Shown here: positions 1 to 64,000 of the stretch, piece after piece
How the letters are laid out: every line of letters starts with the position of its first letter
Numbering within the stretch: position 1 is the stretch's first letter
From: an uncultured Candidatus Saccharibacteria bacterium
GTDB taxonomy: Bacteria; Patescibacteriota; CALEFQ01
Length of the DNA: 64,000 bases
Assembly: GCA_965230955.1 (NCBI GenBank)
Contig: OZ246404.1
Coordinates: 856,790-920,789, forward strand
Direction: 5' to 3'
Made by a program: the position numbers and the translations under genes
The notes under the pieces: model-generated
What the model was told of the DNA's origin: nothing
The model's input: the letters and a program-made list of their open reading frames with translations, nothing else
Database searches by the model: none

Positions 1-93
1 TAACCGCTGATAAAATAAAAAACCATTGCCCCCAGCAGAACCCAGGCAAAAACGCGGTCAATTTTGACTAAGAAATAATTAAACGATTTAGCC
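1..93 (-). CDS. Partial CDS, N-terminal 31 codons of a membrane protein continuing beyond the window start
   Basis: ATG at 91-93 (reverse strand). The translated hydrophobic N-terminus reads MAKSFNYFLVKIDRVFAWVLLGAMVFILSAV. The reading frame is open to position 1. Confidence 0.3.
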
Positions 94-154
94 ATCTTCT
101 TATATCTTATATCTTAATTCTTAAATCTTATATCTTTCTCGTCGCCACCGATGC

Positions 155-1999
155 CTAAATCAATCCCGACCGCACCATCTGTCGCGCCAGCTCGCGGGGC
201 AAAGGAATACGGCGTTCGCCGGACAGCCAATTCAGGGAGTAATTATTGATGACTCCTACTACTCGCTGGCGGGCTTGTTCGATCAACTGAGCCGGCGACA
301 AAGCCGTCCAATGGGTCGGAATGCGATACTGATTAACATCAATATACTTTTTCAATTCTTCAGTACGGTTAGCCAATAGAGCGATGTCATGAAAAGATTC
401 AACCGCATCTTCAAATGCCTGGCTGATATCACTCTCGTGCCGGGCACCTCGATAAAATGCCGGCATGAACGGAAATTCCCGGCTAACTAATTCTTTCAGC
501 TCAGTTTCTTCCGTGAGCGCCCTCTGTCCGCTCGCCCATTCATCAAAACCGATATTTTTCTTTTCTACTTGGTAAGAATCGGCCAACACCCGCTGTAGCG
601 TATATTCGCTCCCGCAAGTCGAAGTTATTTTACTGATACCTGACTTAGGGCCGCGATGATTGAGCGCCGTCAAACTATCATTTTGGATATCTTGCTCGTA
701 TTGCCGAGACAATTCCGCCGGCGGTAATGCGGCATTGCCTCCGGACAAACTGATGATCGTCGCGTTTTCCGGCAGTCGAACTCCCGGCTGGGTGGGATCA
801 ACCAGCCAGAAAGTATCAGCCGGTTGCATCGCCCGCATCAAACCGTTAGCTTTGACTAACTGACCCAACGGCGCCACTATGGCATAAGGCGATCCTTGCC
901 AGGTGTCCACCTGCATCATGCCCGCTATCGTCGCTACCCCATCCAGGGCAAAATGGACGGTATTGCGACCGACCCGGCCACCAGTAGCTTGCGCGTGAGT
1001 GGGGATATACCAATGTTGATCCGCTTCATTATATACCGGGTAATATTTTGTCATATGGATGCCAACATGCTTGTCCAGCTCGGCGATCACACTTTCCGGT
1101 ATTTCCAGCTTCCCCTCTGTTTCATATTTAGCTTGAATTGTTTCCAGTTGTTTAACCCTTTTTACCAAAGCTTCCTGGTCCGAGGGCGCGTAATGCGTAG
1201 TTTTCAAATCAGCGATTAGCTGATCCTTTTTAGAGATTATTTCTTCTAAATCACTGGGCGGGAAATTATCTTGCTCGTCTTGCTTTTTTGCTTCCAGTTC
1301 TCGGTAAGCGGCCGCACTGCCCAATTGGCTTTCCCAAAGCAAGCGCCGTCCCTCACTGAAATTCGCCTGGTCAAACAAGCCTTTCTCATTGAAACTGGCT
1401 GCGATAATCAAATCATAAGCTTCAACCGGCGAGAGCGGTTCGGGTTTTTCCCCTTTAGCTTCGGGCGCCAAGAGAGTGCGCGCTAAAACAGCGGCGTCTA
1501 AAATAGACTCCGGATCATTGCCGTCCACCAGTAAAAGAACTTTTCCCTCGCGCGCCGCTTGGCTAATTTTTTCCGGCTGATTGATACTCAAGCCAGTTTG
1601 CGGTTTTTCACGATATATTTGAGTATAGGCATCCACCGGCCGTAAATCCTTAAAGGGCTCGTCCCAGCCCTGTGATACTCGCCCGTGATATTTTTTTTGA
1701 AATTTGCCGCGCCGGTGATAGGGTATGATATCCGACGCCTGTTCTTTCAGTTGTTGCCAATTATCGTGCGCGACAGACGCTTCCCGGGCATAGGGCAAAT
1801 CTCCGCAATAAATTACCGTCTTGCCTTTAACCAACTCCGGATCAAACAGCTGTTCCTGATGCTTAAAAACCAGCGATATTTTCTTATCGCTAAATCGGTA
1901 TTCGTATTCCGGATATTCTACCCCGTCGCGGTCTTCAATCGTTTTCACCTCGCCTCGCTCAAAAAACAGCGGAGCGGTTTCCGACTTGGCATCTTCCAA
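155..1999 (-). CDS. Large conserved hypothetical protein (614 aa), function not recognised
   Basis: Long uninterrupted ORF with balanced composition. No recognisable nucleotide-binding or catalytic motif could be assigned by eye. Confidence 0.55.
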   Translation of the reverse strand: MEDAKSETAPLFFERGEVKTIEDRDGVEYPEYEYRFSDKKISLVFKHQEQLFDPELVKGKTVIYCGDLPYAREASVAHDNWQQLKEQASDIIPYHRRGKFQKKYHGRVSQGWDEPFKDLRPVDAYTQIYREKPQTGLSINQPEKISQAAREGKVLLLVDGNDPESILDAAVLARTLLAPEAKGEKPEPLSPVEAYDLIIAASFNEKGLFDQANFSEGRRLLWESQLGSAAAYRELEAKKQDEQDNFPPSDLEEIISKKDQLIADLKTTHYAPSDQEALVKRVKQLETIQAKYETEGKLEIPESVIAELDKHVGIHMTKYYPVYNEADQHWYIPTHAQATGGRVGRNTVHFALDGVATIAGMMQVDTWQGSPYAIVAPLGQLVKANGLMRAMQPADTFWLVDPTQPGVRLPENATIISLSGGNAALPPAELSRQYEQDIQNDSLTALNHRGPKSGISKITSTCGSEYTLQRVLADSYQVEKKNIGFDEWASGQRALTEETELKELVSREFPFMPAFYRGARHESDISQAFEDAVESFHDIALLANRTEELKKYIDVNQYRIPTHWTALSPAQLIEQARQRVVGVINNYSLNWLSGERRIPLPRELARQMVRSGLI

Positions 2000-2270
2000 T
2001 TTTGCCGGCTTCGCTTACGTTACTGTAATCTCCGTGATGGCACTCTCACCTTTGGGCATAATGGTCATTTTAATTTGACGCGGAACGGCGCTCGTGCCGG
2101 CCCGACTTCTCAACGGTAGCACAGAATCAGCCGCGGTTCAAATCACATTTACCGGTACTAGAGACATTAGTATAGACATAGCTCCGGCAAAAAAAACATT
2201 GCACTTAGCAAAAATAATAAAAAAACTGGTAACTGCCGAAGCAATTACCAGCGAAAAAATGGTCACTAAT

Positions 2271-2504
2271 TTAATCCAGATACAATCGAGATTTGTTACC
2301 TTGCACAAACAAAGTCGCGATTACTTTGCCGGATTTCCGCCAGCAAATCGGCGTGCAAGCCTGCGGAGCTTTTCCCAACTCCGCTTCAACTATTTCCCGC
2401 AATCGGGAAAAATCATTGACGCTGGCTTTTACCATCCCCCCTCCACGAGACACAGTTTCAACCTTAAACCCCGCTTTGATCAAAAGATCTTGCAAATTAT
2501 TCAT
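2271..2504 (-). CDS. Small hypothetical protein (77 aa from the internal Met), last gene of the chemotaxis operon
   Basis: The likely start is the internal Met (MNNLQDLL...). A strong SD, GGAAGGAGGGGAA, precedes it. It lies directly downstream of cheD on the same strand. Confidence 0.45.
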   Translation of the reverse strand: MNNLQDLLIKAGFKVETVSRGGGMVKASVNDFSRLREIVEAELGKAPQACTPICWRKSGKVIATLFVQGNKSRLYLD

Positions 2505-2594
2505 TTCCCCTCCTTCCGAAAAAGAAAATCGTAAATGCATCGAAGAGATTAACTGATAATAATACACTAAACGCGGCAAATGTCAAGGCTAAAT

Positions 2595-3056
2595 CTAAAT
2601 CACACTATGAATATTCACCACTCCGCTGGCGACTTCAAAAGTGACCGTCCGCCCGGAATTACCCCCGGTATCTTCTTTTTCGATAAAAATATCCAGCTCT
2701 TTCAATTTTTCTTGGGCCGCGGCCACATTGCGGCGGCCGACACAGTCCGGGGTGCTTATTTTCTGAAACATAGTCGCCCCGCCGATAATTTTCGCTTGGA
2801 GATGTTCGCGCCGGGCGCCGAGTTTAATTACTTCGCCCAGCAAACTATCGATCGCCTCGTCAATATATTTTGCCGGATGCGAGCGATCATCGTCCGCTCG
2901 GCGGTGCGGCAACATCGCGTGCGCCAAACCACCGATACGCGACTGCGGATCCCACAACACAATAATCACACACGAACCGATACTGCCAGTGGTGATTGCC
3001 ACTTGCCGGTCGCCGACCGCCAGATCCGCCGTATTGACATGGAGAGTATTTATCAT
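2595..3056 (-). CDS. cheD: Chemoreceptor glutamine deamidase CheD
   Basis: GSCV-type motif (TGSIGSCVIIVLWD) and length typical of CheD. 4-bp overlap with the upstream cheC. Confidence 0.8.
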   Translation of the reverse strand: MINTLHVNTADLAVGDRQVAITTGSIGSCVIIVLWDPQSRIGGLAHAMLPHRRADDDRSHPAKYIDEAIDSLLGEVIKLGARREHLQAKIIGGATMFQKISTPDCVGRRNVAAAQEKLKELDIFIEKEDTGGNSGRTVTFEVASGVVNIHSVI

Positions 3057-3676
3057 GGGGCGGGTAACAATTTCCGGGCGGCATTAAGCAGGGCCGCGGA
3101 AGCTTTAGCATCAAACAAAAAATATAAATCACCGGAAAGCGGAGAGGAATTAACCGACAACGTCACCTTGAAAGACAAGACTCGGCCTTCGGCCTGGCCG
3201 ATTTCCAAAACCACCGAATCCGTCACCGCCCCGAGGCGATCAATCGCCACGTCGGGAATGGTGTGCATGATTTTCAGACCCAACAAACGGCCGAAAGCGG
3301 CAATGGCCGTCCCCAGCATAATATTTCCCATTTCTTGCAAAGCCGAAAGATCGGCCTGCTCGAATTTTTCCAGACTTTCTTTGGGCTGGTGCGTCATCTG
3401 TCCGGCCAGACTGATCGCGCTGGAAGGCGGGAAAATTGCCGTCAGAGCGCCGGACACCTCGCCGTGTATTTTGAGAAATACCGCCAGTACTTTTTCATCT
3501 TTGCGGCCCATCGTCATCTGCACTTCGGCCAGCGGGCCGATCAGAGCCTGAGGCACCGACATTCCGACGCGCTGATTCAGCAATTCCGCCAAAGAAGTCG
3601 CGGCATTCCCCGCGCCAATATTAACAATTTCTTTCAAGCTGTCGATTTCGGTCTGGCTCCAATTCACTTGATCCAT
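3053..3676 (-). CDS. cheC: CheY-P phosphatase CheC
   Basis: Two CheC signature motifs: EIVNIGAGNAATSLAELL and EMGNIMLGTAIAAFGRLLG. Confidence 0.8.
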   Translation of the reverse strand: MDQVNWSQTEIDSLKEIVNIGAGNAATSLAELLNQRVGMSVPQALIGPLAEVQMTMGRKDEKVLAVFLKIHGEVSGALTAIFPPSSAISLAGQMTHQPKESLEKFEQADLSALQEMGNIMLGTAIAAFGRLLGLKIMHTIPDVAIDRLGAVTDSVVLEIGQAEGRVLSFKVTLSVNSSPLSGDLYFLFDAKASAALLNAARKLLPAP

Positions 3677-3683
3677 ATAACTA

Positions 3684-5402
3684 TCATCTTAATAATTTAG
3701 AAGTATCGGCCAGCAAACTGACAATATCCAGAATCAAGATCGCTCGGCCATCGCCCAAAATCGAAGAGCCGGAAAACCCCGGAATCCCTCGGACAATCGA
3801 CGGCAGCGGTTTGACCGTTATTTCTTGATTACGCACCACCTCATCGACCACCAAGCCCGCCCAAGCTTTGCCTCTTCGGGCCAGCACCAGCGTCAGCGAT
3901 TGGCGATTAAGCGGAACCGGTACTCCTTGCGCCAGCGCGAATATTTTTCGGAGATTGACCAGCGGGACTTCCCGGCCATCGATGACGGCGATATCCTGAT
4001 CGGCCATACTTTTGATATTGTCCGGAGCCACTCGCACAGTTCTTTCAATACTGGTAAAAGGCAAAGCAAAGAGACTGTCGCCGACACGAGTTAGCATGGC
4101 TTTGATAATCGCCAGCGACAGCGGTAATTCCATGGTGAAACGCGCCCCCCCGCCGATTTTACCGGACTGGCCGCTGATAGGCGATTCGATATACAAATGT
4201 CCGCCCATCCGGGCGACAAATAATTTGACGACGCTCAGACCCACCCCGCGGCCAGAGACTTCCGAGACTTCCGTTTTGGTTGACAGGCGCGGATGCAGGA
4301 TTAATTGTTCGACTTCCTTGGGAACATCATTCGGATGCGCTTTTAACTGCGCTTCCATCTGATTACCAGTCTCGATGGAAATAATCCCGCGCGTCTTCCC
4401 CACCTCAATCACTTTCAACCAGTTGATCGCGTTCCCGTCATTGGTGACGGACACCATGGCGAATCCTTTTTCTCGTTTTGCTTCTAATTTTATGACTCCG
4501 GTTTTTTCTATCCCGTGATCAACCGCGTTGCGCAACAAGTGCATCACCGGATCAGGCAGTTCGTCCACGATAGTCCGATCAAGTTCCAGCTCGCCGCCGA
4601 TCATTTCAAAACTGACTTGTTTTCTCATTTGGTACGAAATATCGCGCACAAGCCGGGGGAAACGGACAAAAACCTGATTGACGGGAACCAGTCGGACTTG
4701 CATGACCTGGTACTGGATATCAGAAACCAAGCGGTGGAAATGGTCCAGCGAATCTTTCATGGCCTGATTGGCCAAAGGGAAACGCTCTAATTTCATACGA
4801 TCAATCAAAAGTTCTTCGGTCAGCGACATCAGTTTGTCCAGCCTTTCGACCGGCACCTTAATATGATCAACTTTTTCCGTCACCGATGACGTATCAACCT
4901 CCGTCGTCGGCGCCGCCCGATCCACCAAACCGGCGTGGCTCACTCGGCTGGGCATTTTTACGGCGGCGATCGGTTTGCCGTCAGCGGTGCGCCGTGATTT
5001 TCCCGTGCCTTCCGTCTCGACACCGGTCAGCTTTTTAATTTTGTCGGCCATGGCGGTAACCGATAATTCCGGCTTACCTTTTTTTAGCGCCTGTAATGAT
5101 TTCTTGATCAAATCCAAAGTGCGATACACCAGATCGATGGTTTTCTGGTCAATGGTGAAAAGATCATTGCGGGCATAGTCAAAAACATCTTCCAGCACGT
5201 GGGTCAAAAAAGCCAGCTGAGTGAATCCCATCATGGCCGAAGAACCCTTAAAGTTATGCGCTTGCCGCATCAGATTATCGAGCATGATCTTGTCTTTCGG
5301 TTTTTTTTCCAGGGACAACAAACCGTCGTTGAGCCTTTGCCAAGTTTCTTCGGCCTCCGCGAAGTACAGAGATTTAAATTGATTGAGGTCGTTATTGGCC
5401 AT
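3684..5402 (-). CDS. cheA: Chemotaxis histidine kinase CheA
   Basis: Hpt domain with the phospho-His motif AHNFKGSSAMMGF. HATPase region (HLLRNAVDHGIE, GRGVGLSVV). C-terminal CheW-like domain. Confidence 0.9.
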   Translation of the reverse strand: MANNDLNQFKSLYFAEAEETWQRLNDGLLSLEKKPKDKIMLDNLMRQAHNFKGSSAMMGFTQLAFLTHVLEDVFDYARNDLFTIDQKTIDLVYRTLDLIKKSLQALKKGKPELSVTAMADKIKKLTGVETEGTGKSRRTADGKPIAAVKMPSRVSHAGLVDRAAPTTEVDTSSVTEKVDHIKVPVERLDKLMSLTEELLIDRMKLERFPLANQAMKDSLDHFHRLVSDIQYQVMQVRLVPVNQVFVRFPRLVRDISYQMRKQVSFEMIGGELELDRTIVDELPDPVMHLLRNAVDHGIEKTGVIKLEAKREKGFAMVSVTNDGNAINWLKVIEVGKTRGIISIETGNQMEAQLKAHPNDVPKEVEQLILHPRLSTKTEVSEVSGRGVGLSVVKLFVARMGGHLYIESPISGQSGKIGGGARFTMELPLSLAIIKAMLTRVGDSLFALPFTSIERTVRVAPDNIKSMADQDIAVIDGREVPLVNLRKIFALAQGVPVPLNRQSLTLVLARRGKAWAGLVVDEVVRNQEITVKPLPSIVRGIPGFSGSSILGDGRAILILDIVSLLADTSKLLR

Positions 5403-5408
5403 GTGGTT

Positions 5409-6470
5409 TCAAGAACATAATTGAACCAAACGGGAAGCGATATTTTCCGGGGTCAAAATTTCGTCGGCCAGTCGCCGATCAAGCACGGCGCGCGGCATAG
5501 AATCCACCACGGCGCTATTTAATTCTTGGATGATGGTGTATCCACCCGCTTTTTTGATAGCCGCCATGCCCTCGACACCGTCTTGCCCCATACCGGTCAA
5601 AATTACTCCTATGGCTTTCTTCCCCAAAGCGGCCGCGGAAGACATCGTCCGATCAATCGACGGCGATAGCGCCTGTGAAGTCGGCACCGGCATGATTTCC
5701 ACCGTGACTGATCCGGTCGGCGAAACGGACAACTCCAAGTTTTTGTCTCCGGGAACCATTAGCGCTTGCCCGGACAGCAGAGTTTCTTTTCCCGCCGCTT
5801 CCTTGAGATCCAGTGGCGATCGACGGTCCAAACGCCGAACAAACCGAGAAACAAAAAATTCCGGCATATGCTGAACGATAATTACCGCCGCCGGTAAATT
5901 AGCTGGCAAAGAAGCGAGGATTTGTTCCACCACTACCGGTCCCCCCGTCGAAGAACCGATGATAATAATTTTTTTAGGAGTCTGGCGCCCGATTATTTTG
6001 GGAGTAAGCGAAGGCGCCGGCAATCCCGCCGGACGCTGAACCCGAGCCTGTCCGGCCGTGATAATGGAGCTAACCAACTTTTGCTCGATTTCTTTGATAC
6101 TCACAGACAATTCCCCGGACGGTTTCGTGACATAATCAACCGCCCCCGCCCGCAAACACTCGAATGTTTCCTCGGCGCCGTCATTGGTGTAAGCCGATAA
6201 CATCACAATCGCCGGCGGATGATCGGGAATCGACGCCATAATTTTTTCGATTGTCTGCGCGCCATTCAGTACCGGCATATGATAATCCATCACGATCACA
6301 TCCGGCCGGAGACTGACCGCCAAGCCGATCGCGGTAACGCCATCGGGAGCCTGCCCCACGACTTCCAATTCTGGCTGGACCCGCAAAACACTTTCAATCA
6401 CGCGCCTCATAAAAAAAGAGTCGTCCACAATCATCACCTTGATCTTGGAAGATTGGCGGGGAAAAACCAT
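5409..6470 (-). CDS. cheB: Protein-glutamate methylesterase CheB (REC plus methylesterase)
   Basis: N-terminal receiver domain (KVMIVDDSFFMRR...D). C-terminal CheB catalytic domain (GSSTGGP, HMP, GMGQDG). Confidence 0.9.
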   Translation of the reverse strand: MVFPRQSSKIKVMIVDDSFFMRRVIESVLRVQPELEVVGQAPDGVTAIGLAVSLRPDVIVMDYHMPVLNGAQTIEKIMASIPDHPPAIVMLSAYTNDGAEETFECLRAGAVDYVTKPSGELSVSIKEIEQKLVSSIITAGQARVQRPAGLPAPSLTPKIIGRQTPKKIIIIGSSTGGPVVVEQILASLPANLPAAVIIVQHMPEFFVSRFVRRLDRRSPLDLKEAAGKETLLSGQALMVPGDKNLELSVSPTGSVTVEIMPVPTSQALSPSIDRTMSSAAALGKKAIGVILTGMGQDGVEGMAAIKKAGGYTIIQELNSAVVDSMPRAVLDRRLADEILTPENIASRLVQLCS

Positions 6471-6483
6471 AGTCTGAAAAAAA

Positions 6484-6846
6484 TTAACTGCCCAAAACCT
6501 GTTGCACTTCTTTCAATACCTGTTCGCTATCAAACGGTTTAACAATATAGCCTTTAGCGCCCTTGGCTTTTGCTTCCGCGATAATTCCTTCCTGCCCGAC
6601 CGCGCTGATCATAATCACCGGGATTTTGGCGCCGACACTCTCCAGCACTTCCAGCCCTGTCTTGAGCGGCATAATGATGTCCAACAAGATTAAGCCGGGC
6701 TGTTCATCGGCTATTTTTTGAGTTGCTTCCTGGCCGTCGGCCGCCTCCGCAAAATTAGAGAATCCCGCTTTTTGTAAAATCCCTTTGATCACATTACGCA
6801 TAAAGGACGAATCGTCGGCAATGAGAATCTTTACGTTGTTAGCCAT
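6484..6846 (-). CDS. cheY: Chemotaxis response regulator CheY
   Basis: 120-aa single-domain receiver (KILIADDSSFMRNV...LDIIMP...KPF). Confidence 0.85.
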   Translation of the reverse strand: MANNVKILIADDSSFMRNVIKGILQKAGFSNFAEAADGQEATQKIADEQPGLILLDIIMPLKTGLEVLESVGAKIPVIMISAVGQEGIIAEAKAKGAKGYIVKPFDSEQVLKEVQQVLGS

Positions 6847-6850
6847 AAAT

Positions 6851-7432
6851 TTAATTATTTATTTTACTCAATGATTCTGCTAGCTTTTCGGAAAAAATCA
6901 TGAAAAGAGTCGCTTCGACTTTCTCGGCGGCAATAGAAAGAACGGTCTTGAAAATTACCGCTTGGCCTTCGCCCAGAGTCAGATCTTGCTCCAATATTTT
7001 TTGTAAATTACCGGCCAAGATCATATGAGGAATGGTCGTCAACAATCTTTTTTTAGTCAAGGACGAGAGCTCTTCGAGATAAGCATTGGAAAGGATATTG
7101 AGAGTTTCCTTGATGGCCGAACGATCGCTTTCCAGCATAATACCGGTTGTCCCACGCGGCTGACCGGACAGCAAATCAATGAAAGTCAGAGCTTGCTCTC
7201 TTTCCAGCATCAGCATGGAAACACCAGGAATTCCGCTGATAACTTGAGTATAAACCACTACCGATTTTTCGCTGCCCACTTTGAGCGCAGTGAAAATAGT
7301 ACTGATCGGTACCAGCGTCGCTTCGGACACCGCGACTGAAACCGGTTGTTTGGCAAACTTGGAAAAAGCTTCCGACACCTTAAGAGAGCCGGCTTGGCTG
7401 GCTCGAGAAAGATGGGTTTGATTAATTTCCAT
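6851..7432 (-). CDS. CheC/CheX-class phosphatase-like protein
   Basis: A single ExxN-type motif (ETLNILSNAYLEEL) and a CheC-like size. It sits between cheW and cheY. Confidence 0.5.
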   Translation of the reverse strand: MEINQTHLSRASQAGSLKVSEAFSKFAKQPVSVAVSEATLVPISTIFTALKVGSEKSVVVYTQVISGIPGVSMLMLEREQALTFIDLLSGQPRGTTGIMLESDRSAIKETLNILSNAYLEELSSLTKKRLLTTIPHMILAGNLQKILEQDLTLGEGQAVIFKTVLSIAAEKVEATLFMIFSEKLAESLSKINN

Positions 7433-7436
7433 GTAA

Positions 7437-8036
7437 TTATTTCTTAAGAGTGTTTTGAATCTTTTGCCCGAGTTGCAGGAGCTCTTTTTCTTGAAGTATT
7501 TTGGAAAAATCCAGCAAAATCACCAGTCGGCTTTTCCCCTTGGCCCCCTGCTCGCGCTGACTTTTGGTTTTGAGATTGACACCGGCCTCGAGCACCACCA
7601 CTCCGGTCAAATAATCGGCGTGGATTTTACTGGAAACCAATTCAGGCGTCGGCTGAATCAAGCTGTGCGGCACCGGCAAAATTTCTTTGACGCTGTCCAC
7701 CATCAGGCCGTAAGTATTATTTTCTTTCTCCAAAACAATCATATGCCGGGGAGCGACGGGTTGCTCCCGGACCAAACCGAATCTTTTTTCCAGATCAATC
7801 ACCACTACGATTTTTCCACGCAAATTAAAAATCCCCTTGATAAAAATCGGAGCGCTGGGAATCGGCGTGATGGCCGGTATCAAGATAATACTTTGCAATT
7901 CAATCAGCGGCACGGCATATTCTTCTCCGTCAAGTTCAAAAACAAGCAGTTTGATAATTTCTTCCGCTTTTTTGTTTTTCTCACTCAGCTCATCCGCCAC
8001 TTGAGCGACAATTTTTTTTAGGTCTGTCGGGGGCAT
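7437..8036 (-). CDS. cheW: Chemotaxis coupling protein CheW
   Basis: CheW-like domain (VFELDGEEYAVPLIELQSIIL...FNLRGKIVVVIDL). Confidence 0.85.
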   Translation of the reverse strand: MPPTDLKKIVAQVADELSEKNKKAEEIIKLLVFELDGEEYAVPLIELQSIILIPAITPIPSAPIFIKGIFNLRGKIVVVIDLEKRFGLVREQPVAPRHMIVLEKENNTYGLMVDSVKEILPVPHSLIQPTPELVSSKIHADYLTGVVVLEAGVNLKTKSQREQGAKGKSRLVILLDFSKILQEKELLQLGQKIQNTLKK

Positions 8037-8040
8037 ATGT

Positions 8041-9852
8041 TTAGCCTCTTTTTACTTCAATTTTTTTCGTGACAGCCGGCGCCTGATTCGGAACAGTCTG
8101 AAGCGAAGAATGATTGACCAAGCCAGACAATTTCCGGAGTGATTCGGATAGCGCCAGTAATTGCTGAGCCGCGGCGGCCACTTGCTGATTGGCGGCGCTT
8201 TGCTGCTGAGTCGCTGCTGATAGCTGTTGGGCGCCGGAAGCGTTTTGCTCGGCCACCGAAGCGATGGCATCAAGCGTTTTGGCCGATTGCTGAATCGTCG
8301 CCGCTTGCTGTTGGATCGTGGTCGAAACTTCCCGAACCCGCTTAGTCACATCTTGAACGGAAGTAACCGCTCCGCCGATAGTCCGATTGACCTCGCCGAC
8401 AATATTTTTGATCTTGATTGCTGATTTTGCCGAATCATCAGCCAGTTTGCTGACCGAATCGGCCACCACGGCAAAACCTCGTCCGGCCTCGCCGGCGCGC
8501 GCCGCTTCAATCGCGGCGTTGAGAGCCAACAAATTTGTCTGATCGGAAATATTGGTGATCGTCTCGACAATCGCTTCGATACTCTCGGTACTCTGGCCAG
8601 CCAATTGCGCCAGCTGGGAAGTTTTGACGGCGCTGAGCGCGGCTTCCTGCGATGACGCCGACATCTGGCGCATCGACGCCGCCAGCTGGGTAATGCCTTT
8701 GGAAACTTCCTCGGCCTGCTTGGATTGTTGCATGGCTCCGGAAGCCACTTGCTGGGCGACGGAAGAATTCTGCTGAGAAGCGGAAGAAGTTTGCTGAGAT
8801 GAAGACGCCAGTTGTTGCGACGCCTGCCCCATCTGCTTAACGGCATCACGCAGCGGCCGGCGCACATATTCGGTAATAATCCGGGCGTACCACCAGCTGA
8901 AGAAAGCGAGGACCACCACAATGATGGCGCCAAAAAGGATTAACTGATCACGCAAAGTATATACCGGCGCCAAAATTTCCGATTGATCAACCTTGACGAT
9001 CGTGCACCAATTTTTCCCGAGCGCGGTATTGAACTCGTTTTGCCTAAAAGCGCCAATCACCGGAATGCCGCGATAATCAGTAACTGCTCCAAATGATTCT
9101 TCTCCCGCCGCACAGCGTCTGGGACCTTCGGCATCGATTTTTTTAGAGAGGATCTCCGCTTCCCCGGTATAACGCGAATCAGTCATCATGATCCGATCGG
9201 AATTAATGAGAAAAACATCGCCCGTTTTTCCCGCGGTGGCAGCCGTGTCTTTGACAATCTCATTTAGACCGACCAATTTTGCCCGCCCGACCAGAACCCG
9301 AGCCGTCGGACTTCCGGCGGCATCATGCACCGCCGTCGCCACCGCATAATTAAGCATGTCACCCACTTGGGATTTATACACATCAGTCACATACGGGCGC
9401 AACCGGCTGGTTGAATTTTTAAAGTAGTCTTTATCGCTACGATCCAAGCCGATATTTTTAGGATCGCTGGAAGCGATCGTGACACCGTTTGAATCCAGCA
9501 AGAAAAGTTCATAAAAATTATCACCCCGGTCGGCTTGCAGGTGAACCAGATGAGCCTGAGCTTCTTCGAAATCCGGCGTCCCCGGCTCCGACAAGAAAAC
9601 CTCATTGTCGGACAAGGCGGCAACTTCCAAGATATCGCCTTGGACTGATCCCACCAGCGCTTTCTCGGCAATTTCCGATAGCGCCGTCACGCGCTGAGTC
9701 GCACCATTTGTCAGAGCCGTCGAGGCTTCCTGGTAACTTAGCCAACCGAGAATAACCAGAGGCGTAATCGCCGCCACTAAAAAACCCAAAATCAGCCTGG
9801 CTGTCAGACCGAAACGGCTTTCTTTCTTTGCCTGGGAACGATCTTGATCCAT
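8041..9852 (-). CDS. Methyl-accepting chemotaxis protein with a periplasmic Cache-like sensor
   Basis: N-terminal TM segment, a ~270-aa extracytoplasmic domain and a second TM. Highly conserved MCP signalling core [31 protein letters not shown] with Q/A-rich methylation helices. Confidence 0.9.
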
Positions 9853-9914
9853 ATTTTTGTTTTATTTAGATTGATGATAATTAGAATAAAACTGACAAGG
9901 ATACCGGCACTCGA

Positions 9915-10148
9915 CTAGCGGACTAATTTTAAGCGGTTCATCATTTCCGCCACCTTTTCTTGATCGATTAATAATTTTGAAGAAATTTCTATCCATTTAA
10001 AAAGTTCCGGCAGACTCTCCGCCGACAGTGTTTCTAAAGTGACTCCCCGGCCGACATGATGGGTAACCTGACGATTGACGAATTTTTCCGCGGCCGGTCC
10101 GAGATAATCAGTCACCACCGTAATTACAGCGCTGGATAAAGAATTCAT
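9915..10148 (-). CDS. Small hypothetical protein (77 aa)
   Basis: ORF tightly packed between the HAMP-protein gene and the MCP gene on the same strand. Confidence 0.35.
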   Translation of the reverse strand: MNSLSSAVITVVTDYLGPAAEKFVNRQVTHHVGRGVTLETLSAESLPELFKWIEISSKLLIDQEKVAEMMNRLKLVR

Positions 10149-10158
10149 ATCGATAAAT

Positions 10159-10950
10159 TTATTTTTTATCTGGCTTATCTTCGGACATCAGGATTTTGAT
10201 ACTGGCCGTCATCCGGTCAAAAGAATTTGCCAGTTCTTCGAATTCTGTATTCTGATACTTGCCGATTTTGACAGAGAGATCGCCTTTGCTGATCCGGGAA
10301 GCGGCGTTCACAAATTCCTTGATCGTCCGTGCGGTGGATCGGCCGACCAGCCAGGCCGCCACTATCGCGATAACAATCGAAACAGAAATCAAGACGACCG
10401 AGGTATGAATGGTTTGCGAACTGTACCGCGCAGCTAATTCGCCGCGCACGGCCAGGAATGACCGGCTGGAATTTTCCAAATAGGCCGTCACCGTCTCGGC
10501 ATAGGCCTTTTTCCATTTGGCATATTCCGCCCCGTCAATAATTTCCAAAGCCTCGGCTGATTTCTGATCCGCTACCAATTGATGGGATCGCAGTTCCAAA
10601 TCAACCAAAACCAAATTGGCTTCGTCCTGCCGATTGAAAATTTGCCGGGTACTGTCAGTATCGGCTTGGGCGATCGCGTCTTTGATCACGGTGTCCAACT
10701 GCGTCCCGTAAGCATCATACCGTTCCTTCCACTTTTGATCGCCGGTAAAAATATAATTACGCGTTGATTGAGTCAGGACCTCATCCAACCACTGAATATC
10801 TTTGGCGCGCGATAACTGATCTTCCGCCGCGCCCAAATTACTGATATCCGTATTTATATTATTGACCAAAAACAGGGTGAATACGCCATAAACGACCATT
10901 AACAAAATCAAGAGGGCAAAACCCAGCGATACTTTACTTGAAATTTTCAT
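10159..10950 (-). CDS. HAMP-domain membrane sensor protein lacking an output domain
   Basis: TM1, a ~170-aa helical periplasmic region (4HB-like) and TM2. C-terminal HAMP (RTIKEFVNAASRISKGDLSVKIG...FEELANSFDRMTASIK). The protein ends after the HAMP. Confidence 0.6.
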   Translation of the reverse strand: MKISSKVSLGFALLILLMVVYGVFTLFLVNNINTDISNLGAAEDQLSRAKDIQWLDEVLTQSTRNYIFTGDQKWKERYDAYGTQLDTVIKDAIAQADTDSTRQIFNRQDEANLVLVDLELRSHQLVADQKSAEALEIIDGAEYAKWKKAYAETVTAYLENSSRSFLAVRGELAARYSSQTIHTSVVLISVSIVIAIVAAWLVGRSTARTIKEFVNAASRISKGDLSVKIGKYQNTEFEELANSFDRMTASIKILMSEDKPDKK

Positions 10951-11166
10951 ATTGGTTTGTTTTAGCGAGAGAAATTATACCAATACGCTTAAAAGACGGG
11001 GAAATAAGCAATGAGAGCCAGAAAGCCTCTCCCCTTGGCATTTTTGAGAGTTTTTCCGACAATTTTACCGACTAATTATAGCACATTTTACCTGTTTTCG
11101 TCTATGGGAAAACAATTCCCAATCTCCGTAGAAAAGAAAAGCAAAAGTTCACTGAAATTACCGCCC

Positions 11167-12651
11167 CTATTTTTGCTTAGTGAAAACCTGCCCGGCCACC
11201 GAAGCGGTATCAGACGGCAAGCTGAGCAACTGACTGACTGTGACAAAGCAAAATCCTTTGGCTTGGAGCTGATCGATAATCAGCGGCACCGCTTCTTCCG
11301 TGGTTTCATGGATATCGTGCAGCAAGATTATATCACCGGTCTTGGTAGCGCTGTTGACCCGATCATCGACAATACTGGTGACGCGATCTTGCCAATCCTT
11401 GGGATCAACCGACCACATAATAATCGGCAATCTGGCCTCCTGCTTGACCGCATCATTATAAGCACCGTAAGGCGGGCGGAAAACCGGGGCATTGAGACCG
11501 GCGGCGCTTTTGATTGCGTCTTCTGTTTTCTGGATTTCGTCGCGAATCGACGCACTGTCCAAACGAGTTAACTGCTGGTGATCCCAAGTGTGGTTACCCA
11601 GTTCATGTCCCTCAGTGTAAATACGCTTCACGATATCAGGATAAGCGATGACTTGATTGCCAATCATGAAAAAAGTCGCCGCAACGCCCTTGGCTTTTAA
11701 AACATCCAGTTTAGCCGGAGTCAAAGTTTTGTGCGGACCGTCGTCGAAAGTCAACGCCACCGGATTTTGACAAGTATCCGGTATGGGCTTCGCTTTACCC
11801 GAGTCGGACGGGGTCGGTGTCGGCACGGGCGTGGCGGTCGGTTTGGGATTAGGCTTGTCAACATCCGAAGCCTCATTGGCTTGATTGGTCGCGCTATCCA
11901 AATGCTGTTTCATCAACGGCGAAAGGAGATCGTCGAGATTGCCGTACGGAATATCAATTTTCCGCGCCTGATCAGACAATTCTCCGGCCGGGAAATAAAA
12001 AGAGAGGCTATCATGGTCAAAAGTGAAACGCTGGAGCTTATCAGTCGAGAGCACATTATCGATCTTGCTTTTATCCGTCACGGCCGGATCGGCCTGCAAA
12101 CTTTGTTGCACTAACGGTATCAGCCGATTGAGATAATTTGACTGATCGGCAAACAAATCGCCCAGAACCAATTCTCGGCCGGTGTTTAAATCATAAGTCT
12201 TGGTGATGATATCATTAACGGGATTGGAATTATCAGTGAAGTATTCGTTTAGATTGAATTTAACACTAAACAGATTAGGCGCCAGACCAAAAGTGGAAAA
12301 AGTCAGGTGCATTTCATCATCCCACTCTTTGAGATTCGGCCGCTGTTCCGCTTCGGTCATGAATTCATCAATCTTTTTTTCAACAAATTTATAAATACTC
12401 TCCGAAACTTGTTTGTTGGGAGTTTTAGGATACTGGGCGGTGATCGCGTACTGATCCCAGTACTGAGTGATAGTCTCCAGCTCCACGCCCGGGAAAAGAT
12501 CACTGTTAGCGGTGGCATATTCATCGGGATTGTAGCGCGTGCTGGTCACCGGGCCGTTGTTGATACTCTCCGCCCGCCACCAGAAATAGCCGCCAATCCC
12601 CGCCGCCGCAATAATCAAGATCAAAATCAGGGCAAATGCTTTGGTGCTCAT
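11167..12651 (-). CDS. Polysaccharide deacetylase (CE4/NodB domain) with N-terminal TM anchor and extracellular domain
   Basis: C-terminal NodB motifs (TFDDGP, HTWDH, RPPYG). PTPTP linker. ~260-aa N-terminal extracytoplasmic domain of unrecognised family following a signal anchor. Confidence 0.8.
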   Translation of the reverse strand: MSTKAFALILILIIAAAGIGGYFWWRAESINNGPVTSTRYNPDEYATANSDLFPGVELETITQYWDQYAITAQYPKTPNKQVSESIYKFVEKKIDEFMTEAEQRPNLKEWDDEMHLTFSTFGLAPNLFSVKFNLNEYFTDNSNPVNDIITKTYDLNTGRELVLGDLFADQSNYLNRLIPLVQQSLQADPAVTDKSKIDNVLSTDKLQRFTFDHDSLSFYFPAGELSDQARKIDIPYGNLDDLLSPLMKQHLDSATNQANEASDVDKPNPKPTATPVPTPTPSDSGKAKPIPDTCQNPVALTFDDGPHKTLTPAKLDVLKAKGVAATFFMIGNQVIAYPDIVKRIYTEGHELGNHTWDHQQLTRLDSASIRDEIQKTEDAIKSAAGLNAPVFRPPYGAYNDAVKQEARLPIIMWSVDPKDWQDRVTSIVDDRVNSATKTGDIILLHDIHETTEEAVPLIIDQLQAKGFCFVTVSQLLSLPSDTASVAGQVFTKQK

Positions 12652-12695
12652 AAATATAATGATTAAGAATCTTTAATTATTATAGCATAAAAACT

Positions 12696-12719
12696 GGCTA
12701 GGGCATTAATGCCCTAGCC
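12696..12719 (-). terminator. Terminator after the repeat-protein gene
   Basis: GGCTAGGGCATTAATGCCCTAGCC followed by TTTTTAT on the reverse strand. Confidence 0.6.
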
Positions 12720-12857
12720 AAATTTGTGCTCCCCAAACCAAACCGGCCCGCCCCATAAAGGACAGGCCGGATTTGGCCAACAATTACTCTCCTTTGCCCA
12801 TGAGGCTACAGAGAGAACTTACCAACAGACTATATACTTAGGGATCAAAACTTTTTT

Positions 12858-13472
12858 CTATCTTCCTTGTCCAAGTCCCATTCCCATACCCATTCCTTTG
12901 CCGCCTCGTCCTTGCTGAAATCCCATTTCTTCCATAATCGCCCGCGCTTCATCGGTCTTTCCTTCTTGGCGTAATTGATGAGCCGTCACCATTTTGTTGA
13001 ACGTGTCTTCGTTTATCTTGCCGGACAAATCGCTCAAATGTTGCTGCTTTTGGGTCACGCGATTTTCCATGGCGGTCTTCCAGGCACTGAAATCATTATT
13101 CTCAATCGCGCTTTGCATCGCTTCTTTGTCAGCCGAACCCTGTCCATGACGTCCGGGCAAACCCAGCTCTTGAGCCAGAGTAGACGCTTCATCGTACTTT
13201 CCGTCTTTTCGAAGCTGCTCCAGTTGGCGTAATTGGTCAAATTTTTCTTGAGAAGTAAATTCAGTAACTTTTGCCTGAATAGTATCTTTCCAAGACTGGT
13301 AATCGTTATTCTCCAGTGCTTGGGCCGCGGCCTCCGAACCTTGGTTCATCCACCCGAAGCCGAAAGCTTTCGCTCCCTCTGGTGTACTGGCGAAAGCGGT
13401 AGCAATACCGATAGTGGCTACGGTGGCAACAGTGGCAATGGCGACGGGAATAGCTATTTTTCTGTTTAGCAT
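12858..13472 (-). CDS. Secreted helical tandem-repeat protein with Gly/Met-rich tail
   Basis: Signal peptide. Two ~75-aa internal repeats (ENNDYQSWKDTIQAKV... and ENNDFSAWKTAMENRV...). The C-terminus reads GRGGKGMGMGMGLGQGR. Confidence 0.55.
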   Translation of the reverse strand: MLNRKIAIPVAIATVATVATIGIATAFASTPEGAKAFGFGWMNQGSEAAAQALENNDYQSWKDTIQAKVTEFTSQEKFDQLRQLEQLRKDGKYDEASTLAQELGLPGRHGQGSADKEAMQSAIENNDFSAWKTAMENRVTQKQQHLSDLSGKINEDTFNKMVTAHQLRQEGKTDEARAIMEEMGFQQGRGGKGMGMGMGLGQGR

Positions 13473-13561
13473 AGTGAGGATTAATTGTTAGCCATCAGTC
13501 CAATTGGTTTATCCGACAGCTAATCGTTAAGAGTAAGGAGGCGAGATCTCGCATTTGTTCA

Positions 13562-13588
13562 TACGCCGGGGTATTTTGTTTTATTTCA
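13562..13588 (-). promoter_or_regulatory. Putative ECF-type promoter upstream of the secreted repeat-protein gene
   Basis: Reverse strand reads TGAAAT, 17 nt, then CGTA. It lies just downstream of the terminator hairpin at 13645-13666. Confidence 0.45.
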
Positions 13589-13644
13589 AAATTATCCTGC
13601 TCGCTCCGACGTCTTCGCCGGAGCAAAACGACCTGCAACCAAAA

Positions 13645-13666
13645 GGGGTGGCCTTAAGGCCACCCC
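13645..13666 (-). terminator. Rho-independent terminator after the anti-sigma gene
   Basis: GGGGTGGCCTTAAGGCCACCCC perfect hairpin followed by a T-run on the reverse strand. Confidence 0.7.
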
Positions 13667-13698
13667 TAGTAAGCCGCATCTATTTCACACGCATATTA

Positions 13699-14418
13699 TT
13701 AAAACCCCGGTACCGGCGCCAGATTAACCCGCCCCGGCCGCCAAGGACGGATGGAAGACGCTTCGAACAAATGTTCTCCGGTAATTTCACCGATGATTTT
13801 TATTTGCTCGCCCGGAAAAAGCGGAATACGGAAACGGGCTTCGGTATAAATCACCTGCCACGGCTCCCCGAGCAAATCGCGCAAACTCAACTCACTGTCG
13901 CTTTCCACGGACAGAATCTGCCCCGCCAGCAAACCCATTTCCGGTTTCTGCCAAACGTCGGCCGGATGTCCGGGCATCATCGGCCCGAGCGGCGGCCGCT
14001 GCGCCACCTGCTCGTCGATCTGTCCGCCGAAACCGGTCAAGAAAAGCGCCGTTCCGCCGACAATACTGATCACGATGCTGGTGGTAATCACGATGATCGG
14101 CCGATAACGATAACCTTCCTTCGTATGACGAAAATTGTAAATTGCCAGAAGTGAAAAAAGCACGACGACCACCACCCACAAATAAGGCAGAGATAAAACG
14201 ACATGGGTAACAGGCCCGCGGCCAAGTTGCGGATAAATATCCCAATCAATACTGGTGACGCGATCCAGCATGGCACTAAACGCTACTGCCCCGACACCGA
14301 CGGAAAAAGCAAAAGCGCCCCAAAAAAGCAGGTCGCGGCTAACGAATTGCCACTTGGGTTTGGGAGTAATATGTTTGTCCTTGATTTCATCAAGAACTTT
14401 GTGGCTTAGGTCTTCCAT
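13699..14418 (-). CDS. Putative anti-sigma factor (membrane protein)
   Basis: Its start lies 1 nt from the stop of the ECF sigma gene. ~30-aa cytoplasmic N-terminus, then TM segments and an extracytoplasmic region. Confidence 0.5.
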   Translation of the reverse strand: MEDLSHKVLDEIKDKHITPKPKWQFVSRDLLFWGAFAFSVGVGAVAFSAMLDRVTSIDWDIYPQLGRGPVTHVVLSLPYLWVVVVVLFSLLAIYNFRHTKEGYRYRPIIVITTSIVISIVGGTALFLTGFGGQIDEQVAQRPPLGPMMPGHPADVWQKPEMGLLAGQILSVESDSELSLRDLLGEPWQVIYTEARFRIPLFPGEQIKIIGEITGEHLFEASSIRPWRPGRVNLAPVPGF

Positions 14419-14419
14419 G

Positions 14420-15010
14420 TTATATATGATCTTTATTAATTAACTGCTGTAATTCCTTCTTGGCGCGATTAATCAGTGTCCCGACCGTGGCGACCGGTTT
14501 GCGCAAGATAGCGGAAATTTCTTCGTAGCTTAAGTCTTCCAAAAATCGCAACACCAATACTTCCTGATATTTATACGGCAACTTTCGCAAAGCGGCTTGG
14601 ACCACTTGGGTGGAATATTTTTGATCAAGTTCGTGCTCCAAATCCACCCCATCGGTAAATTTATTGGCGATACTTTCATCTTCCACCGCGATTACCGCCT
14701 GGGGGCGAACTTTCAGGCGCCGGTACTGGCTAATCACTTGATTGTGAGTGATGCGATAAATCCACGCGGAAAATTTCAGTTTGCTGTCAAAATCATTTAA
14801 ATTGAGATAGGCCTTGATAAAAACATCCTGCAAAACATCGGCTGTTTCTTCCTCGTCAAATCTGGAAATGCGCCGAATGTAGCGCCCCAGTTTAGCCTGG
14901 TAGCGATCCACCAAATACGCAAAAGCATCTTTGCTTTGTAGCGACAAAGACACCAACTCTTCATCCGTCTTTTGTTGGTAAATGTGGCCCATATCCATGG
15001 ATAGCATCAC
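14420..15010 (-). CDS. ECF-family RNA polymerase sigma factor
   Basis: Sigma-70 region 2 (DVFIKAYLNLNDF...WIYRITHN) and region 4 (LSYEEISAILRKPVATVGTLINRAKKEL). Confidence 0.85.
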   Translation of the reverse strand: MMLSMDMGHIYQQKTDEELVSLSLQSKDAFAYLVDRYQAKLGRYIRRISRFDEEETADVLQDVFIKAYLNLNDFDSKLKFSAWIYRITHNQVISQYRRLKVRPQAVIAVEDESIANKFTDGVDLEHELDQKYSTQVVQAALRKLPYKYQEVLVLRFLEDLSYEEISAILRKPVATVGTLINRAKKELQQLINKDHI

Positions 15011-15018
15011 CTAACTAG

Positions 15019-15044
15019 TACGCCCTATTATATCGTTTATTTCA
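15019..15044 (-). promoter_or_regulatory. Putative ECF-type promoter upstream of the sigma gene
   Basis: Reverse strand reads TGAAAT, 16 nt, then CGTA (σW/σV-like) ~50 nt upstream of the sigma start. It shares the TTGAAATAAA prefix with the promoter at 13562-13588. Confidence 0.5.
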
Positions 15045-15122
15045 AGAATTAAAAATGCAAAACTCAGAATGTAAAATTAATCGTTGTAATTCTCCATTCT
15101 TAATTTTGCATTAAAAGACTCC

Positions 15123-16343
15123 CTATTCGTACCGTAAAGCCTCAATCGGATTCAGCTTTGCCGCACGTCGCGCCGGGTAGTAACCAAAAACCAAACCGAC
15201 CAACGCCGAGACGCCGACAGCGAGAAGAATTGAACTGACCGTAATACTGGCGTTAATCGTGGAAAACTGGGAAATAAGTAAAGCCGCCACATAACCGAAA
15301 ATTATACCGAAAATTCCGCCAAAGAAAGTCAGCATAATCGATTCCATCAAAAACTGCGAGGTGATATCGCGCCGCTTGGCGCCGATCGCCTTGCGCAAAC
15401 CGATCTCCTTGGTGCGTTCGGTAACTGAAGTAAGCATCATATTCATAATCCCGATCCCGCCGACCAGCAAGGAAATTCCTCCAATCGCCCCCAGGAGAGC
15501 CGTCAGAGTACCGGTGATTGACGAAGCCATCTCAACCAAATCCGCCATGTTGCGCACCGAAAAATCGGCATTGGCCGAATCGGAAATTTTATGGCGCTGC
15601 AACAGCAGGGCGGTAATCTGCTCCTGCACCGACGTCATGCTGGACTGATCGACCGTTTTTACAATAATCGTATTGACGTATTCATCGCCGGAAAAATAAC
15701 GCTGGGCCGTACTGATCGGAATAAGCACACTGTCGTCCGAACTGCTAAACATCCCGCCGGTAGCTTCCAGCACGCCGACAATTTTAAAATTCATCTCATT
15801 GATCCGGATCGATTCGCCGACCGGATTGGCTCCAGCTCCAAATATATCCTCGGCCACCGTGGCTCCGAGCACAGCCACTTTGGCATTGCTCTTGGCCTGC
15901 TGGTCCGTAAGAAATTTCCCTTTGGTGGTCACCAGATCGCGCGCCGTGGCATAAGCGGCGTTGACTCCCATTACGCTGGCATTGACATTATTGTTTTTCG
16001 CCACTACCTGATAATTACCGGATACCGACGGCGCGACCGCCGCCAGCTTAGGCACTTGCTTTTCAATGGCCGTGGCATCTTCCATGGTCAAAGTCTTGGC
16101 TGAACCGCGGCTGGACCGCACACCCGAACCGATACTTTGTTGCGCCCCGGGCATGATGGTAATCAGATTCGCCCCGCCGGCTTCAATATTTTCGGTAATC
16201 GATTGCTGGGCGCCGGTACCGACCGACATCAATCCCACCACAGAAGCGATTCCGATCACAATTCCGAGCATTGTCAAAATCGAACGGCCCTTGTTCGCCG
16301 TCAGAGCGATATATGTTTCTTTTAGAAGGTCTGATGGTTTCAT
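15123..16343 (-). CDS. ABC transporter permease, MacB/FtsX family
   Basis: N-terminal TM, a large periplasmic domain and a C-terminal FtsX-like 3-TM bundle. Confidence 0.85.
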   Translation of the reverse strand: MKPSDLLKETYIALTANKGRSILTMLGIVIGIASVVGLMSVGTGAQQSITENIEAGGANLITIMPGAQQSIGSGVRSSRGSAKTLTMEDATAIEKQVPKLAAVAPSVSGNYQVVAKNNNVNASVMGVNAAYATARDLVTTKGKFLTDQQAKSNAKVAVLGATVAEDIFGAGANPVGESIRINEMNFKIVGVLEATGGMFSSSDDSVLIPISTAQRYFSGDEYVNTIIVKTVDQSSMTSVQEQITALLLQRHKISDSANADFSVRNMADLVEMASSITGTLTALLGAIGGISLLVGGIGIMNMMLTSVTERTKEIGLRKAIGAKRRDITSQFLMESIMLTFFGGIFGIIFGYVAALLISQFSTINASITVSSILLAVGVSALVGLVFGYYPARRAAKLNPIEALRYE

Positions 16344-16405
16344 TTTTGATACCAGTCAAAAATATGTTCGTCTAAACTTTTTACTTTTGACCTTTGACTT
16401 TTGAC

Positions 16406-17125
16406 TTATAAATGAAGTCCTTGTTTGATAGTTCGTTTGTGCAAATTAGGACGATCGGATGCGATCAAGCCATCTTTGATAGTAATTACCCGGTCGGTAA
16501 ATTCAGTCACTTCAACTTCATGAGTAATGACGATAATGGTACGTTTATCTTTCTTGTTTAGCTTCTCAAAAGTGCCCATCACCACTTCTCCGGATTTGCT
16601 ATCCAGGTTGCCGGTCGGCTCATCCGCAAAAATCAGGGCCGGATCGTTCACCAGGGCACGGGCAATCGCCACGCGCTGAATTTGGCCGCCGGATAATTGA
16701 TTCGATTTATGATCCCAAAGTTTTTTATCAGGCAGACCGGCATCGATCAAGGCTTTTTGCGCCCGCTCCAGTCTTTCTTTGTTTGGCAAACCTTGATAGA
16801 CAAACGGCAATATTACATTGCGCAACACCGAAGTCCGCGGCAAAAGATTGAACGACTGGAAAACAAAGCCGATACGATTCAGTCTGATATCAGCCAGTTG
16901 GTTTTCGCTGTATTCGGTCACGTTTTTACCGGCGAAAATATACTGCCCGCCCGTTGGAGTATCCAGCAAACCCAAAATATGCATCAAGGTAGATTTACCA
17001 GAACCGGACGCACCCATAATCGAGACAAACTCCCCCGCCTCAATTTTCAGGGTAACCCCGCCCAGCGCCTTGGTCTCGACTTCGCCACTGCGGTAAACTT
17101 TTGTTATATCGCGACACTCGATCAT
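16406..17125 (-). CDS. ABC transporter ATP-binding protein (MacB/LolD-type)
   Basis: Walker A GASGSGKST, signature LSGGQIQRVAIARAL and Walker B IFADEPTGNLD. Confidence 0.9.
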   Translation of the reverse strand: MIECRDITKVYRSGEVETKALGGVTLKIEAGEFVSIMGASGSGKSTLMHILGLLDTPTGGQYIFAGKNVTEYSENQLADIRLNRIGFVFQSFNLLPRTSVLRNVILPFVYQGLPNKERLERAQKALIDAGLPDKKLWDHKSNQLSGGQIQRVAIARALVNDPALIFADEPTGNLDSKSGEVVMGTFEKLNKKDKRTIIVITHEVEVTEFTDRVITIKDGLIASDRPNLHKRTIKQGLHL

Positions 17126-18648
17126 CAGCGCGGCCCTCCGCCACCGAACGAATCCGGTGGCATAAAACCGCCGCCATTACGCGAAGTAGAATTGTTCACA
17201 GAATTAGTATTCGAGCTTTTAGACGAAGTAGTAGAGACTTCCCCGATGACAACTTCATCCCCGGCTTTCAGTCCGGAAATAATTTCCGACTCGGTGTCAT
17301 TGGTCAAGCCCACTTCGACCGTCACTGGCCTCGGGACAACAGCGCCGCTATTCAAAACTTGCACGTAGCTTTGGCCGGAATCCCCGGTCTCGATGGCCGT
17401 GCTGGAAATCACCAGAACTTGGGCGGCTTCCCCCACGGTAATCTCAGCAGCCGCGGTCATGCCGTTCGCGATTCGATCATCTTGGCTGTCCAGCGTCACC
17501 GTCACGCCATAGCTGACCACGCCGGAACTGGTCGTCCCGTCCGCGTCGATTTTAGCCACCGTGCCGTCAAGCGTCAGATCCGCGATCGCGTCAAAAGTTA
17601 TTTTAGCTTTTTGCCCGATCTGGATACTGGGACGGTCAACTTCATTCACGGTGATCGCGGCTTGTTTTTGCCCGGTCACCAGCGTCGCCATGCCCTGACT
17701 GCCGGAACTGGAAGAAGAAGAACTGGCGGTGGCGGTCGTCGCTGACGACACGGCACTGACCGACTGCGTGCCGGTGGCCGAGGAAGAATTGCCGCCGCCG
17801 GAAACGCTGTCACCAACTTCCACATTGATAGCGGTAATCATGCCGCCAAACGGCGCTCGAACTTGGTAATCCTTTGCCTCAGTTTGAATTTCACTTAAAG
17901 AATTTCTCGCTTTGGCAATGGCTAATTCTTGGGAACGAATTTCTTCCGGCGTCGCTCCGGTTTTCAATTCGATCAAGGCCGCTTGTTTTTCTTTGATTGT
18001 CGCTTCGGCCAAATTGATCGCAGCCGGACCTGTTTTGTCTAGATCTTCCAAAGTTTGCTCCGCCGATGTTAGCTGAGTCGAGTATTTTTCATAAAGAGTA
18101 TCATAATTGGGATCGCTCCGGCTCAAATCATCCAAATGATCCTCGGCGGATTCCAAGTTGGTGTCGGCCGTCGCACGATCCTGTTTTTGCTTTAGTTTCA
18201 GGGCGACCAAATCATCTTCGGCTTTGGTCACCGCGTCTTCGGCTTGTAAAATTTTCGAAGTGTCCGGCGCCGCTAGCAAAGTTTCCAGTTGCAATTGCGC
18301 TTTTTCTAAATCGATCCGGGCATTCGAAACCGTGCGATTATAGTCTTCAGTATCGAGCTGGAAAAGCAAATCATTTTCCGCAACCGTTTCGTTTTCACTC
18401 ACGTAAATTTTCGACACTTCTCCCGAAGTGTCCGAGGCGACAGCAACTTGATTTATATCCTCAATCTGACCGCTGCCCGAAACAGTTTTGGTAATAGTCC
18501 CCTCTTTCACGCGCGCGGTTTGGTATTGGCTCTCCTCCGATTTTGGGGTAGTCAGAGTCACTACCAAAAAGTACCCGCCGATAATCGCCCCGGCGGCGAT
18601 CAGCGCCATCAATATTTTGTGCGTCTTTATAAATTCTAAAATCTTCAT
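17125..18648 (-). CDS. Efflux periplasmic adaptor (HlyD/MFP family) with Ser/Thr/Gly-rich C-terminal tail
   Basis: N-terminal TM, a long coiled coil and a beta-barrel region. The C-terminal ~60 aa are low complexity (SSKSSNTNSVNNSTSRNGGGFMPPDSFGGGGPR). Confidence 0.8.
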   Translation of the reverse strand: MKILEFIKTHKILMALIAAGAIIGGYFLVVTLTTPKSEESQYQTARVKEGTITKTVSGSGQIEDINQVAVASDTSGEVSKIYVSENETVAENDLLFQLDTEDYNRTVSNARIDLEKAQLQLETLLAAPDTSKILQAEDAVTKAEDDLVALKLKQKQDRATADTNLESAEDHLDDLSRSDPNYDTLYEKYSTQLTSAEQTLEDLDKTGPAAINLAEATIKEKQAALIELKTGATPEEIRSQELAIAKARNSLSEIQTEAKDYQVRAPFGGMITAINVEVGDSVSGGGNSSSATGTQSVSAVSSATTATASSSSSSSGSQGMATLVTGQKQAAITVNEVDRPSIQIGQKAKITFDAIADLTLDGTVAKIDADGTTSSGVVSYGVTVTLDSQDDRIANGMTAAAEITVGEAAQVLVISSTAIETGDSGQSYVQVLNSGAVVPRPVTVEVGLTNDTESEIISGLKAGDEVVIGEVSTTSSKSSNTNSVNNSTSRNGGGFMPPDSFGGGGPR

Positions 18649-18649
18649 A

Positions 18650-18988
18650 TTATTGATTAAATGACGGCCGACCGGCGGGACGGCTAGCCTCTATGGCCGC
18701 CCGTTCGGTGTCATCAATTTTACCATCGGCGCAATATTCTTCCATCTGGCTCATTCGACCATCATCTTGCCCGGTCTCGCCGGAACCACGCCCGGATGGC
18801 ATATCACCCTCGGCTATTCGCGCGCAAATGTCGCCGGCATCGCCACCGGGGAAAGCTTCCGCCCGCAGATCACTCGGCCGGGAAACGAGAAAATGAGAGA
18901 TGACAAATCCTATCGCGCCGGCAATTATAGCCACAGCGATAATAGTTACAATTCCTTTTTTGGTACCATTCTTGTTAGAATTTTCCAT
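18650..18988 (-). CDS. Small membrane-anchored hypothetical protein
   Basis: A single TM helix followed by an acidic, Cys-containing region. It lies inside the efflux operon between the RND and adaptor genes. Confidence 0.4.
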   Translation of the reverse strand: MENSNKNGTKKGIVTIIAVAIIAGAIGFVISHFLVSRPSDLRAEAFPGGDAGDICARIAEGDMPSGRGSGETGQDDGRMSQMEEYCADGKIDDTERAAIEASRPAGRPSFNQ

Positions 18989-19123
18989 GATTTTCGCTTA
19001 AATATGATAAAAAACCCTCTCACACTACTACGCCAGATACAGCCAATTTATTTCCGAAATAGCAGGAAATCAAGCTTACTTAAACCACCAACGAATTCGT
19101 TGGTGGTTTAGAGTTTGATACGT

Positions 19124-22100
19124 TTATTTATCTTCCGCCTGCGCCTGAACTTGCCCGGTCAAATCATCCAGAGTGGTAATCTTCAGCCAAGGCTTATCAA
19201 CGCCCCGCTTTTTGCGGCGGGTAAAGAGATAGATCAAAACGGGGACAATCACCAATGATCCAACGGTCGAACAAACCAAACCGGCAATCAGCGAAGTCCC
19301 AAGCCCGGTCCAGAAAGGATCATTGATCGTCAGCGGGATAATACCGCCGATGGTCGTAATAGTCGTGGAAAGAATCGGCTTAATTCTGCCTCGGCCCGTC
19401 TCCGCCAGTGCCTGCGCCAGAGAAAACTGCGGATTGGTGCGTTTCACACGATTATAATAATCGATTAAAACAATCGCGTTATTAACGACAATTCCCACCA
19501 AGGCGATGATGCCCAAACCGGAAACCATGTCCAAAGTCGAACCGACCCAGAAAAGCGCCGGGAAGACACCGATCAAACCCATGGGAATAGTCAGCATGAT
19601 GATAAACGGTTCGCCGTAGCTATTGAATTGATAAACCAGAACCAGATATACCAGCAACATAGCGATGATCAATACAATTTGCAGACGACTAGAAGTATCC
19701 ATCATTGAAGCATACTCCCCGCCATAGACCACGTCGTCCGGCTCCAGTCCGTATTCCTGAAGTTTATCTTCAGTCAAATAATCTTTGATTGCTTGCTCTA
19801 AAGTCGCTTTGTCACCGTCTTTGGTCAGTTTTACTTTGAATGATCCGACGCGCTCGCGATTCAGCCGGCTGATGGTATCCAAACGATCGGTCTCGCTGAC
19901 ACGCGCCACCTCTGAGAGCTTGAAAGGAAGCGCTGTGGTCGTAGCGCCGATTACCGGCACGTCTTTCAAATCAGTCGTCGATTCACGAGCCGATTCGCGG
20001 TAGACGACCGACACTTTGTCCGAAACGCCGTCAGCCCGGACGACAACTTTGCCGGCATCTGATTCGCTGAAAACAGAATTGATCGCCATTGAAGCAAAGA
20101 AAGCACTGCTCTGTTTCTGAGACAATTTCACCGGATCCAGTTCGACACTGACCGAAGGAGTCATTATATCTTTCGGCCCATTCAGCACGCGATCGACCTG
20201 TTCTTGATCGTTGGCGAATTTTTCCAAATCATCGACCAATCGAGTAACTCCGTCGCTATTAGATGAAGCTAATTCAACGATCACGTCAAATTCCTGAGCC
20301 GGCGGACCATAGCTCTGCGAATTAACTGAAATAATTTTCCCGTCGGTGCGAAGCTCCTCAACTTTTTGATCCAAATCATCGCCGATTTGCTGAGAAGTCA
20401 GATCAGTATCGCGCTCGGTCGGTTCGGTAATGAAAATCATGAAACTGCCCTGCCAGAAAAAGTAACTTTCAAAATGGGGAATCGTCAGAATCTTCTCGCC
20501 CAGTTCGCGATAAGTTTCGTTTTGCACTCCCCGCGGCGTGCCGGACGGAAATTTTATCGCCAATGATATTTGTTCTCCGTCCATCGTGGGAAACTGCGAA
20601 AACGGCAACCGCGGCAGGAAATAACTGAAACTACCGATCAGTAAAACCACGGGGATGACAACAGAAAGAATCAAGCCTTTCTTGGTCGTCAGTACCCGCC
20701 GAATAAACTTGTAATAGCTGTTCACTAAAAGGTCAACCGAATGCTGGGCATAATAGATCAGCACGGGGAAAACGGAAATTTTTTCCCAACGTTTGAAAGT
20801 ATGCGCCCCATTGCCGTTACTCGGCTTGCCCAGCAGCCAGATACCAAACAGCGGCGTAATGGTAATCGCCAAAAAATATGATGCCACCAGCATGAGGACC
20901 AACGTGATTGGAATGTATTTCAAGAACTCGCCCATAATCCCGCCCATGAAAGCGTATGGAATCAAAGCGATGACAGTCGTGACCGTAGCTGCAAGTATTG
21001 CCGCGCCGTAATCGTGAACGGATTTAAGCGCCGCGGCGAATTTGTTCATCCCGCGCTTGAGATTATCCAGCATGCCGGAGGCAATCACGATCGCGTTATC
21101 GACCACCATACCCAGCGAGAGAATCATGGCAAACAAAGTCAAAATGTTTAGAGTATAACCAAGCAACGGCATGACAAACCAAGCAATCAAGAAAGAAATA
21201 GGCAAAACCAACGCCACCAGCAAGCCGGCGCGCAGACTGACAAAAAACAGCAACACGACCAAGATAATGATCAAACCTTGCCAGCCGTTTTCCGCCAGAT
21301 CGCCGATCAAACTGCGGACAAAAGGCGAGGTATCATAAACCAGATTCAATTCGACATCGTCCGGGACAATATTTTTTTCATGAATTTGCCCCACCGCTTC
21401 TTTGATGGCGTCGGAAACTCGCAGTACATCGCCATCACTCTTTTTAGTCGCCAATAAATAAATCGCTTCGGTGGATTTCGCTGTACCGTCGCCGTTGATA
21501 TAACCCGCTAAAGTAAAAGCCTCGTCAACCGGCACACGTTCGATTTCCGCAATATCACTGAGTTTGATCGGTCCAATCGAAATTTTCTTGAAGTCATCTA
21601 AATTATTGACTGGTGATTCAATGACGATCGGTTTCTCCCGCCCGTCACCGGTTTTGACAAAACCGCCGGGCAGAGCCGAAGTCGCACCTTTGATGGATTC
21701 CACCACCGTTTCCTTGGTCAAGCGATAACGCGCTAATTTGGCTTCGTCCAGGGTAACTTGAATTTCCATCTCCGCGCCGGGCATAACTTCCACTGTTTTG
21801 ATCTCGGGTGAAACGGATTCCAGATAATTCACCACTGGCGGCGACATTTCCAGTAATTCGGTACGAGAACGCTCGTCGCTGGAAAGAACATAGGCCACGG
21901 TCGGGCCGGTAATATCAACCTGATCGACCTGAATTTCCACTTTTCCCGGCAAATTGGCTTCGCGAGTTTTGTTTTCAATATCGGTGACCCGTTGTTCCAA
22001 GTTTTTAAAATCATCGAATTCGATGAAAATCCCTCCAAAATTATTGGAAGACGTCGAACGGAGATTTTTGATCCCCTCGACTTCATAGATTTTGTTTTCC

Positions 22101-22336
22101 AAAGGGATAACCACTTCCTGTTCCACGTCGCCGGAACTCGCCCCGGGATAAATGGCGTTGACCAGTACCATATTGCCAGGAATATTCGGAAAATCCTGCT
22201 TGGGAATGTCACGCACACCGAAATAACCGGCGATGATCAGAGCCACCAGCAATAAAATTGTCACCCGATACCGATCAATAAAAAATCGCGCCCACCGGGC
22301 GAAACCATTCGGCTTGAAATTCAGTTGTTTGTCCAT
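19124..22336 (-). CDS. RND superfamily efflux transporter permease
   Basis: 1070 aa with twofold-repeated 6-TM bundles and large periplasmic loops, typical of AcrB-like transporters. Confidence 0.85.
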   Translation of the reverse strand: MDKQLNFKPNGFARWARFFIDRYRVTILLLVALIIAGYFGVRDIPKQDFPNIPGNMVLVNAIYPGASSGDVEQEVVIPLENKIYEVEGIKNLRSTSSNNFGGIFIEFDDFKNLEQRVTDIENKTREANLPGKVEIQVDQVDITGPTVAYVLSSDERSRTELLEMSPPVVNYLESVSPEIKTVEVMPGAEMEIQVTLDEAKLARYRLTKETVVESIKGATSALPGGFVKTGDGREKPIVIESPVNNLDDFKKISIGPIKLSDIAEIERVPVDEAFTLAGYINGDGTAKSTEAIYLLATKKSDGDVLRVSDAIKEAVGQIHEKNIVPDDVELNLVYDTSPFVRSLIGDLAENGWQGLIIILVVLLFFVSLRAGLLVALVLPISFLIAWFVMPLLGYTLNILTLFAMILSLGMVVDNAIVIASGMLDNLKRGMNKFAAALKSVHDYGAAILAATVTTVIALIPYAFMGGIMGEFLKYIPITLVLMLVASYFLAITITPLFGIWLLGKPSNGNGAHTFKRWEKISVFPVLIYYAQHSVDLLVNSYYKFIRRVLTTKKGLILSVVIPVVLLIGSFSYFLPRLPFSQFPTMDGEQISLAIKFPSGTPRGVQNETYRELGEKILTIPHFESYFFWQGSFMIFITEPTERDTDLTSQQIGDDLDQKVEELRTDGKIISVNSQSYGPPAQEFDVIVELASSNSDGVTRLVDDLEKFANDQEQVDRVLNGPKDIMTPSVSVELDPVKLSQKQSSAFFASMAINSVFSESDAGKVVVRADGVSDKVSVVYRESARESTTDLKDVPVIGATTTALPFKLSEVARVSETDRLDTISRLNRERVGSFKVKLTKDGDKATLEQAIKDYLTEDKLQEYGLEPDDVVYGGEYASMMDTSSRLQIVLIIAMLLVYLVLVYQFNSYGEPFIIMLTIPMGLIGVFPALFWVGSTLDMVSGLGIIALVGIVVNNAIVLIDYYNRVKRTNPQFSLAQALAETGRGRIKPILSTTITTIGGIIPLTINDPFWTGLGTSLIAGLVCSTVGSLVIVPVLIYLFTRRKKRGVDKPWLKITTLDDLTGQVQAQAEDK

Positions 22337-22449
22337 ATAAGCTTTTTATTTAAAATTACGCGAATTTGCTTATTTTAACATAAGAAATAGAAAAAGCAAG
22401 GATCGGCCACGAAAAAAGAGGGTCGAGCTTAAGCACAATCCTCTTGTGT

Positions 22450-23154
22450 TTAATTTTGACACAAATAATCGCACGGATCAACCCAACCGCTTAAGTCAGC
22501 AGAATTTGAAACATACCCTTTAACATTGACTGCCGATCCGCGGTGAATTCCCAAGTGAAGGTGTTTGCGCTCCCGGTCTGTGTCGGCACTGCTATCGTCC
22601 CCCAGCACAGCGAAAGCTTCATCGGCGGCTAAGATGTCCCCAACATTTTGCGAAATACTCGCTAATTTAATGTGACCGTAAAGCACCGTGATGGGCACGC
22701 CATCAAGCGTGCAACTCTGGATAACAACTCCCCCATATCCGCCAACAGTTTCTTTCCTCATCAAAGAACCGGAGCAAATCGCTCTAACGGCTACAACTTC
22801 ATCCGTCTCTTCCGGAAAAATTTCGAAATCCACGCCGGTATGATAGCCGCTGAATCGCTCCGGCCGGATTGGAGAATTCTGGGGCGTAATATATTGGCCG
22901 AATTTTTTCTTCGTCACCCGTTCATCAGCACGGTCAAGGGGAGCAACAAAGTCATTCGTAATGTTAGGGGTAACTTCTGTAATTGTTATAGTTGGCGTCG
23001 TGATTGATACGGACAGAGGTGTGGCCGTGGGAGAAATTAGGGTCGACACAAGCTGATTATCTGATAACGGACTCGGCCTGATAAAAAACCAAACTAGAAA
23101 TATCCCCAGGGCCACTAGCCCGGTGATTAAGACCAGATAGTATTTTTTATCCAT
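22450..23154 (-). CDS. M23 family metallopeptidase (LytM-like)
   Basis: HTGVDF, GGYGGVV and HLHLGI motifs (HxxxD ... HxH). N-terminal TM anchor. Confidence 0.8.
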   Translation of the reverse strand: MDKKYYLVLITGLVALGIFLVWFFIRPSPLSDNQLVSTLISPTATPLSVSITTPTITITEVTPNITNDFVAPLDRADERVTKKKFGQYITPQNSPIRPERFSGYHTGVDFEIFPEETDEVVAVRAICSGSLMRKETVGGYGGVVIQSCTLDGVPITVLYGHIKLASISQNVGDILAADEAFAVLGDDSSADTDRERKHLHLGIHRGSAVNVKGYVSNSADLSGWVDPCDYLCQN

Positions 23155-23205
23155 ATTTATATTCTATCGTTTATCCTCTCATTGTGCAAAACTGTAAACG
23201 TCAAA

Positions 23206-23236
23206 ACAGGGGCGGGCTAAGCCTGCCCCTGTTATA
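23206..23236 (-). terminator. Terminator after the 766-aa repeat-protein gene
   Basis: ACAGGGGCGGGCTAAGCCTGCCCCTGT hairpin plus a T-run on the reverse strand. Confidence 0.7.
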
Positions 23237-23253
23237 TCGATATCATAATTATT

Positions 23254-25554
23254 CTAGAAATTCGCCACGGCTACATCCGCTCCCGCTTTCTGGGTTGCGG
23301 CGTAAGCGTAAAAGCCCGGAGTGAAAACAGCCTGTCCGTTGTATTTGAACGTGCGCACTTGAGCCGCATTTGCCGTTTTCGGCACCGTCACAATTTCCGC
23401 CTTGCCGTCGCTATTGAGATCGCCGGCGCTGATCAGGAACCCGGTTTTGATGCTACGCGCGTAAGCGTAGAAACCTTGGTTCAGTTTGGCTTTGCCGGTA
23501 GAGTCAAAGATTCGAACCTGGGCGGGAAAACCCTCGCCCGGGACAGTGACAATTTCATCTTTCCCGTCACCATTCAAGTCCGCGACCGCCACGTCGCCGC
23601 CGGTCGGCAATGTCCCGTAGGGATAGAAACCGGTCGTCCCTTTTGATTTACCGGTGTAATCGAAAATCCGAACTTGCGCTTGGGTACCGCGTTCGGGCAC
23701 AGTCACGATTTCCGCTTTGCCGTCTTTGTTCACATCACCGGCGGAAACACGCAGTCCGACTCTTAGACCCTGGGAATAGGCAAAGAATCCCTTGGACAAA
23801 ACAGACTGACCATTGCCGTTGAAAATTTTAACTTGCGGCCCGCAACCGGTTCCGGGGGTGGTAATGATTTCATCTATTCCATTTCCGTCCAGATCGGCCG
23901 CGGCGACATCCGTGCCGCAACGCAGGTTCCGGTCGTAGGCGTAGAAACCATTTTTGTTAAATTTGGGGGTTCCTTGTTTGTCAAAAACTCGGACGAGAGG
24001 CGCGCCGGCTCCACGCGGCGCGGCGATAATCTCGTCAATACCGTCACCGTCCAAATCACCGGTCGCCACATTGATTCCGCCCCGGAAAGTGGCGGCAAAT
24101 GTCATCAGATTTTTCGGTTTGCTCGCCTCATTGCCATAAGCGCTGTAAGAGCGCAACCACGGAGCGGCTCCGGCCCCGGCGCCGGTCACAATATGTCCTT
24201 TATTGATCACTTTCATCGTGAACTCTTCGGTCGCCGTCTGAGTCGGCGTACTGTAATCGGTCACTTGAACGGTAAACGTATGGTTTCCGCCTTCTTTCGG
24301 CGTACCGGAAATCGTCCCGGTATCGACATCAATATTTAGTCCGTCCGGCAAAGCACCGTCGCTGATTGACCACTGATGAGCCGGTGTACCGTTCGCAACA
24401 CTTATCTTTTGTTCATAACTTTTTCCTTCTGACGCGGTGCTCAATGAAGTCGTAGTAATATCAAAGGGGCCGATTTTTTCGGAACGCCAAATTTCGACTC
24501 CGGTGGTACTGTTGCTGGTCGCGACATACATCCGGTCGCCCCACTGCGTCATGCTATAGAAAGCAAAATTATTAGCATCTCCTTTCCCGTTTTCGATTTC
24601 TTTAGCCCAATCCACTCCGTTATCTGTCCGCCACAAGTTAGCGCCCGCTACCCAGTTTCTGATTCCGGTGTAAATCGTGCCGTTCACTACCATCGGATGA
24701 ATCGAGGGCCAATCGCCGTTGAAAGCTGTCGTAACTTTGCTCCAAGTCGTTCCGTCGGGGGAAGACCAAACCTGGGAGGAACTCGAGGTACCATTTAGGG
24801 TGAAAGCGTAAAGTTTATTATCAAATTTAACCATTCCCGCTACCGCAGAATTACTGGAATCCCCAAAACCGGCGCTACTGGCCGCGGTCCAAGTCGTACC
24901 ATCGGCCGTACGCCAAATTCGGCCTCCACCGACGGCAATAGTTCCGCAATATAACTGGTCGTTAAAAACATATAATGAATTCGCACCATAAGCATTACTG
25001 CCGAAACCATCGGTGTTAACCTGGGTCCAGCTTGCTCCATCAGCGGTGCGCCAAACTTCTACTCCGGTAGTCTGATTTCCAACCGCCGCATAGAGATGAT
25101 CGCCAAAAACTTGCAGGGAAACCAGCTCATAATTATTGTTGGCATCACCAAAACCATCGACATTGGCCTGGGCCCAATCGGTCCCGTTGCGGCTCCGCCA
25201 AACTCTGGTTGGCTCCCCACTGAGTGCCGCAGTAGAAATGGTAAAAAGATCCCCCCGGAAAACGGCAAAATCCTCGACATATTGATTGGCCGAGTTTCCA
25301 AAACCATCCGCGCTAACTTTGGTCCAGTCGGTTCCGCCAGAACTGCGCCAAACACTGCCGCCATTGATTGTGTTCCCGATTGCCAAGTACATGTAACCGC
25401 CCCACTCCTGAGGCGCAAAAACCAGCTGGTTATTGGCACTGCCAAAACCATCGGTGCTGACCTGCTCCCAACTGAGAGCCTGGGCCTGGCCGGCAACAGC
25501 ACAAAACAGCACGGCCACGGCCGCGACACTTAGCCAAATAAAGACTTTTTTCAT
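23254..25554 (-). CDS. Secreted multi-repeat protein: BNR/Asp-box propeller, Ig-like (He_PIG-type) domain, FG-GAP repeats
   Basis: Signal peptide. Seven or more WRxxxGxxW Asp-box-like repeats. A central Ig-like segment (ISDGALPDGLNIDVDTGTISGTP). Five C-terminal DxDGDGxDE FG-GAP-like repeats. Confidence 0.7.
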   Translation of the reverse strand: MKKVFIWLSVAAVAVLFCAVAGQAQALSWEQVSTDGFGSANNQLVFAPQEWGGYMYLAIGNTINGGSVWRSSGGTDWTKVSADGFGNSANQYVEDFAVFRGDLFTISTAALSGEPTRVWRSRNGTDWAQANVDGFGDANNNYELVSLQVFGDHLYAAVGNQTTGVEVWRTADGASWTQVNTDGFGSNAYGANSLYVFNDQLYCGTIAVGGGRIWRTADGTTWTAASSAGFGDSSNSAVAGMVKFDNKLYAFTLNGTSSSSQVWSSPDGTTWSKVTTAFNGDWPSIHPMVVNGTIYTGIRNWVAGANLWRTDNGVDWAKEIENGKGDANNFAFYSMTQWGDRMYVATSNSTTGVEIWRSEKIGPFDITTTSLSTASEGKSYEQKISVANGTPAHQWSISDGALPDGLNIDVDTGTISGTPKEGGNHTFTVQVTDYSTPTQTATEEFTMKVINKGHIVTGAGAGAAPWLRSYSAYGNEASKPKNLMTFAATFRGGINVATGDLDGDGIDEIIAAPRGAGAPLVRVFDKQGTPKFNKNGFYAYDRNLRCGTDVAAADLDGNGIDEIITTPGTGCGPQVKIFNGNGQSVLSKGFFAYSQGLRVGLRVSAGDVNKDGKAEIVTVPERGTQAQVRIFDYTGKSKGTTGFYPYGTLPTGGDVAVADLNGDGKDEIVTVPGEGFPAQVRIFDSTGKAKLNQGFYAYARSIKTGFLISAGDLNSDGKAEIVTVPKTANAAQVRTFKYNGQAVFTPGFYAYAATQKAGADVAVANF

Positions 25555-25680
25555 TTTTGTCTCCGACTGGCCAATATAAATGAGGCCAGTAATTAGTTTT
25601 TGTTGATTTTTGCTTATTATCTATATTTTATCATGAAAAAGGAGTTCGGGCAATATATGCCTAAAAAATGTGTGACCTAA

Positions 25681-25709
25681 AAAGGGGTGGGCTTAAGCCC
25701 ACCCCTTTT
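25681..25709 (-). terminator. Terminator after the 684-aa repeat-protein gene
   Basis: AAAGGGGTGGGCTTAAGCCCACCCCTTTT hairpin. Confidence 0.7.
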
Positions 25710-25732
25710 TCGTATGGAAACGATCTAATCTC

Positions 25733-27787
25733 TTAGAAATTCCCCACCGCCACATCGGCTCCGGCTTTCTGCGTCGCGGAATAAGCATAGAAACCGGGGG
25801 TGAAAATCACACTACCGTTTGATTTAAAGGTCCGCACCTGGGCCGGACTGCCGGTTTTGGGTACCGTCACAATTTCCGCCTTGCCGTCACGATTAAGATC
25901 CCCGGCATTGATCAAGAAACCGTTTTTGACACTGCGGGCATAGGCATAGAAGCCGGGATTAATTACCGCTTTCCCGGTCGAGTCAAAAATCCGCACTTGA
26001 GCCGGGAAGCCCTCGCCCGGTACCGTGATAATTTCAGCTTTTCCATTGCCATCCAAATCGGCCACCGCCACATCACCGCCCGTGCGCTGACTGCCATACG
26101 GATAGAAACCGGCAGTACCTTTCACCCGGCCGGAGTAATCAAAGACTCTGACTTGCCCCGGTACGCCTCGTTCCGGAACGGTCACAATTTCCGCTTTGCC
26201 GTCTTTGTTCACATCTCCCGCCGCAATTCTGGCGCCTACTCGCAGACCGGAACCGTAGGCGAAGAAACCCTTCGTCAAAACCGTCTGCCCATTGGCGTCA
26301 AATATTTTTACCTGCGGGCCGCAACCGGCGCCGGGAATAGTGATAATTTCATCCAAACCATTGCCGTCAACATCGGCCGCGGCGACATCCGTGCCGCAAC
26401 GCAGGTTCTTGTCATAGGCGTAAAATCCCGTGCGACTGAATTTAATATTGCCGTCTTTGTCAAAAACCCGAACTTGCGCCGCCCCGTTGCCGCGGGGGGC
26501 AACGATAATTTCGTCAGTTCCATCCCCGTCCAAATCCCCCGTGGCGACATTGACCCCGCCCCGGAAAGTACCGGCAAAGGCCATCAAATTGCGAGGAGAA
26601 TTTTGCTCGCGTCCGTAAGCATTAAATTTCCGCACCCACGGCGTCGCTCCGGCGCCGGACGCCGTCACCAAATATCCTTGCGGCCAGACATTGATCCGCT
26701 CGGAACGATAAAGTTTCGCACCACCAAAAGAACTGAGAGCCGCATAGATCCGATCTCCCCACAAAGTCATCCCGTAAACCGAGTAACTGGTGCTACTTCC
26801 TTGGCCATCGGACATTTCAGATTTCCAATCCACTCCGTTGTTTGTACTCCAGACTCCTCCTCCGTTCTTCGTATTGGAATAACCGACATACAAACTGCCG
26901 TCGGCCACAACCGGCCGCATGAAAATCCAATATGTTTCGACATTGCCAAATCCATCAGTATTGACTTGGGTCCAAGTGTCACTATCGCCATCAGCCGAGC
27001 GCCAAGCTTCCGTCCCGGTGACATCGTTATAGGTAAAAGAATATAGCTCGTCATTGAAACGCACAAAGGAACCGATTCCCTCGTTATTCGCATCGCCAAA
27101 TCCGTCACTGATCACCTCTTTCCAAGCTGTTCCGTTGGACGTGCGCCAAATTTTTCCCGCGCCGTTATTCAGCACGCCGCAATAAAGTTGGCCGTCAAAT
27201 TCGTAGAGATCCGTGATTTCATAATTGGAAACCGCACCGCCGTCAAAATCGTCATCATTCGCTTGCGACCAATCGGTCCCATTGGCGGTACGCCAAATTT
27301 CCGCGCCGGTAGTATGATTACCTGTTCCCGCATAAAGCTGGCCATCGAAAACCTCCAGAGCAACCAGTTCCGATAAATTCTTAGTATCACCAAACCCGTC
27401 ACCACCGACCTGGCTCCAGTCCGAGCCGTTTCTTGAACGCCAAACTTCCGTTCCGGTGTCGAAGTTGGCGGCAATCGCATAAAGGTCTCCGTTGAAAACC
27501 GCGAAATCTTCAATAAACATATTGTTGTCGTTACCAAAACCGCCGCTACTTACTCGCTCCCAATCAGCTCCGCCGCTACTGCGCCAAACTTCCGCCCCGG
27601 CAGAACCAGTGACACCAGCATACATGTAGCCGCCCCAAATCGAAGGAGCAAAAACAATACTATTGGCACTGCCCCAGTACTGCTGGGTGTCAATTTTTTC
27701 CCAGCTTACCGCTTGAGCAGATCCCGCCATTAACAAAAACAATACGGCGGCCACCGCGATCCCCAGATTGATAAATAATTTTTTCAT
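25733..27787 (-). CDS. Paralogous secreted BNR-propeller / FG-GAP repeat protein (lacks the Ig-like insert)
   Basis: Same architecture and a near-identical C-terminal half to the adjacent 766-aa protein. Confidence 0.7.
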   Translation of the reverse strand: MKKLFINLGIAVAAVLFLLMAGSAQAVSWEKIDTQQYWGSANSIVFAPSIWGGYMYAGVTGSAGAEVWRSSGGADWERVSSGGFGNDNNMFIEDFAVFNGDLYAIAANFDTGTEVWRSRNGSDWSQVGGDGFGDTKNLSELVALEVFDGQLYAGTGNHTTGAEIWRTANGTDWSQANDDDFDGGAVSNYEITDLYEFDGQLYCGVLNNGAGKIWRTSNGTAWKEVISDGFGDANNEGIGSFVRFNDELYSFTYNDVTGTEAWRSADGDSDTWTQVNTDGFGNVETYWIFMRPVVADGSLYVGYSNTKNGGGVWSTNNGVDWKSEMSDGQGSSTSYSVYGMTLWGDRIYAALSSFGGAKLYRSERINVWPQGYLVTASGAGATPWVRKFNAYGREQNSPRNLMAFAGTFRGGVNVATGDLDGDGTDEIIVAPRGNGAAQVRVFDKDGNIKFSRTGFYAYDKNLRCGTDVAAADVDGNGLDEIITIPGAGCGPQVKIFDANGQTVLTKGFFAYGSGLRVGARIAAGDVNKDGKAEIVTVPERGVPGQVRVFDYSGRVKGTAGFYPYGSQRTGGDVAVADLDGNGKAEIITVPGEGFPAQVRIFDSTGKAVINPGFYAYARSVKNGFLINAGDLNRDGKAEIVTVPKTGSPAQVRTFKSNGSVIFTPGFYAYSATQKAGADVAVGNF

Positions 27788-27899
27788 TTTTGTCTCCCGC
27801 TGGCCAAAAGAAGCTTGGCCAGTAATTAGTAACGTTGATTTTTATATTTCATTTTGCTATTTCAGACTTGCTTCTATTTTCGATATTTTAATTTCTGAT

Positions 27900-28301
27900 T
27901 TATTTCTCCGTCGTCTGTCCGTCAAATTCCGGACCGTCAGCCGTCGCTTCAGCTTTGGTCGCGCGAATCACGCCGTCTTTGTGATGCGCCGGAGAGTAAA
28001 TCGTGTAAAGCTTTAGTTCGTCGGTATCGGAAGTATTGATAATGTTATGCTGAGCGCCGGCCGGCACGACAATGGCACTGCCATCGGCCAGCGAATATTC
28101 GTTGCCGTCAATTATGCATTTGCCGGTTCCTTTTTCAAAACGAAAAAACTGGTCATTGTCCTGATGGACTTCCATGCCGATATCTTCTTTCGGCTTAAGA
28201 CTCATCAGCACCAGTTGGCTGTGTTTACCGGTATAGAGTACGTGGCGAAAATCGGAGTTTTTTAATGTTTCTTGTTCAATGTTGGCGTTAAAACCTTTCA
28301 T
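27900..28301 (-). CDS. Cupin-domain protein
   Basis: Cupin motifs (GMEVHQDNDQFFRFEKGTG...AIVVPAGAQHNIIN). The start was moved to the internal Met (MKGFNANI). Confidence 0.7.
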   Translation of the reverse strand: MKGFNANIEQETLKNSDFRHVLYTGKHSQLVLMSLKPKEDIGMEVHQDNDQFFRFEKGTGKCIIDGNEYSLADGSAIVVPAGAQHNIINTSDTDELKLYTIYSPAHHKDGVIRATKAEATADGPEFDGQTTEK

Positions 28302-28464
28302 GTTAATAAATTTAAGGATTAATAAGTGTTTTGTTTTAGGAAGCTTGATACCATTATAGCAGAAATAATAACCAATATCCAATAACAAATATCAAATAAA
28401 ATTCAATACCCAAGATAGAAATGTAATCATTTTGACATTGGCATTGAATTTTATTTGATATTGG

Positions 28465-29727
28465 TTATTTGATATTTTCCCCCGCCAGATACCCCGTACT
28501 CCAACAAACTTGCAAATTGAAACCGCCGGAAGGCCCGTCTATGCCGAGAATTTCCCCGGCAAAATATAGATTATCGATCAATTTTGATCGCATAGTTTTA
28601 TCGTCTATCTCAGTCAACGTGATCCCGCCACTCGTCACCATCGCCTCATCAAAACCTTTTAGTCCCGCGACTGACAGCTCCAGTTTTTTCAGCATTCGGG
28701 CGAAGGATTGTCTTTCCTCTCGAGTAATCGCCCCGGCGGGTTTCTCTGAATCAAAATGATTGAGACCGGCGACAATCGAAATCAGCTTGCGCGGAACCAG
28801 GCCGGTCAAACAATTTTGAAACGCCTTTTTGGGCAGTGATTCGATTTGCTCCAGTAAAGTTTGATCCAGCTCGGCCATAGTCAGATCCGGCAAACAATCC
28901 AGGGACAGACGGACTTCTCCTTGGGCCAGCAAAGGACCGACCCGACCGCTGATATTCAAAATCGCCGGGCCGCTCAAACCAAAATGGGCAAACAAACAAT
29001 CGCCTCTCTCCACCGCCCGCTCTTTTTCGTTTTGCCGCAAACTGACATCAATTCCAGCCAAACTAATCCCCGCCAAATCTTTGATCCATGGCTCTTTGAT
29101 CACGATCGGCGACAGCGCCGGATATAATTTGGCCGCATGATGGCCAAGATCAGCGGCCCATTTAAAACCGGCGCCGGTCGATCCGGTAGAGGGATAAGCC
29201 ACTCCCCCTGTGCAAAAAACAAAATTTCGGGCGAAAATAGCGCCTTGCGCCGTTTCGATTTTGGTAATCTTGCGATTTTGCTTTTCGATCCCTGTCACTT
29301 CCGAATTGTCGATGATGACGACCCGGTTCCGGACGAGGTATTTTTCCAGCGCGACCAAAACATCTTCCGCTTTGTCACTGCGCGGGAAAATTCGGTCGCC
29401 TTCCGATTTCGTGGCTACGCCAAGATTTTCAAAAAAATCGATGGTCGCCCGAGGACCGAAAGTAGCGAAAGCATGCCAAAGAAATTTACCGCGATCGCCG
29501 TATTTTTTCACCAGTGCGCGCAGATCGAATTCCGCGTTGGCCAAATTGCACCGCCCGTGGCCGGTCAGGAGAAGTTTTTTACCCGGACGCTCGTTTTTCT
29601 CTAACAAAACCACCTTGGCGCCAAGCGAGGCTGCCCGCCCGGCGGCCATCAATCCGGCCGGACCCGCGCCGATAACCGCGATATCAAATTTTTTTATCGT
29701 TTCCAATGTCTTCATTAACTGCGCCAC
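28465..29727 (-). CDS. FAD-dependent flavoprotein, HI0933/BaiN-like family
   Basis: N-terminal dinucleotide-binding motif DIAVIGAGPAGLMAAGRAA. GHGRCNL motif typical of HI0933-like proteins. Confidence 0.8.
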   Translation of the reverse strand: MAQLMKTLETIKKFDIAVIGAGPAGLMAAGRAASLGAKVVLLEKNERPGKKLLLTGHGRCNLANAEFDLRALVKKYGDRGKFLWHAFATFGPRATIDFFENLGVATKSEGDRIFPRSDKAEDVLVALEKYLVRNRVVIIDNSEVTGIEKQNRKITKIETAQGAIFARNFVFCTGGVAYPSTGSTGAGFKWAADLGHHAAKLYPALSPIVIKEPWIKDLAGISLAGIDVSLRQNEKERAVERGDCLFAHFGLSGPAILNISGRVGPLLAQGEVRLSLDCLPDLTMAELDQTLLEQIESLPKKAFQNCLTGLVPRKLISIVAGLNHFDSEKPAGAITREERQSFARMLKKLELSVAGLKGFDEAMVTSGGITLTEIDDKTMRSKLIDNLYFAGEILGIDGPSGGFNLQVCWSTGYLAGENIK

Positions 29728-29856
29728 TTTAAAACGCTAGCGGCACATTTTGATTAAATTCAAAATTTATTAAGGAAAGTAAAAAAGAAATTAAAAGCTA
29801 AAAATTTAAATACCGTTTTATATTTTGAACTTTAAATTTCTTTTAAGCTTTAATTT

Positions 29857-30117
29857 TTAAGCTTTGAATTTCCTAATCTTCGATATTAGTCCTAGCTTCT
29901 CCGACCGCGATAGTTTTTTAATCCTGGTTTCGGCTCTCGCCGCCGTTGATCGACAACGAAATTTTTTAAACCAAGACAGACGTACCGGCCGACGGGCAGC
30001 GGTATATTTGGCGCCGCGCGGAGATGAATTATGCTCCTGCAGGCGGCGAAGTACGTCGGTAGTGATCCCGGTATAGAGCGTACCGTCAGCGCATTTTACT
30101 ATATAGAGAGTGTACAT
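29857..30117 (-). CDS. GIY-YIG nuclease-domain small protein
   Basis: LYIVKCADGTLYTGIT...RRLQEHN matches the GIY-YIG core. 86 aa. Confidence 0.75.
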   Translation of the reverse strand: MYTLYIVKCADGTLYTGITTDVLRRLQEHNSSPRGAKYTAARRPVRLSWFKKFRCRSTAARAETRIKKLSRSEKLGLISKIRKFKA

Positions 30118-30207
30118 AACTGCAATTTAGCCGAATGTGATTAGCAGGTAGATTATAGCAAAAAACCACCTAATTTGGCTAGTTTATCACTAAAATGGTG
30201 CTAGGGG

Positions 30208-30235
30208 TTGCTTTTTCTGGGCAATGCTGTATAAT
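30208..30235 (+). promoter_or_regulatory. Sigma-70-type promoter of the cold-shock gene
   Basis: TTGCTT, a 16-nt spacer, then TATAAT, about 95 nt upstream of the csp start. This is consistent with the long csp 5' UTR. Confidence 0.5.
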
Positions 30236-30330
30236 GAACAAGTAATTAAGTTATCGTTAGAAAAAGAAGTCGATTTTCTCAACATACTTAATAGAGTATT
30301 TCTACCAATTAATTAGCTCAAACCAAGTCT

Positions 30331-30528
30331 ATGACTGGAACTATCAAAAAGCTCACAGACAAGGGCTTCGGATTCATCGCTGTCGAAGGTCAAGAAAAAG
30401 ACCTTTTCTTCCACAGCAAATCTTTGGTCGGCGTGCAATATGCCGAACTCAAAGAGGGTGATACCGTTTCCTTCGAAACTGAGACTACCCCAAAAGGACC
30501 GGCCGCTATCAACGTACAGCGCGCCTAG
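30331..30528 (+). CDS. Cold-shock protein (CspA family)
   Basis: GTIKKLTDKGFGFI...GQEKDLFFH RNP motifs. 65 aa. Confidence 0.9.
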   Translation: MTGTIKKLTDKGFGFIAVEGQEKDLFFHSKSLVGVQYAELKEGDTVSFETETTPKGPAAINVQRA

Positions 30529-30547
30529 TTCTCTCAAATACGAAAAA

Positions 30548-30577
30548 CTGCCCGCCGATTCGGCGAGGCAGTTTTTT
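30548..30577 (+). terminator. Rho-independent terminator after csp
   Basis: CTGCCCGCCGATTCGGCGAGGCAG hairpin followed by TTTTTT. Confidence 0.7.
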
Positions 30578-30796
30578 GTATAGCGCTTGTTCAGAGAAAT
30601 TAATTTCAGTTGGGAAAATTCAAATCCCAATTCACATTCCACGGGCCGGTATCGCCCAGAATAGTGACGTCGGTTACCCCGACCAGGATGGGAAAAAATA
30701 GTTTTCTCATGTTTTGTTTTAATTTTGGCTAACTAATTGATTTGTTAACACCTTTGTTACGACAATGAAAAAACATTCGAAGACATAGGGATCACT

Positions 30797-31015
30797 TCAT
30801 TTATAGCCCTGCCTTATAATTATCGATCTGCTGTATTTGGCAAATAGAAACTTGGCTGTCAAATCAACCCGGAGCATTTCCTCCCAATCAGCCAATTTGC
30901 AATCGACAATATCACCAAGGATACTAATCCAGGCGTTATCGATAAGCACGTCCAGACCACCGAATTTCTCAACGGCTTGAGCTACCTCTTGTCCGAAATC
31001 CACCTTGATTAGCAT
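30797..31015 (-). pseudogene. Fragment of a short-chain dehydrogenase gene (internal ~70 codons only)
   Basis: About 85% nt identity to the internal part of the SDR gene at 32825-33547. It lacks the N- and C-terminal coding regions. Confidence 0.6.
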
Positions 31016-31066
31016 TTAGAACCAACAGCGTGAGAACACCCGTTGTTTTGTGTTTTGCCTCACGAG

Positions 31067-32023
31067 TTAGTCGATCTGGTGGTCAACAAGCATCCCGGAT
31101 TTTCCTGATTTTTCTTTTTTTATGAAAAGCAGTAAGCGATCTACCGCAATAATACCAGGCAATAGCATCGTCAGACCGCCAATCAAGAAGATCCCTCCCA
31201 GATCAGCGGAAGCGTATTCCAAATATCGAGAAAAATACATGATCAAAGGAACCAGTCCTATAATCAGCAAGGTCGGCCCGATACTTTTAGCCTTTAGTTT
31301 TTTCTCTATATATTTATAAACAAACAGCAGGATCGTATAAATGACGATATAACCGAGATAATTATTATACGGAATCGAATAATAGTCGGAAGTATTGGTC
31401 CATTGCCATAAATGGAATACGTTTACCTGAACCGGATCAGCCAGCATGTCAATCCCGACCACGATAAAGCTCGAAATGACAGAAACGAACAAGGATCGTT
31501 TCCACCAACTCTGGACACGTGAAAAAACAGAACTGTCAATGATCAGATTCGCGATAAAATACGACATGAAGAAATAATAAGCATAATGCTGAAATCCGAG
31601 GAAGAGAGGCGTTCCGCCAATCACCGGGCCGGGAAAATTTGCTTGGTCGTAGGAATAGGTCCCGCCAAAAATGCCCAGATGCCCGCTTAAAAATTCCAGC
31701 AACCAGGTTAACCAGAAAATCGCGATGAAGCCTATCAGGGCGGTTTTTAACCCCCGAAAATACCAGAAGCAAAAGAAGGCCGCGACAGATGCCGTGATTA
31801 TTTTCAGGCCATCGGAATATGGAATAACCGGCAGGCTAATGCCTAGCGCCGGGAAGATATTAACGCTAAGTAAAATATAGACAAAAAATATGATGGACGC
31901 GAGGGAAATAGCCAAGACAACTTTTTCTTGGAGAGAGCGTTCAACTCTCGATGATGCTTTTGTGGAAATTGGCATATTTTTAATTTCGTTATCTTGCCTT
32001 ATTTTATCATTTTTGCCTTTCAA
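31067..32023 (-). CDS. Polytopic membrane protein, function unknown
   Basis: At least eight hydrophobic helices and aromatic-rich loops. Confidence 0.55.
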   Translation of the reverse strand: MKGKNDKIRQDNEIKNMPISTKASSRVERSLQEKVVLAISLASIIFFVYILLSVNIFPALGISLPVIPYSDGLKIITASVAAFFCFWYFRGLKTALIGFIAIFWLTWLLEFLSGHLGIFGGTYSYDQANFPGPVIGGTPLFLGFQHYAYYFFMSYFIANLIIDSSVFSRVQSWWKRSLFVSVISSFIVVGIDMLADPVQVNVFHLWQWTNTSDYYSIPYNNYLGYIVIYTILLFVYKYIEKKLKAKSIGPTLLIIGLVPLIMYFSRYLEYASADLGGIFLIGGLTMLLPGIIAVDRLLLFIKKEKSGKSGMLVDHQID

Positions 32024-32117
32024 CGGTCAAAAACAAAAGCAGAGCTTCGGCTACGCTGAATCTCTGCTGGAGTTTACAGGCAATAGCCTGGAACCGATAG
32101 GTTCTAGGCGAAGGCCC

Positions 32118-32362
32118 GGCTCCCCGGGCTGGACTTTCCCATTCACCCCTTCGGGGCTTCGGGAGGCAGGCCGAACCTTTTTCCACGCTCACGAGGATGA
32201 TTGGTTCATCGTGGCATTTATCAAGATTCCCCTGGGACTTTTGCGGCTGCCCGACAGAGGGGTAAACCTATGTGAGTATTACCCTGTTTTCTGTTTCTGA
32301 TTCTAGGGTAGCAAGTTCCCACATCCCTGCAATGTATTTTTTGTCCAGATGGGCAATTTTCT
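32118..32362. repeat. Junction module J1: tRNA-Asn 3'-end fragment (GGCTCCCCGGGCTGGACT) plus conserved ~190-bp F sequence
   Basis: The 18-nt fragment matches the acceptor and T-arm end of tRNA-Asn at 50397-50472. The following ~190 bp recur at 35166, 39338, 41844 and 45682. Confidence 0.75.
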
Positions 32363-32380
32363 AGGCTCATATCAAATAGA

Positions 32381-32716
32381 CTATCCCTTATTCTGTTTTT
32401 TCCAAACTCGATTATTGTTGATTTCTTGTTTATCCCGAAAAGCTTTTTCCAGATCCACCCCAAATTTATTGGCAATGGCACAAAGAAAAATCAACACATC
32501 TGCCAGTTCATCCTTGATAGATCCGGTTTTGGAATCATGAGCTATTTGTTGATTTTCGCTCTTGCGTATCGCCTTGAATAATTCTCCAACTTCCTCGCCC
32601 ATCATAAGGCAATAATGAAAAGTGTCCGTTGAAAACCCACGGTCCTTTTCTACGTCGAGGATATACTTTTGCAAATCTTTTAATCGCGGATTACTTTTTA
32701 GAATAGGCTTAGTCAT
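32381..32716 (-). CDS. MazG-like nucleotide pyrophosphohydrolase (small type)
   Basis: EEVGELFKAI and ELADVLIF motifs. 111 aa. Confidence 0.7.
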   Translation of the reverse strand: MTKPILKSNPRLKDLQKYILDVEKDRGFSTDTFHYCLMMGEEVGELFKAIRKSENQQIAHDSKTGSIKDELADVLIFLCAIANKFGVDLEKAFRDKQEINNNRVWKKQNKG

Positions 32717-32824
32717 ATTTTTAATATAGTTTACTATTGATTAGTTTTATCTTCTTTCTCGCCCCGATCACAGAATAGTATTTTCTAGCTTGAAATTGAG
32801 TAATTTTGTCCTGATGAACAAAAA

Positions 32825-33547
32825 CTAGAGTTTCACCCGCGGATCAATCGTCGTCTCCCCTGTTTTCTTCCCGTCGTTCAAAATGCCGACTATCGTTTCT
32901 GCAACTTCTTCCGCCGTGCCAAGTTTTCCTTTTTTGATTATCTGCTTTTGCTCTTCGGGAGTGAATACATCACGAAAGCGGTCGGTGTCGGTCACCGTGG
33001 GGATTACGGTATTTACTCGAATTCCACTATCTTGGAGTTCACGAGAGAGGCCAATGCTAAGAATATTAGTCCCGGCATTAACCGCGCCATAGGGCACAGA
33101 ACTTGGATCGACATATTCAGCCATCCCTAAGCGAGAAGAAATATTGATGATATTTCCGTCAGCCGACTTTTTCAGGTGCGGGATGCTGTATTTGGCAAAT
33201 AGAAACTTGGCCGTCAGATCTACTCGGAGCATTTCTTCCCAATCAGCTAGTTTGTAATCGACGATATCGCCGAGGATATTGATCCCGGCATTATTGATAA
33301 GCACGTCCAGACCGCCAAATTTCTCAACAGCTTGCACCACCGCTTGCTTTGCCGTTTCTTCTTGTCCGACATCCCCCTTGATCATCAAAATATTCGGACA
33401 TTCTTTGAGTAAGCTCGTGGCCATGTCATCGCGAGATTTATACACACCGACGACATTGCAGCCGAGATTATAAAGCTTATTTGCTGCTGCACGGCCAATA
33501 CCACGACTGGCACCAGTGATTAAGATTATTTTATTCTTGAAATCCAT
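32825..33547 (-). CDS. Short-chain dehydrogenase/reductase
   Basis: TGASRGIG cofactor motif, NNAG motif and a YxxxK active-site region. Confidence 0.85.
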   Translation of the reverse strand: MDFKNKIILITGASRGIGRAAANKLYNLGCNVVGVYKSRDDMATSLLKECPNILMIKGDVGQEETAKQAVVQAVEKFGGLDVLINNAGINILGDIVDYKLADWEEMLRVDLTAKFLFAKYSIPHLKKSADGNIINISSRLGMAEYVDPSSVPYGAVNAGTNILSIGLSRELQDSGIRVNTVIPTVTDTDRFRDVFTPEEQKQIIKKGKLGTAEEVAETIVGILNDGKKTGETTIDPRVKL

Positions 33548-33555
33548 ATAAGTGA

Positions 33556-34350
33556 TTATTTTGCAAATAAATAAGAGGTTGCCTTCGGTTCAAACCCCAT
33601 CTTCTTCAAAGCTTTATACGAGCCAGCGGATTTATCAACCAGGGAATAAAACTCGTTCACCCCCGAGTCGATCGCCACATTACAGCGATGCTTGACCATG
33701 TTGAGATAATGTCCCTGATGGCGATACTTGGGCAGAGTGCCGGCATTGTGGAGATACGTCAAATTCAACTTTGGTGACATCACGATCGAGCCAAAGGCGA
33801 CAAACTCGTGATCGACGGACAGCAGATAGGATTTGTAGAGCGTATCTCGTCCCGAACCATGTTCCAGATCAAAGAAGTATTGAGAATACTCTTTCTCCGA
33901 TTTCCATTCCGGGAAGCATTTAACCGCAATATCGAGATATTCTGCCAGATTTTCTTTGGTCACAGGCACCAGGTCACCGGTCACATCACCAAATTTCTCT
34001 GATATCTCCTGATACATATAAACTTCCGAACCCAATTGCTTATATCCCCGCCGAATCAACTCGGGTTGATATCCGGACATAAGATCCTCGGGAATACAAA
34101 AAGCAATTTCTCGATTCCCCGCCTCGGCTGCACTAATAATCTTCGCAGCCGAATCCCAGGAAAAATCCGCAGGTGAAACAATCGGCACAATGTAGTTATA
34201 CCAGACATCCTTGAACTTCGATTTAACAAACCAAAAAGTTTCGGATTCAATCGCTTCCGGATAAATGCTGCCCTGCAAGAGTTTTAGATTTCGCAGGAAA
34301 AGCGGATTGTCTTTGGCTATATTCATAATAATGGTTTGCAAGTCCTTCAA
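33556..34350 (-). CDS. Two-domain protein with a C-terminal GNAT-like acetyltransferase fold
   Basis: A C-terminal HNAGTLPKYRHQGHYLNMV motif resembles a GNAT acetyl-CoA site. It is ~85% aa identical to the paralog at 36600-37373. Confidence 0.5.
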   Translation of the reverse strand: MKDLQTIIMNIAKDNPLFLRNLKLLQGSIYPEAIESETFWFVKSKFKDVWYNYIVPIVSPADFSWDSAAKIISAAEAGNREIAFCIPEDLMSGYQPELIRRGYKQLGSEVYMYQEISEKFGDVTGDLVPVTKENLAEYLDIAVKCFPEWKSEKEYSQYFFDLEHGSGRDTLYKSYLLSVDHEFVAFGSIVMSPKLNLTYLHNAGTLPKYRHQGHYLNMVKHRCNVAIDSGVNEFYSLVDKSAGSYKALKKMGFEPKATSYLFAK

Positions 34351-34974
34351 TTACTCGGCGTCGACATCGATTATTTCCGTCTTTCCATCCAGCACATGAA
34401 TATACTGACTGTCGCTCAGGAGAACCAGCGGAGACAAACGCTTTTCGTAGGCAATTTTCATCCTCCCGCCCAAGTATTTCTGTTTGAAATCATCCGATCC
34501 CCAATGCGGGGCAATCGTGAAATTGACTAGCCCAAAAGCAGTCAGATCATCCGACTTCATGTCGGGTGAATCTTCCGTAAGATACGCCGGGATCTTTGGC
34601 CCGGCGATGATTGACCCGGCGCTGGTGCCAATATAGATCTTGTCCTTTACCAGTTTCCGCACCAAGTAAACAAACCCGGACCGTCGTGCTTGTTGCAAAA
34701 GATAAGATGTGTCACCTCCTGACATATAGATATAGTCGAATGCCGCCAGGTCCTTTTTTAACTGTGTTTCTGCTTTACCAGTCAGTGTATAGTCAGTAAC
34801 TAAAAAACCCGCATTTACCAACGCTTGCCGATCATTTTTCAGCCAAGTTTTGTCTCCCATCTTAGGCTCTGCCGCCGTATCAATAAAAACAAGCTCCTTG
34901 GCTTTGCCCAAATTTACTTTTTGGGCAATATCATGCGCCACCGCGTGGACGCTTGAGGTTAGAAATAGTTCCAT
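34351..34974 (-). CDS. Peptidase S51 family (dipeptidase E/cyanophycinase-like)
   Basis: YMSGGDT and IGTSAGS nucleophile motifs. Confidence 0.7.
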   Translation of the reverse strand: MELFLTSSVHAVAHDIAQKVNLGKAKELVFIDTAAEPKMGDKTWLKNDRQALVNAGFLVTDYTLTGKAETQLKKDLAAFDYIYMSGGDTSYLLQQARRSGFVYLVRKLVKDKIYIGTSAGSIIAGPKIPAYLTEDSPDMKSDDLTAFGLVNFTIAPHWGSDDFKQKYLGGRMKIAYEKRLSPLVLLSDSQYIHVLDGKTEIIDVDAE

Positions 34975-35063
34975 TTATTTATACCTAGATTATAAGGTTT
35001 TTCTGAGTGAGTAAATGTATGATAACACAGCCGAATTAGACCGGAAAGGACATCGACCGGGCA

Positions 35064-35350
35064 AGCTGGACTCGAACCCTCCATTTTTAGCTAGATATAA
35101 ACAAAAAACAGAGGCATCAACCTCTGTTTTCTCATATGGCTCCACAAGATGGACATCATCCGAACCTTTTTCCATCAGCACGAGGATGATTGGCTCATCG
35201 TGGCATTTATCAAGATTCCCCTGGGACTTTTGCGGCTGCCCGACAGAGGGGTAAACCTATGTGAGTATTACCCTGTTTTCTGTTTCTGATTCTAGAGTAG
35301 CAAGTCTCCAAAACCTGGCAATGCATTTTTTGTCCAGATGGGCAAAAAAC
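35064..35350. repeat. Junction module J2: T-arm core copy, hairpin, degenerate tRNA 3'-end copy and F sequence
   Basis: AGCTGGACTCGAACC at 35064-35078 and TGGCTCCACAAGATGGACATCATCCGAACC at 35137-35165. F spans 35166-35350 and is ~97% identical to J3. Confidence 0.75.
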
Positions 35351-35371
35351 CTGGAGCAAAACAGATTTGCT

Positions 35372-35791
35372 TTAAACTAACTGCGATTTGTCTCCGGTTG
35401 AAAAGTAACTCGCAACATTTATTGCCTTTGAAAATCTATCCTCCTTAGGAAGACCATGAAAATCATTAGCAAACTGGTCCAGTAGATAAACAAGTGGTAT
35501 TGGCTTCAACAATGCTCCGACCGGCACATACATACCCTCACCTGCCCACTGACCAGCGCCGCTTTCTATTAGATAATTATATATGTTTTTGATTTCCGCT
35601 TCTCCGGCATTATATTTTCGAAGTATTTCCGCATGCTCACTCTTAACCATCTCTATCAATTCATTTAAAGCATCTTCACGCGGGCTTGTTTTATTACCAA
35701 GGTCATATACCGTTAGAGGTTGTTGAGAACCAAGTATGGATGAAATTCTTTTAATTTTCCCTAGCCTAATCGTGCTTGAAAAAAAGCCCAT
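35372..35791 (-). CDS. Hypothetical protein (139 aa)
   Basis: ORF co-oriented within cassette B. No recognisable motif. Confidence 0.4.
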   Translation of the reverse strand: MGFFSSTIRLGKIKRISSILGSQQPLTVYDLGNKTSPREDALNELIEMVKSEHAEILRKYNAGEAEIKNIYNYLIESGAGQWAGEGMYVPVGALLKPIPLVYLLDQFANDFHGLPKEDRFSKAINVASYFSTGDKSQLV

Positions 35792-35817
35792 ATATTCAAA
35801 ATTAATTGAAATAAAAC

Positions 35818-36558
35818 CTAATCTTTTCCACCATCTACCACCAGCACACTCCCGGTGATGTAGCTAGCTTCGTCGCTAGCCAAGAACAGAATCGCCTGGG
35901 CGATTTCTTCTGGTTTGGCAAATCTCTTGAGGTAGATCTTACTCGCCTCGTCTTGGACAAATTCACTAGGCAGATCTTTATTCATTTTAGTATCTACCCA
36001 CCCCGGAGCAACGGCATTCACGTTTATTTTCGGCGCGAGCGCCTTAGCGAAATCTTTGGTCAGAGTTATCACACCTGCCTTGGAAGCATCGTAATCAATG
36101 GCGTCCGGACTAAAGCTATTAATAGCGTTGGTGGAAGATATATTGACTATTCGCCCCTTCCCCTTTTTCAACATCCTCTCGGCGACATACTTACTACAGA
36201 GAAAGTTCCCCAGCAAATTAACATCAAGCGTTCTCTGCCATTGATCCATCGTCCTTTCAAACAAGGGCACATCATAGACAATGCCGGCGTTGTTCACTAA
36301 AACATCAATTCCGCCAAATTTCCCCATGGTCTCTGTGACCATTTTTTTGACTTCGTTTTCTTTGGAAACATCGCATTTGATAGCAATCGCCTGAACTCCA
36401 AGTTTTTTTGCCTCATCAGCAACGACCAGAGCCTCTTTTTCAGGAGAAATATAATTGATCACCACATTTGCACCTTCTTTGGCAAATAATAAAGCCGTAG
36501 CTTTTCCTATTCCGCTGCTTGATCCGGTGATTATGGCGGTTTTGTTTTTTAATTTCAT
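35818..36558 (-). CDS. Short-chain dehydrogenase/reductase (FabG-like)
   Basis: TGSSSGIGKA and NNAG motifs with a YxxxK region. Confidence 0.85.
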   Translation of the reverse strand: MKLKNKTAIITGSSSGIGKATALLFAKEGANVVINYISPEKEALVVADEAKKLGVQAIAIKCDVSKENEVKKMVTETMGKFGGIDVLVNNAGIVYDVPLFERTMDQWQRTLDVNLLGNFLCSKYVAERMLKKGKGRIVNISSTNAINSFSPDAIDYDASKAGVITLTKDFAKALAPKINVNAVAPGWVDTKMNKDLPSEFVQDEASKIYLKRFAKPEEIAQAILFLASDEASYITGSVLVVDGGKD

Positions 36559-36599
36559 AAATTGTTTAGTTATATATGCTTGAATGATGTTTTACTAGT

Positions 36600-37373
36600 C
36601 TATTTCCGTGCAAATAAATAAGACGTCGCCTTCGGTTCAAACCCAATCTTCTGCAAAGCTTTATACGAGCCCGCGGATTTGTCAACCAGGGAATAACACT
36701 CGTTCACCCCCGAGTCGATCGCGACATTACAGCGATGCTTGACCATGTTGAGATAATGTCCCTGATGGCGATACTCAGCCACCGTGCCGGCATTGTGGAG
36801 ATACGCCAGATTTAGCTTTGGCGACATCACTATCGAGCCAAAGGCGACAAACTTGTGATCGACGGACAGCAAATATGATTTGTAGAGCGGATCCCGGCCC
36901 GAACCCTGCTCCAGATCAAAGAAGTATTGAGAATACTCTTTCTCCGATTTCCATTCCGGGAAGCATTTAACCGCAATATCGAGATATTCTGCCAGATTTT
37001 CTTTGGTCACAGACACCAGGTCACCTGCCACATCACCAAATTTCTCTTCTATCTTCTGATACATATAGACTTCCGAACCAAATTGTTTATATCTTCGCCG
37101 GATCAACTCGGGTTGATATCCGGACATAAGATCTTCGGGAATATAAAAAGCAATTTCTCGATTCTCCGACGGGGCTGCACCAATAATCTTCGCAGCCGCA
37201 TCCCAGGAAAAATCCGCAGGTAAAACAATCGGCACAATGTAGTTATACCAGATATCCTTGAATTTAGACTTGACGAACCAAAAAGTCTCGGATTCAGTAG
37301 CTTCCGGATAAATGCTACTCTGCAGCAACTTCAAATTTCGCAGGAAAAGTGGATTGTCCTTGGCGATATCCAT
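36600..37373 (-). CDS. Paralog of the GNAT-like two-domain protein
   Basis: About 90% nt identity over ~780 bp to 33556-34350. Confidence 0.5.
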   Translation of the reverse strand: MDIAKDNPLFLRNLKLLQSSIYPEATESETFWFVKSKFKDIWYNYIVPIVLPADFSWDAAAKIIGAAPSENREIAFYIPEDLMSGYQPELIRRRYKQFGSEVYMYQKIEEKFGDVAGDLVSVTKENLAEYLDIAVKCFPEWKSEKEYSQYFFDLEQGSGRDPLYKSYLLSVDHKFVAFGSIVMSPKLNLAYLHNAGTVAEYRHQGHYLNMVKHRCNVAIDSGVNECYSLVDKSAGSYKALQKIGFEPKATSYLFARK

Positions 37374-37406
37374 AATGGATTCAATTATCGAGATTTCTCA
37401 TCGAAA

Positions 37407-37925
37407 TTAACCTTTTTGAGCATCTGCTTTGTCTTCTATAGATTTTTCAACTTTGGGAATAGCCTCACTCAGAAATCGATAAAAACTTTTTGCGCGCTTT
37501 CTCCAGTAAGAATCATCCGGGCTAAATTTATCTCCAGGGGTGACAGTTAACCTTGTATACAAGCAGTCTTCCCGCATTTCTGGGATGCGACTCTGTGCCC
37601 ACGAAAAATTTTCATCTGTTGGAGTAAAATTGTAGCATGTGGCAGATAAGCTCATTACAGTATTGCATTTTGCCTCATGACTAAGCAGCAGTCTAATCTC
37701 ATCATCCCAAATATCTTCACCTGCAAGCAATGTAGCCTTCGCCAATTCTTCTAGCCCTACAATCAACAATGCCTGGGCTTCAGAAAATAAACCTTCTTTC
37801 ATCAACAAACTAGCTGCTGATTGTTTTTTCTTAGCATTGTCGATTGCCGCTTTAGCTAGTTTGTGCCAATTTTCAGTGACGAATTCTTTATCGATCCTTG
37901 GCTTTCTATTTTTTGATTTATTCAT
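37407..37925 (-). CDS. HEPN-domain-like protein
   Basis: Helical protein with an Rx4H motif (RLLLSH) downstream of an LLIVGLEELAKA helix. 4-bp overlap with the upstream MBL gene. Confidence 0.4.
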   Translation of the reverse strand: MNKSKNRKPRIDKEFVTENWHKLAKAAIDNAKKKQSAASLLMKEGLFSEAQALLIVGLEELAKATLLAGEDIWDDEIRLLLSHEAKCNTVMSLSATCYNFTPTDENFSWAQSRIPEMREDCLYTRLTVTPGDKFSPDDSYWRKRAKSFYRFLSEAIPKVEKSIEDKADAQKG

Positions 37926-38515
37926 TTTTTTATAACTTTAAACATTTTCCCATGTCCCGGCACCACATAATCAGCTACTTTTAGTATCTTGCTCCGACTT
38001 TGCCGAAGCTGTTTTTCGTTTTTGACATAGGGATCTCTTTTGGCCAACAAGCTTGCCCGATCTGTTTTTTGAACTTCATTATCTGTCCAAAAAAAGACAT
38101 CCGAAGCAATCGCCACTTTTCCATAGTCTTTGGTGTCCACCAATAATGTCCCCTGGAAAATATCATGCCCAGGGGTTTTGATTATCTTAATTCCCGTTCC
38201 CGGTATTTTCCCGTCATGATCTTCGATTCGTCCATCCCAAGAATAGATTGAACTATCATCAACAACCTTGGCCGATTCAAAGATACCAGTGAGCAACGCA
38301 TGGTCGGAATGCATGTGAGTTAGAAAAACAAAGTCAATATCAGACAATGACAAGTCAGCGCGTTTTAAGGACGCCAATAGCTTATTCCGATTCATCCCGG
38401 GATCAACCACAATGTTTAGTCCCTTGTCTTGAATCAACGTCGTAGTCGAGGAAGCATATTCACCCCCCTTTTCTTCTCGGGCATAGCCGGGAATAAGGAT
38501 TTTTAGTTTGGCCAT
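37922..38515 (-). CDS. MBL-fold metallo-hydrolase
   Basis: HxHxDH motif (THMHSDHA) and downstream His/Asp ligands. Confidence 0.8.
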   Translation of the reverse strand: MAKLKILIPGYAREEKGGEYASSTTTLIQDKGLNIVVDPGMNRNKLLASLKRADLSLSDIDFVFLTHMHSDHALLTGIFESAKVVDDSSIYSWDGRIEDHDGKIPGTGIKIIKTPGHDIFQGTLLVDTKDYGKVAIASDVFFWTDNEVQKTDRASLLAKRDPYVKNEKQLRQSRSKILKVADYVVPGHGKMFKVIKK

Positions 38516-38534
38516 AAATTTAATCTTAATTTTT

Positions 38535-39101
38535 TTACAGGGTCAAATCTCCCTTTAGGGTATATTCGCCGATTCTCCGGACTTCTTCCAATACTCTGGC
38601 TTTCGCCACTTCGTCTTTCCACCAATTGTCTTTTCGGATATTTCGTTCATCAAGCACCGGATAAAAACAAAACTCAATATGCTTGGGGAAATAATTCTGC
38701 GCAGTCATCAGGACTCGGCGGGCATGAAATGCTTTGCAGACAAACAAAATAGTCTTTGTTTTTTCGAGCCCGATAGTTTTATCAATGACCGGGAGAGAAA
38801 ATTGAATGTTTTCTTTGGTATTCGTCGATTCTCGCTCCAATATGAAGGCTTCTCTGGGGATGCCTAGCTCGACTCCTCTTTCGAAAAAACGATCAGCTTC
38901 TATTGCTTTTAATTTCCCTTTGCTGTGCCCGGTAATCAAAATCCTACGTGAATATCCCTGGTCATACAACTTCTTAACTTCGTCCATGGTCGATAAATAG
39001 CTATGACCGAAAACAAACATCAGATCGGATTTCTTGAGATTTGCAGGCAAAAACAAGAAGTCGGAAATCGCTTGGGTTGTCGATATAATATTGGGAATCA
39101 T
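38535..39101 (-). CDS. DUF218 (YdcF/SanA-like) domain protein
   Basis: ESTNTKEN motif. The start was moved to the internal Met (MIPNIIS) so the gene does not run into the junction repeat. Confidence 0.55.
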   Translation of the reverse strand: MIPNIISTTQAISDFLFLPANLKKSDLMFVFGHSYLSTMDEVKKLYDQGYSRRILITGHSKGKLKAIEADRFFERGVELGIPREAFILERESTNTKENIQFSLPVIDKTIGLEKTKTILFVCKAFHARRVLMTAQNYFPKHIEFCFYPVLDERNIRKDNWWKDEVAKARVLEEVRRIGEYTLKGDLTL

Positions 39102-39170
39102 GAAATGATATGAAACAGTAATCTTATGATAACACAGCCAAATCTTGCCGCAAAGGACATCGACCGGCCA

Positions 39171-39515
39171 AGCTGGACTCGAATTCACCCAATCCCTTAT
39201 CTAAGCGAAAACCCCGATTTCCGGGGTTTTCTGATGCTCTTCACTCGAACTGGTTTTTTCGGCTTCACTTAGCGAAAATTTGTATTCAAAGACAAATAAA
39301 AATCCATTGGCTCCACAAGATGGACATCATCCGAACCTTTTTCCATCAGCACGAGGATGATTGGCTCATCGTGGCATTTATCAAGATTCCCCTTGGACTT
39401 TTGCGACTGCCCGACAGAGGGGTAAACCTATGTGAGTATTACCCTGTTTTCTGTTTCTGATTCTAGCGTAGCAAGTCTCCAAGTCCTGGCAATGCATTTT
39501 TTGTCCAGATGGGCA
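39171..39515. repeat. Junction module J3: three tRNA-3'-end-like fragments, terminator-like hairpin and F sequence
   Basis: Core copy at 39171-39185. Hairpin AAAACCCCGATTTCCGGGGTTTT. Copy b at 39240-39258. Copy a at 39308-39337. F spans 39338-39515. Confidence 0.75.
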
Positions 39516-39540
39516 ATTTTTCAAAATAAAAGGGAGTTGT

Positions 39541-40506
39541 CTATTTTGCAGTCTTGCCATCCACAGACAAATACTTCTTGGCCGCATCTATCGTAATCTG
39601 CCCACCGACAGGATAGACATAATCTTCAACATTATGGCCAAGCTCATTTATTTCCAATATCGGAAACTTATAGTCAGCAGTCACCTCCAAAACCATTTCA
39701 GACACATTTCTGTTCTCTTCTTTGGCTTTCATGGCACTCTCGTCAAACCACCCTAAAACCATTCCTTTCAGCCCATTAAAAACTCCGTGCAGTTTTAGAG
39801 CATAAAGATACCAATCTAGTTCTGCCACTTCATCTGTGCCTTCAAGGAGTAATATCTTACCTTTCGTATTGGGAAAGTATCCTGCTAAAATATTTCCGCA
39901 TACCACCGCTAAATGACCGCCAACCGCCACACCGCTGGCATTTCCTTTCCTTATGCATTTCCACCCTGGTCTTTTTTTGCTTTTGTCTTTATGCTTCCAG
40001 TTAAGATTTGGTTTGATCTCACCTACCTGACCATCAAAAAAAGTCTTTTTTATATTCTCTTCTATCGCTTTTGACATAGGTTTTCCGAATGTCCACATTA
40101 AATCTGGACCTAAATATGTCATCAGTCCAGTTCTGGCATAGATTGCATTTACGAGTGTAGTCCCATCTGAAAACCCCACAAACATTTTGGGATTTTTTTT
40201 AATCATCTCGTAATCTATGGCATCCAAAATATGATTGGCGGTGAATCCACCCTGGGCCATCATTACCATCTTGACCTTCGGATCTCGCCACATTTCATTG
40301 AATTCTTTCGCTCTTTGAATCCTTGTTCCCGCACTATAGTAATGCTGATCAAAAACTGATTCGAAATACTTAACCTTAAGCCCCCACGACTCAAGTTTTT
40401 GAACTCCTTTTTGAAATTGTTGCTTCCTGTCACCGACAGGACCAGATGGAGAGATAATTCCGACGAGAGCTCCTTTGTGCAGACGTTTTGGAATTATTGT
40501 TTTCAT
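39541..40506 (-). CDS. LD-carboxypeptidase (S66, MccF-like)
   Basis: N-terminal GALVGIISPSGPV. Ser-nucleophile region GFSDGT. Length and layout typical of the S66 family. Confidence 0.75.
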   Translation of the reverse strand: MKTIIPKRLHKGALVGIISPSGPVGDRKQQFQKGVQKLESWGLKVKYFESVFDQHYYSAGTRIQRAKEFNEMWRDPKVKMVMMAQGGFTANHILDAIDYEMIKKNPKMFVGFSDGTTLVNAIYARTGLMTYLGPDLMWTFGKPMSKAIEENIKKTFFDGQVGEIKPNLNWKHKDKSKKRPGWKCIRKGNASGVAVGGHLAVVCGNILAGYFPNTKGKILLLEGTDEVAELDWYLYALKLHGVFNGLKGMVLGWFDESAMKAKEENRNVSEMVLEVTADYKFPILEINELGHNVEDYVYPVGGQITIDAAKKYLSVDGKTAK

Positions 40507-40531
40507 ATGTTTTAGTAAATATTGATAAGTA

Positions 40532-41044
40532 TTATCTTATTATTCTACTATTATTCCTAGTTTCGGGATAACATTTCCAGCAACAGTTTTTTTGTTTGGG
40601 TGACAAAAAGGCATATCGTATTCCAAGAGCATCCGGTTTCCAAAAACTAAAAACAAATTTTATTACTTTGTCCAGATTATATTCCTTACAAGTGGCAATC
40701 GAGATATCGATCAGATTATGATCTGGGTAGTAATAGAACGACTCGTGGGAATGATCAAGAATCGAAATAACATTTCCGGCATCAGGACGAGTCCACCAGG
40801 TATATGCATTCCAATCATTGGGTTTGAACTTCTCATTGGTATAGTAAGGAGAAAGAGCGTTTTTTGAATCGGGGGCGATCACCATTGGCCCACAAAAAAT
40901 ATGCATACCGCAAATTTGGGCAAGCTTCTTTTGAAACTCTTCTACCTCGCCAGTGGTCACCTGTTTTTTGTCTGTAGGCTTCAGTTCAATCTCAAGCCAG
41001 GATCGTTCAAGGTCAGGGGCAAAATCTTCTACGCCATTCTTCAT
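40532..41044 (-). CDS. Hypothetical protein (170 aa)
   Basis: ORF between the HNH and LD-carboxypeptidase genes. Rich in Trp/Tyr/His. Confidence 0.4.
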   Translation of the reverse strand: MKNGVEDFAPDLERSWLEIELKPTDKKQVTTGEVEEFQKKLAQICGMHIFCGPMVIAPDSKNALSPYYTNEKFKPNDWNAYTWWTRPDAGNVISILDHSHESFYYYPDHNLIDISIATCKEYNLDKVIKFVFSFWKPDALGIRYAFLSPKQKNCCWKCYPETRNNSRIIR

Positions 41045-41055
41045 AAATTTGGAAA

Positions 41056-41619
41056 TTATAATTCATAAGGCATGCCACAATTAGGGCAACGATCCGAGCC
41101 CACGGAAAGACCAATGGTTGTATTACACTTTTTACAATGAACATTACTATATATCCTGTCCCCGAGCTTTGTTGCGGTCATATTCTTACTACCGAGTTCT
41201 TCAAGGGAGGTCGCAGTATTTATTTCTCTCTCCTCCTCCTTCTTTAATTGCTTAAATTGGTCTTTTATTTCTGCCAGCAATCTTCTCTCATTTGCCTTAT
41301 CATTTCGGAGCAACTTAATTACTTGCCCCAATTGATCAAGTTTTTCAAATATAGGCTGGGAAGAGTCATCCTTATATCGGTTTTCGCATATCTCATACCA
41401 TAAATCACGCATTTCCCTTATTGTTTTTCTGTGATCAGGATTATTTCCGTAGTTCCTATGGCATTTGCTGCAGAGAGGAGCAGCATTTTCAATATTATCT
41501 TTCCCTTCTTGTCCTTCTGGAATGATATGATGGACATCAATAAAAGGTTCCTTGCAAATGCAGCACAGATAGTGTGCTTTCCTTCTTACTTCTTTTTTTA
41601 TCGCTTCGTTGAAAGACAT
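41056..41619 (-). CDS. HNH endonuclease with C-terminal zinc ribbon
   Basis: HHIIPEGQEGKDNIENAAPLCSKCH HNH core. CKKCN...CPNCG zinc ribbon. Confidence 0.75.
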   Translation of the reverse strand: MSFNEAIKKEVRRKAHYLCCICKEPFIDVHHIIPEGQEGKDNIENAAPLCSKCHRNYGNNPDHRKTIREMRDLWYEICENRYKDDSSQPIFEKLDQLGQVIKLLRNDKANERRLLAEIKDQFKQLKKEEEREINTATSLEELGSKNMTATKLGDRIYSNVHCKKCNTTIGLSVGSDRCPNCGMPYEL

Positions 41620-41677
41620 CTTAGATATTTCTATTTAATGATTGATTCATTATAAAATGTAATAGACTAAATTAGCA

Positions 41678-41958
41678 AGCTAGACTCGAACCCGACCAAT
41701 CCCTTATCTAAGCGAAAACCCCGTTTTGCGGGGTTTTTCGATGCTGTTCACTCGAACTGGTTTTTTTGGCTGTGCTTAGCGAAAATTTGTATTCAAAGAC
41801 CAATAAAAATTCGTTGGCTCCCCCTGGTCGAATCAATTAGAACTTTTTGCAAGGCCCATGAGGATGATTTAGTCGTTCCTATCTTTATCAAAACGCCAGA
41901 TGGATACCTGAGACTTCCAGACAGAGGCGTGAAACTTGATGAGTATTATCCACTGCAC
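41678..41958. repeat. Junction module J4 (diverged copy)
   Basis: Core copy AGCTAGACTCGAACC. Hairpin AAAACCCCGTTTTGCGGGGTTTTT. Copy b. Copy a TGGCTCCCCCTGGTCGAATCAATTAGAAC at 41815-41843. Diverged F through ~41958. Confidence 0.7.
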
Positions 41959-41960
41959 TC

Positions 41961-42272
41961 CTAATTCTCATCCTTTAATTCCGCTAGGAATTTCCGCTCT
42001 TCAATTACTAATTCTTCTTTTAACTTTACCGCTATCTTTTCTTTTTCAACATTAATTGGACGCATAAGAAGAATCGCCGACACAAATGAAAAAAGCTTTT
42101 TTCTCCGTTCGCTAACGCTCGAAACTTCCATCAAAAGAGAGTTTAATTGAGAAAGCTCTTTCTCTTCAAGTTTATTTAGCATTCCCGAAAAATTATCCAA
42201 GTCTTTGTGTCCGGATAAATTTAGCGCAGCAGCTATCTCATTACTCCTTGAATTTTGATTCTTCTTGGGCAT
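41961..42272 (-). CDS. Hypothetical protein (103 aa)
   Basis: ORF overlapping the 3' end of the upstream gene by 32 bp. Low confidence. Confidence 0.3.
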   Translation of the reverse strand: MPKKNQNSRSNEIAAALNLSGHKDLDNFSGMLNKLEEKELSQLNSLLMEVSSVSERRKKLFSFVSAILLMRPINVEKEKIAVKLKEELVIEERKFLAELKDEN

Positions 42273-43053
42273 AGTATTGAATTATAAGATGGGGCAATTT
42301 GAATTGTCCGAAATCGGGTGCTTTATATTGTTTTGGGTAATCCTGAACTCTAGCTACTAATTTCTTAGCCTGCTTACTTCCAAGAAATTGCATGACTGAT
42401 CCCACAAATGCTTCAGCAGTAGCAATAACCCCAGATGCCAATGCCACTTGAGCCGCATCAATATATTCCGAAGTCAAAGCAGCCAACCCAAGGCCCATCA
42501 CTACGCCCAAACCCGCTTGAAAATATGATCCCAGCGCAACTACATTACCAATCTCACGCAAATGACCCATCCAATAGGCAGACCTTCTCATGCCCTCGTC
42601 AGCTGTTCTGGAATAAACTTCTTTAACATCATCAAAATTATTAACTTTGTTCGGTTTTAAATACCCTGAAAACGTTTGCCAAAACCCCGGCTTGGTGACT
42701 ATTGCTTTAGAGGCCGAGATCAAATCAAAGACTGCATCTGCAAGTTTGTCCCCATCACTCTTTATTTCACTCTCAGACTTCTTTGCATCCTTAATCCTCT
42801 TTTCAATCCGTGATTCAAAAAGAGCAATTTTCTTTTCGTCTATTCCAGCTTCTCTCATATCACATATGACATCGTCTCTAATAACATCGAGCCTCTGATT
42901 AATTGCATCTATCCGGTTTAACTTATACATTGCATCTTTAGTGTCGACAGCTGCGGATTCGGTATTAGTTCCCAATTCCTCTGATGATATTTCAGCTTTG
43001 TCTTTATTTGTCTTCACGAACTCTGGATTAGGTTGTCGGATAGTTTCACGCAT
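42241..43053 (-). CDS. Hypothetical protein with C-terminal glycine-zipper hydrophobic segment
   Basis: Charged coiled-coil N-terminus. C-terminal GLGVVMGLGLAALT...GVIATAEAFVGSVMQFLG. Confidence 0.4.
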   Translation of the reverse strand: MRETIRQPNPEFVKTNKDKAEISSEELGTNTESAAVDTKDAMYKLNRIDAINQRLDVIRDDVICDMREAGIDEKKIALFESRIEKRIKDAKKSESEIKSDGDKLADAVFDLISASKAIVTKPGFWQTFSGYLKPNKVNNFDDVKEVYSRTADEGMRRSAYWMGHLREIGNVVALGSYFQAGLGVVMGLGLAALTSEYIDAAQVALASGVIATAEAFVGSVMQFLGSKQAKKLVARVQDYPKQYKAPDFGQFKLPHLIIQYYAQEESKFKE

Positions 43054-43223
43054 ATGTTTATTTTTTCACTTCAATAATATCTTTAATAATAACAAATTCT
43101 AGCAATTCTGCCCAATATTTCATTCGTAATTCCAGGATAGCATTTCCGAGAATTGAGAGAAGGTGTTTTTTGTGTGAGGAGCAATAAGTATGTGGATAAA
43201 TATTGGGACTTAACCCAACTCAT

Positions 43224-44141
43224 TTAATTCACAATATTCTTCGACTTATCTTTAGTGCAGGCAATTATAGTATCAACCCAAATTCTAAAGTCTTCGGCGA
43301 CGGCCTCTTTTGTATACCAAGCGATGGGAGGAGTAATCAGAATATTGCCCTTATACTTTCCATCATTTACGCGCCTTTCGGATTCCATTGCCAATCCGGC
43401 CAACTTACCATCTGCAACCATTTTAGCCGCCACCGGTAAGTCAAAAAGATCTCCACCAGTAATACTGATCAAAAACGCATCCTTTTTCATTTTTGCTAAT
43501 TTGGATTTATTAATAGTACCTTTTGTTTCTTTATTTCTCGCCATAGTCGGAAAAATAAAGTCGGAATTCTTCATTACTTTATCTAAACTCTGATATTTGA
43601 ATCTTTTATCCTTGTGATGCTTGGACCAATAAACAATTTCCATCCCCATCGCTTTTCCAAGTTCAGCAATACGAGTTCCGATACTTCCAAGTCCAACAAT
43701 TCCCATGGTCTTACCACGAACTTCTAAACCCAAATGCTTTTCATAATCAAGCTGCCAATTATTTTGCATAATCAACGGCAACTTTTTTACCAAATTAAGC
43801 ATCATGCTAATTGCATATTCGGCGACCGACTCTGTTGAATACTTCGCAACATTGGTTAAGGCGATACCATGTCCTCGCAACCATTTACCGTCTACCCAAT
43901 CAAAAGCCGTTGTCGGCAAACAAACTGCTTTTAGCCCTGAAATCTTTTTCGCATCGCTGTTGGAAAATTTCCAATCAACCAATTCAGGAGCAAGACCCAG
44001 AACCTTATCTTCGCTATCCGTAAAAAGCTTGTCGAAATAACTTGGTTTCTTTTCTACAAAAACAACCTCACCGGCTTTGACCAATGATTGGACTTGCGAC
44101 TTGGTAAAATCAACTTTTTGATTGATGATGATTACGCGCAT
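43224..44141 (-). CDS. D-isomer-specific 2-hydroxyacid dehydrogenase family protein
   Basis: NAD-binding GIVGLGSIGTRIA motif. A catalytic R/E/H region is expected in the C-terminal half. Confidence 0.8.
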   Translation of the reverse strand: MRVIIINQKVDFTKSQVQSLVKAGEVVFVEKKPSYFDKLFTDSEDKVLGLAPELVDWKFSNSDAKKISGLKAVCLPTTAFDWVDGKWLRGHGIALTNVAKYSTESVAEYAISMMLNLVKKLPLIMQNNWQLDYEKHLGLEVRGKTMGIVGLGSIGTRIAELGKAMGMEIVYWSKHHKDKRFKYQSLDKVMKNSDFIFPTMARNKETKGTINKSKLAKMKKDAFLISITGGDLFDLPVAAKMVADGKLAGLAMESERRVNDGKYKGNILITPPIAWYTKEAVAEDFRIWVDTIIACTKDKSKNIVN

Positions 44142-44395
44142 TATTTTAAAATTACGTAATTAGTTAACATTACCCAACATCCCTGAACAGTTTTAATTAT
44201 TTTGCTTTACTTAAGCTAAAATCTGACAAAATGGGTACTATACTTCGTTTCGTTATAGTCTCCTCATAGAAGATTATAAGCGATTGGACTGTTGGTGAGA
44301 TATATCACACAAACTCCCATGGGTAGTATATTCAAGGCATTTTGTCACACAATAATTTATTTGTTTAGCCCACTGGATAGATATCAGAATAAACT

Positions 44396-45469
44396 TTAAA
44401 GAATAGAAAACTCTTCTTCCTTTGCATCTTCCAGTATGCTTAAAAATTCATTAAACTCACTACGTTTTCTATTAATAATATTTTCTAGCAATTCGATTTT
44501 TATATCTTGCAAATCCTTTGGCATATTTGGATCCAAATCGAATCCTATTAAAAATGTATCCACCACCTTCAAGTTCGGATTGTGATTTTGAATAATGCCT
44601 TTGTATCCCAAGACCTGACCCACATGCTTAGTATTGAGCCTTATATTTGGTCTTTTTAACTCAACTAAAACGATATGCCTTTCATCCTGGAGAAATATTT
44701 TTAGAATCAAATCTGGCCTTTTGCCAAGCTCGCTGTCAATTCCTAGCTTTTGTGCCAAGAACTCACTTAGTGGTTTATTACTTTTCACAAGATCATAATT
44801 ATTATCAAGTAGCCATAAATTATTTTCTAATAGCTTATGGATTTCTTGCTCTTTCGTTTTTTTGTCCTTCAACAATATTTGCAGTAATTTAATTATTGAT
44901 ATCTTTTTCTTTACCAATTCTGCAATGGAGCTAATTTGACCTATTCTTAAATCATTTAGTAATGAAGCAAAGCCTGTTATGTCTTTTTCTTCAGCTTCAG
45001 ACAGTTTTTTCAACATAATATCTATGTTCTCAGCCTTTATTTCATATATTCTCAACCCGAGTCTATCAAGAGCTTCGAGGCTTGCGGCTGATAATTTGGC
45101 TATATTCTTATTCGCAAGAACTTTTTCAATAAAATCGGGGTCTTCTTTTAAGACCTGCTCTATTTTGATTAAAACTTCGTCTTTAACTAATTCGGTTTTT
45201 TGAATGGGCCACTCATGCTCTTTTACCGATTCTACCTCAACAACACTTTTTAAATCAGTCCAATCTTTGAAATGAAGATTAAAGAATTGCTGTTTATTTG
45301 CAGATTTACCCAACAAAATCCTCTTCATAACAACATAATTTCTATCTTTGTGTTCAGAGTCACTTAGAATAGCAAAAGTAGTCAAACCACTGGACCAATT
45401 TTTTGTTAATTTTTTAATAACTTTGAACTTATGCATAAATATTAATTTATTAAAATAATACGGCCCCAT
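44396..45469 (-). CDS. Putative PD-(D/E)xK nuclease of the DUF4263/Shedu-like type
   Basis: C-terminal region contains RPDLIL ... VLVELKRP, a D...ExK arrangement. Long helical N-terminal region. The family assignment was made by eye only. Confidence 0.4.
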   Translation of the reverse strand: MGPYYFNKLIFMHKFKVIKKLTKNWSSGLTTFAILSDSEHKDRNYVVMKRILLGKSANKQQFFNLHFKDWTDLKSVVEVESVKEHEWPIQKTELVKDEVLIKIEQVLKEDPDFIEKVLANKNIAKLSAASLEALDRLGLRIYEIKAENIDIMLKKLSEAEEKDITGFASLLNDLRIGQISSIAELVKKKISIIKLLQILLKDKKTKEQEIHKLLENNLWLLDNNYDLVKSNKPLSEFLAQKLGIDSELGKRPDLILKIFLQDERHIVLVELKRPNIRLNTKHVGQVLGYKGIIQNHNPNLKVVDTFLIGFDLDPNMPKDLQDIKIELLENIINRKRSEFNEFLSILEDAKEEEFSIL

Positions 45470-45526
45470 GTTTTATGATAACATACTTAGGGTACCCGAC
45501 AAGCATTAAGTATAAGTGAGACTCGA

Positions 45527-45860
45527 ACCCTCAAAATCCCTTATCTAAGCGAAAACCCCGTTTTGACGGGGTTTTCTATCTCCCTGGTTCGAACCTGCTT
45601 CTTTGGGCTAAACTTAGCGAATATTTGATTTAAAAACTCTAAAATTCTGCTCTGGCTCCCCCTGGTCGAATCAATTAGAACTTTTTGCAAGGCGCATGAG
45701 GATGATTTTGATGTTCCTGTGTACATAAAAACGAATAATGGATTAGAGCTGAAAACTGGATGGGATTTCAGAGTGAGAGATTATTATCCCCTTCCCTGAT
45801 CCCAATTTCAGGATAGCAGATTCATGGATCTGGCAAAGACATTTTTTGTGTGAGGAACAA
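45527..45860. repeat. Junction module J5
   Basis: Core copy GAGACTCGAACCC. Hairpin AAAACCCCGTTTTGACGGGGTTTT. Copy b CCCTGGTTCGAACC. The 20-mer AAATTCTGCTCTGGCTCCCC at 45642-45661 is identical to 50386-50405 at the intact tRNA. Diverged F follows. Confidence 0.75.
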
Positions 45861-46192
45861 AAAAGATGTGGATAAAATCGTTGCATAGTTCCACCTCTAA
45901 CGAGCTCTACTTCCCTATCGATTTTTGAATTCTCCTTCAAGTTTCTCATGTCCCAGGTTATGACGACATTGTAATATGTATGACCAGAAAGAAAGGACAC
46001 TCAATCCACACACTTGTTCAATATGTCAGGTCAAAGTTCGATAGTCGCGTTACGAAGAACCTTAGATAGAATTGTGGGGGAAAGATCTAGATAACGGCAA
46101 TAAATTCAGATAAGATAGAAGCAGTCCTTTTTAAAGGAGGTTTCTTTTGCTAAATTGGCATAGTATGAGCTCAGGCGAAGAAACGTTGCGAC

Positions 46193-47494
46193 ATGGAAAA
46201 AATTAGAATTTTTATTAGTCATTCATCAAAAGACATAGATTTAGTAAGTAAGCTGGTAAGTGCTCTTCAAGAGTCGTTTGTTATACCTAGTGGAGCTATC
46301 CGATGCACCTCTTTATCTGGGTATAAATTAACACCAGGGGCACATACATCCACCACATTATTAGAAGAGCTGTTAAAAGCTGATTTGATTATAGGAGTCT
46401 TGACACGATTAAGCTCAAAGTCCAGCTGGGTTCTGTTTGAACTTGGGGCTGGGTGGGGGAAAAAAATATGGACGGTCCCTTTGCTTGGAGGGCTTGATTT
46501 CGACGAGATAGAAGGCCCACTAAAAGAATTCCACGCTATTAAGACTGATGACGAGGACGCCCTACTAGACCTTTTTGAGAAAATGCAAAATCAGCTAAAA
46601 TTGCAGCCACAGTCTGCTTCTATAAGATTGTCGGCAATACGAAAAATAGTAAATGCTTTAAAGGAGGGAGAAAAAGTTAAATCAGATGCTTATATTCCGC
46701 AGCCTGAAGAACTGGCTCATAGCCAGATGCCTGAACGTGTCGAAACACCAACGATTGTAACAGCTTACCTTAGTAAACTAACCAAAGAGACGCGCGAGGA
46801 AGAAGTTCTTCCTTTTTTTAATAGAGCTGTCTCTTATCATAAGCATGACAAAAAAATCCTGGCAAGATTTTATTTTCAACTAGCACAATTTTTTTTAAAA
46901 AAAGAAGAGCCAAGTAAAGCTCTTGAGTATTTGAATATTTCCTTAGAAAATAGTCCAAATGATATATATACCTTGAATTCCCGAGGTAAAATTTTTATAA
47001 GAATGAAGCAGTTCAAAGACGCAGAAGCAGATTTTAAGCTAGCTTTAGAAATCGACAGCGAGAGCTTGGTCAATCTAAGCTCATTAATGAGACTTTACTC
47101 GAAAAACCTACTAGAGCACATAGATAAAATACCATATCTAAGCAAGGAGCTGATAACGCTAGCTCGAAAGAAAAATGATCCCGATTCCACTTCGTTCGGT
47201 TATGCTCTCTGGGCTACTTCTCAAATTAAAGAAGACCCAAGAGCTGCTGAGATAAATTTTGACAACGCCTTAAAAGAAGCAGAGAGAATCGGTCGTAAAA
47301 TAAATAAAAATCGCAGAATTGTATCTATCTTAAGGCATCGAATAAAACTGTATTCCACTTTAAAGAGGGATGATGAGGCTAAACAAGATTTTATCCAGGC
47401 GTGGAATCTTTGCCTAGAATTTCCTGAGGACAGAGAGATCAAAAATTCAGTGGAAGCGCTAAAAGTTGAATCCGGGCATCTGATGGGCAATTAA
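46193..47494 (+). CDS. TIR-domain protein with C-terminal TPR repeats
   Basis: N-terminal IFISHSSKD start. SSWVLFELG (W with Glu at +4, the predicted NADase catalytic site). The C-terminal ~250 aa are TPR-like helical repeats. It is the only plus-strand gene in the array. Confidence 0.7.
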   Translation: MEKIRIFISHSSKDIDLVSKLVSALQESFVIPSGAIRCTSLSGYKLTPGAHTSTTLLEELLKADLIIGVLTRLSSKSSWVLFELGAGWGKKIWTVPLLGGLDFDEIEGPLKEFHAIKTDDEDALLDLFEKMQNQLKLQPQSASIRLSAIRKIVNALKEGEKVKSDAYIPQPEELAHSQMPERVETPTIVTAYLSKLTKETREEEVLPFFNRAVSYHKHDKKILARFYFQLAQFFLKKEEPSKALEYLNISLENSPNDIYTLNSRGKIFIRMKQFKDAEADFKLALEIDSESLVNLSSLMRLYSKNLLEHIDKIPYLSKELITLARKKNDPDSTSFGYALWATSQIKEDPRAAEINFDNALKEAERIGRKINKNRRIVSILRHRIKLYSTLKRDDEAKQDFIQAWNLCLEFPEDREIKNSVEALKVESGHLMGN

Positions 47495-47495
47495 A

Positions 47496-47526
47496 GAAGC
47501 CTTCATTTTTTCTGAATGAAGGCTTT
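47496..47526. terminator. Bidirectional hairpin terminator
   Basis: GAAGCCTTCATT ... AATGAAGGCTTT inverted repeat between the convergent TIR-TPR gene and the small minus-strand ORF. Confidence 0.55.
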
Positions 47527-47547
47527 CATTGTCATAAGTAGGCATGT

Positions 47548-47706
47548 TTACAATTCGTAGTTTTCTTTAAGAAATGCAATGTGCGCGTTCAGTAAATCTT
47601 TCTCTTCCTCGGACAAGTTGTCCGGGCCTAAGTCGTATTTTTCCTGATCCTGAAGAACCGCATCGAGCATTTTCAAGAGTGCCTCATACCTCTCTTTGGG
47701 TGTCAT
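47548..47706 (-). CDS. Small hypothetical protein (52 aa)
   Basis: Preceded by the SD AAGGAGGAAAAACT. The sequence is MTPKERYEALLKMLDAVLQDQEKYDLGPDNLSEEEKDLLNAHIAFLKENYEL. It falls below the size cutoff of the supplied ORF track. Confidence 0.4.
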   Translation of the reverse strand: MTPKERYEALLKMLDAVLQDQEKYDLGPDNLSEEEKDLLNAHIAFLKENYEL

Positions 47707-48313
47707 AGTTTTTCCTCCTTGAAAAAAATGATCTCTTTCTGGTCAGCCTTGCTCCTCATGGCCACACAGACATAAATCTTTTTCTTCGAGAAGGGATCAA
47801 CCCACGAAACGAAAAAATTATTTGTTACACCCTTTTCAAATTGAGTCAGGAAAACGATCCGTCCTCAGACTATTGATTGAAAAAACTTTAGTTGTGAAAA
47901 AATGGGAGTAGAACGGTTGGAAAAACATGCTCAAGAAAGCATCCAATAAACAATTGCACATCGGGATATACCCAACTTGACTATGCAAACCGAATCCCCT
48001 TTCGAATATTAGGAAGAAACTTGAAATGCAACCTTGATCTTTCATTTTACACGGATTAGGTTTTATGTCAAGGGTTATTTTACATGAAAAACCGTTCTGC
48101 AAGTGACCGTGCCTTATTCTAGCCATAATCTGATAAAACAGGTGATAAAATCCTTTCTGCTACAGTCTTTTCAGAGGAGATTATAAGCAATTGGAGTATA
48201 GGTTTCTTTTGGCTGAAATAGAGTATCGCACATGGTACACTAAATAACTAGAGTAACATATTTCGCCAAATATGGGACACTAAATTAATAGCAAATATTG
48301 CCTGATACTCTGT

Positions 48314-49399
48314 TTACCCCATAATTCCAACCAGCTTCTTAAACACATATACACTCGGCTTTTGCCCAGAACCTTTTTGAATTCTCTGAAGCACTCCACC
48401 CTTTAGAAGTCTCTCGATAATTCGAATCGAGCTCATCTTAGGAATCCCTGATTTTTTCACAAATTGGGCTGTTGTAAAATACGGGAAACAAAACAAGAAA
48501 TCCAGTGTCTTGATGGCAAACTGCGAGTGAGTAAGACTTTCAATCCGAATTTTTTTTGCATCATAAAGCTCGTGAATGGCTTTGGCCTTTTTGATGTTAA
48601 CCTTTGCCTGTTCAATCACAGCGGTCAGAAAATACTCAATCCAGCCCTCCCAATCCTGGTTTTGCGAAACCGATCTGAGTTTGCGGTAATAGGTCGCTCG
48701 ATCAGCTTCCAAATATTGACTCAAATAAAACGCTGGACTCAGAAGCACTTTTTTATCGTAGAGGAAAAGAGGAATAAGAATTCTTCCCAACCTGCCGTTG
48801 CCATCATTGAACGGATGGATCATTTCAAATTGTGCATGAATGATCGCCAATTGGACCATGAAGTCTTTTTCCGATGAATGGATATACTTTTCAAGGTTGG
48901 ACAGGCAATCCACTATTTTCTCCGGAGATGGAGGTACAAAAGAAGCATTTTCAATTTTAGAGCCAATGGGACCAATCCAATTCTGGGTGGATCTGAAATT
49001 GCCAGGATTTTTATTCTGTCCCCTGACCCCACTTAATAGAATTTGGTGAGTTCCTCGGATGAGACGCAAGCTTAGGGGAAGCTTTTTCATTTCACTAACG
49101 GCGAATGTCAGAGCTTTTCGATAATTAATCACCTCTTGGATATCCCCAAACTTCTCTGTTTTCATCTTGGGATCAGCTTCATATTCGAGCACTTCCTCAA
49201 GTGAAGCTTGGGTTCCTTCGATTTTAGATGAAAGAACTGCTTCTTGGGTTGTGAGGGGTGATAGCAGTACAGCAGGATTCGGAATACTTTGCAGAAGGCC
49301 ATCAAATCTGGCTACTTCCGCATTGGCTTTACCTATCAGATGCACAAACTTGTTCCAGTCAAGCTTCACAGGAAGCTTTTCTGGCTCAAAAGGCTTCAT
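48314..49399 (-). CDS. Fic family protein (class II: inhibitory helix plus C-terminal wHTH)
   Basis: Fic motif HPFNDGNGRLGR. N-terminal SSKIEG matches the [ST]xxxE[GN] inhibitory motif. Confidence 0.85.
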   Translation of the reverse strand: MKPFEPEKLPVKLDWNKFVHLIGKANAEVARFDGLLQSIPNPAVLLSPLTTQEAVLSSKIEGTQASLEEVLEYEADPKMKTEKFGDIQEVINYRKALTFAVSEMKKLPLSLRLIRGTHQILLSGVRGQNKNPGNFRSTQNWIGPIGSKIENASFVPPSPEKIVDCLSNLEKYIHSSEKDFMVQLAIIHAQFEMIHPFNDGNGRLGRILIPLFLYDKKVLLSPAFYLSQYLEADRATYYRKLRSVSQNQDWEGWIEYFLTAVIEQAKVNIKKAKAIHELYDAKKIRIESLTHSQFAIKTLDFLFCFPYFTTAQFVKKSGIPKMSSIRIIERLLKGGVLQRIQKGSGQKPSVYVFKKLVGIMG

Positions 49400-49625
49400 T
49401 TATTTGATAATTTAGTGGTTCACATAGTCAATAATAGACCGTGGGAGAGATTTGAGCAAGACAGGCTCTTAAAAGGACTGCTCATTTTAATATGTAACGC
49501 ATGGGGGGGACAAATTGTACCCCACTTCGAGTTGTCGACAAACTAGCGACAACAGCGGAAATTCATTATCGCAAGACAATTCAAGCGTCCGATTTGATCG
49601 GACAGTTCGATGGACCCAAACACTA

Positions 49626-50144
49626 TCAAAAATACGCAGATCCAATGGAATAGCGCCATCTCTGTTTTTTATCTTGAGCGACGGTAATCTGATCGAGATC
49701 GATGAGCACTTCTCTATCTTCGATGGATAGATTTGAGGAGACCAGGCTTACACCATCAAGCTCCGCGGTAATGCCAAATGATTTACAGAGACTTCCGGGA
49801 AATCTGGTCATATCCCTTGTGTTAAAAACTTCTCCTTCAAAATTCTCCTGCATTATTTCCATCCCATAAAAGGGAGTCGCTTTCCTAATGACTATTGGGC
49901 AGATCGATGATTTTTCACCAACGGCAACCGCGAGCTGGTATTTATTCTTGATGTTGAGGCTAATCAAGGCGGTGCCGGCCTTTCTGTTGTGGATGTGACT
50001 CTTTAGAGTTGGATTGATTTCAACTTCCTCAATCATGGCCGAAAGCGGTCCTTTTGATGAATTATGTACCAGATACTTCCCCAAAAGATTTCGGGCTGCG
50101 ATTTGGGGTGAGAGTTGATAGAACTCTTCTTTTAATGTGCTCAT
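49626..50144 (-). CDS. Hypothetical protein, possibly a 3-methyladenine DNA glycosylase (Mpg)-like fold
   Basis: N-terminal LLGKYLVH resembles the Mpg hallmark. The rest is too diverged to be sure. Confidence 0.3.
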   Translation of the reverse strand: MSTLKEEFYQLSPQIAARNLLGKYLVHNSSKGPLSAMIEEVEINPTLKSHIHNRKAGTALISLNIKNKYQLAVAVGEKSSICPIVIRKATPFYGMEIMQENFEGEVFNTRDMTRFPGSLCKSFGITAELDGVSLVSSNLSIEDREVLIDLDQITVAQDKKQRWRYSIGSAYF

Positions 50145-50396
50145 AATATAATGGGTTAATCTCTATTTCCAGAGTATCGAACCCGAGCAAAGAGCAAAAC
50201 CAATATTTTGTCTGAGTAGTAAAAAACCTGTGGATTGTATAAATCGATTCAAACTTGAGGTTGCGCTAAGTTAAGCTAAAATCGAGAAAGGGCAAAAGAC
50301 GTTAGAACCTCTCCATAGAAACAGAAAACCGCTTGGTTAAGCGGTTTGTTCGTGATTATAAGGCAAATTTTAAATCAAGGTTCTGAAATTCTGCTC

Positions 50397-50472
50397 TGGC
50401 TCCCCGGGCTGGACTCGAACCAGCGACATCCTCGTTAACAGCGAGGCGCTCTACCGACTGAGCTACCGGGGA
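50397..50472 (-). tRNA. tRNA-Asn (GTT)
   Basis: Cloverleaf read from the reverse strand. Acceptor TCCCCGG/CCGGGGA. D-arm GCTC-AGTCGGTA-GAGC. Anticodon loop CTGTTAA. T-arm GCTGG-TTCGAGT-CCAGC. Encoded CCA. Confidence 0.85.
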
Positions 50473-50540
50473 ATAATCAATAAGAATATTAAGATGTTAA
50501 GAGTATTAAGAAAATTAAGAGTTTGGAGAAATGAAGTAAA

Positions 50541-50918
50541 TCAGAGAGTACTGCGAACCTTGTTAATCATAGAAGCGACAATACGCGTGATTTGCTCGCT
50601 CTCAGATAATAGTTCTTCCAAGTGGCCATTGTCAACCATTTCCAGTTTCTTTAATATATCGAGCCAATACATCGTTTCATTCGCTTCTTTCAAAGCAATG
50701 GTGGCCGAACTAAGAAAATCTTTTTTAGAGCGATTAATCCTGGCTTCGGTCAGATTTGATCCGATTGATCCGGCCGATCTAATCACCTGATCACCCACTG
50801 AAAATTTCACCGATCCCGGCGGCAAACTACCAATTATTCTAACCACTGCTACTGTCAATCGCTTAGACCTTTCAACGATGTCATTTTCTTTTGAATATTG
50901 ACAATATACCCTCCTCAT
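50541..50918 (-). CDS. Four-helix-bundle protein (TIGR02436-like)
   Basis: ~120-aa all-helical protein with the conserved SIGSNLTEA-type motif. Confidence 0.55.
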   Translation of the reverse strand: MRRVYCQYSKENDIVERSKRLTVAVVRIIGSLPPGSVKFSVGDQVIRSAGSIGSNLTEARINRSKKDFLSSATIALKEANETMYWLDILKKLEMVDNGHLEELLSESEQITRIVASMINKVRSTL

Positions 50919-50968
50919 ATTTCCCTCCTCTTAATTCTCTTAATATCTTAATATTCTTAATATCTTTT

Positions 50969-52264
50969 TTAATAATCTTTCAGTCGTTTGACTTCAATAT
51001 TTTCGCGAATCTTCTCCAGCGCTTTGGCCTCAATCTGGCGAATGCGCTCGCGGGTGACGCCGAATTCCTGACCGACTTCTTCCAACGTGTGAGCCACGCC
51101 ATCAATCAACCCAAAACGCATTTCCAGAATCTTTTGCTCGCGCGGCAGTAAGTAATGCAAAATTTTCTGGACGTGGTCGCGCAAAAGTTGCCGTCCGGCG
51201 GAAGTCGAAGGCGAAACCGTTTTGACGTCTTCAATGAAATCACCGAGTGTGCTGTCGTCTTCATCATCGCCGACAGAAGTTTCCAGCGACACGGTATCTT
51301 GGTTGATCTTGATAATATGACGCACTTTGTCTACCGGCATATCCATTTCCGCCGCGATTTCCTCCGGTAACGGCTCGCGTCCCAAATCCTGGACCAACCG
51401 CCGCGAGATCTGCATATATTTATTGATCGTCTCCACCATATGGACGGGAATGCGAATAGTACGTGACTGGTCAGCCAACGCGCGAGTAATCGCCTGGCGA
51501 ATCCACCAAGTGGCGTAAGTGGAAAATTTATAGCCCTTGCGGTAATCGAATTTTTCCACGGCGCGGAACAAACCGATATTGCCTTCCTGGATCAAATCCA
51601 GCAAAGTCAATCCGCCACGTCCGACATATTTTTTGGCGATACTGACCACCAAACGCAAATTGGCCTCGATCAATTGTTGCTTGGCCTTGGGATCATGCTT
51701 TTCATTGAGCTTGGCCAAAGAAACTTCCTGTTCGCCCGTCAGGAGCGAGACGCGCCCGATCTCCCGCAAATACATCTGAACCGAATCGGCCGAAAGGTTG
51801 GCGACATCTTCCGGATCTTCTCGGCGCACTCCGAGCAGAGTTTCCTTTTCTTCTCTTTCTTGTTCTTGTCGTTCGGCGACCGGGATGGATTTTTTTGTCT
51901 CCAGCACTTCAATGCCCAATTCATCGAATTTACCCAAAACACCTTCCAGTTTGTCGATATTGGTCTCGGCCTCTGGAACAGCCGCCAGCACCTCGTCTTC
52001 GGTCACAAAACCTTGTTCTTTCCCTTTGCTCAGCAAATAAGACAGCGTCACCGAGGGCGCCGCCATGGCCGCTTTTTTCTTTTCCAGTACCAAAAATTCT
52101 TTTCGGGATTTTTCCGTCCGCTCGGATTTCGGCTTCTTCTTGCCGGTCGGACGTTTGGGCCGCGCGATTTTTTTGTTTTTGGAAACGCGCTTTGTTTTGG
52201 AGCTAATCTTTTTCGCTTTTTTCGCGGCCGGTTTTTTATTTGCTTTCTTTTTTTTGGAAGCCAT
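50969..52264 (-). CDS. rpoD: RNA polymerase primary sigma factor RpoD with Lys-rich N-terminal extension
   Basis: Regions 1.2 through 4 are intact ([55 protein letters not shown]). The start was set at the internal Met ([11 protein letters not shown]) to avoid overlap with dnaG. Confidence 0.9.
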
Positions 52265-52274
52265 ATAAATATAC

Positions 52275-54074
52275 TTAGCGTTGATTAATTTCTTTTTCCA
52301 AATTCTGCAGCTCGGCCGACCGCCGAGAAAATTCCGAAGACCAGTGTTCGATATCATTCACCTGGCTTTTTGATTCCGCCTGAAAAATTTGCCCACTGAT
52401 GTCCTGCAGTTTTTGCTTGAGATAACGCCGCTTCAGCAGGCGTAGGCAAATTCGCAATTCCGCGCTCAAGGTTTCCACATCGACATCCTGGAAATCCTGT
52501 TCCACCTGAAATACCAGCTGCTTGGCGAAAGCTTCTTCTGCCGGATCGGCTTTCTTCAGTTGCAGTAATAATTCCGCTTCTGTTTTCCAGCGCTCAGAGT
52601 TGTATTGGGTTTCCAGGCGGGAATATAATTTCCGAATTTTTTCATCAACTAAATATTCCGAATCAAAATGATCAAGGAGGTATTCCATTTCAGCCGGCAA
52701 ACGGATCAGCAGTCCGAGCAGTCGGTTTTCCAGCGCCGCGGCTCCGGAAATTTTTTCGGGCGTCGCCGGATCGACCGGCGGACGCCGATCGCGAACGGGA
52801 TTGGCGACAGGCAGTTTGCTGATCGACGCCTGTAGAGTATCCGTCGGAACGGCGATAATTTTAGCCAGCCGCTCCAGATAATGGTATTGCTCCACGTTAT
52901 TATCAATACGCTTAATCACCGGCAATAATTCCGCCGCCATTTTTTTCTTGTCAGTCACCTTGGCCGGATCGCGCCCGCGTCGAGCCGTCTCAAAAAAATA
53001 CTCCATAATCGGCCGCTGGTCGGCAATCGCCTGTTTCCAAGCCGCCGGGTTTTTTACCGCCAGATCTCCCGGATCTTTTTCCGCCGGCAATTTAATGACC
53101 GTGACGTTAAATCCGCGCTGTAAGGCCAGATCTATCCCGCGCCGAGTGGCCAGATCACCAGCCAAATCCATATCGAAGGCCAGGGCGATATTCTTCGTAT
53201 AACGTTTCAGAAGTTCCAGATGCCCGTCAGTCAGAGCCGTGCCGGAAGAAGCTACGACGTTTTTCACTCCGCTCTGATGAGAAGCCAGAATATCGGTGTA
53301 GCCTTCCACTATAATGGCCTGTTGCGCCGTCCGAATGGCCGAGCGCGCCGCCGATAAGCCGTATAAAATCCAACTTTTATGATAAATTTCGGTTTCGGGC
53401 GTATTCAGATATTTGGCTCCCTGATCGTCGTTCCGTAAAACGCGGCCGCCAAAACCGACCACATCGCCGTGCACATTTTTGATCGGAAACATCAGGCGCC
53501 CGCGGAAACGATCATAATATCCGCCGCGGTCTTTACGGACCGTCAAACCGGCCGCAAAAATATCATCATCGGTATAATTACGTTTTTTCAAGAAAGTACT
53601 GAGAATATCCCAGGAATTCGGGCTATAGCCGATAGAAAATTCCTCGATCGTCTGGGCATTAAATTGCCTTTTGGCAAAATAATCCCGGGCTATTTTGGCT
53701 TCATGACTTTTCAGAAATGCCTGGTGAAAATATTTTGCCGCGAGGTTGTTGATCTCGTATAATTTATTTTTGCGCGACCAGGCTTCGGGATTGCGCGGTT
53801 TAATTTCGATCCCTGCTTTTTGAGCCAGCGTGCGCAAAGCCTCACCGAATTCCATCCCCTCTTTTTCCATAATAAAAGTAAAAATGTCGCCGCCCTTCCC
53901 GCAACCGAAACAGTGCCAGATCTGCTTGTCCGGGCTGACCATGAAGGATGGAGATTTTTCTTGGTGAAAAGGACAAGGCGCCTTGAAATTAGTGCCGGAT
54001 TTTTTGAGCAGCAAGTACTCGCTGATGAGATCAACGATATCGAGGCGCTCTTTTATTTGGTCGCGTTCGTCCAT
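52275..54074 (-). CDS. dnaG: DNA primase DnaG
   Basis: Zinc ribbon [13 protein letters not shown]...[14 protein letters not shown] region EGYTD...D. The start was set at [18 protein letters not shown], a typical DnaG N-terminus. Confidence 0.9.
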
Positions 54075-54080
54075 CGATGG

Positions 54081-54154
54081 GTCTTTAGTCTTTGGTCTAT
54101 AGTCTTTGGCCCGAAATAACAAAGGCTAAAGACCAAAGACAAAAGACTAAAGAC
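54081..54154. repeat. Long imperfect palindrome built from AAAGAC heptads, immediately 5' of the dnaG start
   Basis: Left arm GTCTTTAGTCTTTGGTCTATAGTCTTTGGCC, a 12-nt loop, and right arm GGCTAAAGACCAAAGACAAAAGACTAAAGAC (~26/31 complementary). Confidence 0.6.
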
Positions 54155-54260
54155 TTTAGAATAAAATAATCGCCAAAATCACCAGCACGATGACCGGGAT
54201 CAAGAGCAGTCCCCAATTTTTTAGTAAACGCGGCATTAATTAGTCGTTAGTTGCTATTCG

Positions 54261-54375
54261 TCGGTCGATGAATCGTATCTGGCCGTGCCAGATGAAGTCT
54301 CGATCGATTAATCGTGTCTGGCAGTGCCAGACAAAGCTCGGTCGATGAATCATGTCTGGCTGTGCCAGACGAAGC
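54261..54375. repeat. Three tandem ~38-bp repeats, each containing the palindrome TCTGGCnGTGCCAGA
   Basis: Units at 54261, 54300 and 54338. The same palindrome recurs downstream of each tRNA-Pro, at 54702 and 54941. Confidence 0.7.
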
Positions 54376-54413
54376 TCGCCTCTGGCGAGCGTAGTCTGGT
54401 CGGGGATGAGGGA
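54371..54413. repeat. 43-bp direct repeat, copy 1 (tRNA-Pro 3' end plus downstream hairpin)
   Basis: GAAGCTCGCCTCTGGCGAGCGTAGTCTGGTCGGGGATGAGGGA, identical to 54745-54787. Confidence 0.8.
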
Positions 54414-54417
54414 CTGA

Positions 54418-54684
54418 CTACGCTCTGCTGCGCAGAGCTTCGTCAGTTAAAATTCGCTTCCATAAAACAGCTTTCCCGGAACCCGCTTTAAAATATTTCT
54501 CCAACTTTCTAGCGGTATACTCTCGAGGAACGGCGATATATGCAATTACTTTCCACGGGCGTTCTGCTTTCGTCGATATATTCAACCCAGCATTATGCTC
54601 GGAAAATCTTCGTGCAAGATTGTTTGTCGAACCAATATAAATCCGATTAGTCTGGCAACTTTTTATTATATAAACAAACCACAT
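54418..54684 (-). CDS. GIY-YIG nuclease-domain small protein
   Basis: From the internal Met: MWFVYIIKSCQTNRIYIGSTNNLARRFSEHN. SD GGAGG upstream. The ORF track extends it upstream through the tRNA, which is implausible. Confidence 0.7.
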   Translation of the reverse strand: MWFVYIIKSCQTNRIYIGSTNNLARRFSEHNAGLNISTKAERPWKVIAYIAVPREYTARKLEKYFKAGSGKAVLWKRILTDEALRSRA

Positions 54685-54744
54685 TTCCCCTCCTATTTTA
54701 GTTGATTGTCTGGCCGTGCCAGACGCCTGCCTGCCGGCAGGCAG

Positions 54745-54787
54745 GAAGCTCGCCTCTGGCGAGCGTAGTCTGGTCGGGGATGAGGGA
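54745..54787. repeat. 43-bp direct repeat, copy 2 (overlaps the 3' end of tRNA-Pro GGG)
   Basis: Identical to 54371-54413. Confidence 0.8.
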
Positions 54788-54847
54788 TTCGCACCCTCGA
54801 TCTCCTGCACCCCATGCAGGCGCCTTGGGCTACTGGGCCAATCCCCG
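54771..54847 (-). tRNA. tRNA-Pro (GGG)
   Basis: Reverse-strand cloverleaf. Acceptor CGGGGAT/ATCCCCG. Anticodon stem CCTGC/GCAGG with loop ATGGGGT. T-arm GAGGG-TGCGAAT-CCCTC. Encoded CCA. Confidence 0.8.
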
Positions 54848-55003
54848 ACTACGCTTGTGCTTCGCACAAGCTTCGTCGGGCGGGCCCGCTAAGACCCGTC
54901 CGACGAATGGAAAATACCAAATTGTAAAATTGATTCCTGTGCCTGGCCGTGCCAGACGCCTGCCTGCCGGCAGGCAGGAAGCTCGCCTCTGGCGAGCGTA
55001 GTC

Positions 55004-55080
55004 TGGTCGGGGTGGTGGGATTCGCACCCACGATCTCTGCGACCCGAACGCAGCGCCTTGGACTACTGGGCCACACCCCG
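55004..55080 (-). tRNA. tRNA-Pro (CGG)
   Basis: Reverse-strand cloverleaf. Acceptor CGGGGTG/CACCCCG. Anticodon loop TTCGGGT. T-arm GTGGG-TGCGAAT-CCCAC. CCA. Confidence 0.8.
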
Positions 55081-55284
55081 ACTACGCTTGTGCTTCGCAC
55101 AAGCTTCGTCAGGCGGGCCCGAATCGAGGCCTGACCAAGGAAGCTCACACGAAAATCGTTACTCTAATTGTAAAATTCGTTTTAGGATATTAAGAACCTA
55201 TTGGCCGCAGGCCATACGAAGCCTTGAGCGTAGCGAAAGGCGAAGTATGGCCTGCCAGACGAAGCTCGCGAAGCGAGCGTAGTC

Positions 55285-55374
55285 TGGCGGAGAGGGTGAG
55301 ATTCGAACTCACGAGGCCTTTACAGACCTACGGCTTTTCGAGAGCCGCGCCTTCAACCACTCGGCCACCTCTCC
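55285..55374 (-). tRNA. tRNA-Ser (CGA)
   Basis: 90-nt type II tRNA. Acceptor GGAGAGG/CCTCTCC. Anticodon loop CTCGAAA. Long variable arm. T-arm GTGAG-TTCGAAT-CTCAC. CCA. Confidence 0.8.
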
Positions 55375-55592
55375 AAATAGTATTTGGTCACTTGTCGTTG
55401 GTCTTGTGAAGACCATCCATCTTTTTACCAACTTCTTAACAATTTGGCACTACCATAACACCAAAATAGCCTGAAGCAACTGTTTAGGCCGCGTGGCACA
55501 GTTTAGCACTGGAAATTAAATACGTCTACCTTTTTACACAGTAAAACAGGCTTTGTGTCAAAACAACTCTAATTTCTAATATAGCCGCTAAA

Positions 55593-56228
55593 CTAGTCCT
55601 GAATGTTTACAATTTGGGCATTTTCCACCCGATCACCTTCTGCATGTGGATCAGATATAACGGTATAAATCGTCGGCACTGCAACCGGATTGGCGGTGCC
55701 AGCCGGAGGGTAATACTCCAACTGCACTTGATAGCATTGTATCCCCAATGAAGCCGATACCATTGGACATTTTGTTTGATCAGCCACGTCACTCATACCA
55801 GTAACCTGAATACAGCCGACATTATTGGTGAAAAAGTCGGTGAAGTTCTGCTTGGTTGTACCGGATTGTGAAGAATATCGAGCCAGCGCATCATCAGCCA
55901 GCATGGCGAAAGCCGTGTCATAATTTTTGTGATCAATCGCGTCAAAATACTTCAGCAATGCTTGGTGCAACGCATTGGAAGAACCGTAGCTTGGCTTGGT
56001 CAATTTACAAGCAGTGTCGGTCGGCGAGACAGTAGCCGTAGGAGTTAGAGTGGCTGAAACTTCGACTTGGTTCCCGCTCGTGCCGGCGGTTTCATTGGCC
56101 GGACGAATCGAGTCCGTCGTATTGTTTCCGACAGTGCAATTACAACCGGCACCGGTCATAACAAAAATCAAAGCCAAGCCTAGGATAAAGGTCGCGACTA
56201 CGCTTCCTTTGTTTTTAATTTTTTTCAT
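55593..56228 (-). CDS. Putative lipoprotein
   Basis: Signal peptide with lipobox LIFVMTGAGC. Thr/Ser-rich linker. Confidence 0.5.
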   Translation of the reverse strand: MKKIKNKGSVVATFILGLALIFVMTGAGCNCTVGNNTTDSIRPANETAGTSGNQVEVSATLTPTATVSPTDTACKLTKPSYGSSNALHQALLKYFDAIDHKNYDTAFAMLADDALARYSSQSGTTKQNFTDFFTNNVGCIQVTGMSDVADQTKCPMVSASLGIQCYQVQLEYYPPAGTANPVAVPTIYTVISDPHAEGDRVENAQIVNIQD

Positions 56229-56315
56229 AATTTTATTTTTATTGATAAAATTTGATCTGCCGATAATCAACCGGCGGAGGGTTTTTCTTTTTGGCGAATA
56301 ATTTATTCATTGTTA

Positions 56316-56951
56316 CTAGCGTACAATGATTTCTTCTTCGGCGCTTTTCAGCGAAACGATACTGTCTTGATTGAACGCGATGTGATTATCAGAGTCCGCT
56401 CCGCGCACAACTTTGATATAAAGCTCGTCATTCTGGCCGATCAGCAAATGCGGGACATAGAATTTACCTTGGCAAGTATATCCCACCGGATCACTGGCGG
56501 GCGAAATATTGGGCAAAGTAATAATTTGTTTCTCCAGCATACTGGGATTGTCTTTGTTCGACGGCAAGCCGTAATAAACCGTAAACTTGGCGTCAAAGCC
56601 ACGTCCCCCGCTGGCTCGATTGGTCGCCAAAGCTTCCATTTCCACTTCAATCAAAGAACCGGTTGCCGGAATACCTTTTAACGTCCATTCCGCAGATTGC
56701 TTTAGCGCCGAATCTCGCAACCAATACCAGCCACTGATCGGATCGCCGGTGGAAGAAAATGTCAAAACGTTGTTGGTTTTGTTGGTCGTCACCACGGGAG
56801 TCGGGGTCGGCACCACCGCGGCGGTCGTCTCGAACTTTTCTATCTCATTGACCACATCGCGCAACGAAATTCCGCCTTCCCGTTTGACACAGCCGCTGAA
56901 CGCGACCAGGGCGAAAACAAAGATAAAAGCAATCGCTAAGAACTTTTTCAT
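56316..56951 (-). CDS. Putative lipoprotein
   Basis: MKKFLAIAFIFVFALVAFSGC lipobox. Confidence 0.5.
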   Translation of the reverse strand: MKKFLAIAFIFVFALVAFSGCVKREGGISLRDVVNEIEKFETTAAVVPTPTPVVTTNKTNNVLTFSSTGDPISGWYWLRDSALKQSAEWTLKGIPATGSLIEVEMEALATNRASGGRGFDAKFTVYYGLPSNKDNPSMLEKQIITLPNISPASDPVGYTCQGKFYVPHLLIGQNDELYIKVVRGADSDNHIAFNQDSIVSLKSAEEEIIVR

Positions 56952-56996
56952 GTTGGTATTTTTAATTTTAAATACTGTCAAAATAATTGCGGCCGA

Positions 56997-57617
56997 TCAC
57001 AGAGGTGCGATCGGGAGGTCGCTTAATTTCCAATCGAACTTTCGGCCGTCAAGATATTCCAGAGACGCCCACCACTCTTTATCGGTCGTTGTGAAATCCG
57101 TGTTCCAGGCCGCTCCGCCTTTGGCGGATTCGACTTTTATTTGATGCGACCCCGCCGGCAATTTGAGCGGCAATTGCTTCCAATCAAGCCCCGGAGCCGG
57201 CACATCGATACCCGCTCCCACCTCAATTGAGGAACCATATTTGAAATTTTCGTCCACGATCACTCGATCATCAAGCGTAACTATTAGGTCGACCGGATCA
57301 ACCGAGACGCTCCGATTACGGATCATCAGGGTCAAGCGATTGACCGGCTGAGCCGGGTCAGACGGGATGTTTTCATCGGCCGAAGCGAGCAAATCAGAAT
57401 TATCTATATCAGCCTCTTCCATCGGCTGGAGAGCTTCCGGCAAAACCGAGGAAGCTTCGGCGGAAACAGGCTCCGGCGCGTCGGCCGATTTTTTGTCGTC
57501 TGATTTGGGCCACCAGATCAAAACCGCCACCAAAGCAATAATCACTAGCGCGAGCACAAAAATCAAAATTAATAAGCGTCGCTTTATCGGGGAGGAAGAA
57601 ATGGCCGGCGTAGTCAT
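56997..57617 (-). CDS. Membrane-anchored hypothetical protein
   Basis: N-terminal TM segment, then an acidic linker and a beta-rich domain. Confidence 0.4.
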   Translation of the reverse strand: MTTPAISSSPIKRRLLILIFVLALVIIALVAVLIWWPKSDDKKSADAPEPVSAEASSVLPEALQPMEEADIDNSDLLASADENIPSDPAQPVNRLTLMIRNRSVSVDPVDLIVTLDDRVIVDENFKYGSSIEVGAGIDVPAPGLDWKQLPLKLPAGSHQIKVESAKGGAAWNTDFTTTDKEWWASLEYLDGRKFDWKLSDLPIAPL

Positions 57618-58630
57618 TATTTTTTTATCGCGTTAGCCGTTTTACCGCTCCCGGACAATTTAGTTTTGGCAATTACCGGAACATTTGGAGTGACCATGAG
57701 CGCGTTTTGCTTTTCCGATGATTTGCTTTTTTGCAGAATCGGAGCAATAAAAGAATTTTGCTTCAATTTTGATTTGGCGTTGAGATAATCAATCATCATC
57801 CCGGCAATATCGACGCCGGTTACCATCTGACTAGCCGCGAAAGGACAGGGGAAATTAACTTCCGCTAAATGGAAACGGCCGTCCTGAGACACCAAAATGT
57901 CCACCCCGCCGAATTCCAGCGACAGGACATTGACCGCCTCGATGGCGACTTTTTCGATTTCCGGAGAAAACTTTTTGGCGGCGACAATACGTTTGGCTCC
58001 GACATTGGAGCGAAAATCGCCGCGGGCTTTTTTATAGCTGATACTGTCCACCACGCGATTGCCCAAAATCGTGATCCGAGCCTGCTCGGCGTGCTCGATA
58101 AATTGCCGCATGATATAGGCCGTATCCTGATGGCGCTGGCATAAATGGTCGCAGACGGAAACCAGCGATTCAAAAGAATCGACTTTCATCACGCCCGTCC
58201 CGCCATAGCCGCCCAGCGCCTTGATGATGATCGGAAAACCGCCCAAATGATTGACGTAATTGCGCAACAGTCGGCGATCGGTAGTAATGTCGAAAATAGT
58301 TTTGATAATCGGCAATTTCTTTTTTTGGTGCAAAATCGTCGCCTCCAAAGACTTTTCCGCGTCATTGAACTCCTGCATGGAAATCAATTGCGAGTGGAAA
58401 GTGACGCACTTGGAATCCAATAAAATCTTGGCTAGCTTTATGGCCCGAGGGGTATCGGAAGAACGGTACATACCGTCGGTATTTTTGATCCGGTAAAGTT
58501 TGCTGAAATCGTAATCATCCGCCTCGACAATTACCATTTCTATTTTCCGCTTTTGGCAAGCTTTGGCCAAAAATTTTTCAGTGGTGGGATCCGTCCCCTT
58601 TCGGGCAACGATCAAATGAAATTTATCCAT
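57617..58630 (-). CDS. ATP-grasp family protein (RimK-like)
   Basis: FPIIIKALGGYGGTGVMKV ATP-grasp P-loop-like segment. C-terminal Mg/ATP-binding region (VNFPCPFAASQ). Confidence 0.65.
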   Translation of the reverse strand: MDKFHLIVARKGTDPTTEKFLAKACQKRKIEMVIVEADDYDFSKLYRIKNTDGMYRSSDTPRAIKLAKILLDSKCVTFHSQLISMQEFNDAEKSLEATILHQKKKLPIIKTIFDITTDRRLLRNYVNHLGGFPIIIKALGGYGGTGVMKVDSFESLVSVCDHLCQRHQDTAYIMRQFIEHAEQARITILGNRVVDSISYKKARGDFRSNVGAKRIVAAKKFSPEIEKVAIEAVNVLSLEFGGVDILVSQDGRFHLAEVNFPCPFAASQMVTGVDIAGMMIDYLNAKSKLKQNSFIAPILQKSKSSEKQNALMVTPNVPVIAKTKLSGSGKTANAIKK

Positions 58631-58768
58631 GGATGTATAACCGGCTGGTGTTATCGACACGCCAGATTAATTGATCAATGATGCGAATTTTAACACGCAT
58701 AAAATAAAACACAAGGATATTCCGGACGATTGTTCTTGCTCGGGACTAATTAATTCCGGATTCATGAA

Positions 58769-59500
58769 TTAATTATGAAAGATAATGCTATCCATAACTG
58801 TGTAATAAAAATCCTGTATCGTGGGCTCGGGAATCGCCATCAGCACTTCATTGGGCATGTCGCCGTTAGGATGAAAGAAAGCATAAGTCAGGCCGGCATG
58901 TTCTTTGAAAGTCTGACCCATGAACATCGGCTCGCTCTGCGCCATCGCCAATTGTGACGCGGTGTAAGCCGTAATCGTGAAAAGAGGCACCCGGCCCAGG
59001 CCGCACATTCCGCCATCATAACTGGCATCAGACAATCTATAACAATAATTATACGAAGCGGTCGCTCCGGGAGACGGCAAATAATCAACAAAGGTTTTAT
59101 CCGCCATGGCCGTTCCGACATATACCGAGAAAATCCCGTCCGGTGCCATGGCCCGCCCCGTCATGTCATATCCCGGCATAATCGGAGTCGGAGTAATGAC
59201 CGGGGTCGCAGTCACCGCCGGCGTGGATGCCGACGAGGCGGTCAGCGTCGGGGTCGCAGTAACAGTCACCGTAACCGCCGGTGTAGCAGTCGCGGTGAAA
59301 TTAACCACCGGCCGAGCAACAGACATCTGCGAAACCACCAGATAAACAATTATGCCTCCCGCCACGGCCAAACAAATAGCCAGTACAATAATCCAAGTAC
59401 GATTATTTTTTGGCGGCGGAACCGGAAAATTTGCCGGCGGAGTATTGATCGGCGGAACAGGCACGACCGGAATGTAATTTGACCGTTGGGGAGAATTCAT
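58769..59500 (-). CDS. Pro/Thr/Val-rich membrane-anchored hypothetical protein
   Basis: Pro-rich N-terminus, a TM segment, a TATPAVTVTVTATP low-complexity linker and a globular C-terminus. Confidence 0.4.
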   Translation of the reverse strand: MNSPQRSNYIPVVPVPPINTPPANFPVPPPKNNRTWIIVLAICLAVAGGIIVYLVVSQMSVARPVVNFTATATPAVTVTVTATPTLTASSASTPAVTATPVITPTPIMPGYDMTGRAMAPDGIFSVYVGTAMADKTFVDYLPSPGATASYNYCYRLSDASYDGGMCGLGRVPLFTITAYTASQLAMAQSEPMFMGQTFKEHAGLTYAFFHPNGDMPNEVLMAIPEPTIQDFYYTVMDSIIFHN

Positions 59501-59510
59501 ATATTTATTT

Positions 59511-60098
59511 TTAATAACCTAAAAAGCTGATCTTCGCCCGCATCATCTTCTGATAAAAAGTTCTTTCCGCTTTATTAGGATCGGCTTCAAAGACAACGTC
59601 ATCCAGACCTTCCCAGAAAAAGAACCAGCCGGCCGGCTCCAAGACTACCACCAAAAAGCTCAGAATGAAAAATTGCTCGGTAAACAAAAAAAGTAGCCAG
59701 GTAGCCACAAGCATCAAAACTAACCCAACCACCACAAAAGATAAACCCCGCCGCACTTTTTTCTTTCGTTCATTTATCAAGCTGACGGCTCGCTGATGAA
59801 AATATTCGTGCAGGCGTTTTTTGATCACGTTTTCCGCCGTCTGATTACGGACACCATGCGGAATCATAAAATTCAGTTCAAACTCCCCTTCCCCCCGATC
59901 GACCACCGCTTTGCGCGCTTCGCGCAAAAAATCATCGGAAATCGAACGCTCGTGCATGCCGCGCGGATCAAAATCGGAAAAAATATGGGTGTAGCCCTTA
60001 AGGAGCATACTGACTTCGGAAACTTCCAACAACTTCTGCTTGGGCGCTTTTTCCAGATTTTCCAGCGATTTTGACAAATTGTCTTTGGGGTTGAACAT
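59511..60098 (-). CDS. Hypothetical membrane protein
   Basis: Two C-terminal TM helices after a soluble N-terminal domain. Confidence 0.4.
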   Translation of the reverse strand: MFNPKDNLSKSLENLEKAPKQKLLEVSEVSMLLKGYTHIFSDFDPRGMHERSISDDFLREARKAVVDRGEGEFELNFMIPHGVRNQTAENVIKKRLHEYFHQRAVSLINERKKKVRRGLSFVVVGLVLMLVATWLLFLFTEQFFILSFLVVVLEPAGWFFFWEGLDDVVFEADPNKAERTFYQKMMRAKISFLGY

Positions 60099-60204
60099 GA
60101 GGTAAATTACAAATTAAATTGATCTGATTCCTCATCCTGGGCAGTATCGCACTTGGGCCCGACCTCTATCATATATTTTACACGAAAAAACCGGTTTGAT
60201 GAAA

Positions 60205-61068
60205 CTATTCGGTAATTATCGCTAGGATAACCACCGCCACTACCGCGACCGCCAAACCGAACCATTGGTGCCTTTGCAATTTTTCCTTGTTGATTATCAG
60301 GCCTAAAATGGCGGCAAAAGCGATGTAACTTTCGCTGATCCCGATGACCAAAGCAATCGGCGCGAACAAAACACCGGCGCCATAAGCGATCCAAGCCAAA
60401 TTATCAAAGATACTGACGGCCAAAATCAGCTTCTTTGATTGCCGCCAACCTTTCGAAATATCCCCCAGCCGCTTGGTAAAAAACAAATAAAACAACGCCA
60501 CCACGGCGATGAAGACGCTCAAGAACCAATTCATGACCAGCGGATCGGTCGCCCGCGCCCCGACGCCAAATAAAAAGTTCACCACTCCCATGGCGGCAGT
60601 CGCGATCACCGCCAACCATACGCCCTTTTCCAAATGAAGTTTCTTAAAAATTTTCAGCCCTTTGACTGAAACTAAAAATATTCCGACCAACAGCGTCACA
60701 ATCAAAATCGTCGGCCAGAATCCCAATCCTTCTTGCAGTAAAAAACTGGCCAGGAGCACCGTAATCGGCACTTCCAAGGCGTACACCGGCTCGATCACCG
60801 ACAGTTTTCCGACTTTGAGCGCTTGAAATTCAAACAAAGCGGCAAACAACATCACCCCGCTGGTGACCAAGAGAATGATTAACTCGGACGGATGACGCAC
60901 CAAATCACCGAGAATCCCCCAGACAAAAGGCAGCAAGAAAAAGGAGCCAAACGCGGTGATATAAAAAAGCGCCACCCAATTGCCAAATTTACGGGCGCTC
61001 CTTTGGATCAAAAAATCTCCAATACCCCAACAAAACAGCGCCAAGACAGCAAACAAAATTCCCCACAT
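60205..61068 (-). CDS. EamA/DMT superfamily transporter
   Basis: Ten hydrophobic helices arranged as two EamA-like repeats. Confidence 0.75.
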   Translation of the reverse strand: MWGILFAVLALFCWGIGDFLIQRSARKFGNWVALFYITAFGSFFLLPFVWGILGDLVRHPSELIILLVTSGVMLFAALFEFQALKVGKLSVIEPVYALEVPITVLLASFLLQEGLGFWPTILIVTLLVGIFLVSVKGLKIFKKLHLEKGVWLAVIATAAMGVVNFLFGVGARATDPLVMNWFLSVFIAVVALFYLFFTKRLGDISKGWRQSKKLILAVSIFDNLAWIAYGAGVLFAPIALVIGISESYIAFAAILGLIINKEKLQRHQWFGLAVAVVAVVILAIITE

Positions 61069-61088
61069 ACTATTTGGATATCATTTTT

Positions 61089-61748
61089 TTAATCTGCGGT
61101 CGGTCCAGTTTCCCGGAATTCCTTATCATACTTCGCATCCATTATCCACATCACGAAAGGCGCCGATAAACAGATCAAATTGCTATAGACCGGCCAAACA
61201 AATGACATCCCGATGGCAACCAGGGCCAGTATGGGAATAACTAACAAACGCCAGCGCAATTCCTTCCTTGCCAGAGGATTGAATTCACCGGCGAGAAAAT
61301 GTTTTTTTTCGGCATATGACCAAATCGCGAAATAAATTAATCCTACACAAAGAATATTAATGTCGAACAATATACCGGCCAATTGGAAATTCAGATACTC
61401 TCCCATCAGATCCGTGGTAAAAGGAATGAAAATGACAAAAATTAGCGAAAGGAAATTGAGCCACAAAAACCTGTTATCAACTTTTATCAATAAATTGTAT
61501 TCTTTGTGATTAGTAATCCAAAAAACTGCCAAAAGCAAAAAGCTAAGACCATAAACCAAAATCTGTGGCAACAAATCAATCAAGCGCGTGGAAAATTCGG
61601 AATTGGTAGCCAATTGGCCGTACTTTGGAATATCGATTGTAACCACCAGCAACGTCAAAGAAAAGGCATAAATAGCATCGACCATGTCTTTAGTTCGATG
61701 TGAACTCATGAATGATCTTTGGTCAGACGGTTTCTTTTCGGCGTCCAT
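61089..61748 (-). CDS. DUF1211/TMEM175-like membrane protein (putative K+ channel family)
   Basis: RTKDMVDAIYAFSLTLLVVTIDIP resembles the RxxxFSDGxxAIAITLLVLEL helix-1 signature. Six TM helices. Confidence 0.55.
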   Translation of the reverse strand: MDAEKKPSDQRSFMSSHRTKDMVDAIYAFSLTLLVVTIDIPKYGQLATNSEFSTRLIDLLPQILVYGLSFLLLAVFWITNHKEYNLLIKVDNRFLWLNFLSLIFVIFIPFTTDLMGEYLNFQLAGILFDINILCVGLIYFAIWSYAEKKHFLAGEFNPLARKELRWRLLVIPILALVAIGMSFVWPVYSNLICLSAPFVMWIMDAKYDKEFRETGPTAD

Positions 61749-61782
61749 GGAGATTGTTAGATTATTTTAGATAAAAAATCTG

Positions 61783-62325
61783 CTACCAAGAGATGTTGTA
61801 CGTGCAAGAATCCGCTCCCTGTTTACGACATGGCTTGGTATCATCATGCTGGACCTGAACCAAAAAAGCATCGGCCGGTTTGAAACGCTGAGCCATGGCT
61901 TCAATGATACCACGATCAAAATCGCAGGGATAAGGATTACCGCATACCAGACGGGCTGATTTTTCTCCGGTCTTCGTAAAAAGATAATGCCCGATTTCTC
62001 CCTGGCGATGATTCAAGTGATAAGCGACATCAATTGATTTTAGCGCGTCCTCAATTGTTTTTATGGATGGTGGGAATTGGGCACTCTCGGGAATTTTCAG
62101 TCCAATGGCATGGATAGTGGATTCCCCGATCTTTTCATAGATTTCCTTAAAAGAATCCAAGAAAGCCTGCTGATTATACCAACCATCCGGCTTGATATCC
62201 GTCAGTCCGTGACGAGCCAATATCTGAACGGCCGATTTCTGGAAACTGGCCATTCCTTTAAGAATAGAAAGGATTGATTGCCCATTAACTTCGACTCGAG
62301 GATCGATGGCTTTGAATTGAGACAT
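61783..62325 (-). CDS. Hypothetical protein (180 aa)
   Basis: ORF with normal composition. No recognisable motif. Confidence 0.4.
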   Translation of the reverse strand: MSQFKAIDPRVEVNGQSILSILKGMASFQKSAVQILARHGLTDIKPDGWYNQQAFLDSFKEIYEKIGESTIHAIGLKIPESAQFPPSIKTIEDALKSIDVAYHLNHRQGEIGHYLFTKTGEKSARLVCGNPYPCDFDRGIIEAMAQRFKPADAFLVQVQHDDTKPCRKQGADSCTYNISW

Positions 62326-62343
62326 GAAATTTTATTTTTAATT

Positions 62344-62823
62344 TTATTTATCGAGCTGGCCGATAATCACGACATAATTCTGGCCGTATTTTTTCGCGCA
62401 TTTGGGACAAGTGGTATACCACATGAACATCTTTTTGATCTCAAAACCTTTTTGCTTGGCATAACCGGCAAAATCTTGGCACCATTTACCGGTATCACTA
62501 AAATCACCTTCATAGACTCTACTGCAAAATTTCCCAGACAGAGTGGTATTTTCAGCTCCGATAATTTCTTTATCGACCGCCAGATATAAATCCATTCGCC
62601 AGGACGAAACGTGATCGGACAAACAGAGAGCATCGACAAACTTTCCCCCGCCTTGTTCAACTTTTTTGGTAAGTTCAACCATCATCGCGCCGAAATTCAT
62701 CGGGATGTTAAACGCCGTACGCACTTTGCCTTTGATAAATTTTTTGTCTTTCCATTCAAAAACTTTATCTTGCCAGGGAGCGGGATTAAACCGCGGGCAG
62801 CATTCTTTTTTTTCGCTGGGCAT
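62344..62823 (-). CDS. Cys-rich hypothetical protein (159 aa)
   Basis: Conserved-looking Cys pairs (CCPRF ... CPKC). An AAAGAC-repeat element abuts its start codon. Confidence 0.4.
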   Translation of the reverse strand: MPSEKKECCPRFNPAPWQDKVFEWKDKKFIKGKVRTAFNIPMNFGAMMVELTKKVEQGGGKFVDALCLSDHVSSWRMDLYLAVDKEIIGAENTTLSGKFCSRVYEGDFSDTGKWCQDFAGYAKQKGFEIKKMFMWYTTCPKCAKKYGQNYVVIIGQLDK

Positions 62824-62923
62824 AAATTTAGTCTTTAGTTTTTGGTCTTTGGGTAGAGACGAAAGACCAAAGACGGCTGTTATAATATTTTATCTATAAA
62901 ACCGGCGGCTAATCTCAGCAAGA

Positions 62924-64000
62924 TCAGTTGCGTCGACCGCGGCCTTGATAGCGCGCCGATCGGCGACCATAATGGTAATCCGAAGTACTGGGAGCCGGCC
63001 GCTGTCCGCGAAAATATTTTTGGGCAGGCTTATTCCCCGACATGAATTTCGGCTGGCGCTTGCCCGGCAATTCCGGCACGGGAGAAATCGGCAAAGTTTT
63101 TCTGATCAAGCGTTCGATATCATGCAATTCTCGGCGTTGTTCCGGCGTCACCAATGAGATAGCATGGCCGGCCACTCCGGCTCTGGCCGTCCGCCCGATC
63201 CGATGCACATAATCTCCGGCATCGTCCGGCAAATCGTAATTTATAACCAATTCAATCCCGGTGACATCGATCCCGCGGGAAGCGATATCGGTGGCGATGA
63301 GCACGCGGTATTCGCCTGATTTAAATCCGGTCAACGCCGCTTTGCGCTGAGACAAAGAACGATTGGAATGAATTTCGACGGCGCTGTGATGCATCGCTTT
63401 GACGGATCTGGTCAAAGCCTTGGCGCCATATTTGGTTCGAGTGAAAATCAGGGTCGGACCCAGATATTGCTGCAATAATTTATCTACCAATCTGGTTTTG
63501 TCCGGTTTGGGAATGATAAATATTTCCTGACTGAGATTCGCCGCGACGGTACCGGTGGGCGCGACCTCAATCCGGATCGGCACTCTCAAAAAACTGGTCG
63601 CCATTTTCATGATCTCCGACGCCAGCGTGGCGGAAAAAAGCATAGTTTGGCGCTCCGCGGGTAATTCCCGGAAAATCTTTTTTATTTGCGGAGCAAAACC
63701 CATATCCAGCATCCGATCGGCTTCATCTAAAATAACTATTTTCGTGTTCCTTAGGTTGGCCGTTTTTTGCTGAAGGTGATCATTGAGCCGGCCAGGCGTG
63801 GCGATGATGACATGAGGCTTGCGATTAAGCGCCTGGATCTGGGGACGAATGGCTGTGCCGCCAATCAAGACCGCGGTGCGCAGACCAAAAGCCGAACCGA
63901 TTTGGTTTAAGGCCTCATCGATCTGCAGAGCCAGTTCGCGCGTCGGTAATACTACCAGACCATTGCCTTTGACCTGGCTGAGACGCTGAAGCAAAGGAAT
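62924..64000 (-). CDS. DEAD-box ATP-dependent RNA helicase, partial (N-terminus beyond window end)
   Basis: PTRELA, DEAD (ILDEADRML), SAT, helicase C-terminal motifs (ARGIDV, HRIGRTAR) and an RG-rich tail. The reading frame remains open to position 64000. Confidence 0.85.
   Translation of the reverse strand: MPLLQRLSQVKGNGLVVLPTRELALQIDEALNQIGSAFGLRTAVLIGGTAIRPQIQALNRKPHVIIATPGRLNDHLQQKTANLRNTKIVILDEADRMLDMGFAPQIKKIFRELPAERQTMLFSATLASEIMKMATSFLRVPIRIEVAPTGTVAANLSQEIFIIPKPDKTRLVDKLLQQYLGPTLIFTRTKYGAKALTRSVKAMHHSAVEIHSNRSLSQRKAALTGFKSGEYRVLIATDIASRGIDVTGIELVINYDLPDDAGDYVHRIGRTARAGVAGHAISLVTPEQRRELHDIERLIRKTLPISPVPELPGKRQPKFMSGNKPAQKYFRGQRPAPSTSDYHYGRRSARYQGRGRRN

Follow-up and report, generated by a model that had tools for sequence, protein, structure and literature searches.

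A probable SigW-like, rather than SigV-like, ECF sigma factor module in Patescibacteria

In a 64,000-nucleotide stretch of DNA (hereafter the window) from an uncultured Candidatus Saccharibacteria bacterium, the gene for an ECF sigma factor is followed on the same strand by genes for a membrane protein, a secreted repeat protein and a CE4 polysaccharide deacetylase. This raises the question of which genes such a sigma factor would control and which known stress response the locus resembles. A sequence-only reading had placed all four genes in one operon and drawn a parallel to the sigV-rsiV-pdaV lysozyme-resistance modules, with the deacetylase as output. The gene order stands, but the single operon does not, as terminator-like hairpins intervene (Table 1). 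The probable reading is instead of an ECF sigma module typical of Patescibacteria, SigW-like and not SigV-like, which comprises a three-TM partner and three promoters and has the deacetylase as a separate neighbour.

Table 1. Features of the locus, with positions in the window.
Feature	Position	Strand	Basis
Third ECF-type promoter candidate	19024-19058	-	CGGAAATAAA-N13-GGCGTAGTA; 41 nt 5' of ATG 18988
Terminator-like hairpin after upstream RND (AcrB-like) gene	19082-19109	-	-23.2 kcal/mol, z = -5.3
112-aa small membrane-anchored protein, first efflux-operon gene	18650-18988	-	ORF
HlyD/MacA-like membrane-fusion protein	17125-18648	-	Pfam Biotin_lipoyl_2, HlyD_3
ABC transporter ATPase	16406-17125	-	Pfam ABC_tran, 4.8e-31
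MacB-type permease	15123-16343	-	Pfam MacB_PCD 1.4e-51, FtsX 2.5e-24
Putative autoregulatory ECF promoter of sigma operon	15014-15047	-	TTGAAATAAA-N11-GGCGTA; PWM 21.2
ECF (group 4) sigma factor	14420-15010	-	Sigma70_r2 and Sigma70_r4_2 (Pfam), no region 3
239-aa three-TM membrane protein, candidate non-canonical anti-sigma/sensor	13699-14418	-	Synteny, alignments, AF2 model
Intrinsic-terminator-like hairpin and T-tract closing sigma/membrane-protein unit	13644-13667	-	-31.1 kcal/mol, z = -4.5
Putative ECF promoter of repeat-protein gene	13557-13591	-	TTGAAATAAA-N14-GGCGTA; PWM 23.0, window best
204-aa secreted all-helical protein	12858-13472	-	Internal repeat; homologues downstream in 42/67 loci
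Tandem terminator-like hairpins between repeat-protein and deacetylase genes	12694-12770	-	Combined -56.6 kcal/mol, z = -6.6
TGcTATAAT extended -10 before deacetylase gene	12679-12687	-	Read from sequence
494-aa PdaC-type CE4 deacetylase (TM, DUF3298-containing domain, CE4)	11167-12651	-	Domain profiles, 6H8L match

The sigma factor is matched best by SigW, both among NCBIfam models (113 bits, E = 1.3e-32) and among solved relatives in the PDB (5WUQ, E = 4.5e-24), with scores that lie far under the SigW equivalog cut-offs (113 versus 209 bits, and 100.7 versus 243 for TIGR02948). An assignment to SigV is not supported, the nearest model being SigW and not a SigV model. The public gene call begins at ATG 14998, with AGGTGA 7 nt 5' of it, and this is likely the true start of a 192-aa protein.

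The gene for the 239-aa membrane protein begins 1 nt past the sigma stop codon. Its product has no Pfam match, and so no DUF4163 or DUF3298, no NCBIfam match and no recognisable anti-sigma domain, and a PDB sequence search returned nothing. In the AF2 model (pLDDT 84) an N-terminal helix is followed by three TM helices and a five-strand barrel, and this C-terminal domain matches the OB folds of IF1, CusF and RPA. Positive residues cluster at the N-terminus and in the TM2-TM3 loop, in keeping with an N-in, C-out topology, and the best-conserved segments are the two that are predicted to be cytoplasmic, the N-terminal helix and the loop NFRHTKEGYRY. An RsiV-like assignment was rejected, given the lack of DUF4163/DUF3298 and the three TM helices and OB fold versus the single TM of RsiV.

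The sigma factor and its promoters could be real while the 239-aa protein is a co-expressed envelope effector or transporter-like protein, the sigma factor being controlled otherwise, for example by transcription alone. The lack of a detectable anti-sigma domain or family match fits such a role, as does a cytoplasmic N-terminal part so short that the model leaves just ~25 residues for binding. Its gene, however, is paired tightly and almost universally with that of the sigma factor: in a comparison set of 76 species-level representative genomes or loci, almost all Patescibacteria/CPR, 69 of 72 loci have the sigma gene directly 5' of the membrane-protein gene, and in 61 of the 72 the two overlap or are 1-25 nt apart. 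The conservation of the cytoplasmic segments and the N-in, C-out layout with an external sensor-like domain, which is usual for anti-sigma factors, also speak against a mere effector, and, as CnrY shows, a class II anti-sigma domain can be short. This alternative is thus rather unlikely, and the 239-aa protein is retained as the anti-sigma candidate.

The deacetylase gene lies on the same strand as the repeat-protein gene across a gap of 206 nt, and the two genes are neighbours in the closest relative (L008, 78% identity) as well, so a lineage-specific functional link to the module may exist. Read-through from the repeat-protein promoter would place the deacetylase partly under ECF control besides its own promoter. 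Two hairpins in succession, each with 12 pairs (12770-12743 and 12721-12694) and one then followed by TTTTT, stand against this, and the gap in L008 likewise holds a hairpin with a T-tract; partial control of this kind is unlikely. The TGcTATAAT element between the hairpins and the gene is likely, as read from the DNA, a housekeeping promoter, the PWM scan of the window found no ECF site before the gene, and of 76 other species loci only one has a deacetylase homologue linked to the module. The deacetylase therefore appears to be a separately transcribed neighbour outside the conserved ECF module and not a regulon output, contrary to what had been proposed from the gene order.

The deacetylase itself is of a known kind. 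All five CE4 motifs are in its translation (TFDDG, HTWDH, RPPYG, DPKDW and LLHD), among solved structures its catalytic domain is matched best by PdaC (6H8L, E = 4.8e-44), and the architecture of PdaC in B. subtilis is TM, DUF3298 and CE4. The N-domain had been called an uncharacterised addition, which it is not, being a PdaC-type DUF3298 module; of the RsiV-type domains suggested for it, DUF3298 is found above cut-off when the domain is scanned alone (25.6 versus 24.1 bits), while the match to PdaC/DUF4163 is weak (E = 0.088).

This composition could be taken for a lysozyme-response module of the SigV/RsiV type with the peptidoglycan deacetylase as its output, co-transcribed or under the same sigma factor. 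The deacetylase does adjoin the module on the same strand, here and in L008, DUF3298 is a lysozyme-binding domain type in RsiV (PMC5014341), and in C. difficile pdaV belongs to the csfV operon (10.1101/2020.07.17.209676). Some DUF4163/DUF3298 proteins, however, do not bind lysozyme (PMC5014341), and in this locus the partner lacks both domains and has three TM helices, the sigma factor is nearest to SigW, and the deacetylase has two strong hairpins before it, its own extended -10 and no ECF motif, besides being so rarely linked. A SigV/RsiV-like module is very unlikely, and the parallel to sigV-rsiV-pdaV was abandoned.

The pattern TGAAAT-N16/17-CGTA has exactly two matches in the 64 kb when both strands are searched, at 15019-15044(-) before the sigma gene and at 13562-13588(-) before the repeat-protein gene, and the minus strand does carry both strings that had been noted from the sequence, with TTGAAATAAACGATATAATAGGGCGTA (15045-15019) preceding the sigma ORF and TTGAAATAAAACAAAATACCCCGGCGTA (13589-13562) lying 90 nt 5' of the repeat-protein ATG at 13472. 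With a chance expectation of 0.34, and with two or more matches in 5 of 100 shuffles, the count in the window is by itself a weak statistic, and the decisive support comes from conservation of the motif in other genomes. There, TGAAA(G/T)AAA-N13-14-(G)CGTA is ~60-fold denser before sigma and repeat-protein genes than elsewhere (2.15 versus 0.035 per kb for the strict motif). The strict pattern precedes the sigma gene in 22 of 70 loci and the repeat-protein homologue in 19 of 44, rising to 35 of 70 and 33 of 44 with a relaxed pattern; miscalled start codons may partly account for the half of sigma genes without it. Unseeded 6-mer enrichment ranked TGCGTA/GCGTAT and TGAAAG first or nearly so in both sets (p down to 6e-21), and in 62 of 66 instances a spacer of 16-17 nt separates the hexamer from CGTA. 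PWM counts before these genes are partly circular, since the PWM was trained on the same regions. Many of the strict matches counted as elsewhere sit just after the membrane-protein gene, before other cargo.

A chance resemblance of two AT-rich intergenic regions, for which the weak window statistic might have spoken, is effectively refuted, since dozens of distant genomes show this enrichment at the same two positions and the motif was also recovered without a seed. The proposal that the two sites are ECF-type promoters of one regulon, serving autoregulation and a target gene, is upheld by their conservation, and on these sequence grounds the module is a conserved Patescibacteria ECF sigma stress module in which both look-alike promoters are real.

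A third site (Table 1) had been overlooked when the two were listed. With a PWM built from the sites of other genomes, it ranks third in the window (20.2, the best of 20 shuffles reaching 19.9), and all three top sites are intergenic, on the minus strand and just 5' of start codons. Its first -35 position is C, not T. The pattern GAAATAAA-N11-14-GGCGTA, picked post hoc, matches three sites versus none in 100 shuffles. The hairpin at 19082-19109 marks where a new transcription unit begins, ahead of a MacAB-like efflux operon, whose 112-aa first product has no Pfam match and no homologue in related loci. In 15-22 other loci, MacAB-type genes share the module's strand and lie no more than 5 kb from it, and high-scoring sites are found directly before such genes or before a lipoprotein gene preceding them. 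The predicted site suggests that the efflux pump is probably switched on by the sigma factor. Since no terminator was found between the efflux operon and the sigma promoter, read-through into the sigma operon may occur.

In 42 of 67 loci a repeat-protein homologue comes directly after the membrane-protein gene. The protein in the window carries two internal repeats (34% identity, E = 9e-15), each a ~60-aa unit NNDYxxWK...GKxDEAxxIxxELGL, and then a Gly/Met-rich tail; its family, 2483 clusters at 50% identity, has no Pfam model, and its structure is modelled with low confidence (pLDDT 59). It appears to be a regulon output conserved across the phylum, its gene apparently switched on from the promoter before it; a role as a periplasmic-chaperone-like protein or in feedback would be speculative. 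An unannotated anti-sigma candidate and an unannotated output protein are placed within an otherwise known kind of ECF regulon.

From the motif and its conservation, synteny, domain content and hairpins, we infer the following mechanism. The sigma factor and the three-TM protein would be made together, and the latter would most likely keep the sigma factor inactive through its conserved N-terminal helix and cytoplasmic loop, while the outward-facing OB-fold domain probably senses an envelope signal. Once released, by a route that we also infer, the sigma factor would guide RNA polymerase to TGAAA(T/G)AAA-N13-14-(G)CGTA promoters. The first, before the sigma operon, would provide positive autoregulation; the second would drive the monocistronic gene of the secreted two-repeat helical protein; and the third would drive the small-protein/HlyD-like/ABC/MacB-type efflux operon immediately upstream, possibly reading on into the sigma operon.

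By analogy, the closest working analogue is SigW of B. subtilis, not SigV. The SigW promoter consensus is TGAAAC-N16-CGTA, and the likeness to it that had been pointed out is well founded, the promoters here being TGAAAT/G-N16-17-CGTA with an extended -35 (GAAAGAAA/GAAATAAA) and a -10 followed by nTA, which SigW promoters do not share. Autoregulation is common to this module and the SigW-RsiW envelope and antimicrobial-peptide stress system, and SigW is both best family model and best solved relative. The B. subtilis efflux pump yknWXYZ is under SigW control. Like that pump (described in PMC4887032), the membrane-fusion/ABC/MacB-type pump here has a small first gene. Unlike RsiW, a single-TM zinc anti-sigma factor, the partner lacks HxxxCxxC and combines three TM helices with an OB fold; the main conserved target, an unannotated secreted helical repeat protein, and the host, a member of the Patescibacteria, also differ.

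CnrY spans the membrane with a single TM helix and acts together with CnrX, a periplasmic sensor. The 239-aa protein resembles CnrY of CnrH-CnrY, and other short class II anti-sigma factors, in its very short putative sigma-binding cytoplasmic segment and lack of a class I signature; it differs in its three TM helices and covalently attached OB-fold domain, and has no sequence similarity to CnrY. The deacetylase shares with B. subtilis PdaC, a MurNAc deacetylase of TM, DUF4163/DUF3298 and CE4, the order of N-terminal TM, DUF3298-containing domain, Pro/Thr-rich linker and CE4, and differs in its weakly detectable DUF4163 half and its Patescibacterial host. With the SigV-RsiV lysozyme modules (sigV-rsiV-oatA in B. 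subtilis, pdaV-prsA2-csfV-rsiV in C. difficile) the locus shares autoregulation, an ECF sigma factor encoded next to its membrane partner, and the proximity of DUF3298 and of an enzyme that modifies peptidoglycan. Here, however, the RsiV layout of one TM, DUF4163 and DUF3298 (PMC5014341) is absent, DUF3298 is on the deacetylase and not on the anti-sigma candidate, and the deacetylase gene is a unit of its own, without the motif and not conserved with the module.

All of the genes relevant to this locus lie on the minus strand and are listed 5′ to 3′ at the head of the table. The stop codon of the sigma gene is separated from the start of the 239-aa gene by 1 nt; the public gene call begins the sigma factor at ATG 14998, with AGGTGA in front of it. 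The sequence-only reading had described sigma, anti-sigma, repeat-protein and deacetylase genes as one operon, and the order is correct but the single operon is not, since there is a strong hairpin and T-tract 3′ of the 239-aa gene (folding z-score −4.5) and a pair of hairpins 3′ of the repeat-protein gene (z-score −6.6). A TGcTATAAT extended −10 is found 28 nt upstream of the deacetylase start codon. In the stretch from the MacB gene to the sigma promoter no terminator was detected, so transcription of the efflux operon could read through into the sigma operon.

Genes, promoter-type sites and other features in the window
Feature	Position	Strand	Detail
RND transporter	19124-22336	-	1070 aa, AcrB-type
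Small membrane protein	18650-18988	-	112 aa; heads HlyD-like/ABC/MacB operon
HlyD-like membrane-fusion protein	17125-18648	-	
ABC ATPase	16406-17125	-	
MacB-type permease	15123-16343	-	
ECF sigma factor	14420-15010	-	regions 2 and 4 only
Membrane protein (candidate anti-sigma)	13699-14418	-	239 aa; no Pfam or NCBIfam match
Repeat protein	12858-13472	-	204 aa; signal peptide
CE4 deacetylase	11167-12651	-	494 aa
PWM site	19024-19058	-	score 20.2; gene downstream, 112-aa small membrane protein
PWM site	15014-15047	-	score 21.2; gene downstream, sigma
PWM site	13557-13591	-	score 23.0; gene downstream, repeat protein
TATAAT	15028-15033		within spacer of sigma promoter
Hairpin and T-tract	13644-13667		3′ of 239-aa gene
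Palindrome GCGAGATCTCGC	13540-13551	-	just past −10 of repeat-protein promoter
Two hairpins	12694-12770		3′ of repeat-protein gene
Chemotaxis cluster	8041-10950	-	just downstream of deacetylase
Low-GC stretch	40000-48000		GC 0.34-0.39 vs ~0.48 elsewhere
tRNA gene	50400-50472		near low-GC stretch

Several neighbors of the locus are worth recording in their own right. RND pumps usually operate across an outer membrane, and an AcrB-type transporter directly upstream of the MacAB-like operon is notable in a host that is expected to lack one. The chemotaxis cluster, recorded for the related locus L001 beyond 8369 as well, encodes in order a HAMP protein, a 77-aa ORF, a dCache and MCP receptor and CheW; such a cluster is unusual at a genome size of ~1.1 Mb. 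The low-GC stretch, whose genes (44396-45469, minus; 46193-47494, plus; 48314-49399, minus) encode a Shedu SduA_C-domain protein, a TIR and TPR protein on the strand opposite to it, and a Fic protein, looks like a small defense or mobile island. An Rfam scan of the window returned tRNAs and nothing else.

The sigma factor matches Sigma70_r2 (1.1e-13) and Sigma70_r4_2 (6e-16) in Pfam and has no region 3 match, which places it among the ECF (group 4) factors, defined here by the presence of regions 2 and 4, the absence of region 3 and a length of about 190 aa, and it reaches 97.8 bits against the TIGR02937 sigma70-ECF model (cut-off 42.9). Its best NCBIfam model is SigW (NF007223), at 113.2 bits and below the cut-off of 209, as is the score against TIGR02948 (SigW; 100.7 bits, cut-off 243.1), and in the PDB it matches SigW (5WUQ, E = 4.5e-24). 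A full-text search found no paper on ECF sigma factors in CPR bacteria, and the main text of the ECF classification paper (Casas-Pastor 2021, ECF Hub) does not mention CPR phyla. The factor may already belong to a numbered ECF group.

Homologs of the 239-aa protein occur in the genomes of 76 species representatives, nearly all of which carry a Patescibacteria/CPR label (Parcubacteria, Saccharibacteria, Gracilibacteria, Peregrinibacteria, Dojkabacteria/WS6, Kerfeldbacteria, Moraniibacteria and Falkowbacteria); the phylum of the window, which is part of a 1.14-Mb contig, was assigned from these loci. When the loci were analyzed by ORF calling and HMM search, 69 of the 72 with room for one had an ECF sigma gene immediately 5′ of the membrane-protein gene and on its strand, the two genes overlapping or lying within 25 nt of each other in 61, and a repeat-protein homolog came directly next in 42 of 67 (median gap, 80 nt). 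Some Parcubacteria and Moraniibacteria (L011, L012, L018) have, ~20 nt after the membrane-protein gene, a gene resembling Fe/Mn superoxide dismutase in place of the repeat protein, a hint that the cargo of the regulon is variable and could extend to oxidative-stress defense. Some module-bearing MAGs (L013, L024, L027 and others) are titled ‘uncultured Gammaproteobacteria bacterium’, ‘Nitrospirota’, ‘Saprospiraceae’ or ‘Bathyarchaeia’, and these are probably mislabelled or contaminated bins.

Both promoter strings quoted in the sequence-only reading were found in place. Within the window alone they are only mildly unusual: TGAAAT-N16/17-CGTA occurs at 2 places only in 64 kb, and at least two matches arose in 5 of 100 shuffles. 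The broader TGAAAY-N15-18-CGTM is at chance level in the window (3 matches vs 2.4 expected), and it is a specific extended motif, not this loose pattern, that carries the signal. Upstream of the sigma and repeat-protein genes of distant genomes, TGAAA(G/T)AAA is followed after 13-14 nt by (G)CGTA, often with nTA next. The strict form of this pattern is present in 22/70 sigma-upstream and 19/44 repeat-protein-upstream regions and the relaxed form in 35/70 and 33/44, respectively, and strict matches reach 2.15/kb in these zones vs 0.035/kb in the remainder of 1.34 Mb of related loci, searched on both strands. Several of the strict matches elsewhere are a conserved coding stretch within the sigma gene, and many others lie immediately 3′ of the membrane-protein gene in loci where that position holds different cargo: Fe/Mn superoxide dismutase, ABC/MacB or HlyD-like genes, lipoproteins, and further secreted helical proteins whose tails are rich in Gly and Met. 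Hexamer enrichment performed without the original pattern ranked TGCGTA, GCGTAT and TGAAAG top or near-top in both sets (p down to 6e-21). In 62 of 66 instances of the motif, the hexamer and CGTA are 16 or 17 nt apart. The sigma-upstream sequence has the AAC-like −35, CGT-containing −10 and 16-17 nt spacing of ECF promoters, and the conserved motif is the signature expected of an ECF promoter that would serve autoregulation and a small regulon. The original observation of shared ECF-type promoters is right and is strengthened by the comparative evidence, in that the motif is conserved before both genes across distant genomes.

A second element is strongly enriched before the sigma genes. TATAAT occurs in 28 of 70 regions upstream of sigma genes (loci L008-L083) vs 6.1 expected, often inside or just downstream of the ECF promoter, which suggests tandem housekeeping and ECF promoters that would give basal sigma expression. 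The palindrome beside the repeat-protein promoter is nearly conserved in L008, the closest related locus. The idea that the repeat-protein mRNA has a structured 5′ UTR was considered and rejected, as the predicted fold is no better than those of shuffled sequences (z = −1.9).

The three top sites of a weight matrix (PWM) built from other genomes only are all intergenic in the window, and one of them precedes the efflux operon. This third site, CGGAAATAAA-N13-GGCGTAGTA, lies between the RND gene's terminator hairpin and the 112-aa gene, 41 nt upstream of the ATG of the latter, and its score is barely above the best of 20 shuffles (19.9). The pattern GAAATAAA-N11-14-GGCGTA, derived post hoc from these sites, occurs at exactly the three of them and in 0 of 100 shuffles. 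Independent support for the third site comes from other genomes: 15-22 related loci have MacAB-type genes no more than 5 kb from the module and on its strand, and high-scoring sites stand directly before these genes or before the lipoprotein gene preceding them. The operon in the window has the MacB-type tripartite layout of membrane-fusion protein, ABC ATPase and permease with MacB_PCD and FtsX. The regulon has two predicted outputs, the secreted repeat protein and, probably, the MacAB-like pump; the deacetylase is not one of them. Of the regulon proposed from sequence alone, the promoters stand and the set of outputs needs correction.

The catalytic domain of the deacetylase matches Polysacc_deac_1 (1.3e-40), contains all five CE4 motifs and is closest in the PDB to Bacillus subtilis PdaC (6H8L, E = 4.8e-44). 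Of the two profiles suggested for the N-domain, DUF3298 passes its gathering cut-off in a scan of that domain by itself (25.6 bits vs 24.1; 22.6 bits in the full protein), and PF13739 PdaC/DUF4163 matches weakly (E = 0.088) at the expected position; an Rv3036c-type model matches at E = 5.1e-9. A DUF3298-containing N-domain joined to CE4 would be an arrangement already known rather than a novel fusion, contrary to the view of this domain as an uncharacterized addition. DUF4163/DUF3298 is the lysozyme-binding module of RsiV, and some such domains do not bind lysozyme (PMC5014341). The hairpins, the lack of an ECF motif before the gene and the presence of a CE4 homolog in only one of 76 loci (L008, 78% identical) all argue, at the level of sequence, against the deacetylase as an output, and the locus should not serve to infer lysozyme sensing.

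The repeat protein has two internal repeats (34% identity, E = 9e-15); most of its homologs have one copy of the unit. A profile search of 1.84 billion sequences at E ≤ 1e-3 yielded 2483 cluster representatives, in which the unit occurs one to four times. Assignment to a fold was abandoned: the model is helical and of low confidence (AF2, pLDDT 59), Foldseek found nothing below E = 1.6 in the PDB, and no Pfam family was hit consistently in scans of 16 and 43 of its members. A chaperone-like part in the periplasm, or one in feedback as played by CpxP, is speculation by analogy. Many single-unit homologs (L003 6044-6526, L006 6780-7193 and others) end in a conserved FVDA(D/N)GDGACDN, which resembles a metal or calcium site rich in Cys and Asp; the protein in the window lacks it and ends in GMGMGMGLGQGR.

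The partner membrane protein is of unusual build. In its AlphaFold model (pLDDT 84) a helix at 2-14 is followed by three TM helices and a five-stranded barrel (163-225) that matches OB folds (IF1, eIF1A, CusF, RPA) at E about 2e-3 and target TM-scores of 0.5-0.68; a sequence search of solved structures gave no match. The best-conserved parts of a 74-sequence alignment are the N-terminal 25 residues (VLxKIKxxxIKPxPKWxF) and the NFRHTKEGYRY loop between TM2 and TM3. Charged residues are distributed as expected for a protein with its N terminus inside and its C terminus outside; in that topology these two segments would be cytoplasmic and the OB fold would point outward. No class I anti-sigma domain (an N-terminal four-helix domain of about 80 aa) is seen, as one helix precedes TM1 and no family matches, nor is a zinc RsiW-type one, there being no zf-HC2 match and no Cys among the N-terminal 30 residues. 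From synteny (69/72 loci) and topology we infer a non-canonical anti-sigma factor or sensor, with binding and inhibition of the cognate sigma factor as its candidate function. Metal sensing by the OB domain, prompted by its likeness to CusF and the Gly/Met-rich tails of output proteins, is speculation and was set aside: the domain has no conserved Met, His or Cys, its invariant residues being Trp, Gly, Asp and Phe, and few members of the repeat family match Metal_resist, all of them weakly (3/16, best E = 0.012).

Taken together, a possible but still doubtful reading is that Patescibacteria have a signature ECF system of their own, undescribed as a group. It would combine a sigma factor that uses an extended TGAAAGAAA...GCGTAnTA promoter, an anti-sigma factor of a new class in which one short helix and a cytoplasmic loop replace the canonical domain and the OB fold is the sensor, and a secreted helical repeat family as main output. 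By analogy with CpxP acting on CpxA, the repeat protein may be the feedback ligand of this sensor. Patescibacteria have tiny genomes and few regulators and are mostly uncultured, and to our knowledge almost nothing has been reported on their gene control. The locus is of moderate interest because it points to a phylum-wide, sequence-defined regulon in such organisms, in which a sigma factor and a candidate sensor are combined with a promoter consensus clear enough for target prediction in any CPR genome and with two types of output, MacB-type efflux pumps and the unannotated secreted helical family. For the latter, about 2500 clusters at 50% identity that lack an assigned function, it offers a first functional handle, by inference that of envelope-stress induction. 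It also corrects a tempting annotation, that of the deacetylase as output.

Among known systems, SigV/RsiV, to which the locus had been likened, was rejected as a parallel. RsiV is a single-TM anti-sigma factor with extracytoplasmic DUF4163 and DUF3298 (PMC5014341), whereas the partner here has no Pfam match and is modelled with three TM helices and an OB fold. In SigV systems a peptidoglycan-modifying gene lies within the sigma operon (PMC5014341; 10.1101/2020.07.17.209676), whereas here the corresponding enzyme is separated by predicted terminators, lacks the motif and is syntenic in 1/76 loci. The sigma factor is most similar to SigW without reaching the equivalog cut-offs. SigW recognizes the consensus TGAAAC-N16-CGTA, and its regulon includes the YknWXYZ pump. 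This pump is composed of a small protein, a membrane-fusion protein, an ABC protein and a MacB-like permease (PMC4887032); a YknW-type (Yip1) accessory protein was not identified in the window operon, the product of its first gene having no Pfam match. The SigW partner, RsiW, is a zinc-binding single-TM protein (HxxxCxxC) and differs from the partner here. The module would thus act in the manner of SigW, with family scores short of the equivalog cut-offs and a different partner protein.

Follow-up and report, generated by a model that had tools for sequence, protein, structure and literature searches.

Introduction

Several bacterial leaders provide precedents for the element described here, namely the aprE leader of Bacillus subtilis, the 5′ untranslated region (UTR) hairpins of Escherichia coli ompA and papA, and the polypurine or STAB-SD stabilizers. 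Hambraeus reportedly described the aprE leader in 2002 as an mRNA stabilizer that combines a stem-loop with ribosome binding; the ompA 5′ stem-loop is said to have been reported as a stabilizer by Emory in 1992, and a polypurine mRNA stabilizer is likewise attributed to Hue in 1995. The reference list of PMC3997798 contains precedents for mRNA stabilization by a stem-loop plus ribosome binding. Elements of the aprE, ompA and papA type are experimentally defined and lie at, or a few nucleotides from, the 5′ end. The MS2/R17 coat-protein operator and the L20/S15 ribosomal-protein leaders are also small, family-specific hairpins with conserved flanks and constant spacing to the start codon, and have conserved loop or bulge nucleotides. 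Among tandem exported paralogs, the vlp, vsp and vsa loci of Mycoplasma switch through poly-A promoter tracts or by site-specific inversion at long 5′ regions that are almost identical.

Here, we consider two adjacent genes, termed A and B, in a 64-kb stretch of DNA from a tiny bacterium of the Patescibacteria, the whole of which is referred to as the window. Both genes have a conserved leader hairpin, and we regard this leader as a modest new regulatory motif that does not represent a new kind of system.

Organization of the locus

Gene A (25733..27787, 684 aa) and gene B (23254..25554, 766 aa) lie on the minus strand, as do the neighboring genes, leaders, promoter and terminators given below. 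The immediate upstream neighbor of the array is a cupin gene (27900..28301; Cupin_2, 55.5 bits in Pfam; ~133 aa from an internal ATG), and the same cupin-then-array synteny is found in L001–L004. The closing gene of the array encodes a membrane-anchored M23 peptidase (22450..23154; Peptidase_M23, 30.8 bits in Pfam), with an ortholog at the equivalent position in L002 and L003. An HI0933-like flavoprotein gene is also a neighbor, alongside the cupin and peptidase genes. Gene order differs between genomes: the window has cupin-A-B, L001 has cupin-B-A-C, L004 has cupin-B′-A, and in L002 the cupin gene is followed by A alone. By synteny, the locus is the two-member case of a tandem array that varies in copy number, with one to at least three members in relatives. 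Within a narrow Patescibacteria clade, the array is always found between the cupin and M23 peptidase genes.

A recognizable promoter of its own was found for gene B only. The promoter scan predicts a sigma-70-type promoter at 25625..25653 (TTGCCC, 17 nt, TG-n-TAAAAT), and when upstream sequences were compared, the same promoter module was also seen in front of L006_C, L156_A and L156_x. In the 112-nt spacer of gene A, the scan found no promoter. Upstream of the cupin gene it gave a match at 28381..28353, and gene A is probably co-transcribed with the cupin gene, from the TGCTATAAT promoter at ~28353–28361. Each gene ends in a strong intrinsic terminator, as a sequence-only reading of this DNA had proposed. 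That of gene A (25679..25710), located by inverted-repeat search and folding, is a perfect 16+16 palindrome (AAAAAGGGGTGGGCTT/AAGCCCACCCCTTTTT; −27.5 kcal/mol, z −5.55), and that of gene B (23205..23233), located by folding, is directly followed by UUUU (−23.1 kcal/mol, z −4.22). What was duplicated was the entire expression module, comprising promoter, leader, gene and terminator. The sequence-only reading had further seen its features as consistent with independent regulation of the two genes. This is not supported: an identical, invariant leader stands in front of every family member and suggests that their messages are handled in common after transcription, and gene A is without its own promoter.

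The encoded proteins

Both proteins start with a Sec-type signal peptide ending in AQA, in agreement with their proposed secretion; at their actual lengths (684 and 766 aa) they are not the "giant" proteins they had been called. The signal peptide is followed by a 7-bladed β-propeller (AF2 model, pLDDT 94, pTM 0.93), which in protein A leads directly into an FG-GAP propeller without an Ig domain. In protein B, the He_PIG Ig-like domain (PF05345; 24208..24453, minus strand, aa 368–449) lies between the two propellers; the full-length AF2 model of this protein has a pLDDT of 89. The Pfam search matched He_PIG in B (46.5 bits, cut-off 24) and not in A. An Ig domain in one paralog only is what had been stated, but it is carried by the "first" gene only in plus-strand coordinates: in the order of transcription, the Ig-less gene A precedes gene B.

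FG-GAP and FG-GAP_3 exceed the Pfam cut-off in both proteins (FG-GAP, 70.9 and 68.9 bits), and NCBI annotates the Patescibacteria homologs as "FG-GAP-like / VCBS repeat-containing protein". The FG-GAP propeller of each protein contains five Ca-loop motifs, D-x-[DN]-x-[DN]-G-x-x-E, and the family profile matches integrin alpha-V propellers in PDB (E 1.6e-7). The C-terminal half thereby resembles bacterial integrin-alpha-like FG-GAP/VCBS proteins (PF01839, PF13517). Integrins have seven blades, whereas in A and B a closing blade follows the five repeats with Ca loops, by a count derived from AF2 secondary structure; A and B also differ in the additional 7-bladed propeller fused at the N-terminus, and have neither a membrane anchor nor a beta-subunit partner.

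The N-terminal propeller had been read as BNR/Asp-box. Its repeat, W-R-[ST]-x-[DNG]-G-x-x-W, occurs once per blade, similar to the repeated hairpin motif of the Asp-box propellers (sialidases, sortilin Vps10, Ycf48), but it is one residue shorter than the canonical S-x-D-x-G-x-T-W. The motif scan found 0 canonical matches in A or B, and neither protein matches Pfam BNR, BNR_2 or Sortilin, which speaks against the earlier assignment. The Foldseek neighbors of this propeller are sortilin, Ycf48, LGI1-EPTP and BT3686. Sortilin has the best E-value (6e-11) with a TM of only 0.43, Ycf48 reaches 0.64–0.70, and the unrelated 7-bladed propeller of LGI1 EPTP is equally good at 0.71–0.74.

The Sec-secreted, anchorless proteins A and B are most likely extracellular binding proteins. 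The folds (7-bladed propeller, Ig and integrin-alpha-like propeller) are of protein- or glycan-binding types and make the suggested binding or adhesin role plausible; we infer this role, as well as the abundance of the proteins, from the folds alone.

Origin of the paralogs

The proposed paralogy of A and B is borne out by BLASTP, which aligns the proteins end to end (472–595 bits). The shared signal peptide of 26 aa is 61.5% identical and the N-terminal propeller 48%. The C-terminal half, at 77%, had been described as near-identical, but it is 72% identical in nucleotides and just 36% at 4-fold sites. Between A and B, 4-fold sites are 25–45% identical, that is, saturated, and the codon alignment gives no sign of gene conversion, the longest identical run being 37 nt. 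According to the identity matrices, each paralog is closer to its orthologs in other genomes than to its neighbor, and both halves of each protein, N- and C-terminal, sort into the same orthogroups, which are stable across genomes. Saturation at 4-fold sites, together with the recurrence of these orthogroups elsewhere, marks the duplication as ancient.

In the alignment columns, the 88-aa He_PIG segment is missing identically in 4/4 A-type orthologs, and outgroup paralogs keep the Ig domain at the position of this gap, which indicates a single old loss. Judging from this alignment, the Ig domain is ancestral, and the gene A lineage has undergone one old domain loss; it was not inserted into B. 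The idea of cassette-like domain shuffling finds no support in the domain composition across genomes, with stable orthogroups, one old Ig loss and no gene conversion.

The leader element

The leaders of gene A (27788..27847) and gene B (25555..25614) have a common plan: UUAAUUA, a hairpin of 6–8 bp, 2 nt, and GGAGACAAAA abutting the AUG. In gene A, an A-rich stretch and the UAAUUA box precede the hairpin (27800–27822); in gene B, the UAAUUA box is followed by ACUGGCC-N11-GGCCAGU (25566–25590), a C, GGAGACAAAA and the AUG. A short A6 run after the ATG encodes Lys-Lys. The leaders had been claimed to be homologous, and the alignment extends this beyond the Shine–Dalgarno (SD) region: the repeat finder returned a direct repeat of 95 nt (25503–25597/27736–27830) with 75% identity. 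CTGGCC-N7–15-GGCCAG occurs exactly twice in the 64 kb (0.02 expected), at 25567–25589 and 27800–27822. A conserved stem between promoter region and start is correct for the stem, which folds in both leaders (gene B, −11.9 kcal/mol, z −2.6; gene A, −14 kcal/mol), and holds for a promoter of its own in gene B only.

We aligned 12 leaders, which represent 6 contig lineages. Pairing of the six core pairs is complete (72/72 cells); a compensatory change on both sides (UA to GC) occurs once, and 7 cells have U.G wobbles, which allow pairing on the sense strand only. The complete pairing, the compensatory change and the sense-only wobbles together show that the stem-loop is a selected RNA structure of the sense strand. 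The loop (6–12 nt) is unconserved in length and sequence, and in several copies the stem is lengthened by unrelated inner pairs. The stem stays invariant across leaders, as do the UAAUUA box and GGAGACAAA, despite saturated neutral sites, and spacing is fixed, with 2 nt from stem to GGAG, 6 nt from GGAG to AUG, and the hairpin 12 nt upstream of the AUG. Hairpin energies are modest, from −6.5 to −18.7 kcal/mol. Genes that follow a promoter (gene B) retain the hairpin, and so do those that follow an intercistronic spacer of 47–112 nt (gene A; L002). It has no U-tract, which rules it out as a terminator.

A covariance model, R1, scores the gene A leader at 66.9 bits (E 8e-11) and the gene B leader at 77.8 bits (E 5e-13); it matches only these two leaders in the window, and family genes only in related loci. 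When metagenome and GTDB genome contigs were scanned, L094 was the one true relative, all other matches being due to chance, and no Rfam family reached its gathering score with the leaders. In these searches, the element is restricted to the leaders of this propeller family, within a narrow clade of the Patescibacteria, and is absent from Rfam. A second paralog lineage, E, also has a leader hairpin (z −4.6 to −5.1), with a different stem sequence in each ortholog, and shares neither the A–D stem sequence nor the GGAG box.

SD-like motifs stand at 3/39 gene starts in the window, and 2 of the 3 belong to genes A and B; window gene starts show no SD enrichment over internal controls. The anti-SD has been reported missing in a Parcubacteria subgroup (PMC9297842). 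Given this report and the scarcity of SD-like motifs, the GGAG of the A and B leaders may not act as an SD here.

Possible functions of the leader

We favor, with about even confidence, the explanation that the hairpin and GGAGACAAA form a bipartite module like those of aprE and ompA, which acts as a 5′ stabilizer and in translation initiation, for an array of secreted, probable binding proteins. The hairpin would stop 5′-to-3′ or 5′-end-dependent decay and shield the start region against upstream sequence, while the purine box beside it and the A-rich start region would keep the ribosome loaded; the module would work in the primary 5′ UTR of gene B and intercistronically after the cupin gene for gene A. 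A stabilizer role fits the retention of the hairpin in both settings and the lack of a U-tract, and the hairpin of lineage E, without shared sequence, suggests that structure alone is the common denominator. As in the aprE, ompA and papA hairpins and the polypurine/STAB-SD elements, a short stable stem-loop stands upstream of a non-occluded purine-rich ribosome-binding box, in genes whose products are abundant and either secreted or on the surface (abundance being presumed for A and B), with no U-tract and no ligand-sized structure. The A/B element differs in its additional intercistronic use, and its host appears to initiate mostly without SD. Counting against a stabilizer, the predicted start of the gene B transcript precedes the hairpin by ~33 nt, which would make the stem-loop 5′-terminal only if the RNA is processed; hairpin energies are modest; the stem sequence is strongly conserved in the A–D lineage beyond pairing; and GGAGACAAA is invariant over 9 nt, beyond what a stabilizer or SD needs, which hints at a sequence-specific partner.

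Such a partner would be expected if the hairpin and GGAGACAAA were a translational operator, through which a trans-acting RNA-binding protein or sRNA, seated 12 nt from the AUG, would switch the array on or off jointly; alternatively, they could be a privileged ribosome-recruitment signal in a non-SD host. We consider this unlikely, although both arms of the stem are invariant in sequence, like the UAAUUA box and the 9 nt of GGAGACAAA, while synonymous sites of the paralogs are saturated, the spacing to the AUG is constant, the GGAG is exceptional in a region nearly free of SD motifs (window gene starts; PMC9297842), and the element is limited to one gene family. These features recall the MS2/R17 and L20/S15 operators, but the loop, from which hairpin-binding proteins usually derive their specificity, varies freely in sequence and length among the aligned leaders, and lineage E has a hairpin without the stem sequence or GGAG box. 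No candidate regulator is linked to the array, and we know of no cognate binding protein for this hairpin.

It is quite improbable that the inverted repeat acts as DNA, either as an operator at which a dimeric transcription factor forms a roadblock beyond the promoter, or as a recombination site reordering or excising genes. The element is indeed palindromic (ACTGGCC…GGCCAGT), and recombination would account for the varying gene order. However, a half-site spacing of 6 to 12 nt is unfit for a rigid dimer, and the single-sided changes, all sense-strand U.G wobbles, break the DNA palindrome and keep RNA pairing. It is the start codon, rather than a promoter, that fixes its position, the element being retained in the promoterless 47-nt spacer of L002; the co-segregating protein halves argue against cassette swaps, and no recombinase was found among the scanned genes adjoining the locus.

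The sequence-only reading had raised the possibility of phase- or condition-specific surface adhesins; that A and B are phase- or antigenically variable adhesins switched by slippage or inversion is very improbable. Tandem secreted paralogs with divergent N-terminal propellers and conserved C-terminal halves, a common 5′ UTR and signal peptide, and an array whose copy number differs among relatives are reminiscent of the Mycoplasma loci, but only ~45 nt are conserved here, and the orthogroups are ancient and stable. Repeat searches of both genes and their surroundings found neither tandem nor simple-sequence repeats, and no flanking inverted repeats of the invertible-element or invertible-promoter type, with a 14-nt AT-rich pair, probably due to chance, as the lone candidate; moreover, the array genes are co-oriented, each counted as having complete expression signals (with the spacer of gene A promoterless).

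Finally, we give almost no credence to the leader similarity being a functionless neutral remnant of recent tandem duplication or gene conversion: promoter, leader, gene and terminator were clearly duplicated as one unit, yet this reading is contradicted by the saturated 4-fold sites, the short identical runs, the orthogroup identities, a wholly diverged loop between identical stem and flanks, and the compensatory and wobble changes that preserve pairing.

If the leader is a stabilizer and translation-initiation module, as we favor, it would provide this family with long-lived, highly translated mRNAs for abundant secreted proteins.

Protein architecture

Genes A (25733..27787, minus strand, 684 aa) and B (23254..25554, minus strand, 766 aa) encode secreted proteins that can be aligned with each other over their full length. 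Both start with a Sec signal peptide ending in AQA and both end with the last propeller strand (...VAVxNF), with no C-terminal anchor; at these sizes, the word "giant" used for them in the sequence-only reading does not apply. The N-terminal 335 aa are predicted to form a 7-bladed beta-propeller (AF2 domain model, pLDDT 94.1, pTM 0.93), with a DGFGDxxN segment as well as a W-R-[ST]-x-[DNG]-G-x-x-W hairpin in every blade, and the shorter motif W-[RS]-[ST]-x-x-G-x-x-W occurs in 5-6 copies.

The same reading had called this domain a BNR propeller. Unlike BNR/Asp-box propellers, however, A and B contain no match to the canonical 8-residue Asp-box (S-x-D-x-G-x-[TS]-W) and none to BNR-type Pfam families (PF02012, PF13088, Sortilin-Vps10) at E <= 0.01. 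For this kind of domain, Pfam hits are confined to B: DUF6242 at 29.4 bits (cut-off 29), and propeller models that stay below threshold. In Foldseek, sortilin Vps10 gives the best E-value (6e-11) yet a TM-score of only 0.43, whereas Ycf48 reaches 0.64 and LGI1-EPTP 0.71-0.74; unrelated 7-bladed propellers thus score as high as or higher than Asp-box propellers, and the domain falls among generic 7-bladed propellers. "Asp-box-like" is a fair description of it, but the evidence does not establish it as a "BNR propeller".

The C-terminal 314 aa belong to the FG-GAP, integrin-alpha-like class of propellers, with scores above the gathering cut-offs for FG-GAP (PF01839, 70.9 and 68.9 bits, cut-off 22.1) and FG-GAP_3 (PF13517, 59.8 and 59.2 bits, cut-off 26.9). 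Each protein has five calcium-binding loops D-x-[DN]-x-[DN]-G-x-x-E about 53 aa apart (searched as D-x-[DN]-x-[DN]-G-x-x-[DE]), and the domain used as a profile finds integrin alpha-V propellers at E 1.6e-7. As judged from the secondary structure of the AF2 model, it appears to comprise five full repeats and a blade closed by N- and C-terminal strands. Between the two propellers, B carries a He_PIG domain (PF05345, aa 368-449, 46.5 bits, cut-off 24); A has no Pfam match to He_PIG and only 2 residues in those alignment columns.

Age and history of the paralogs

At the amino acid level, A and B are 48% identical over the N-propeller and 77% over the C-propeller, the latter being well short of the near-identity attributed to the C-terminal halves from sequence alone. 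Only 25-45% of 4-fold degenerate sites are identical, i.e., they are saturated, and the longest identical DNA run is 37 nt. Protein searches recovered four orthogroups (A, B, C and D) among relatives. A shares 69-78% (N-domain) and 79-83% (C-domain) with its own orthologs, and B shares 67-80% and 85-88% with its own, so that both genes of the window are nearer to orthologs elsewhere than to each other. Because orthologs are closer than paralogs and synonymous sites are saturated, the duplication must be old and concerted evolution is not seen; gene conversion of the C-terminal halves is ruled out on the same grounds, and these comparisons indicate that the C-terminal half is simply the slower-evolving part.

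At the position of the Ig-like domain, all four A-type orthologs have 2 residues. An Ig-like domain (He_PIG or Big_5) is found at the same place in orthogroups B, C and D, in the unlinked paralogs of lineage E and in homologs from more distant Patescibacteria. The domain is therefore ancestral and was lost once in A. It is thus not the insert that it had been taken to be; a mobile insert, and the cassette-like shuffling that a comparison of domain composition across relatives might have revealed, are both ruled out by this single ancestral loss.

The gene array and its transcription

In the window, the array runs in the order cupin-A-B-M23 on the minus strand. A Cupin_2 gene (27900..28301, minus strand, counted from an internal ATG) lies directly upstream of A, and a gene for a membrane-anchored M23 peptidase (22450..23154, minus strand) directly downstream of B. 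The order in related contigs is cupin-A-M23 in L002, L003 and L094, cupin-B-A-C... in L001, cupin-B'-A... in L004, X-D-C... in L006, and X-A-B... in L156 and L157. The copy number is thus strain-variable, ranging from 1 to at least 3 paralogs. The cupin and M23 peptidase flanks are constant wherever related contigs reach them, despite the varying order and number of paralogs. The named nearest homologs of A and B are all FG-GAP or VCBS proteins of "Patescibacteria / Parcubacteria group bacterium".

A promoter (TTGCCC-17-TG-n-TAAAAT) is predicted for B at 25653..25625, placing the start of its transcript about 33 nt upstream of the leader hairpin described below, and this promoter module also precedes several relatives. 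No promoter is recognisable in the 112-nt spacer of A, no terminator follows the cupin gene, and the cupin-A spacer in L002 is only 47 nt; taken together, these features make it probable that A is co-transcribed with the cupin gene from the TGCTATAAT box near 28353-28361. The description of the two genes as independently regulated accordingly needs correction, since A lacks a recognisable promoter of its own. Strong intrinsic terminators, each a GC-rich stem with a U-run, lie just after the stop codons of A (-27.5 kcal/mol, then UUUUU) and B (-23.1 kcal/mol, then UUUU).

Between the stop of an HI0933-like flavoprotein gene and the cupin promoter, there is an AT-rich inverted repeat of 37 nt (28374-28476; 92% complementary, 29-nt spacer, -39.8 kcal/mol as RNA), which is absent from the orthologous spacers of L001-L004 and could represent a terminator, an operator or a small insertion. 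The M23 peptidase gene is immediately followed by a region (15123-22336, minus strand) that encodes an AcrB/RND-type transporter (1070 aa, 486 bits), an HlyD-like membrane-fusion protein and a permease of the MacB/FtsX type; so much apparatus for efflux or export is notable in a reduced genome.

Other features of the window

A chemosensory cluster occupies 3684-9852 (minus strand) in this Patescibacteria genome of ~1.1 Mb, with CheA at 3684-5402, CheB at 5409-6470 and a dCache-MCP at 8041-9852. The stretch 44396-49399 has a low GC content (0.34-0.39 vs about 0.48-0.51) and holds a Shedu SduA_C-like gene, a TIR-TPR gene on the opposite strand and a Fic/DOC gene beside a tRNA (tRNA-Asn, 50397-50472); it resembles a small defence island. 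As called, rpoD and dnaG (50969-54122, minus strand) overlap by ~80 nt, and they are followed by a cluster of tRNA-Pro(GGG), tRNA-Pro(CGG) and tRNA-Ser(CGA) at 54771-55374 (minus strand).

The leader hairpin

The upstream regions of A and B share a homologous block of 95 nt that spans the leader and the signal peptide at 75% identity. In both, the order of elements is UAAUUA, ACUGGCC, a loop, GGCCAG(U), 2 nt, the purine box GGAGACAAAA and AUG AAA AAA, with the 2-nt gap lying between the six-pair core stem (CUGGCC/GGCCAG) and the GGAGACAAAA box. The arm pattern is found in these two leaders only in the 64 kb (0.02 expected). Our alignment takes in 12 leaders, those of the window plus others from five related contig lineages, and every one carries the element. 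Three parts show little or no variation, namely the UAAUUA box (in which T-A-x-T-x-A is invariant), the core stem and GGAGACAAA-N-ATG; the loop is unalignable and varies from 6 to 12 nt.

The pairing is kept throughout. In the core, all six pairs form in every leader (72/72 cells, 100%), and overall 93.7% of 95 cells are paired, compared with 10-46% when the 3' partner is slid by 1-3 columns. The L001_C leader shows a double compensatory change from U-A to G-C, while its 91%-identical ortholog L006_C keeps the ancestral pair. Single-sided changes number seven, and every one yields U.G, a pair that forms in the sense-strand RNA only. The covariation score is 0.258 vs 0.172 in shuffles, and was reached by 12 of 500 shuffles; with a small sample of 12 related sequences, we have moderate confidence that the pairing is maintained by covariation. 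In about half of the copies, the helix is extended to 9-11 bp by inner pairs of unrelated sequence. Because this pattern of pairing persists although neutral sites are saturated, it points to purifying selection on the RNA helix and its flanks and not to residual similarity.

Hairpin energies in the 12 leaders range from -6.5 to -18.7 kcal/mol, and GGAGACAAAAAUG is unpaired in both the MFE and the centroid structures, meaning that the stem-loop sits upstream of the ribosome-binding region without occluding it. The element is therefore a conserved hairpin of the sense-strand RNA, specific to one gene family, that keeps a fixed distance to the start codon, lets the start region stay unpaired and lacks a U-tract. 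An attenuator or terminator is ruled out as there is no U-run, and a function on the antisense strand is ruled out as the U.G wobbles become C.A mismatches there. Nor is the UAAUUA box a -10 element: it matches TATAAT poorly, and transcription beginning 7 nt downstream of it would start within the stem.

A second set of hairpins occurs in lineage E, the unlinked paralogs P0010-P0012 (769 aa, with He_PIG), at L005:4227-4279, L159:2500-2552 and L160:2644-2696. These genes have a clear (T/C)GTGCTATAAT promoter with the hairpin 15-22 nt further on, about 9-15 nt downstream of the predicted start. The stems differ between orthologs (UCUGCC/GGCGGA, UUUCUCGUGU/ACGCGAGAGA and CUGCCGA/UCGGCAG), the hairpins have z-scores between -4.6 and -5.1, and each hairpin is followed by a 16-nt A-rich tract and AUG, with no GGAG. 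No hairpin was found in the leader of the deeper ortholog L007. The lineage-E hairpins indicate that, in this clade, a stem-loop placed 12-16 nt ahead of the start codon recurs as a structural trait of the family.

Distribution of the element

In the window, R1, the covariance model built from the 12 aligned leaders, has the two leaders as its only hits (77.8 and 66.9 bits; next best 15 bits), and in the related loci it matches leaders of family genes only. With Rfam 15, tRNAs alone pass the gathering score in the window, and permissive E-values on both leaders yield at best 27.4 vs 88 and 22.4 vs 60 bits, i.e., chance level, driven by terminators and A-rich sequence. An assignment to mycoplasma_FSE (27 bits vs a cut-off of 88) is rejected as one such chance match. 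When the 3' arm followed by GGAGACAAA and ATG was used as a scanning pattern, all 39 loci in JGI metagenome contigs were chance matches, and among 109 loci in GTDB representative genomes L094 alone was a true relative. In the FG-GAP paralogs of more distant Patescibacteria (L158), the leaders are of the ordinary kind, one of them having a GGAGG SD, and contain nothing comparable to the hairpin. A literature search for Patescibacteria and FG-GAP gave no match. As far as these searches reach, the element appears confined to a narrow clade.

Possible function of the hairpin

The start regions of A and B stand out in their genomic context. GGAG, GAGG or AGGA occurs at -18..-5 in 3 of the 39 long ORFs of the window, two of which are A and B. 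When every candidate start within the first 30 codons is allowed, SD cores precede 4.5% of starts vs 6.6% of internal in-frame start-like codons, i.e., there is no enrichment. Typical genes in the window have short A-rich leaders behind TG-n-TATAAT or TGTGCTATAAT boxes. The near-absence of SD motifs at gene starts fits a published survey in which a subgroup of Parcubacteria was reported to be without the anti-SD motif (PMC9297842).

By analogy with the aprE and ompA leaders, we infer for the leader hairpin a role as stabiliser or insulator; in those leaders, which are among the precedents listed in PMC3997798, the message is protected by a 5' stem-loop in combination with ribosome binding. Decay or processing that arrives from upstream would halt at the stem and leave a translatable, protected mRNA; such a stop to upstream decay would also explain why the element is retained at intercistronic positions. 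A stem-loop upstream of a non-occluded ribosome-binding region is common to the ompA/aprE class and the A and B leaders, but members of that class have it at the mRNA 5' end or no more than a few nt away, whereas in B it is ~33 nt from the predicted start.

The main rival to the stabiliser model holds that the element serves as a translational operator recognised by its sequence, or as a privileged site for recruiting ribosomes. This rival is supported by the invariant stem sequence and the nine invariant nucleotides of GGAGACAAA in an apparently SD-poor genome; the free loop and the divergent sequences of the lineage-E hairpins speak against it. In its fullest form, the hairpin and GGAGACAAA would together be dedicated to controlling the translation of this one family, whether by recruiting ribosomes as a privileged signal or by serving as operator for an RNA-binding regulator, and would coordinate a copy-number-variable array of host-contact proteins in an episymbiont of an essentially SD-less lineage; we regard this as unlikely. 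A role at the DNA level, as an operator or recombination site, is disfavoured because the spacing of the arms varies, the wobble changes break the palindrome and the position is locked to the start codon. Phase variation of the array, which the sequence-only reading had raised, finds no support, there being no tandem repeats within 22450-28360 (the sole arrays lie at 28367-28477, upstream of the cupin gene) and no inverted-repeat pairs at the locus suited to an invertible promoter.

Significance

The finding is real but of an ordinary kind: the secreted double-propeller proteins form an ancient tandem family that varies between strains, and each of its genes has a small, selected leader hairpin. 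The hairpin itself is an undescribed, narrowly distributed cis-element, absent from Rfam and tied to one secreted-protein family. As the element is small, the clade narrow and the kind well known, its value is incremental unless the operator or SD-exception reading is true.

Patescibacteria (CPR) are ultra-small, mostly uncultured episymbionts. To our knowledge, almost nothing is known about their gene-regulatory RNA elements and host-contact proteins. The A- and B-type genes offer a hint of translation or stabilisation unlike that of the SD-less bulk of the genome, and since their array is flanked by a peptidoglycan-type M23 peptidase, the double-propeller proteins are candidates for interaction with the host surface.

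Follow-up and report, generated by a model that had tools for sequence, protein, structure and literature searches.

A tandem array of recombinase-less gene cassettes beside a tRNA-Asn gene, with junctions composed of two independently assorting arms

How can a series of apparently integrated units accumulate at a single tRNA gene when none of the units carries a recombinase gene? This question is raised by the 64-kb stretch of DNA analysed here (the window), in which an intact tRNA-Asn(GTT) gene (50397–50472, minus strand; identified by ARAGORN and by the Rfam tRNA model at 72 bits) marks the attL side of an array of five co-oriented gene blocks that follow the tRNA in tandem. The host of the array is an uncultivated Patescibacteria-like bacterium.

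Layout and cargo of the array

A sequence-only reading had proposed five homologous junctions downstream of tRNA-Asn, and alignment located them at 45.6, 41.8, 39.3, 35.1 and 32.1 kb (hereafter J46, J42, J39, J35 and J32; that reading counted from low to high coordinate, its J1 being at 32.1 kb and its J5 at 45.6 kb). The two exact repeats it had singled out were recovered as well: an 18/18 match to the tRNA end, GGCTCCCCGGGCTGGACT, at 32118–32135 and 50398–50415, and a 20-mer at J46 with copies at 45642–45661 and 50386–50405. The common core of the junctions, GGAGCCA, corresponds to the last 7 nt of tRNA-Asn. In the direction of the tRNA, each unit comprises a P′ arm of approximately 150 nt, one to six cargo genes and an F arm of approximately 200 nt that terminates in a tRNA-like 3′ end, so that F indeed forms the arm farthest from the tRNA, as had been suggested. 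GC content climbs outward from 0.32–0.39 beside the tRNA to 0.42–0.45 at the far end (flanks, approximately 0.49), which fits the newest element adjoining the tRNA.

Genes were assigned by Pfam and, for cassettes A and B, also by PADLOC; all cargo lies on the minus strand unless stated. Cassette A (45877–50144) carries an MPG glycosylase (49626–50144), a full-length SoFic protein (48314–49399; PADLOC, 7e-121) and a TIR-TPR protein (46193–47494, plus strand). Cassette B (41961–45469) encodes an SduA_C-like protein (a weak match), a D-2-hydroxyacid dehydrogenase and two proteins without assigned function (270 and 103 aa), and cassette C (39541–41619) an HNH nuclease, a 170-aa protein without assigned function and an LD-carboxypeptidase. 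Cassette D (35372–39188) contains DUF218, MBL hydrolase, HEPN_AbiV, GNAT and SDR genes and one for a 139-aa protein without assigned function; cassette E (32381–34974) contains peptidase S51, GNAT, SDR and MazG genes. The proposed mixture of defence-like genes (SoFic, TIR+TPR, SduA_C, HEPN_AbiV and HNH, by Pfam or PADLOC) with accessory enzymes is thus borne out, as are paralogues of about 90% identity in neighbouring cassettes, the GNAT genes of cassettes D and E being 91% identical (family D2).

None of the Pfam-scanned ORFs, in the array or in the rest of the window, belonged to a recombinase family (remaining ORFs at 54–64 kb were judged by eye), in agreement with the earlier claim for the array genes, and tblastn with the serine recombinase of a relative returned neither a match nor a pseudogene fragment in the window. 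A recombinase is encoded in 0 of 7 cassettes (five here and two in a sister species). As the array itself encodes none, the enzyme would have to act in trans.

Junctions are hybrids of an F arm and a P′ arm

The junctions had been described as a reiterated composite module. Their homology is real, but they are not copies of one module: each junction is a hybrid in which F forms the left arm and P′ the right, the two assorting independently and the type changing exactly at GGAGCCA. To the left of the core, J42 agrees with J46 at 39/40 nt and with J39 at 21/40 nt; to the right, the agreement is just 27/45 nt with J46 but 39/45 nt with J39. The right side of J42 also matches the sequence directly after the tRNA-Asn of the sister species at 44/45 nt. 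Similarly, J39 and J35 are identical left of the core (40/40 nt) and differ on the right (12/45 nt matching). When the element is parsed as P′ plus cargo plus F, arm types agree in cassettes A and B (type 1) and in C and D (type 2), and in the sister species both arms of the first cassette are of type 2. The pattern is one that successive integrations at a single tRNA would produce, as originally read.

F arms lie on the plus strand and P′ arms on the minus strand. At J46, a type 1 F arm (45653–45876) holds an ORF at 45653–45799 followed by a backbone repeat, D10, at 45804–45876, and the P′ arm of cassette B (45503–45652) begins with GAGCAGAATTTTAGA (15/16 positions identical to the tRNA trailer), continues with a bidirectional terminator (45551–45576) and ends with TGTTATCAT. 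J42 joins a type 1 F arm (41815–41964; ORF WLPLVESIRTFCKAHEDDLVVPIFIKTPDGYLRLPDRGVKLDEYYPLHS, then a stop) to the type 2 P′ arm of cassette C (41665–41814; terminator 41713–41740). At J39, a type 2 F arm (39308–39516) starts with the core TGGCTCC (39308–39314), encodes MDIIRTFFHQHEDDWLIVAFIKIPLGLLRLPDRGVNLCEYYPVFCF up to a stop (39320–39460) and has, at 39501–39516, a weak hairpin with a T-run after it; the type 2 P′ arm of cassette D (39117–39307) has a terminator at 39207–39231, a conserved 26-mer, GTCTTTGAATACAAATTTTCGCTAAG, a T-arm fragment, TTCGAGTCCAGC, and TGTTATCAT. J35 combines a type 2 F arm (35137–35345; ORF 35149–35289) with the short type 3 P′ arm of cassette E (35010–35136), which has its own terminator (35103–35132), GGTTCGAGTCCAGC at 35065–35078 and TGTTATCAT. 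The type 2 F arm of J32 (32172–32356) is truncated at the core side, its ORF being fused to an upstream reading frame, and adjoins the outermost scar (32118–32171, minus strand), in which GC-rich filler (32136–32171) is followed by the 18 nt (32118–32135) that repeat the 3′ end of tRNA-Asn exactly. Directly past the scar, a terminator hairpin (32034–32069, minus strand) was read from the sequence, and the sister species has the same hairpin beside its F core. Terminator-like hairpins, previously proposed for the junctions, were thus detected at 45.6, 41.8, 39.3 and 35.1 kb; the one at 32.1 kb was read by eye. Extra T-arm fragments in the junctions, for example GGTTCGAGTCCAGC with non-tRNA sequence after it, are beyond the reach of a simple integration model.

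The P′ arm equips the cargo with a promoter-like motif and also contains a two-way terminator and a trailer for the tRNA. That of cassette A (50247–50396, minus strand) contains a trailer beginning GAGCAGAATTTC, a terminator hairpin (50326–50347) and a 12-mer, TTTTCTGTTTCT, at 50317–50328, and is 76% identical over 116 nt to P′ at 45.6 kb; five of the seven copies from the two species are 78–92% identical. The conserved promoter-like motif TGTTATCAT stands directly upstream of the next cassette in three of the four internal junctions. Differences between P′ copies are spread over codon positions as 8/8/10 and in-frame stops occur in one copy, indicating that P′ is non-coding.

The pattern AATCATCCTCRTGN6GNAAAARGTTC, which represents F, has exactly five matches in the window (0 expected), each of them within the array, so that a scatter of F over non-tRNA loci, as of a miniature repeat, is not seen within the 64 kb; neither GTDB genomes nor IMG/VR nor JGI metagenomes contain F. 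The copies at 32.1, 35.1 and 39.3 kb, for which 90–97% identity had been estimated, are 84–98% identical over 209 nt (93–98% over the ORF part), and those at 41.8 and 45.6 kb are diverged but alignable, as claimed, with 64–82% identity to each other and to the other copies. On the strand opposite to the tRNA, F holds an ORF of approximately 46 codons that begins in the core. In J46 it reads out of TGGCTCC as WLPLVESIRTFCKAHEDD and onwards to YYPLP and a stop, without an ATG, GTG or TTG start of comparable length, both type 1 ORFs lacking a canonical start codon; J35 and J39 F are 98% identical and encode identical peptides. Differences by codon position (12/9/20 and 16/16/27) are in excess at the third position, pS is 0.78–0.87 against a pN of 0.22–0.42, 38 codons align without indels and the frame is open in 5/5 copies, a substitution pattern that shows F to be under protein-type constraint. 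F does not look like a structured RNA, a possibility for which folding had been proposed as a check: the tRNA-sense strand has no conserved structure (consensus fold, −1.7 kcal/mol), and the other strand carries the small ORF instead. No homologue of this ORF was detected, and neither 5.8 billion clusters nor 1.84 billion representatives included a protein with an F-like tail, which implies that an autonomous parent element is absent from the sequences sampled so far.

Shared arms and probably exchanged cargo in a sister species

In the sister species, whose DnaG is 81% identical, the same arms occur at tRNA-Asn, with F 92–97% identical across species, but the cassettes differ, their order being HAD-MBL-S51-SDR followed by a nuclease/HsdM cassette; cassette content therefore varies between related genomes, as expected in the sequence-only reading. 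Its outer scar has the same layout, except that the copied tRNA end is 19 nt long and has the slightly different sequence of that species' tRNA, which indicates that integration took place in each host. Nucleotide identity to the sister species reaches 93.6% for the MBL gene of cassette D and 92% and 87% for the S51 and SDR genes of cassette E. For dnaG and rpoD, dS from the sister species is 2.3 and 1.5, whereas common cargo has values of 0.22, 0.28 and 0.53; these divergences show the common cargo to be younger than the hosts' divergence and indicate horizontal exchange. The shared segments are not coextensive with whole cassettes, and their gene-level breakpoints fall at gene boundaries and not at att sites, which leaves whole-cassette mobility as a candidate reading.

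Origin of the array

Several explanations would accommodate a recombinase-less array. The blocks may be decayed islands, each of which once had a recombinase that has since been deleted, leaving a fixed array altered only by homologous recombination. Relatives do carry complete serine-recombinase elements and prophages at tRNA-Asn, paralogues in adjacent cassettes and breakpoints at gene boundaries show active homologous or illegitimate recombination, the type 1 F ORFs lack start codons and J32 F is truncated. We nevertheless judge this history unlikely, because all seven cassettes lack a recombinase, the tblastn search found no remnant, the place expected for the recombinase is taken by the compact and conserved terminator-promoter unit of P′, and arms and cargo are far younger than the host divergence. 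It is quite improbable that a nuclease such as a small GIY-YIG protein cuts the tRNA locus and repair then copies donor cassettes through the F and P′ arms and tRNA homology: no GIY-YIG gene lies within the array, arm types change inside the 7-nt core, as is typical of site-specific exchange and not of homology-directed repair, and exact host-specific duplications of the tRNA end are the classic product of an integrase. Such homing would account for the length (150–200 nt) and conservation of the arms, for GIY-YIG ORFs beside tRNAs at 29857–30117 and 54418–54867 (the latter overlapping tRNA-Pro) and in the sister species, and for a lone GIY-YIG gene between exact 16-nt repeats of the tRNA-Asn 3′ end in another contig (L027).

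Tandem cassettes with reiterated boundaries and no internal recombinase also resemble an integron, in which F/P′ would be a folded attC-like site, or a miniature repeat concentrated here by chance. The integron analogy, drawn in the sequence-only reading, holds in logic only: integrons have IntI and none was found here, the one F strand folded has no conserved hairpin and no Rfam family match was obtained, and the cassettes are multi-gene, with their own terminators and, at three of four internal junctions, the promoter-like motif. As F is confined to the array within the 64 kb and the boundaries are copies of the tRNA 3′ end, both versions seem highly improbable. Equally, there is little reason to think that repeats chained together blocks of different places or strains. 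Block order is taken from one assembly, and short-read Logan contigs of the same samples support single blocks only, ending at junction repeats; every block, however, was recovered at 100% identity in independent Logan contigs (for example, L001 over 50965–45664, covering cassette A in continuity with rpoD and the tRNA, and L004 over 41727–39487, covering cassette C), and the independent assembly of the sister species crosses a full F-core-P′ junction into the second cassette.

We favour, with moderate confidence, repeated site-specific integration of non-autonomous elements by a recombinase acting in trans, followed by homologous reshuffling. The nearest precedent is provided by tandem arrays of tmRNA or tRNA islands with some recombinase-less members: in Dehalococcoides, tandem islands occupy ssrA, a serine integrase being encoded beside attL on the reverse strand, and fifteen ssrA islands without an integration module were proposed as cis-mobilizable elements (PMC3146451). 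The present array is a variant of such islands; what is new is that it has five units, none with a recombinase. More distant relatives have large serine recombinase genes beside tRNA-Asn on the opposite strand (L018, L019 and L030) or near the same dnaG-rpoD locus (L013, L015, L017 and L020), and Pfam confirmed four of the relatives' enzymes. Those of L018, L013 and a viral contig, L042, run through the tRNA antisense in a W/V-L-P-x-x-D-S-N frame, the frame in which the F ORF starts (WLPLVES), with a one in three chance of coincidence; F shares no sequence similarity with the known recombinase tails. Since such genes occupy the same tRNA in relatives, three of them in the F ORF frame through the att core, the trans-acting enzyme is most likely a large serine recombinase. 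The link of serine recombinases to these arms is a candidate, made with 64 kb of the genome in view.

Under repeated integration, a family of small recombinase-less elements would have entered the 3′ end of tRNA-Asn successively, each by what was probably site-specific recombination inside GGAGCCA, the newest adjoining the tRNA and earlier arrivals being displaced outward. The recombinase may have been encoded by a phage or at another place in the genome. F may be the displaced 3′ tail of a serine recombinase gene or may encode a small protein that descends from such a gene, and its peptide could possibly serve as an excision factor. Homologous recombination between arms and paralogues would afterwards have duplicated, deleted and exchanged genes, also between species, and we infer that the cassettes may be mobilized in trans at the present day.

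A tandem cassette array downstream of tRNA-Asn

The source of the window is an uncultivated bacterium resembling Patescibacteria (candidate phyla radiation), and its DnaG is 81% identical to that of MAG CALEFQ010000054.1 (locus L006) and 35–42% identical to those of many Daviesbacteria and Microgenomates genomes. In L006, dnaG, rpoD, the gene for a small 23S-IVP protein and tRNA-Asn follow one another as in the window, and dnaG followed by tRNA-Asn was seen again in about 10 of the more distant related loci. GC content is approximately 0.49 in the flanks and drops to 0.32–0.45 at about 28–51 kb. The sequence-only reading had placed five blocks of genes behind tRNA-Asn(GTT), and this anchor was borne out at 50397–50472 (minus strand), with the blocks (cassettes A to E, from the tRNA outward) running in the tRNA direction from its 3′ end. 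The five homologous junctions, which we name J46, J42, J39, J35 and J32 by their kb positions (J32 being farthest from the tRNA), were recovered by a repeat finder and multiple alignment. A degenerate 30-nt pattern of F, the tRNA-distal arm of each unit, gave exactly five matches in the window, all within the array, with none expected by chance. The previously noted 18/18 tRNA-end match and repeated 20-mer are both exact, and the identities quoted among the F copies are roughly right once the low-to-high numbering of the junctions used there is recognised. Together, these results show that the array is real.

Annotation with Pfam and PADLOC confirmed the proposed cargo: an MPG glycosylase, a full-length SoFic, TIR plus TPR, a weak SduA_C match, a 2-hydroxyacid dehydrogenase, HNH, an LD-carboxypeptidase, DUF218, MBL, HEPN_AbiV, two GNATs, two SDRs, a peptidase S51 and MazG. 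The array had also been described as lacking a recombinase, and indeed no cargo protein matched any Pfam recombinase family. Elsewhere in the window recombinase families likewise gave no Pfam match, the ORFs of the last 10 kb being inspected by eye only, and a tblastn search of the window with the serine recombinase from a relative gave no match. A Resolvase plus Recombinase (plus Zn ribbon) gene beside the att site is absent here and present at the same locus in four relatives (L013, L018, L019 and L030) and in the viral contig L042. Exact look-ups of proteins other than rpoD returned only short contigs, broken at the repeats.

Several features of the surroundings deserve mention in their own right. 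The MBL hydrolase of cassette D (37922–38515) belongs to an approximately 196-aa family whose members in very many Patescibacteria and DPANN archaea are 60–66% identical, and has a weak precomputed match to the Anti-Pycsar protein Apyc1. About 1 kb past the last scar, an SDR gene fragment (30797–31015) is 86% identical to part of the cassette E SDR; its neighbours, where GC is still low, encode a cold-shock protein, a GIY-YIG protein and a carotenoid-synthesis-like membrane protein, and the island may once have reached beyond the last scar. Small GIY-YIG genes recur beside tRNA genes, at 29857–30117 (−) and 54418–54867 (−) in the window, at 5086–5340 in L006 and at 13870–14160 in the related locus L027, where a lone GIY-YIG gene straight after tRNA-Asn has exact 16-nt direct repeats of the tRNA 3′ end on both sides and resembles a recombinase-less one-gene cassette. 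The window also encodes, within 3053–10950 and 15123–22336, a chemotaxis set (CheA, CheB, CheW, CheC/X and MCP), an AcrB-type pump and a MacB-type ABC system, a combination unusual in Patescibacteria, which the genome otherwise resembles.

Junction anatomy and probable exchange between species

Read in the tRNA direction, each internal junction consists of the F arm of one unit, a core ending in GGAGCCA and the P′ arm (the tRNA-proximal arm of the next unit), beyond which the next cargo starts. At the four internal junctions the direct repeat of the tRNA 3′ end is GGAGCCA, extended at J46 by 16 nt of trailer; at J32 the repeat is an exact copy of 18 nt, which follows a truncated F and a GC-rich filler. 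The P′ arm contains a trailer, a hairpin, a T-arm-like fragment (for example, GGTTCGAGTCCAGC) and, in some copies, a motif. Its hairpin is perfect or near-perfect and is flanked by A- and T-runs, forming a two-way terminator. The motif, TGTTATCAT, stands directly upstream of the first cargo gene in J35, J39 and J46 and looks like an extended −10 element, although a promoter scan scored it in the J46 and J39 copies only, with modest 9/12 matches. A reading of P′ as a vestigial recombinase coding tail was rejected, as the arm has no codon-position bias and contains stops in one copy.

We compared the junctions over 40 nt to the left and 45 nt to the right of the core. J42 matched J46 at 39/40 positions on the left and 27/45 on the right, J39 at 21/40 and 39/45, and the sequence after the L006 tRNA-Asn at 10/40 and 44/45; J39 and J35 agreed at 40/40 and 12/45, and J46 agreed with the tRNA and its trailer at 12/40 and 28/45 (15/16 over the first 16 nt of the right side). 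The break in arm similarity fell at GGAGCCA in all pairs compared, as expected for the product of exchange at a short common core. When elements were parsed as P′, cargo and F, cassettes A and B had arms of one sequence class (type 1) on both sides and cassettes C and D arms of the other (type 2) on both sides, as did the first cassette of a sister species; the P′ of cassette E is short and of a third kind. Non-coding repeats common to blocks A and B (44203–44296 and 48110–48203, 71% identical; 43128–43200 and 45804–45876, 74%) keep the same order relative to F; the two type-1 elements thus share a scaffold whose slots hold different genes.

Three smaller features accompany the arms. The extra T-arm fragment GGTTCGAGTCCAGC, followed by non-tRNA sequence, lies within P′ arms at 35065–35078, 39172–39185 and 41679–41692 and at approximately 5604–5618 in L006; its T-stem mirrors that of the host tRNA (CCAGC in the window, CCTGC in the sister species), and it is unexplained by a simple integration model. 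In three genomes (window 32136–32171, L034 at about 4745–4800, and L008 13382–13515), GC-rich, hairpin-forming filler stands immediately before a copy, exact or nearly so, of the 3′ end of the host tRNA-Asn, which suggests that insertions or att arms of a second, miniature type exist at tRNA-Asn. Last, the stop codon of the type-2 F ORF is overlapped by the 12-mer TTTTCTGTTTCT at 32287–32298, 35276–35287 and 39447–39458 (+), and the 12-mer occurs inverted at 50317–50328 (−), just past the terminator that follows the intact tRNA-Asn; its recurrence could reflect protein binding or be a coincidence.

The same system was present at tRNA-Asn in the sister species, in L006 and especially in L034, a contig from another sample. 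There, tRNA-Asn is followed by a type-2 P′ (89% identical to that of J42), HAD, MBL, S51 and SDR genes, a type-2 F arm (92–97% identical) with the ORF MTLIRTFFHQHEDD..., the core GGTGAGCCA, a terminator also present just past J32 in the window, a GC-rich hairpin and a 19-nt copy of the sister species' own tRNA end, whose T-stem differs from the window's. A second type-2 P′ then leads into another cassette, in which PD-(D/E)XK nucleases accompany a type I methylase. Cassette content at this tRNA therefore varies between relatives, the array occurring in two species with different content, and the host-specific tRNA-end copies indicate that integration took place in each host.

Between the window and the sister species, cargo dS was 0.22 for MBL, 0.28 for S51 and 0.53 for SDR, and core dS was 2.3 for dnaG, 1.5 for rpoD and 0.8 for the IVP gene. 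By this measure the shared cargo is far younger than the hosts, and the arm sequences are common to species with core genes saturated at synonymous sites. The segments common to both species do not coincide with entire cassettes: MBL and S51, which are neighbours in the sister species, lie in separate cassettes in the window, a GNAT gene of the window is missing from the sister species, and the breakpoints fall at gene boundaries, so homologous or illegitimate recombination also shapes the array. The 91% identical GNAT paralogues and the non-coding backbone repeats of A and B (families D8 and D10) point in the same direction.

The distal-arm peptide and a candidate recombinase

We weighed several readings of F. 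Structured RNA was rejected: RNAalifold, applied to four diverged copies on the tRNA-sense strand only, gave a consensus of −1.7 kcal/mol with no conserved helix, and Rfam detected only four tRNAs in the window. Bearing on whether F is a MITE or another dispersed repeat, all five copies lie in the array within 64 kb, and searches of GTDB representative genomes, IMG/VR and JGI metagenomes with the F pattern gave no match; a search with a 20-mer from P′ returned two chance matches in no tRNA context. On the plus strand, by contrast with the folding result, one frame is open in every copy for approximately 46–49 codons, starts as the antisense of the tRNA end (TGG CTC, encoding W L), stops at nearly the same place and encodes the conserved pattern RTFxxxHEDDxxxxxxIKxxxGx...YYP. 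Substitutions by codon position were 12/9/20 between J42 and J39 and 16/16/27 between J46 and J39, with pS of 0.78–0.87, pN of 0.22–0.42 and no indels over 38 codons; the third-position excess and the lack of indels indicate that constraint has acted on F at the protein level.

An ATG is present in type-2 copies (MDIIRTF...), and type-1 copies have no start giving the full-length ORF. No homologues of the peptide were found in a word-indexed search of 5.8 billion clusters, four repetitive, spurious matches were all that came from a full HMMER scan of 1.84 billion representatives, and Pfam gave no match even at E ≤ 1. An AlphaFold model with pLDDT 59 was unreliable and therefore too poor for a fold search. 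The T-run of a plus-strand terminator after the ORF is present only at J32 and J39, making this terminator weak evidence. A type I toxin was set aside, as inspection revealed no transmembrane-length hydrophobic stretch. The peptide may act as a small directionality factor.

Among related loci, 7/25 had a large serine recombinase homologue near the locus, and four serine recombinases were confirmed with Pfam. In L018, L019 and L030 the gene directly adjoins tRNA-Asn on the opposite strand. The recombinase ORF stops within the tRNA antisense in L018 (...SVLPRVDSNHEPRS*), passes through the entire tRNA in L019, and in L013 crosses a partial tRNA copy and continues for 23 more codons (...IWLPRVDSNHEPRSYRIPLV...). 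Similarly, in the IMG/VR contig L042 (UViG_3300033148_010428, serine recombinase region 10990–12822) the last 33 codons (...WLPGLDSNQRHRGYNLL...*) read through a pseudo-tRNA-Asn whose 3′ 23 nt equal the window's tRNA. These reading frames show that serine recombinase genes in this group of loci commonly span their own attachment core, which makes a serine recombinase the best candidate enzyme for the array. The frame of the F ORF (WLPLVESIRTF...) is the recombinase frame in L013, L018 and L042. Integration through such a gene would keep the gene body on the tRNA side and carry its short coding tail to the far side, the position of F. A displaced recombinase tail, or a small gene derived from one, is our best guess for the origin of F, but we regard it as somewhat short of probable, because the frame match alone is a one-in-three event, the F tail has no sequence similarity to known serine recombinase tails, and the databases hold no F-tailed recombinase.

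No specific helper phage emerged. The L042 recombinase overlaps a copy of exactly this tRNA end, but the contig otherwise shares nothing with the window; the viral contigs L040, L043 and L045 carry tyrosine integrases beside a 47-nt tRNA-Asn half, a geometry unfit for F. All four contigs carry copies of exactly this tRNA-Asn 3′ end and are candidate phages of hosts with this tRNA-Asn.

Relation to known island arrays

Tandem integration at tRNA-Asn is well supported, and the array is a variant of known tandem tRNA/tmRNA island arrays, not a new kind. The closest documented parallel is the array of ssrA islands in Dehalococcoides, in which tandem islands lie between 20-bp repeats of the 3′ end of ssrA, a large serine recombinase encoded on the reverse strand next to attL serves as the integrase, and 15 islands without an integration module are proposed to be cis-mobilizable elements (PMC3146451). 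Both arrays stack several islands downstream of a small stable-RNA gene, with 3′-end direct repeats at the island bounds and a conserved motif beside the repeat, and the Dehalococcoides integrase geometry is that found in relatives of the window host. Here, however, the islands are anchored at tRNA-Asn, the genome is Patescibacteria-like, and an integration module is missing from all five window islands and both sister-species islands. In the window, moreover, the core shared by the internal junctions spans only 7 nt, the distal arm includes a small conserved ORF, and terminator and promoter form one compact unit in the proximal arm.

In staphylococcal composite islands, ccr-less pseudo-SCC elements are non-autonomous, att-flanked and dependent on a recombinase encoded elsewhere. 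The related CIME concept, from Streptococcus ICEs, describes non-autonomous, att-flanked elements without recombination genes and their accretion (PMC3146451, PMC5704250). The window array is CIME-like in that it starts at an intact tRNA, has tRNA 3′-end repeats at its boundaries and retains both att flanks without integration or transfer functions; its units, like CIMEs and pseudo-SCC elements, are att-flanked, devoid of recombination genes and in tandem with related elements. In those arrays a recombinase-bearing partner is normally present and mobilisation has been demonstrated experimentally, whereas in the window no partner is visible and we infer mobility. Prochlorococcus tycheposon islands grow by serial integrations at one tRNA that push older elements inward, with partial tRNA copies between them, and tycheposons are defined by a specific deep-branching tyrosine recombinase and replication genes (bioRxiv 10.1101/2020.12.28.424599). 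The window array resembles them in its stacking at the tRNA, the partial tRNAs between elements, the degenerate remnants further in and the adaptive or defensive cargo, but a tyrosine recombinase and replication module were not found in it and the likely enzyme class differs.

A gene spanning attP is also known from SSV-type archaeal viruses, in which the integrase is split. In mycobacteriophage integration-dependent immunity, an ORF spans the attachment core over the tRNA 3′ end, and integration severs the end of the ORF from its body and so alters the protein C-terminus (PMC9262239). The serine recombinase genes of L013, L018 and L042 share this core-spanning geometry; the split mycobacteriophage gene, however, is a repressor and the integrase is of the tyrosine type, whereas the window offers only the putative displaced tail F, whose link to a recombinase is positional and not one of homology. 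The analogy to integrons drawn by the sequence-only reading holds for the logic of tandem cassettes, reiterated sites and a recombinase outside the cassettes, and fails beyond it: we found no IntI, attI or Pc, no Phage_integrase match among the Pfam-scanned window ORFs and no attC-type folded sites (F being folded on the tRNA-sense strand only), and the strong inverted repeats are terminator hairpins only. Unlike integron or CALIN cassettes, those of the window are multi-gene units with their own expression signals, and their sites derive from the tRNA 3′ end.

What is unusual is that every unit is recombinase-less, that both arms are compact and conserved across species, and that the distal arm encodes a constrained orphan peptide starting in the core. 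The cassettes may still be mobile in trans. We consider it unlikely that the locus is a working platform specific to Patescibacteria-like bacteria in which expression-ready, recombinase-less cassettes with an approximately 350-bp attP-like module (F-GGAGCCA-P′) would be captured, stacked and released at tRNA-Asn by one trans-acting large serine recombinase, with the F protein as an excision or directionality factor and with exchange between species; if true, it would be a functional analogue of the integron built on tRNA-type attachment sites.

To our knowledge, the mobile elements of this host group are barely described, and little is known about those of candidate-phyla-radiation bacteria or about their defence islands. 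The locus is a tRNA-Asn hotspot that collects defence genes (SoFic, TIR, Shedu-like, AbiV-like and HNH) and accessory enzymes as compact recombinase-less units. If the arms are dead, the locus is an ordinary array of decayed islands whose scars are unusually tidy. If they are live, the array would offer a clean case from nature of genes captured in trans, and for candidate-phyla-radiation bacteria, which as far as we know have small genomes and are not yet genetically manipulable, it would define a short attP/attB pair and indicate a serine recombinase as a possible tool.
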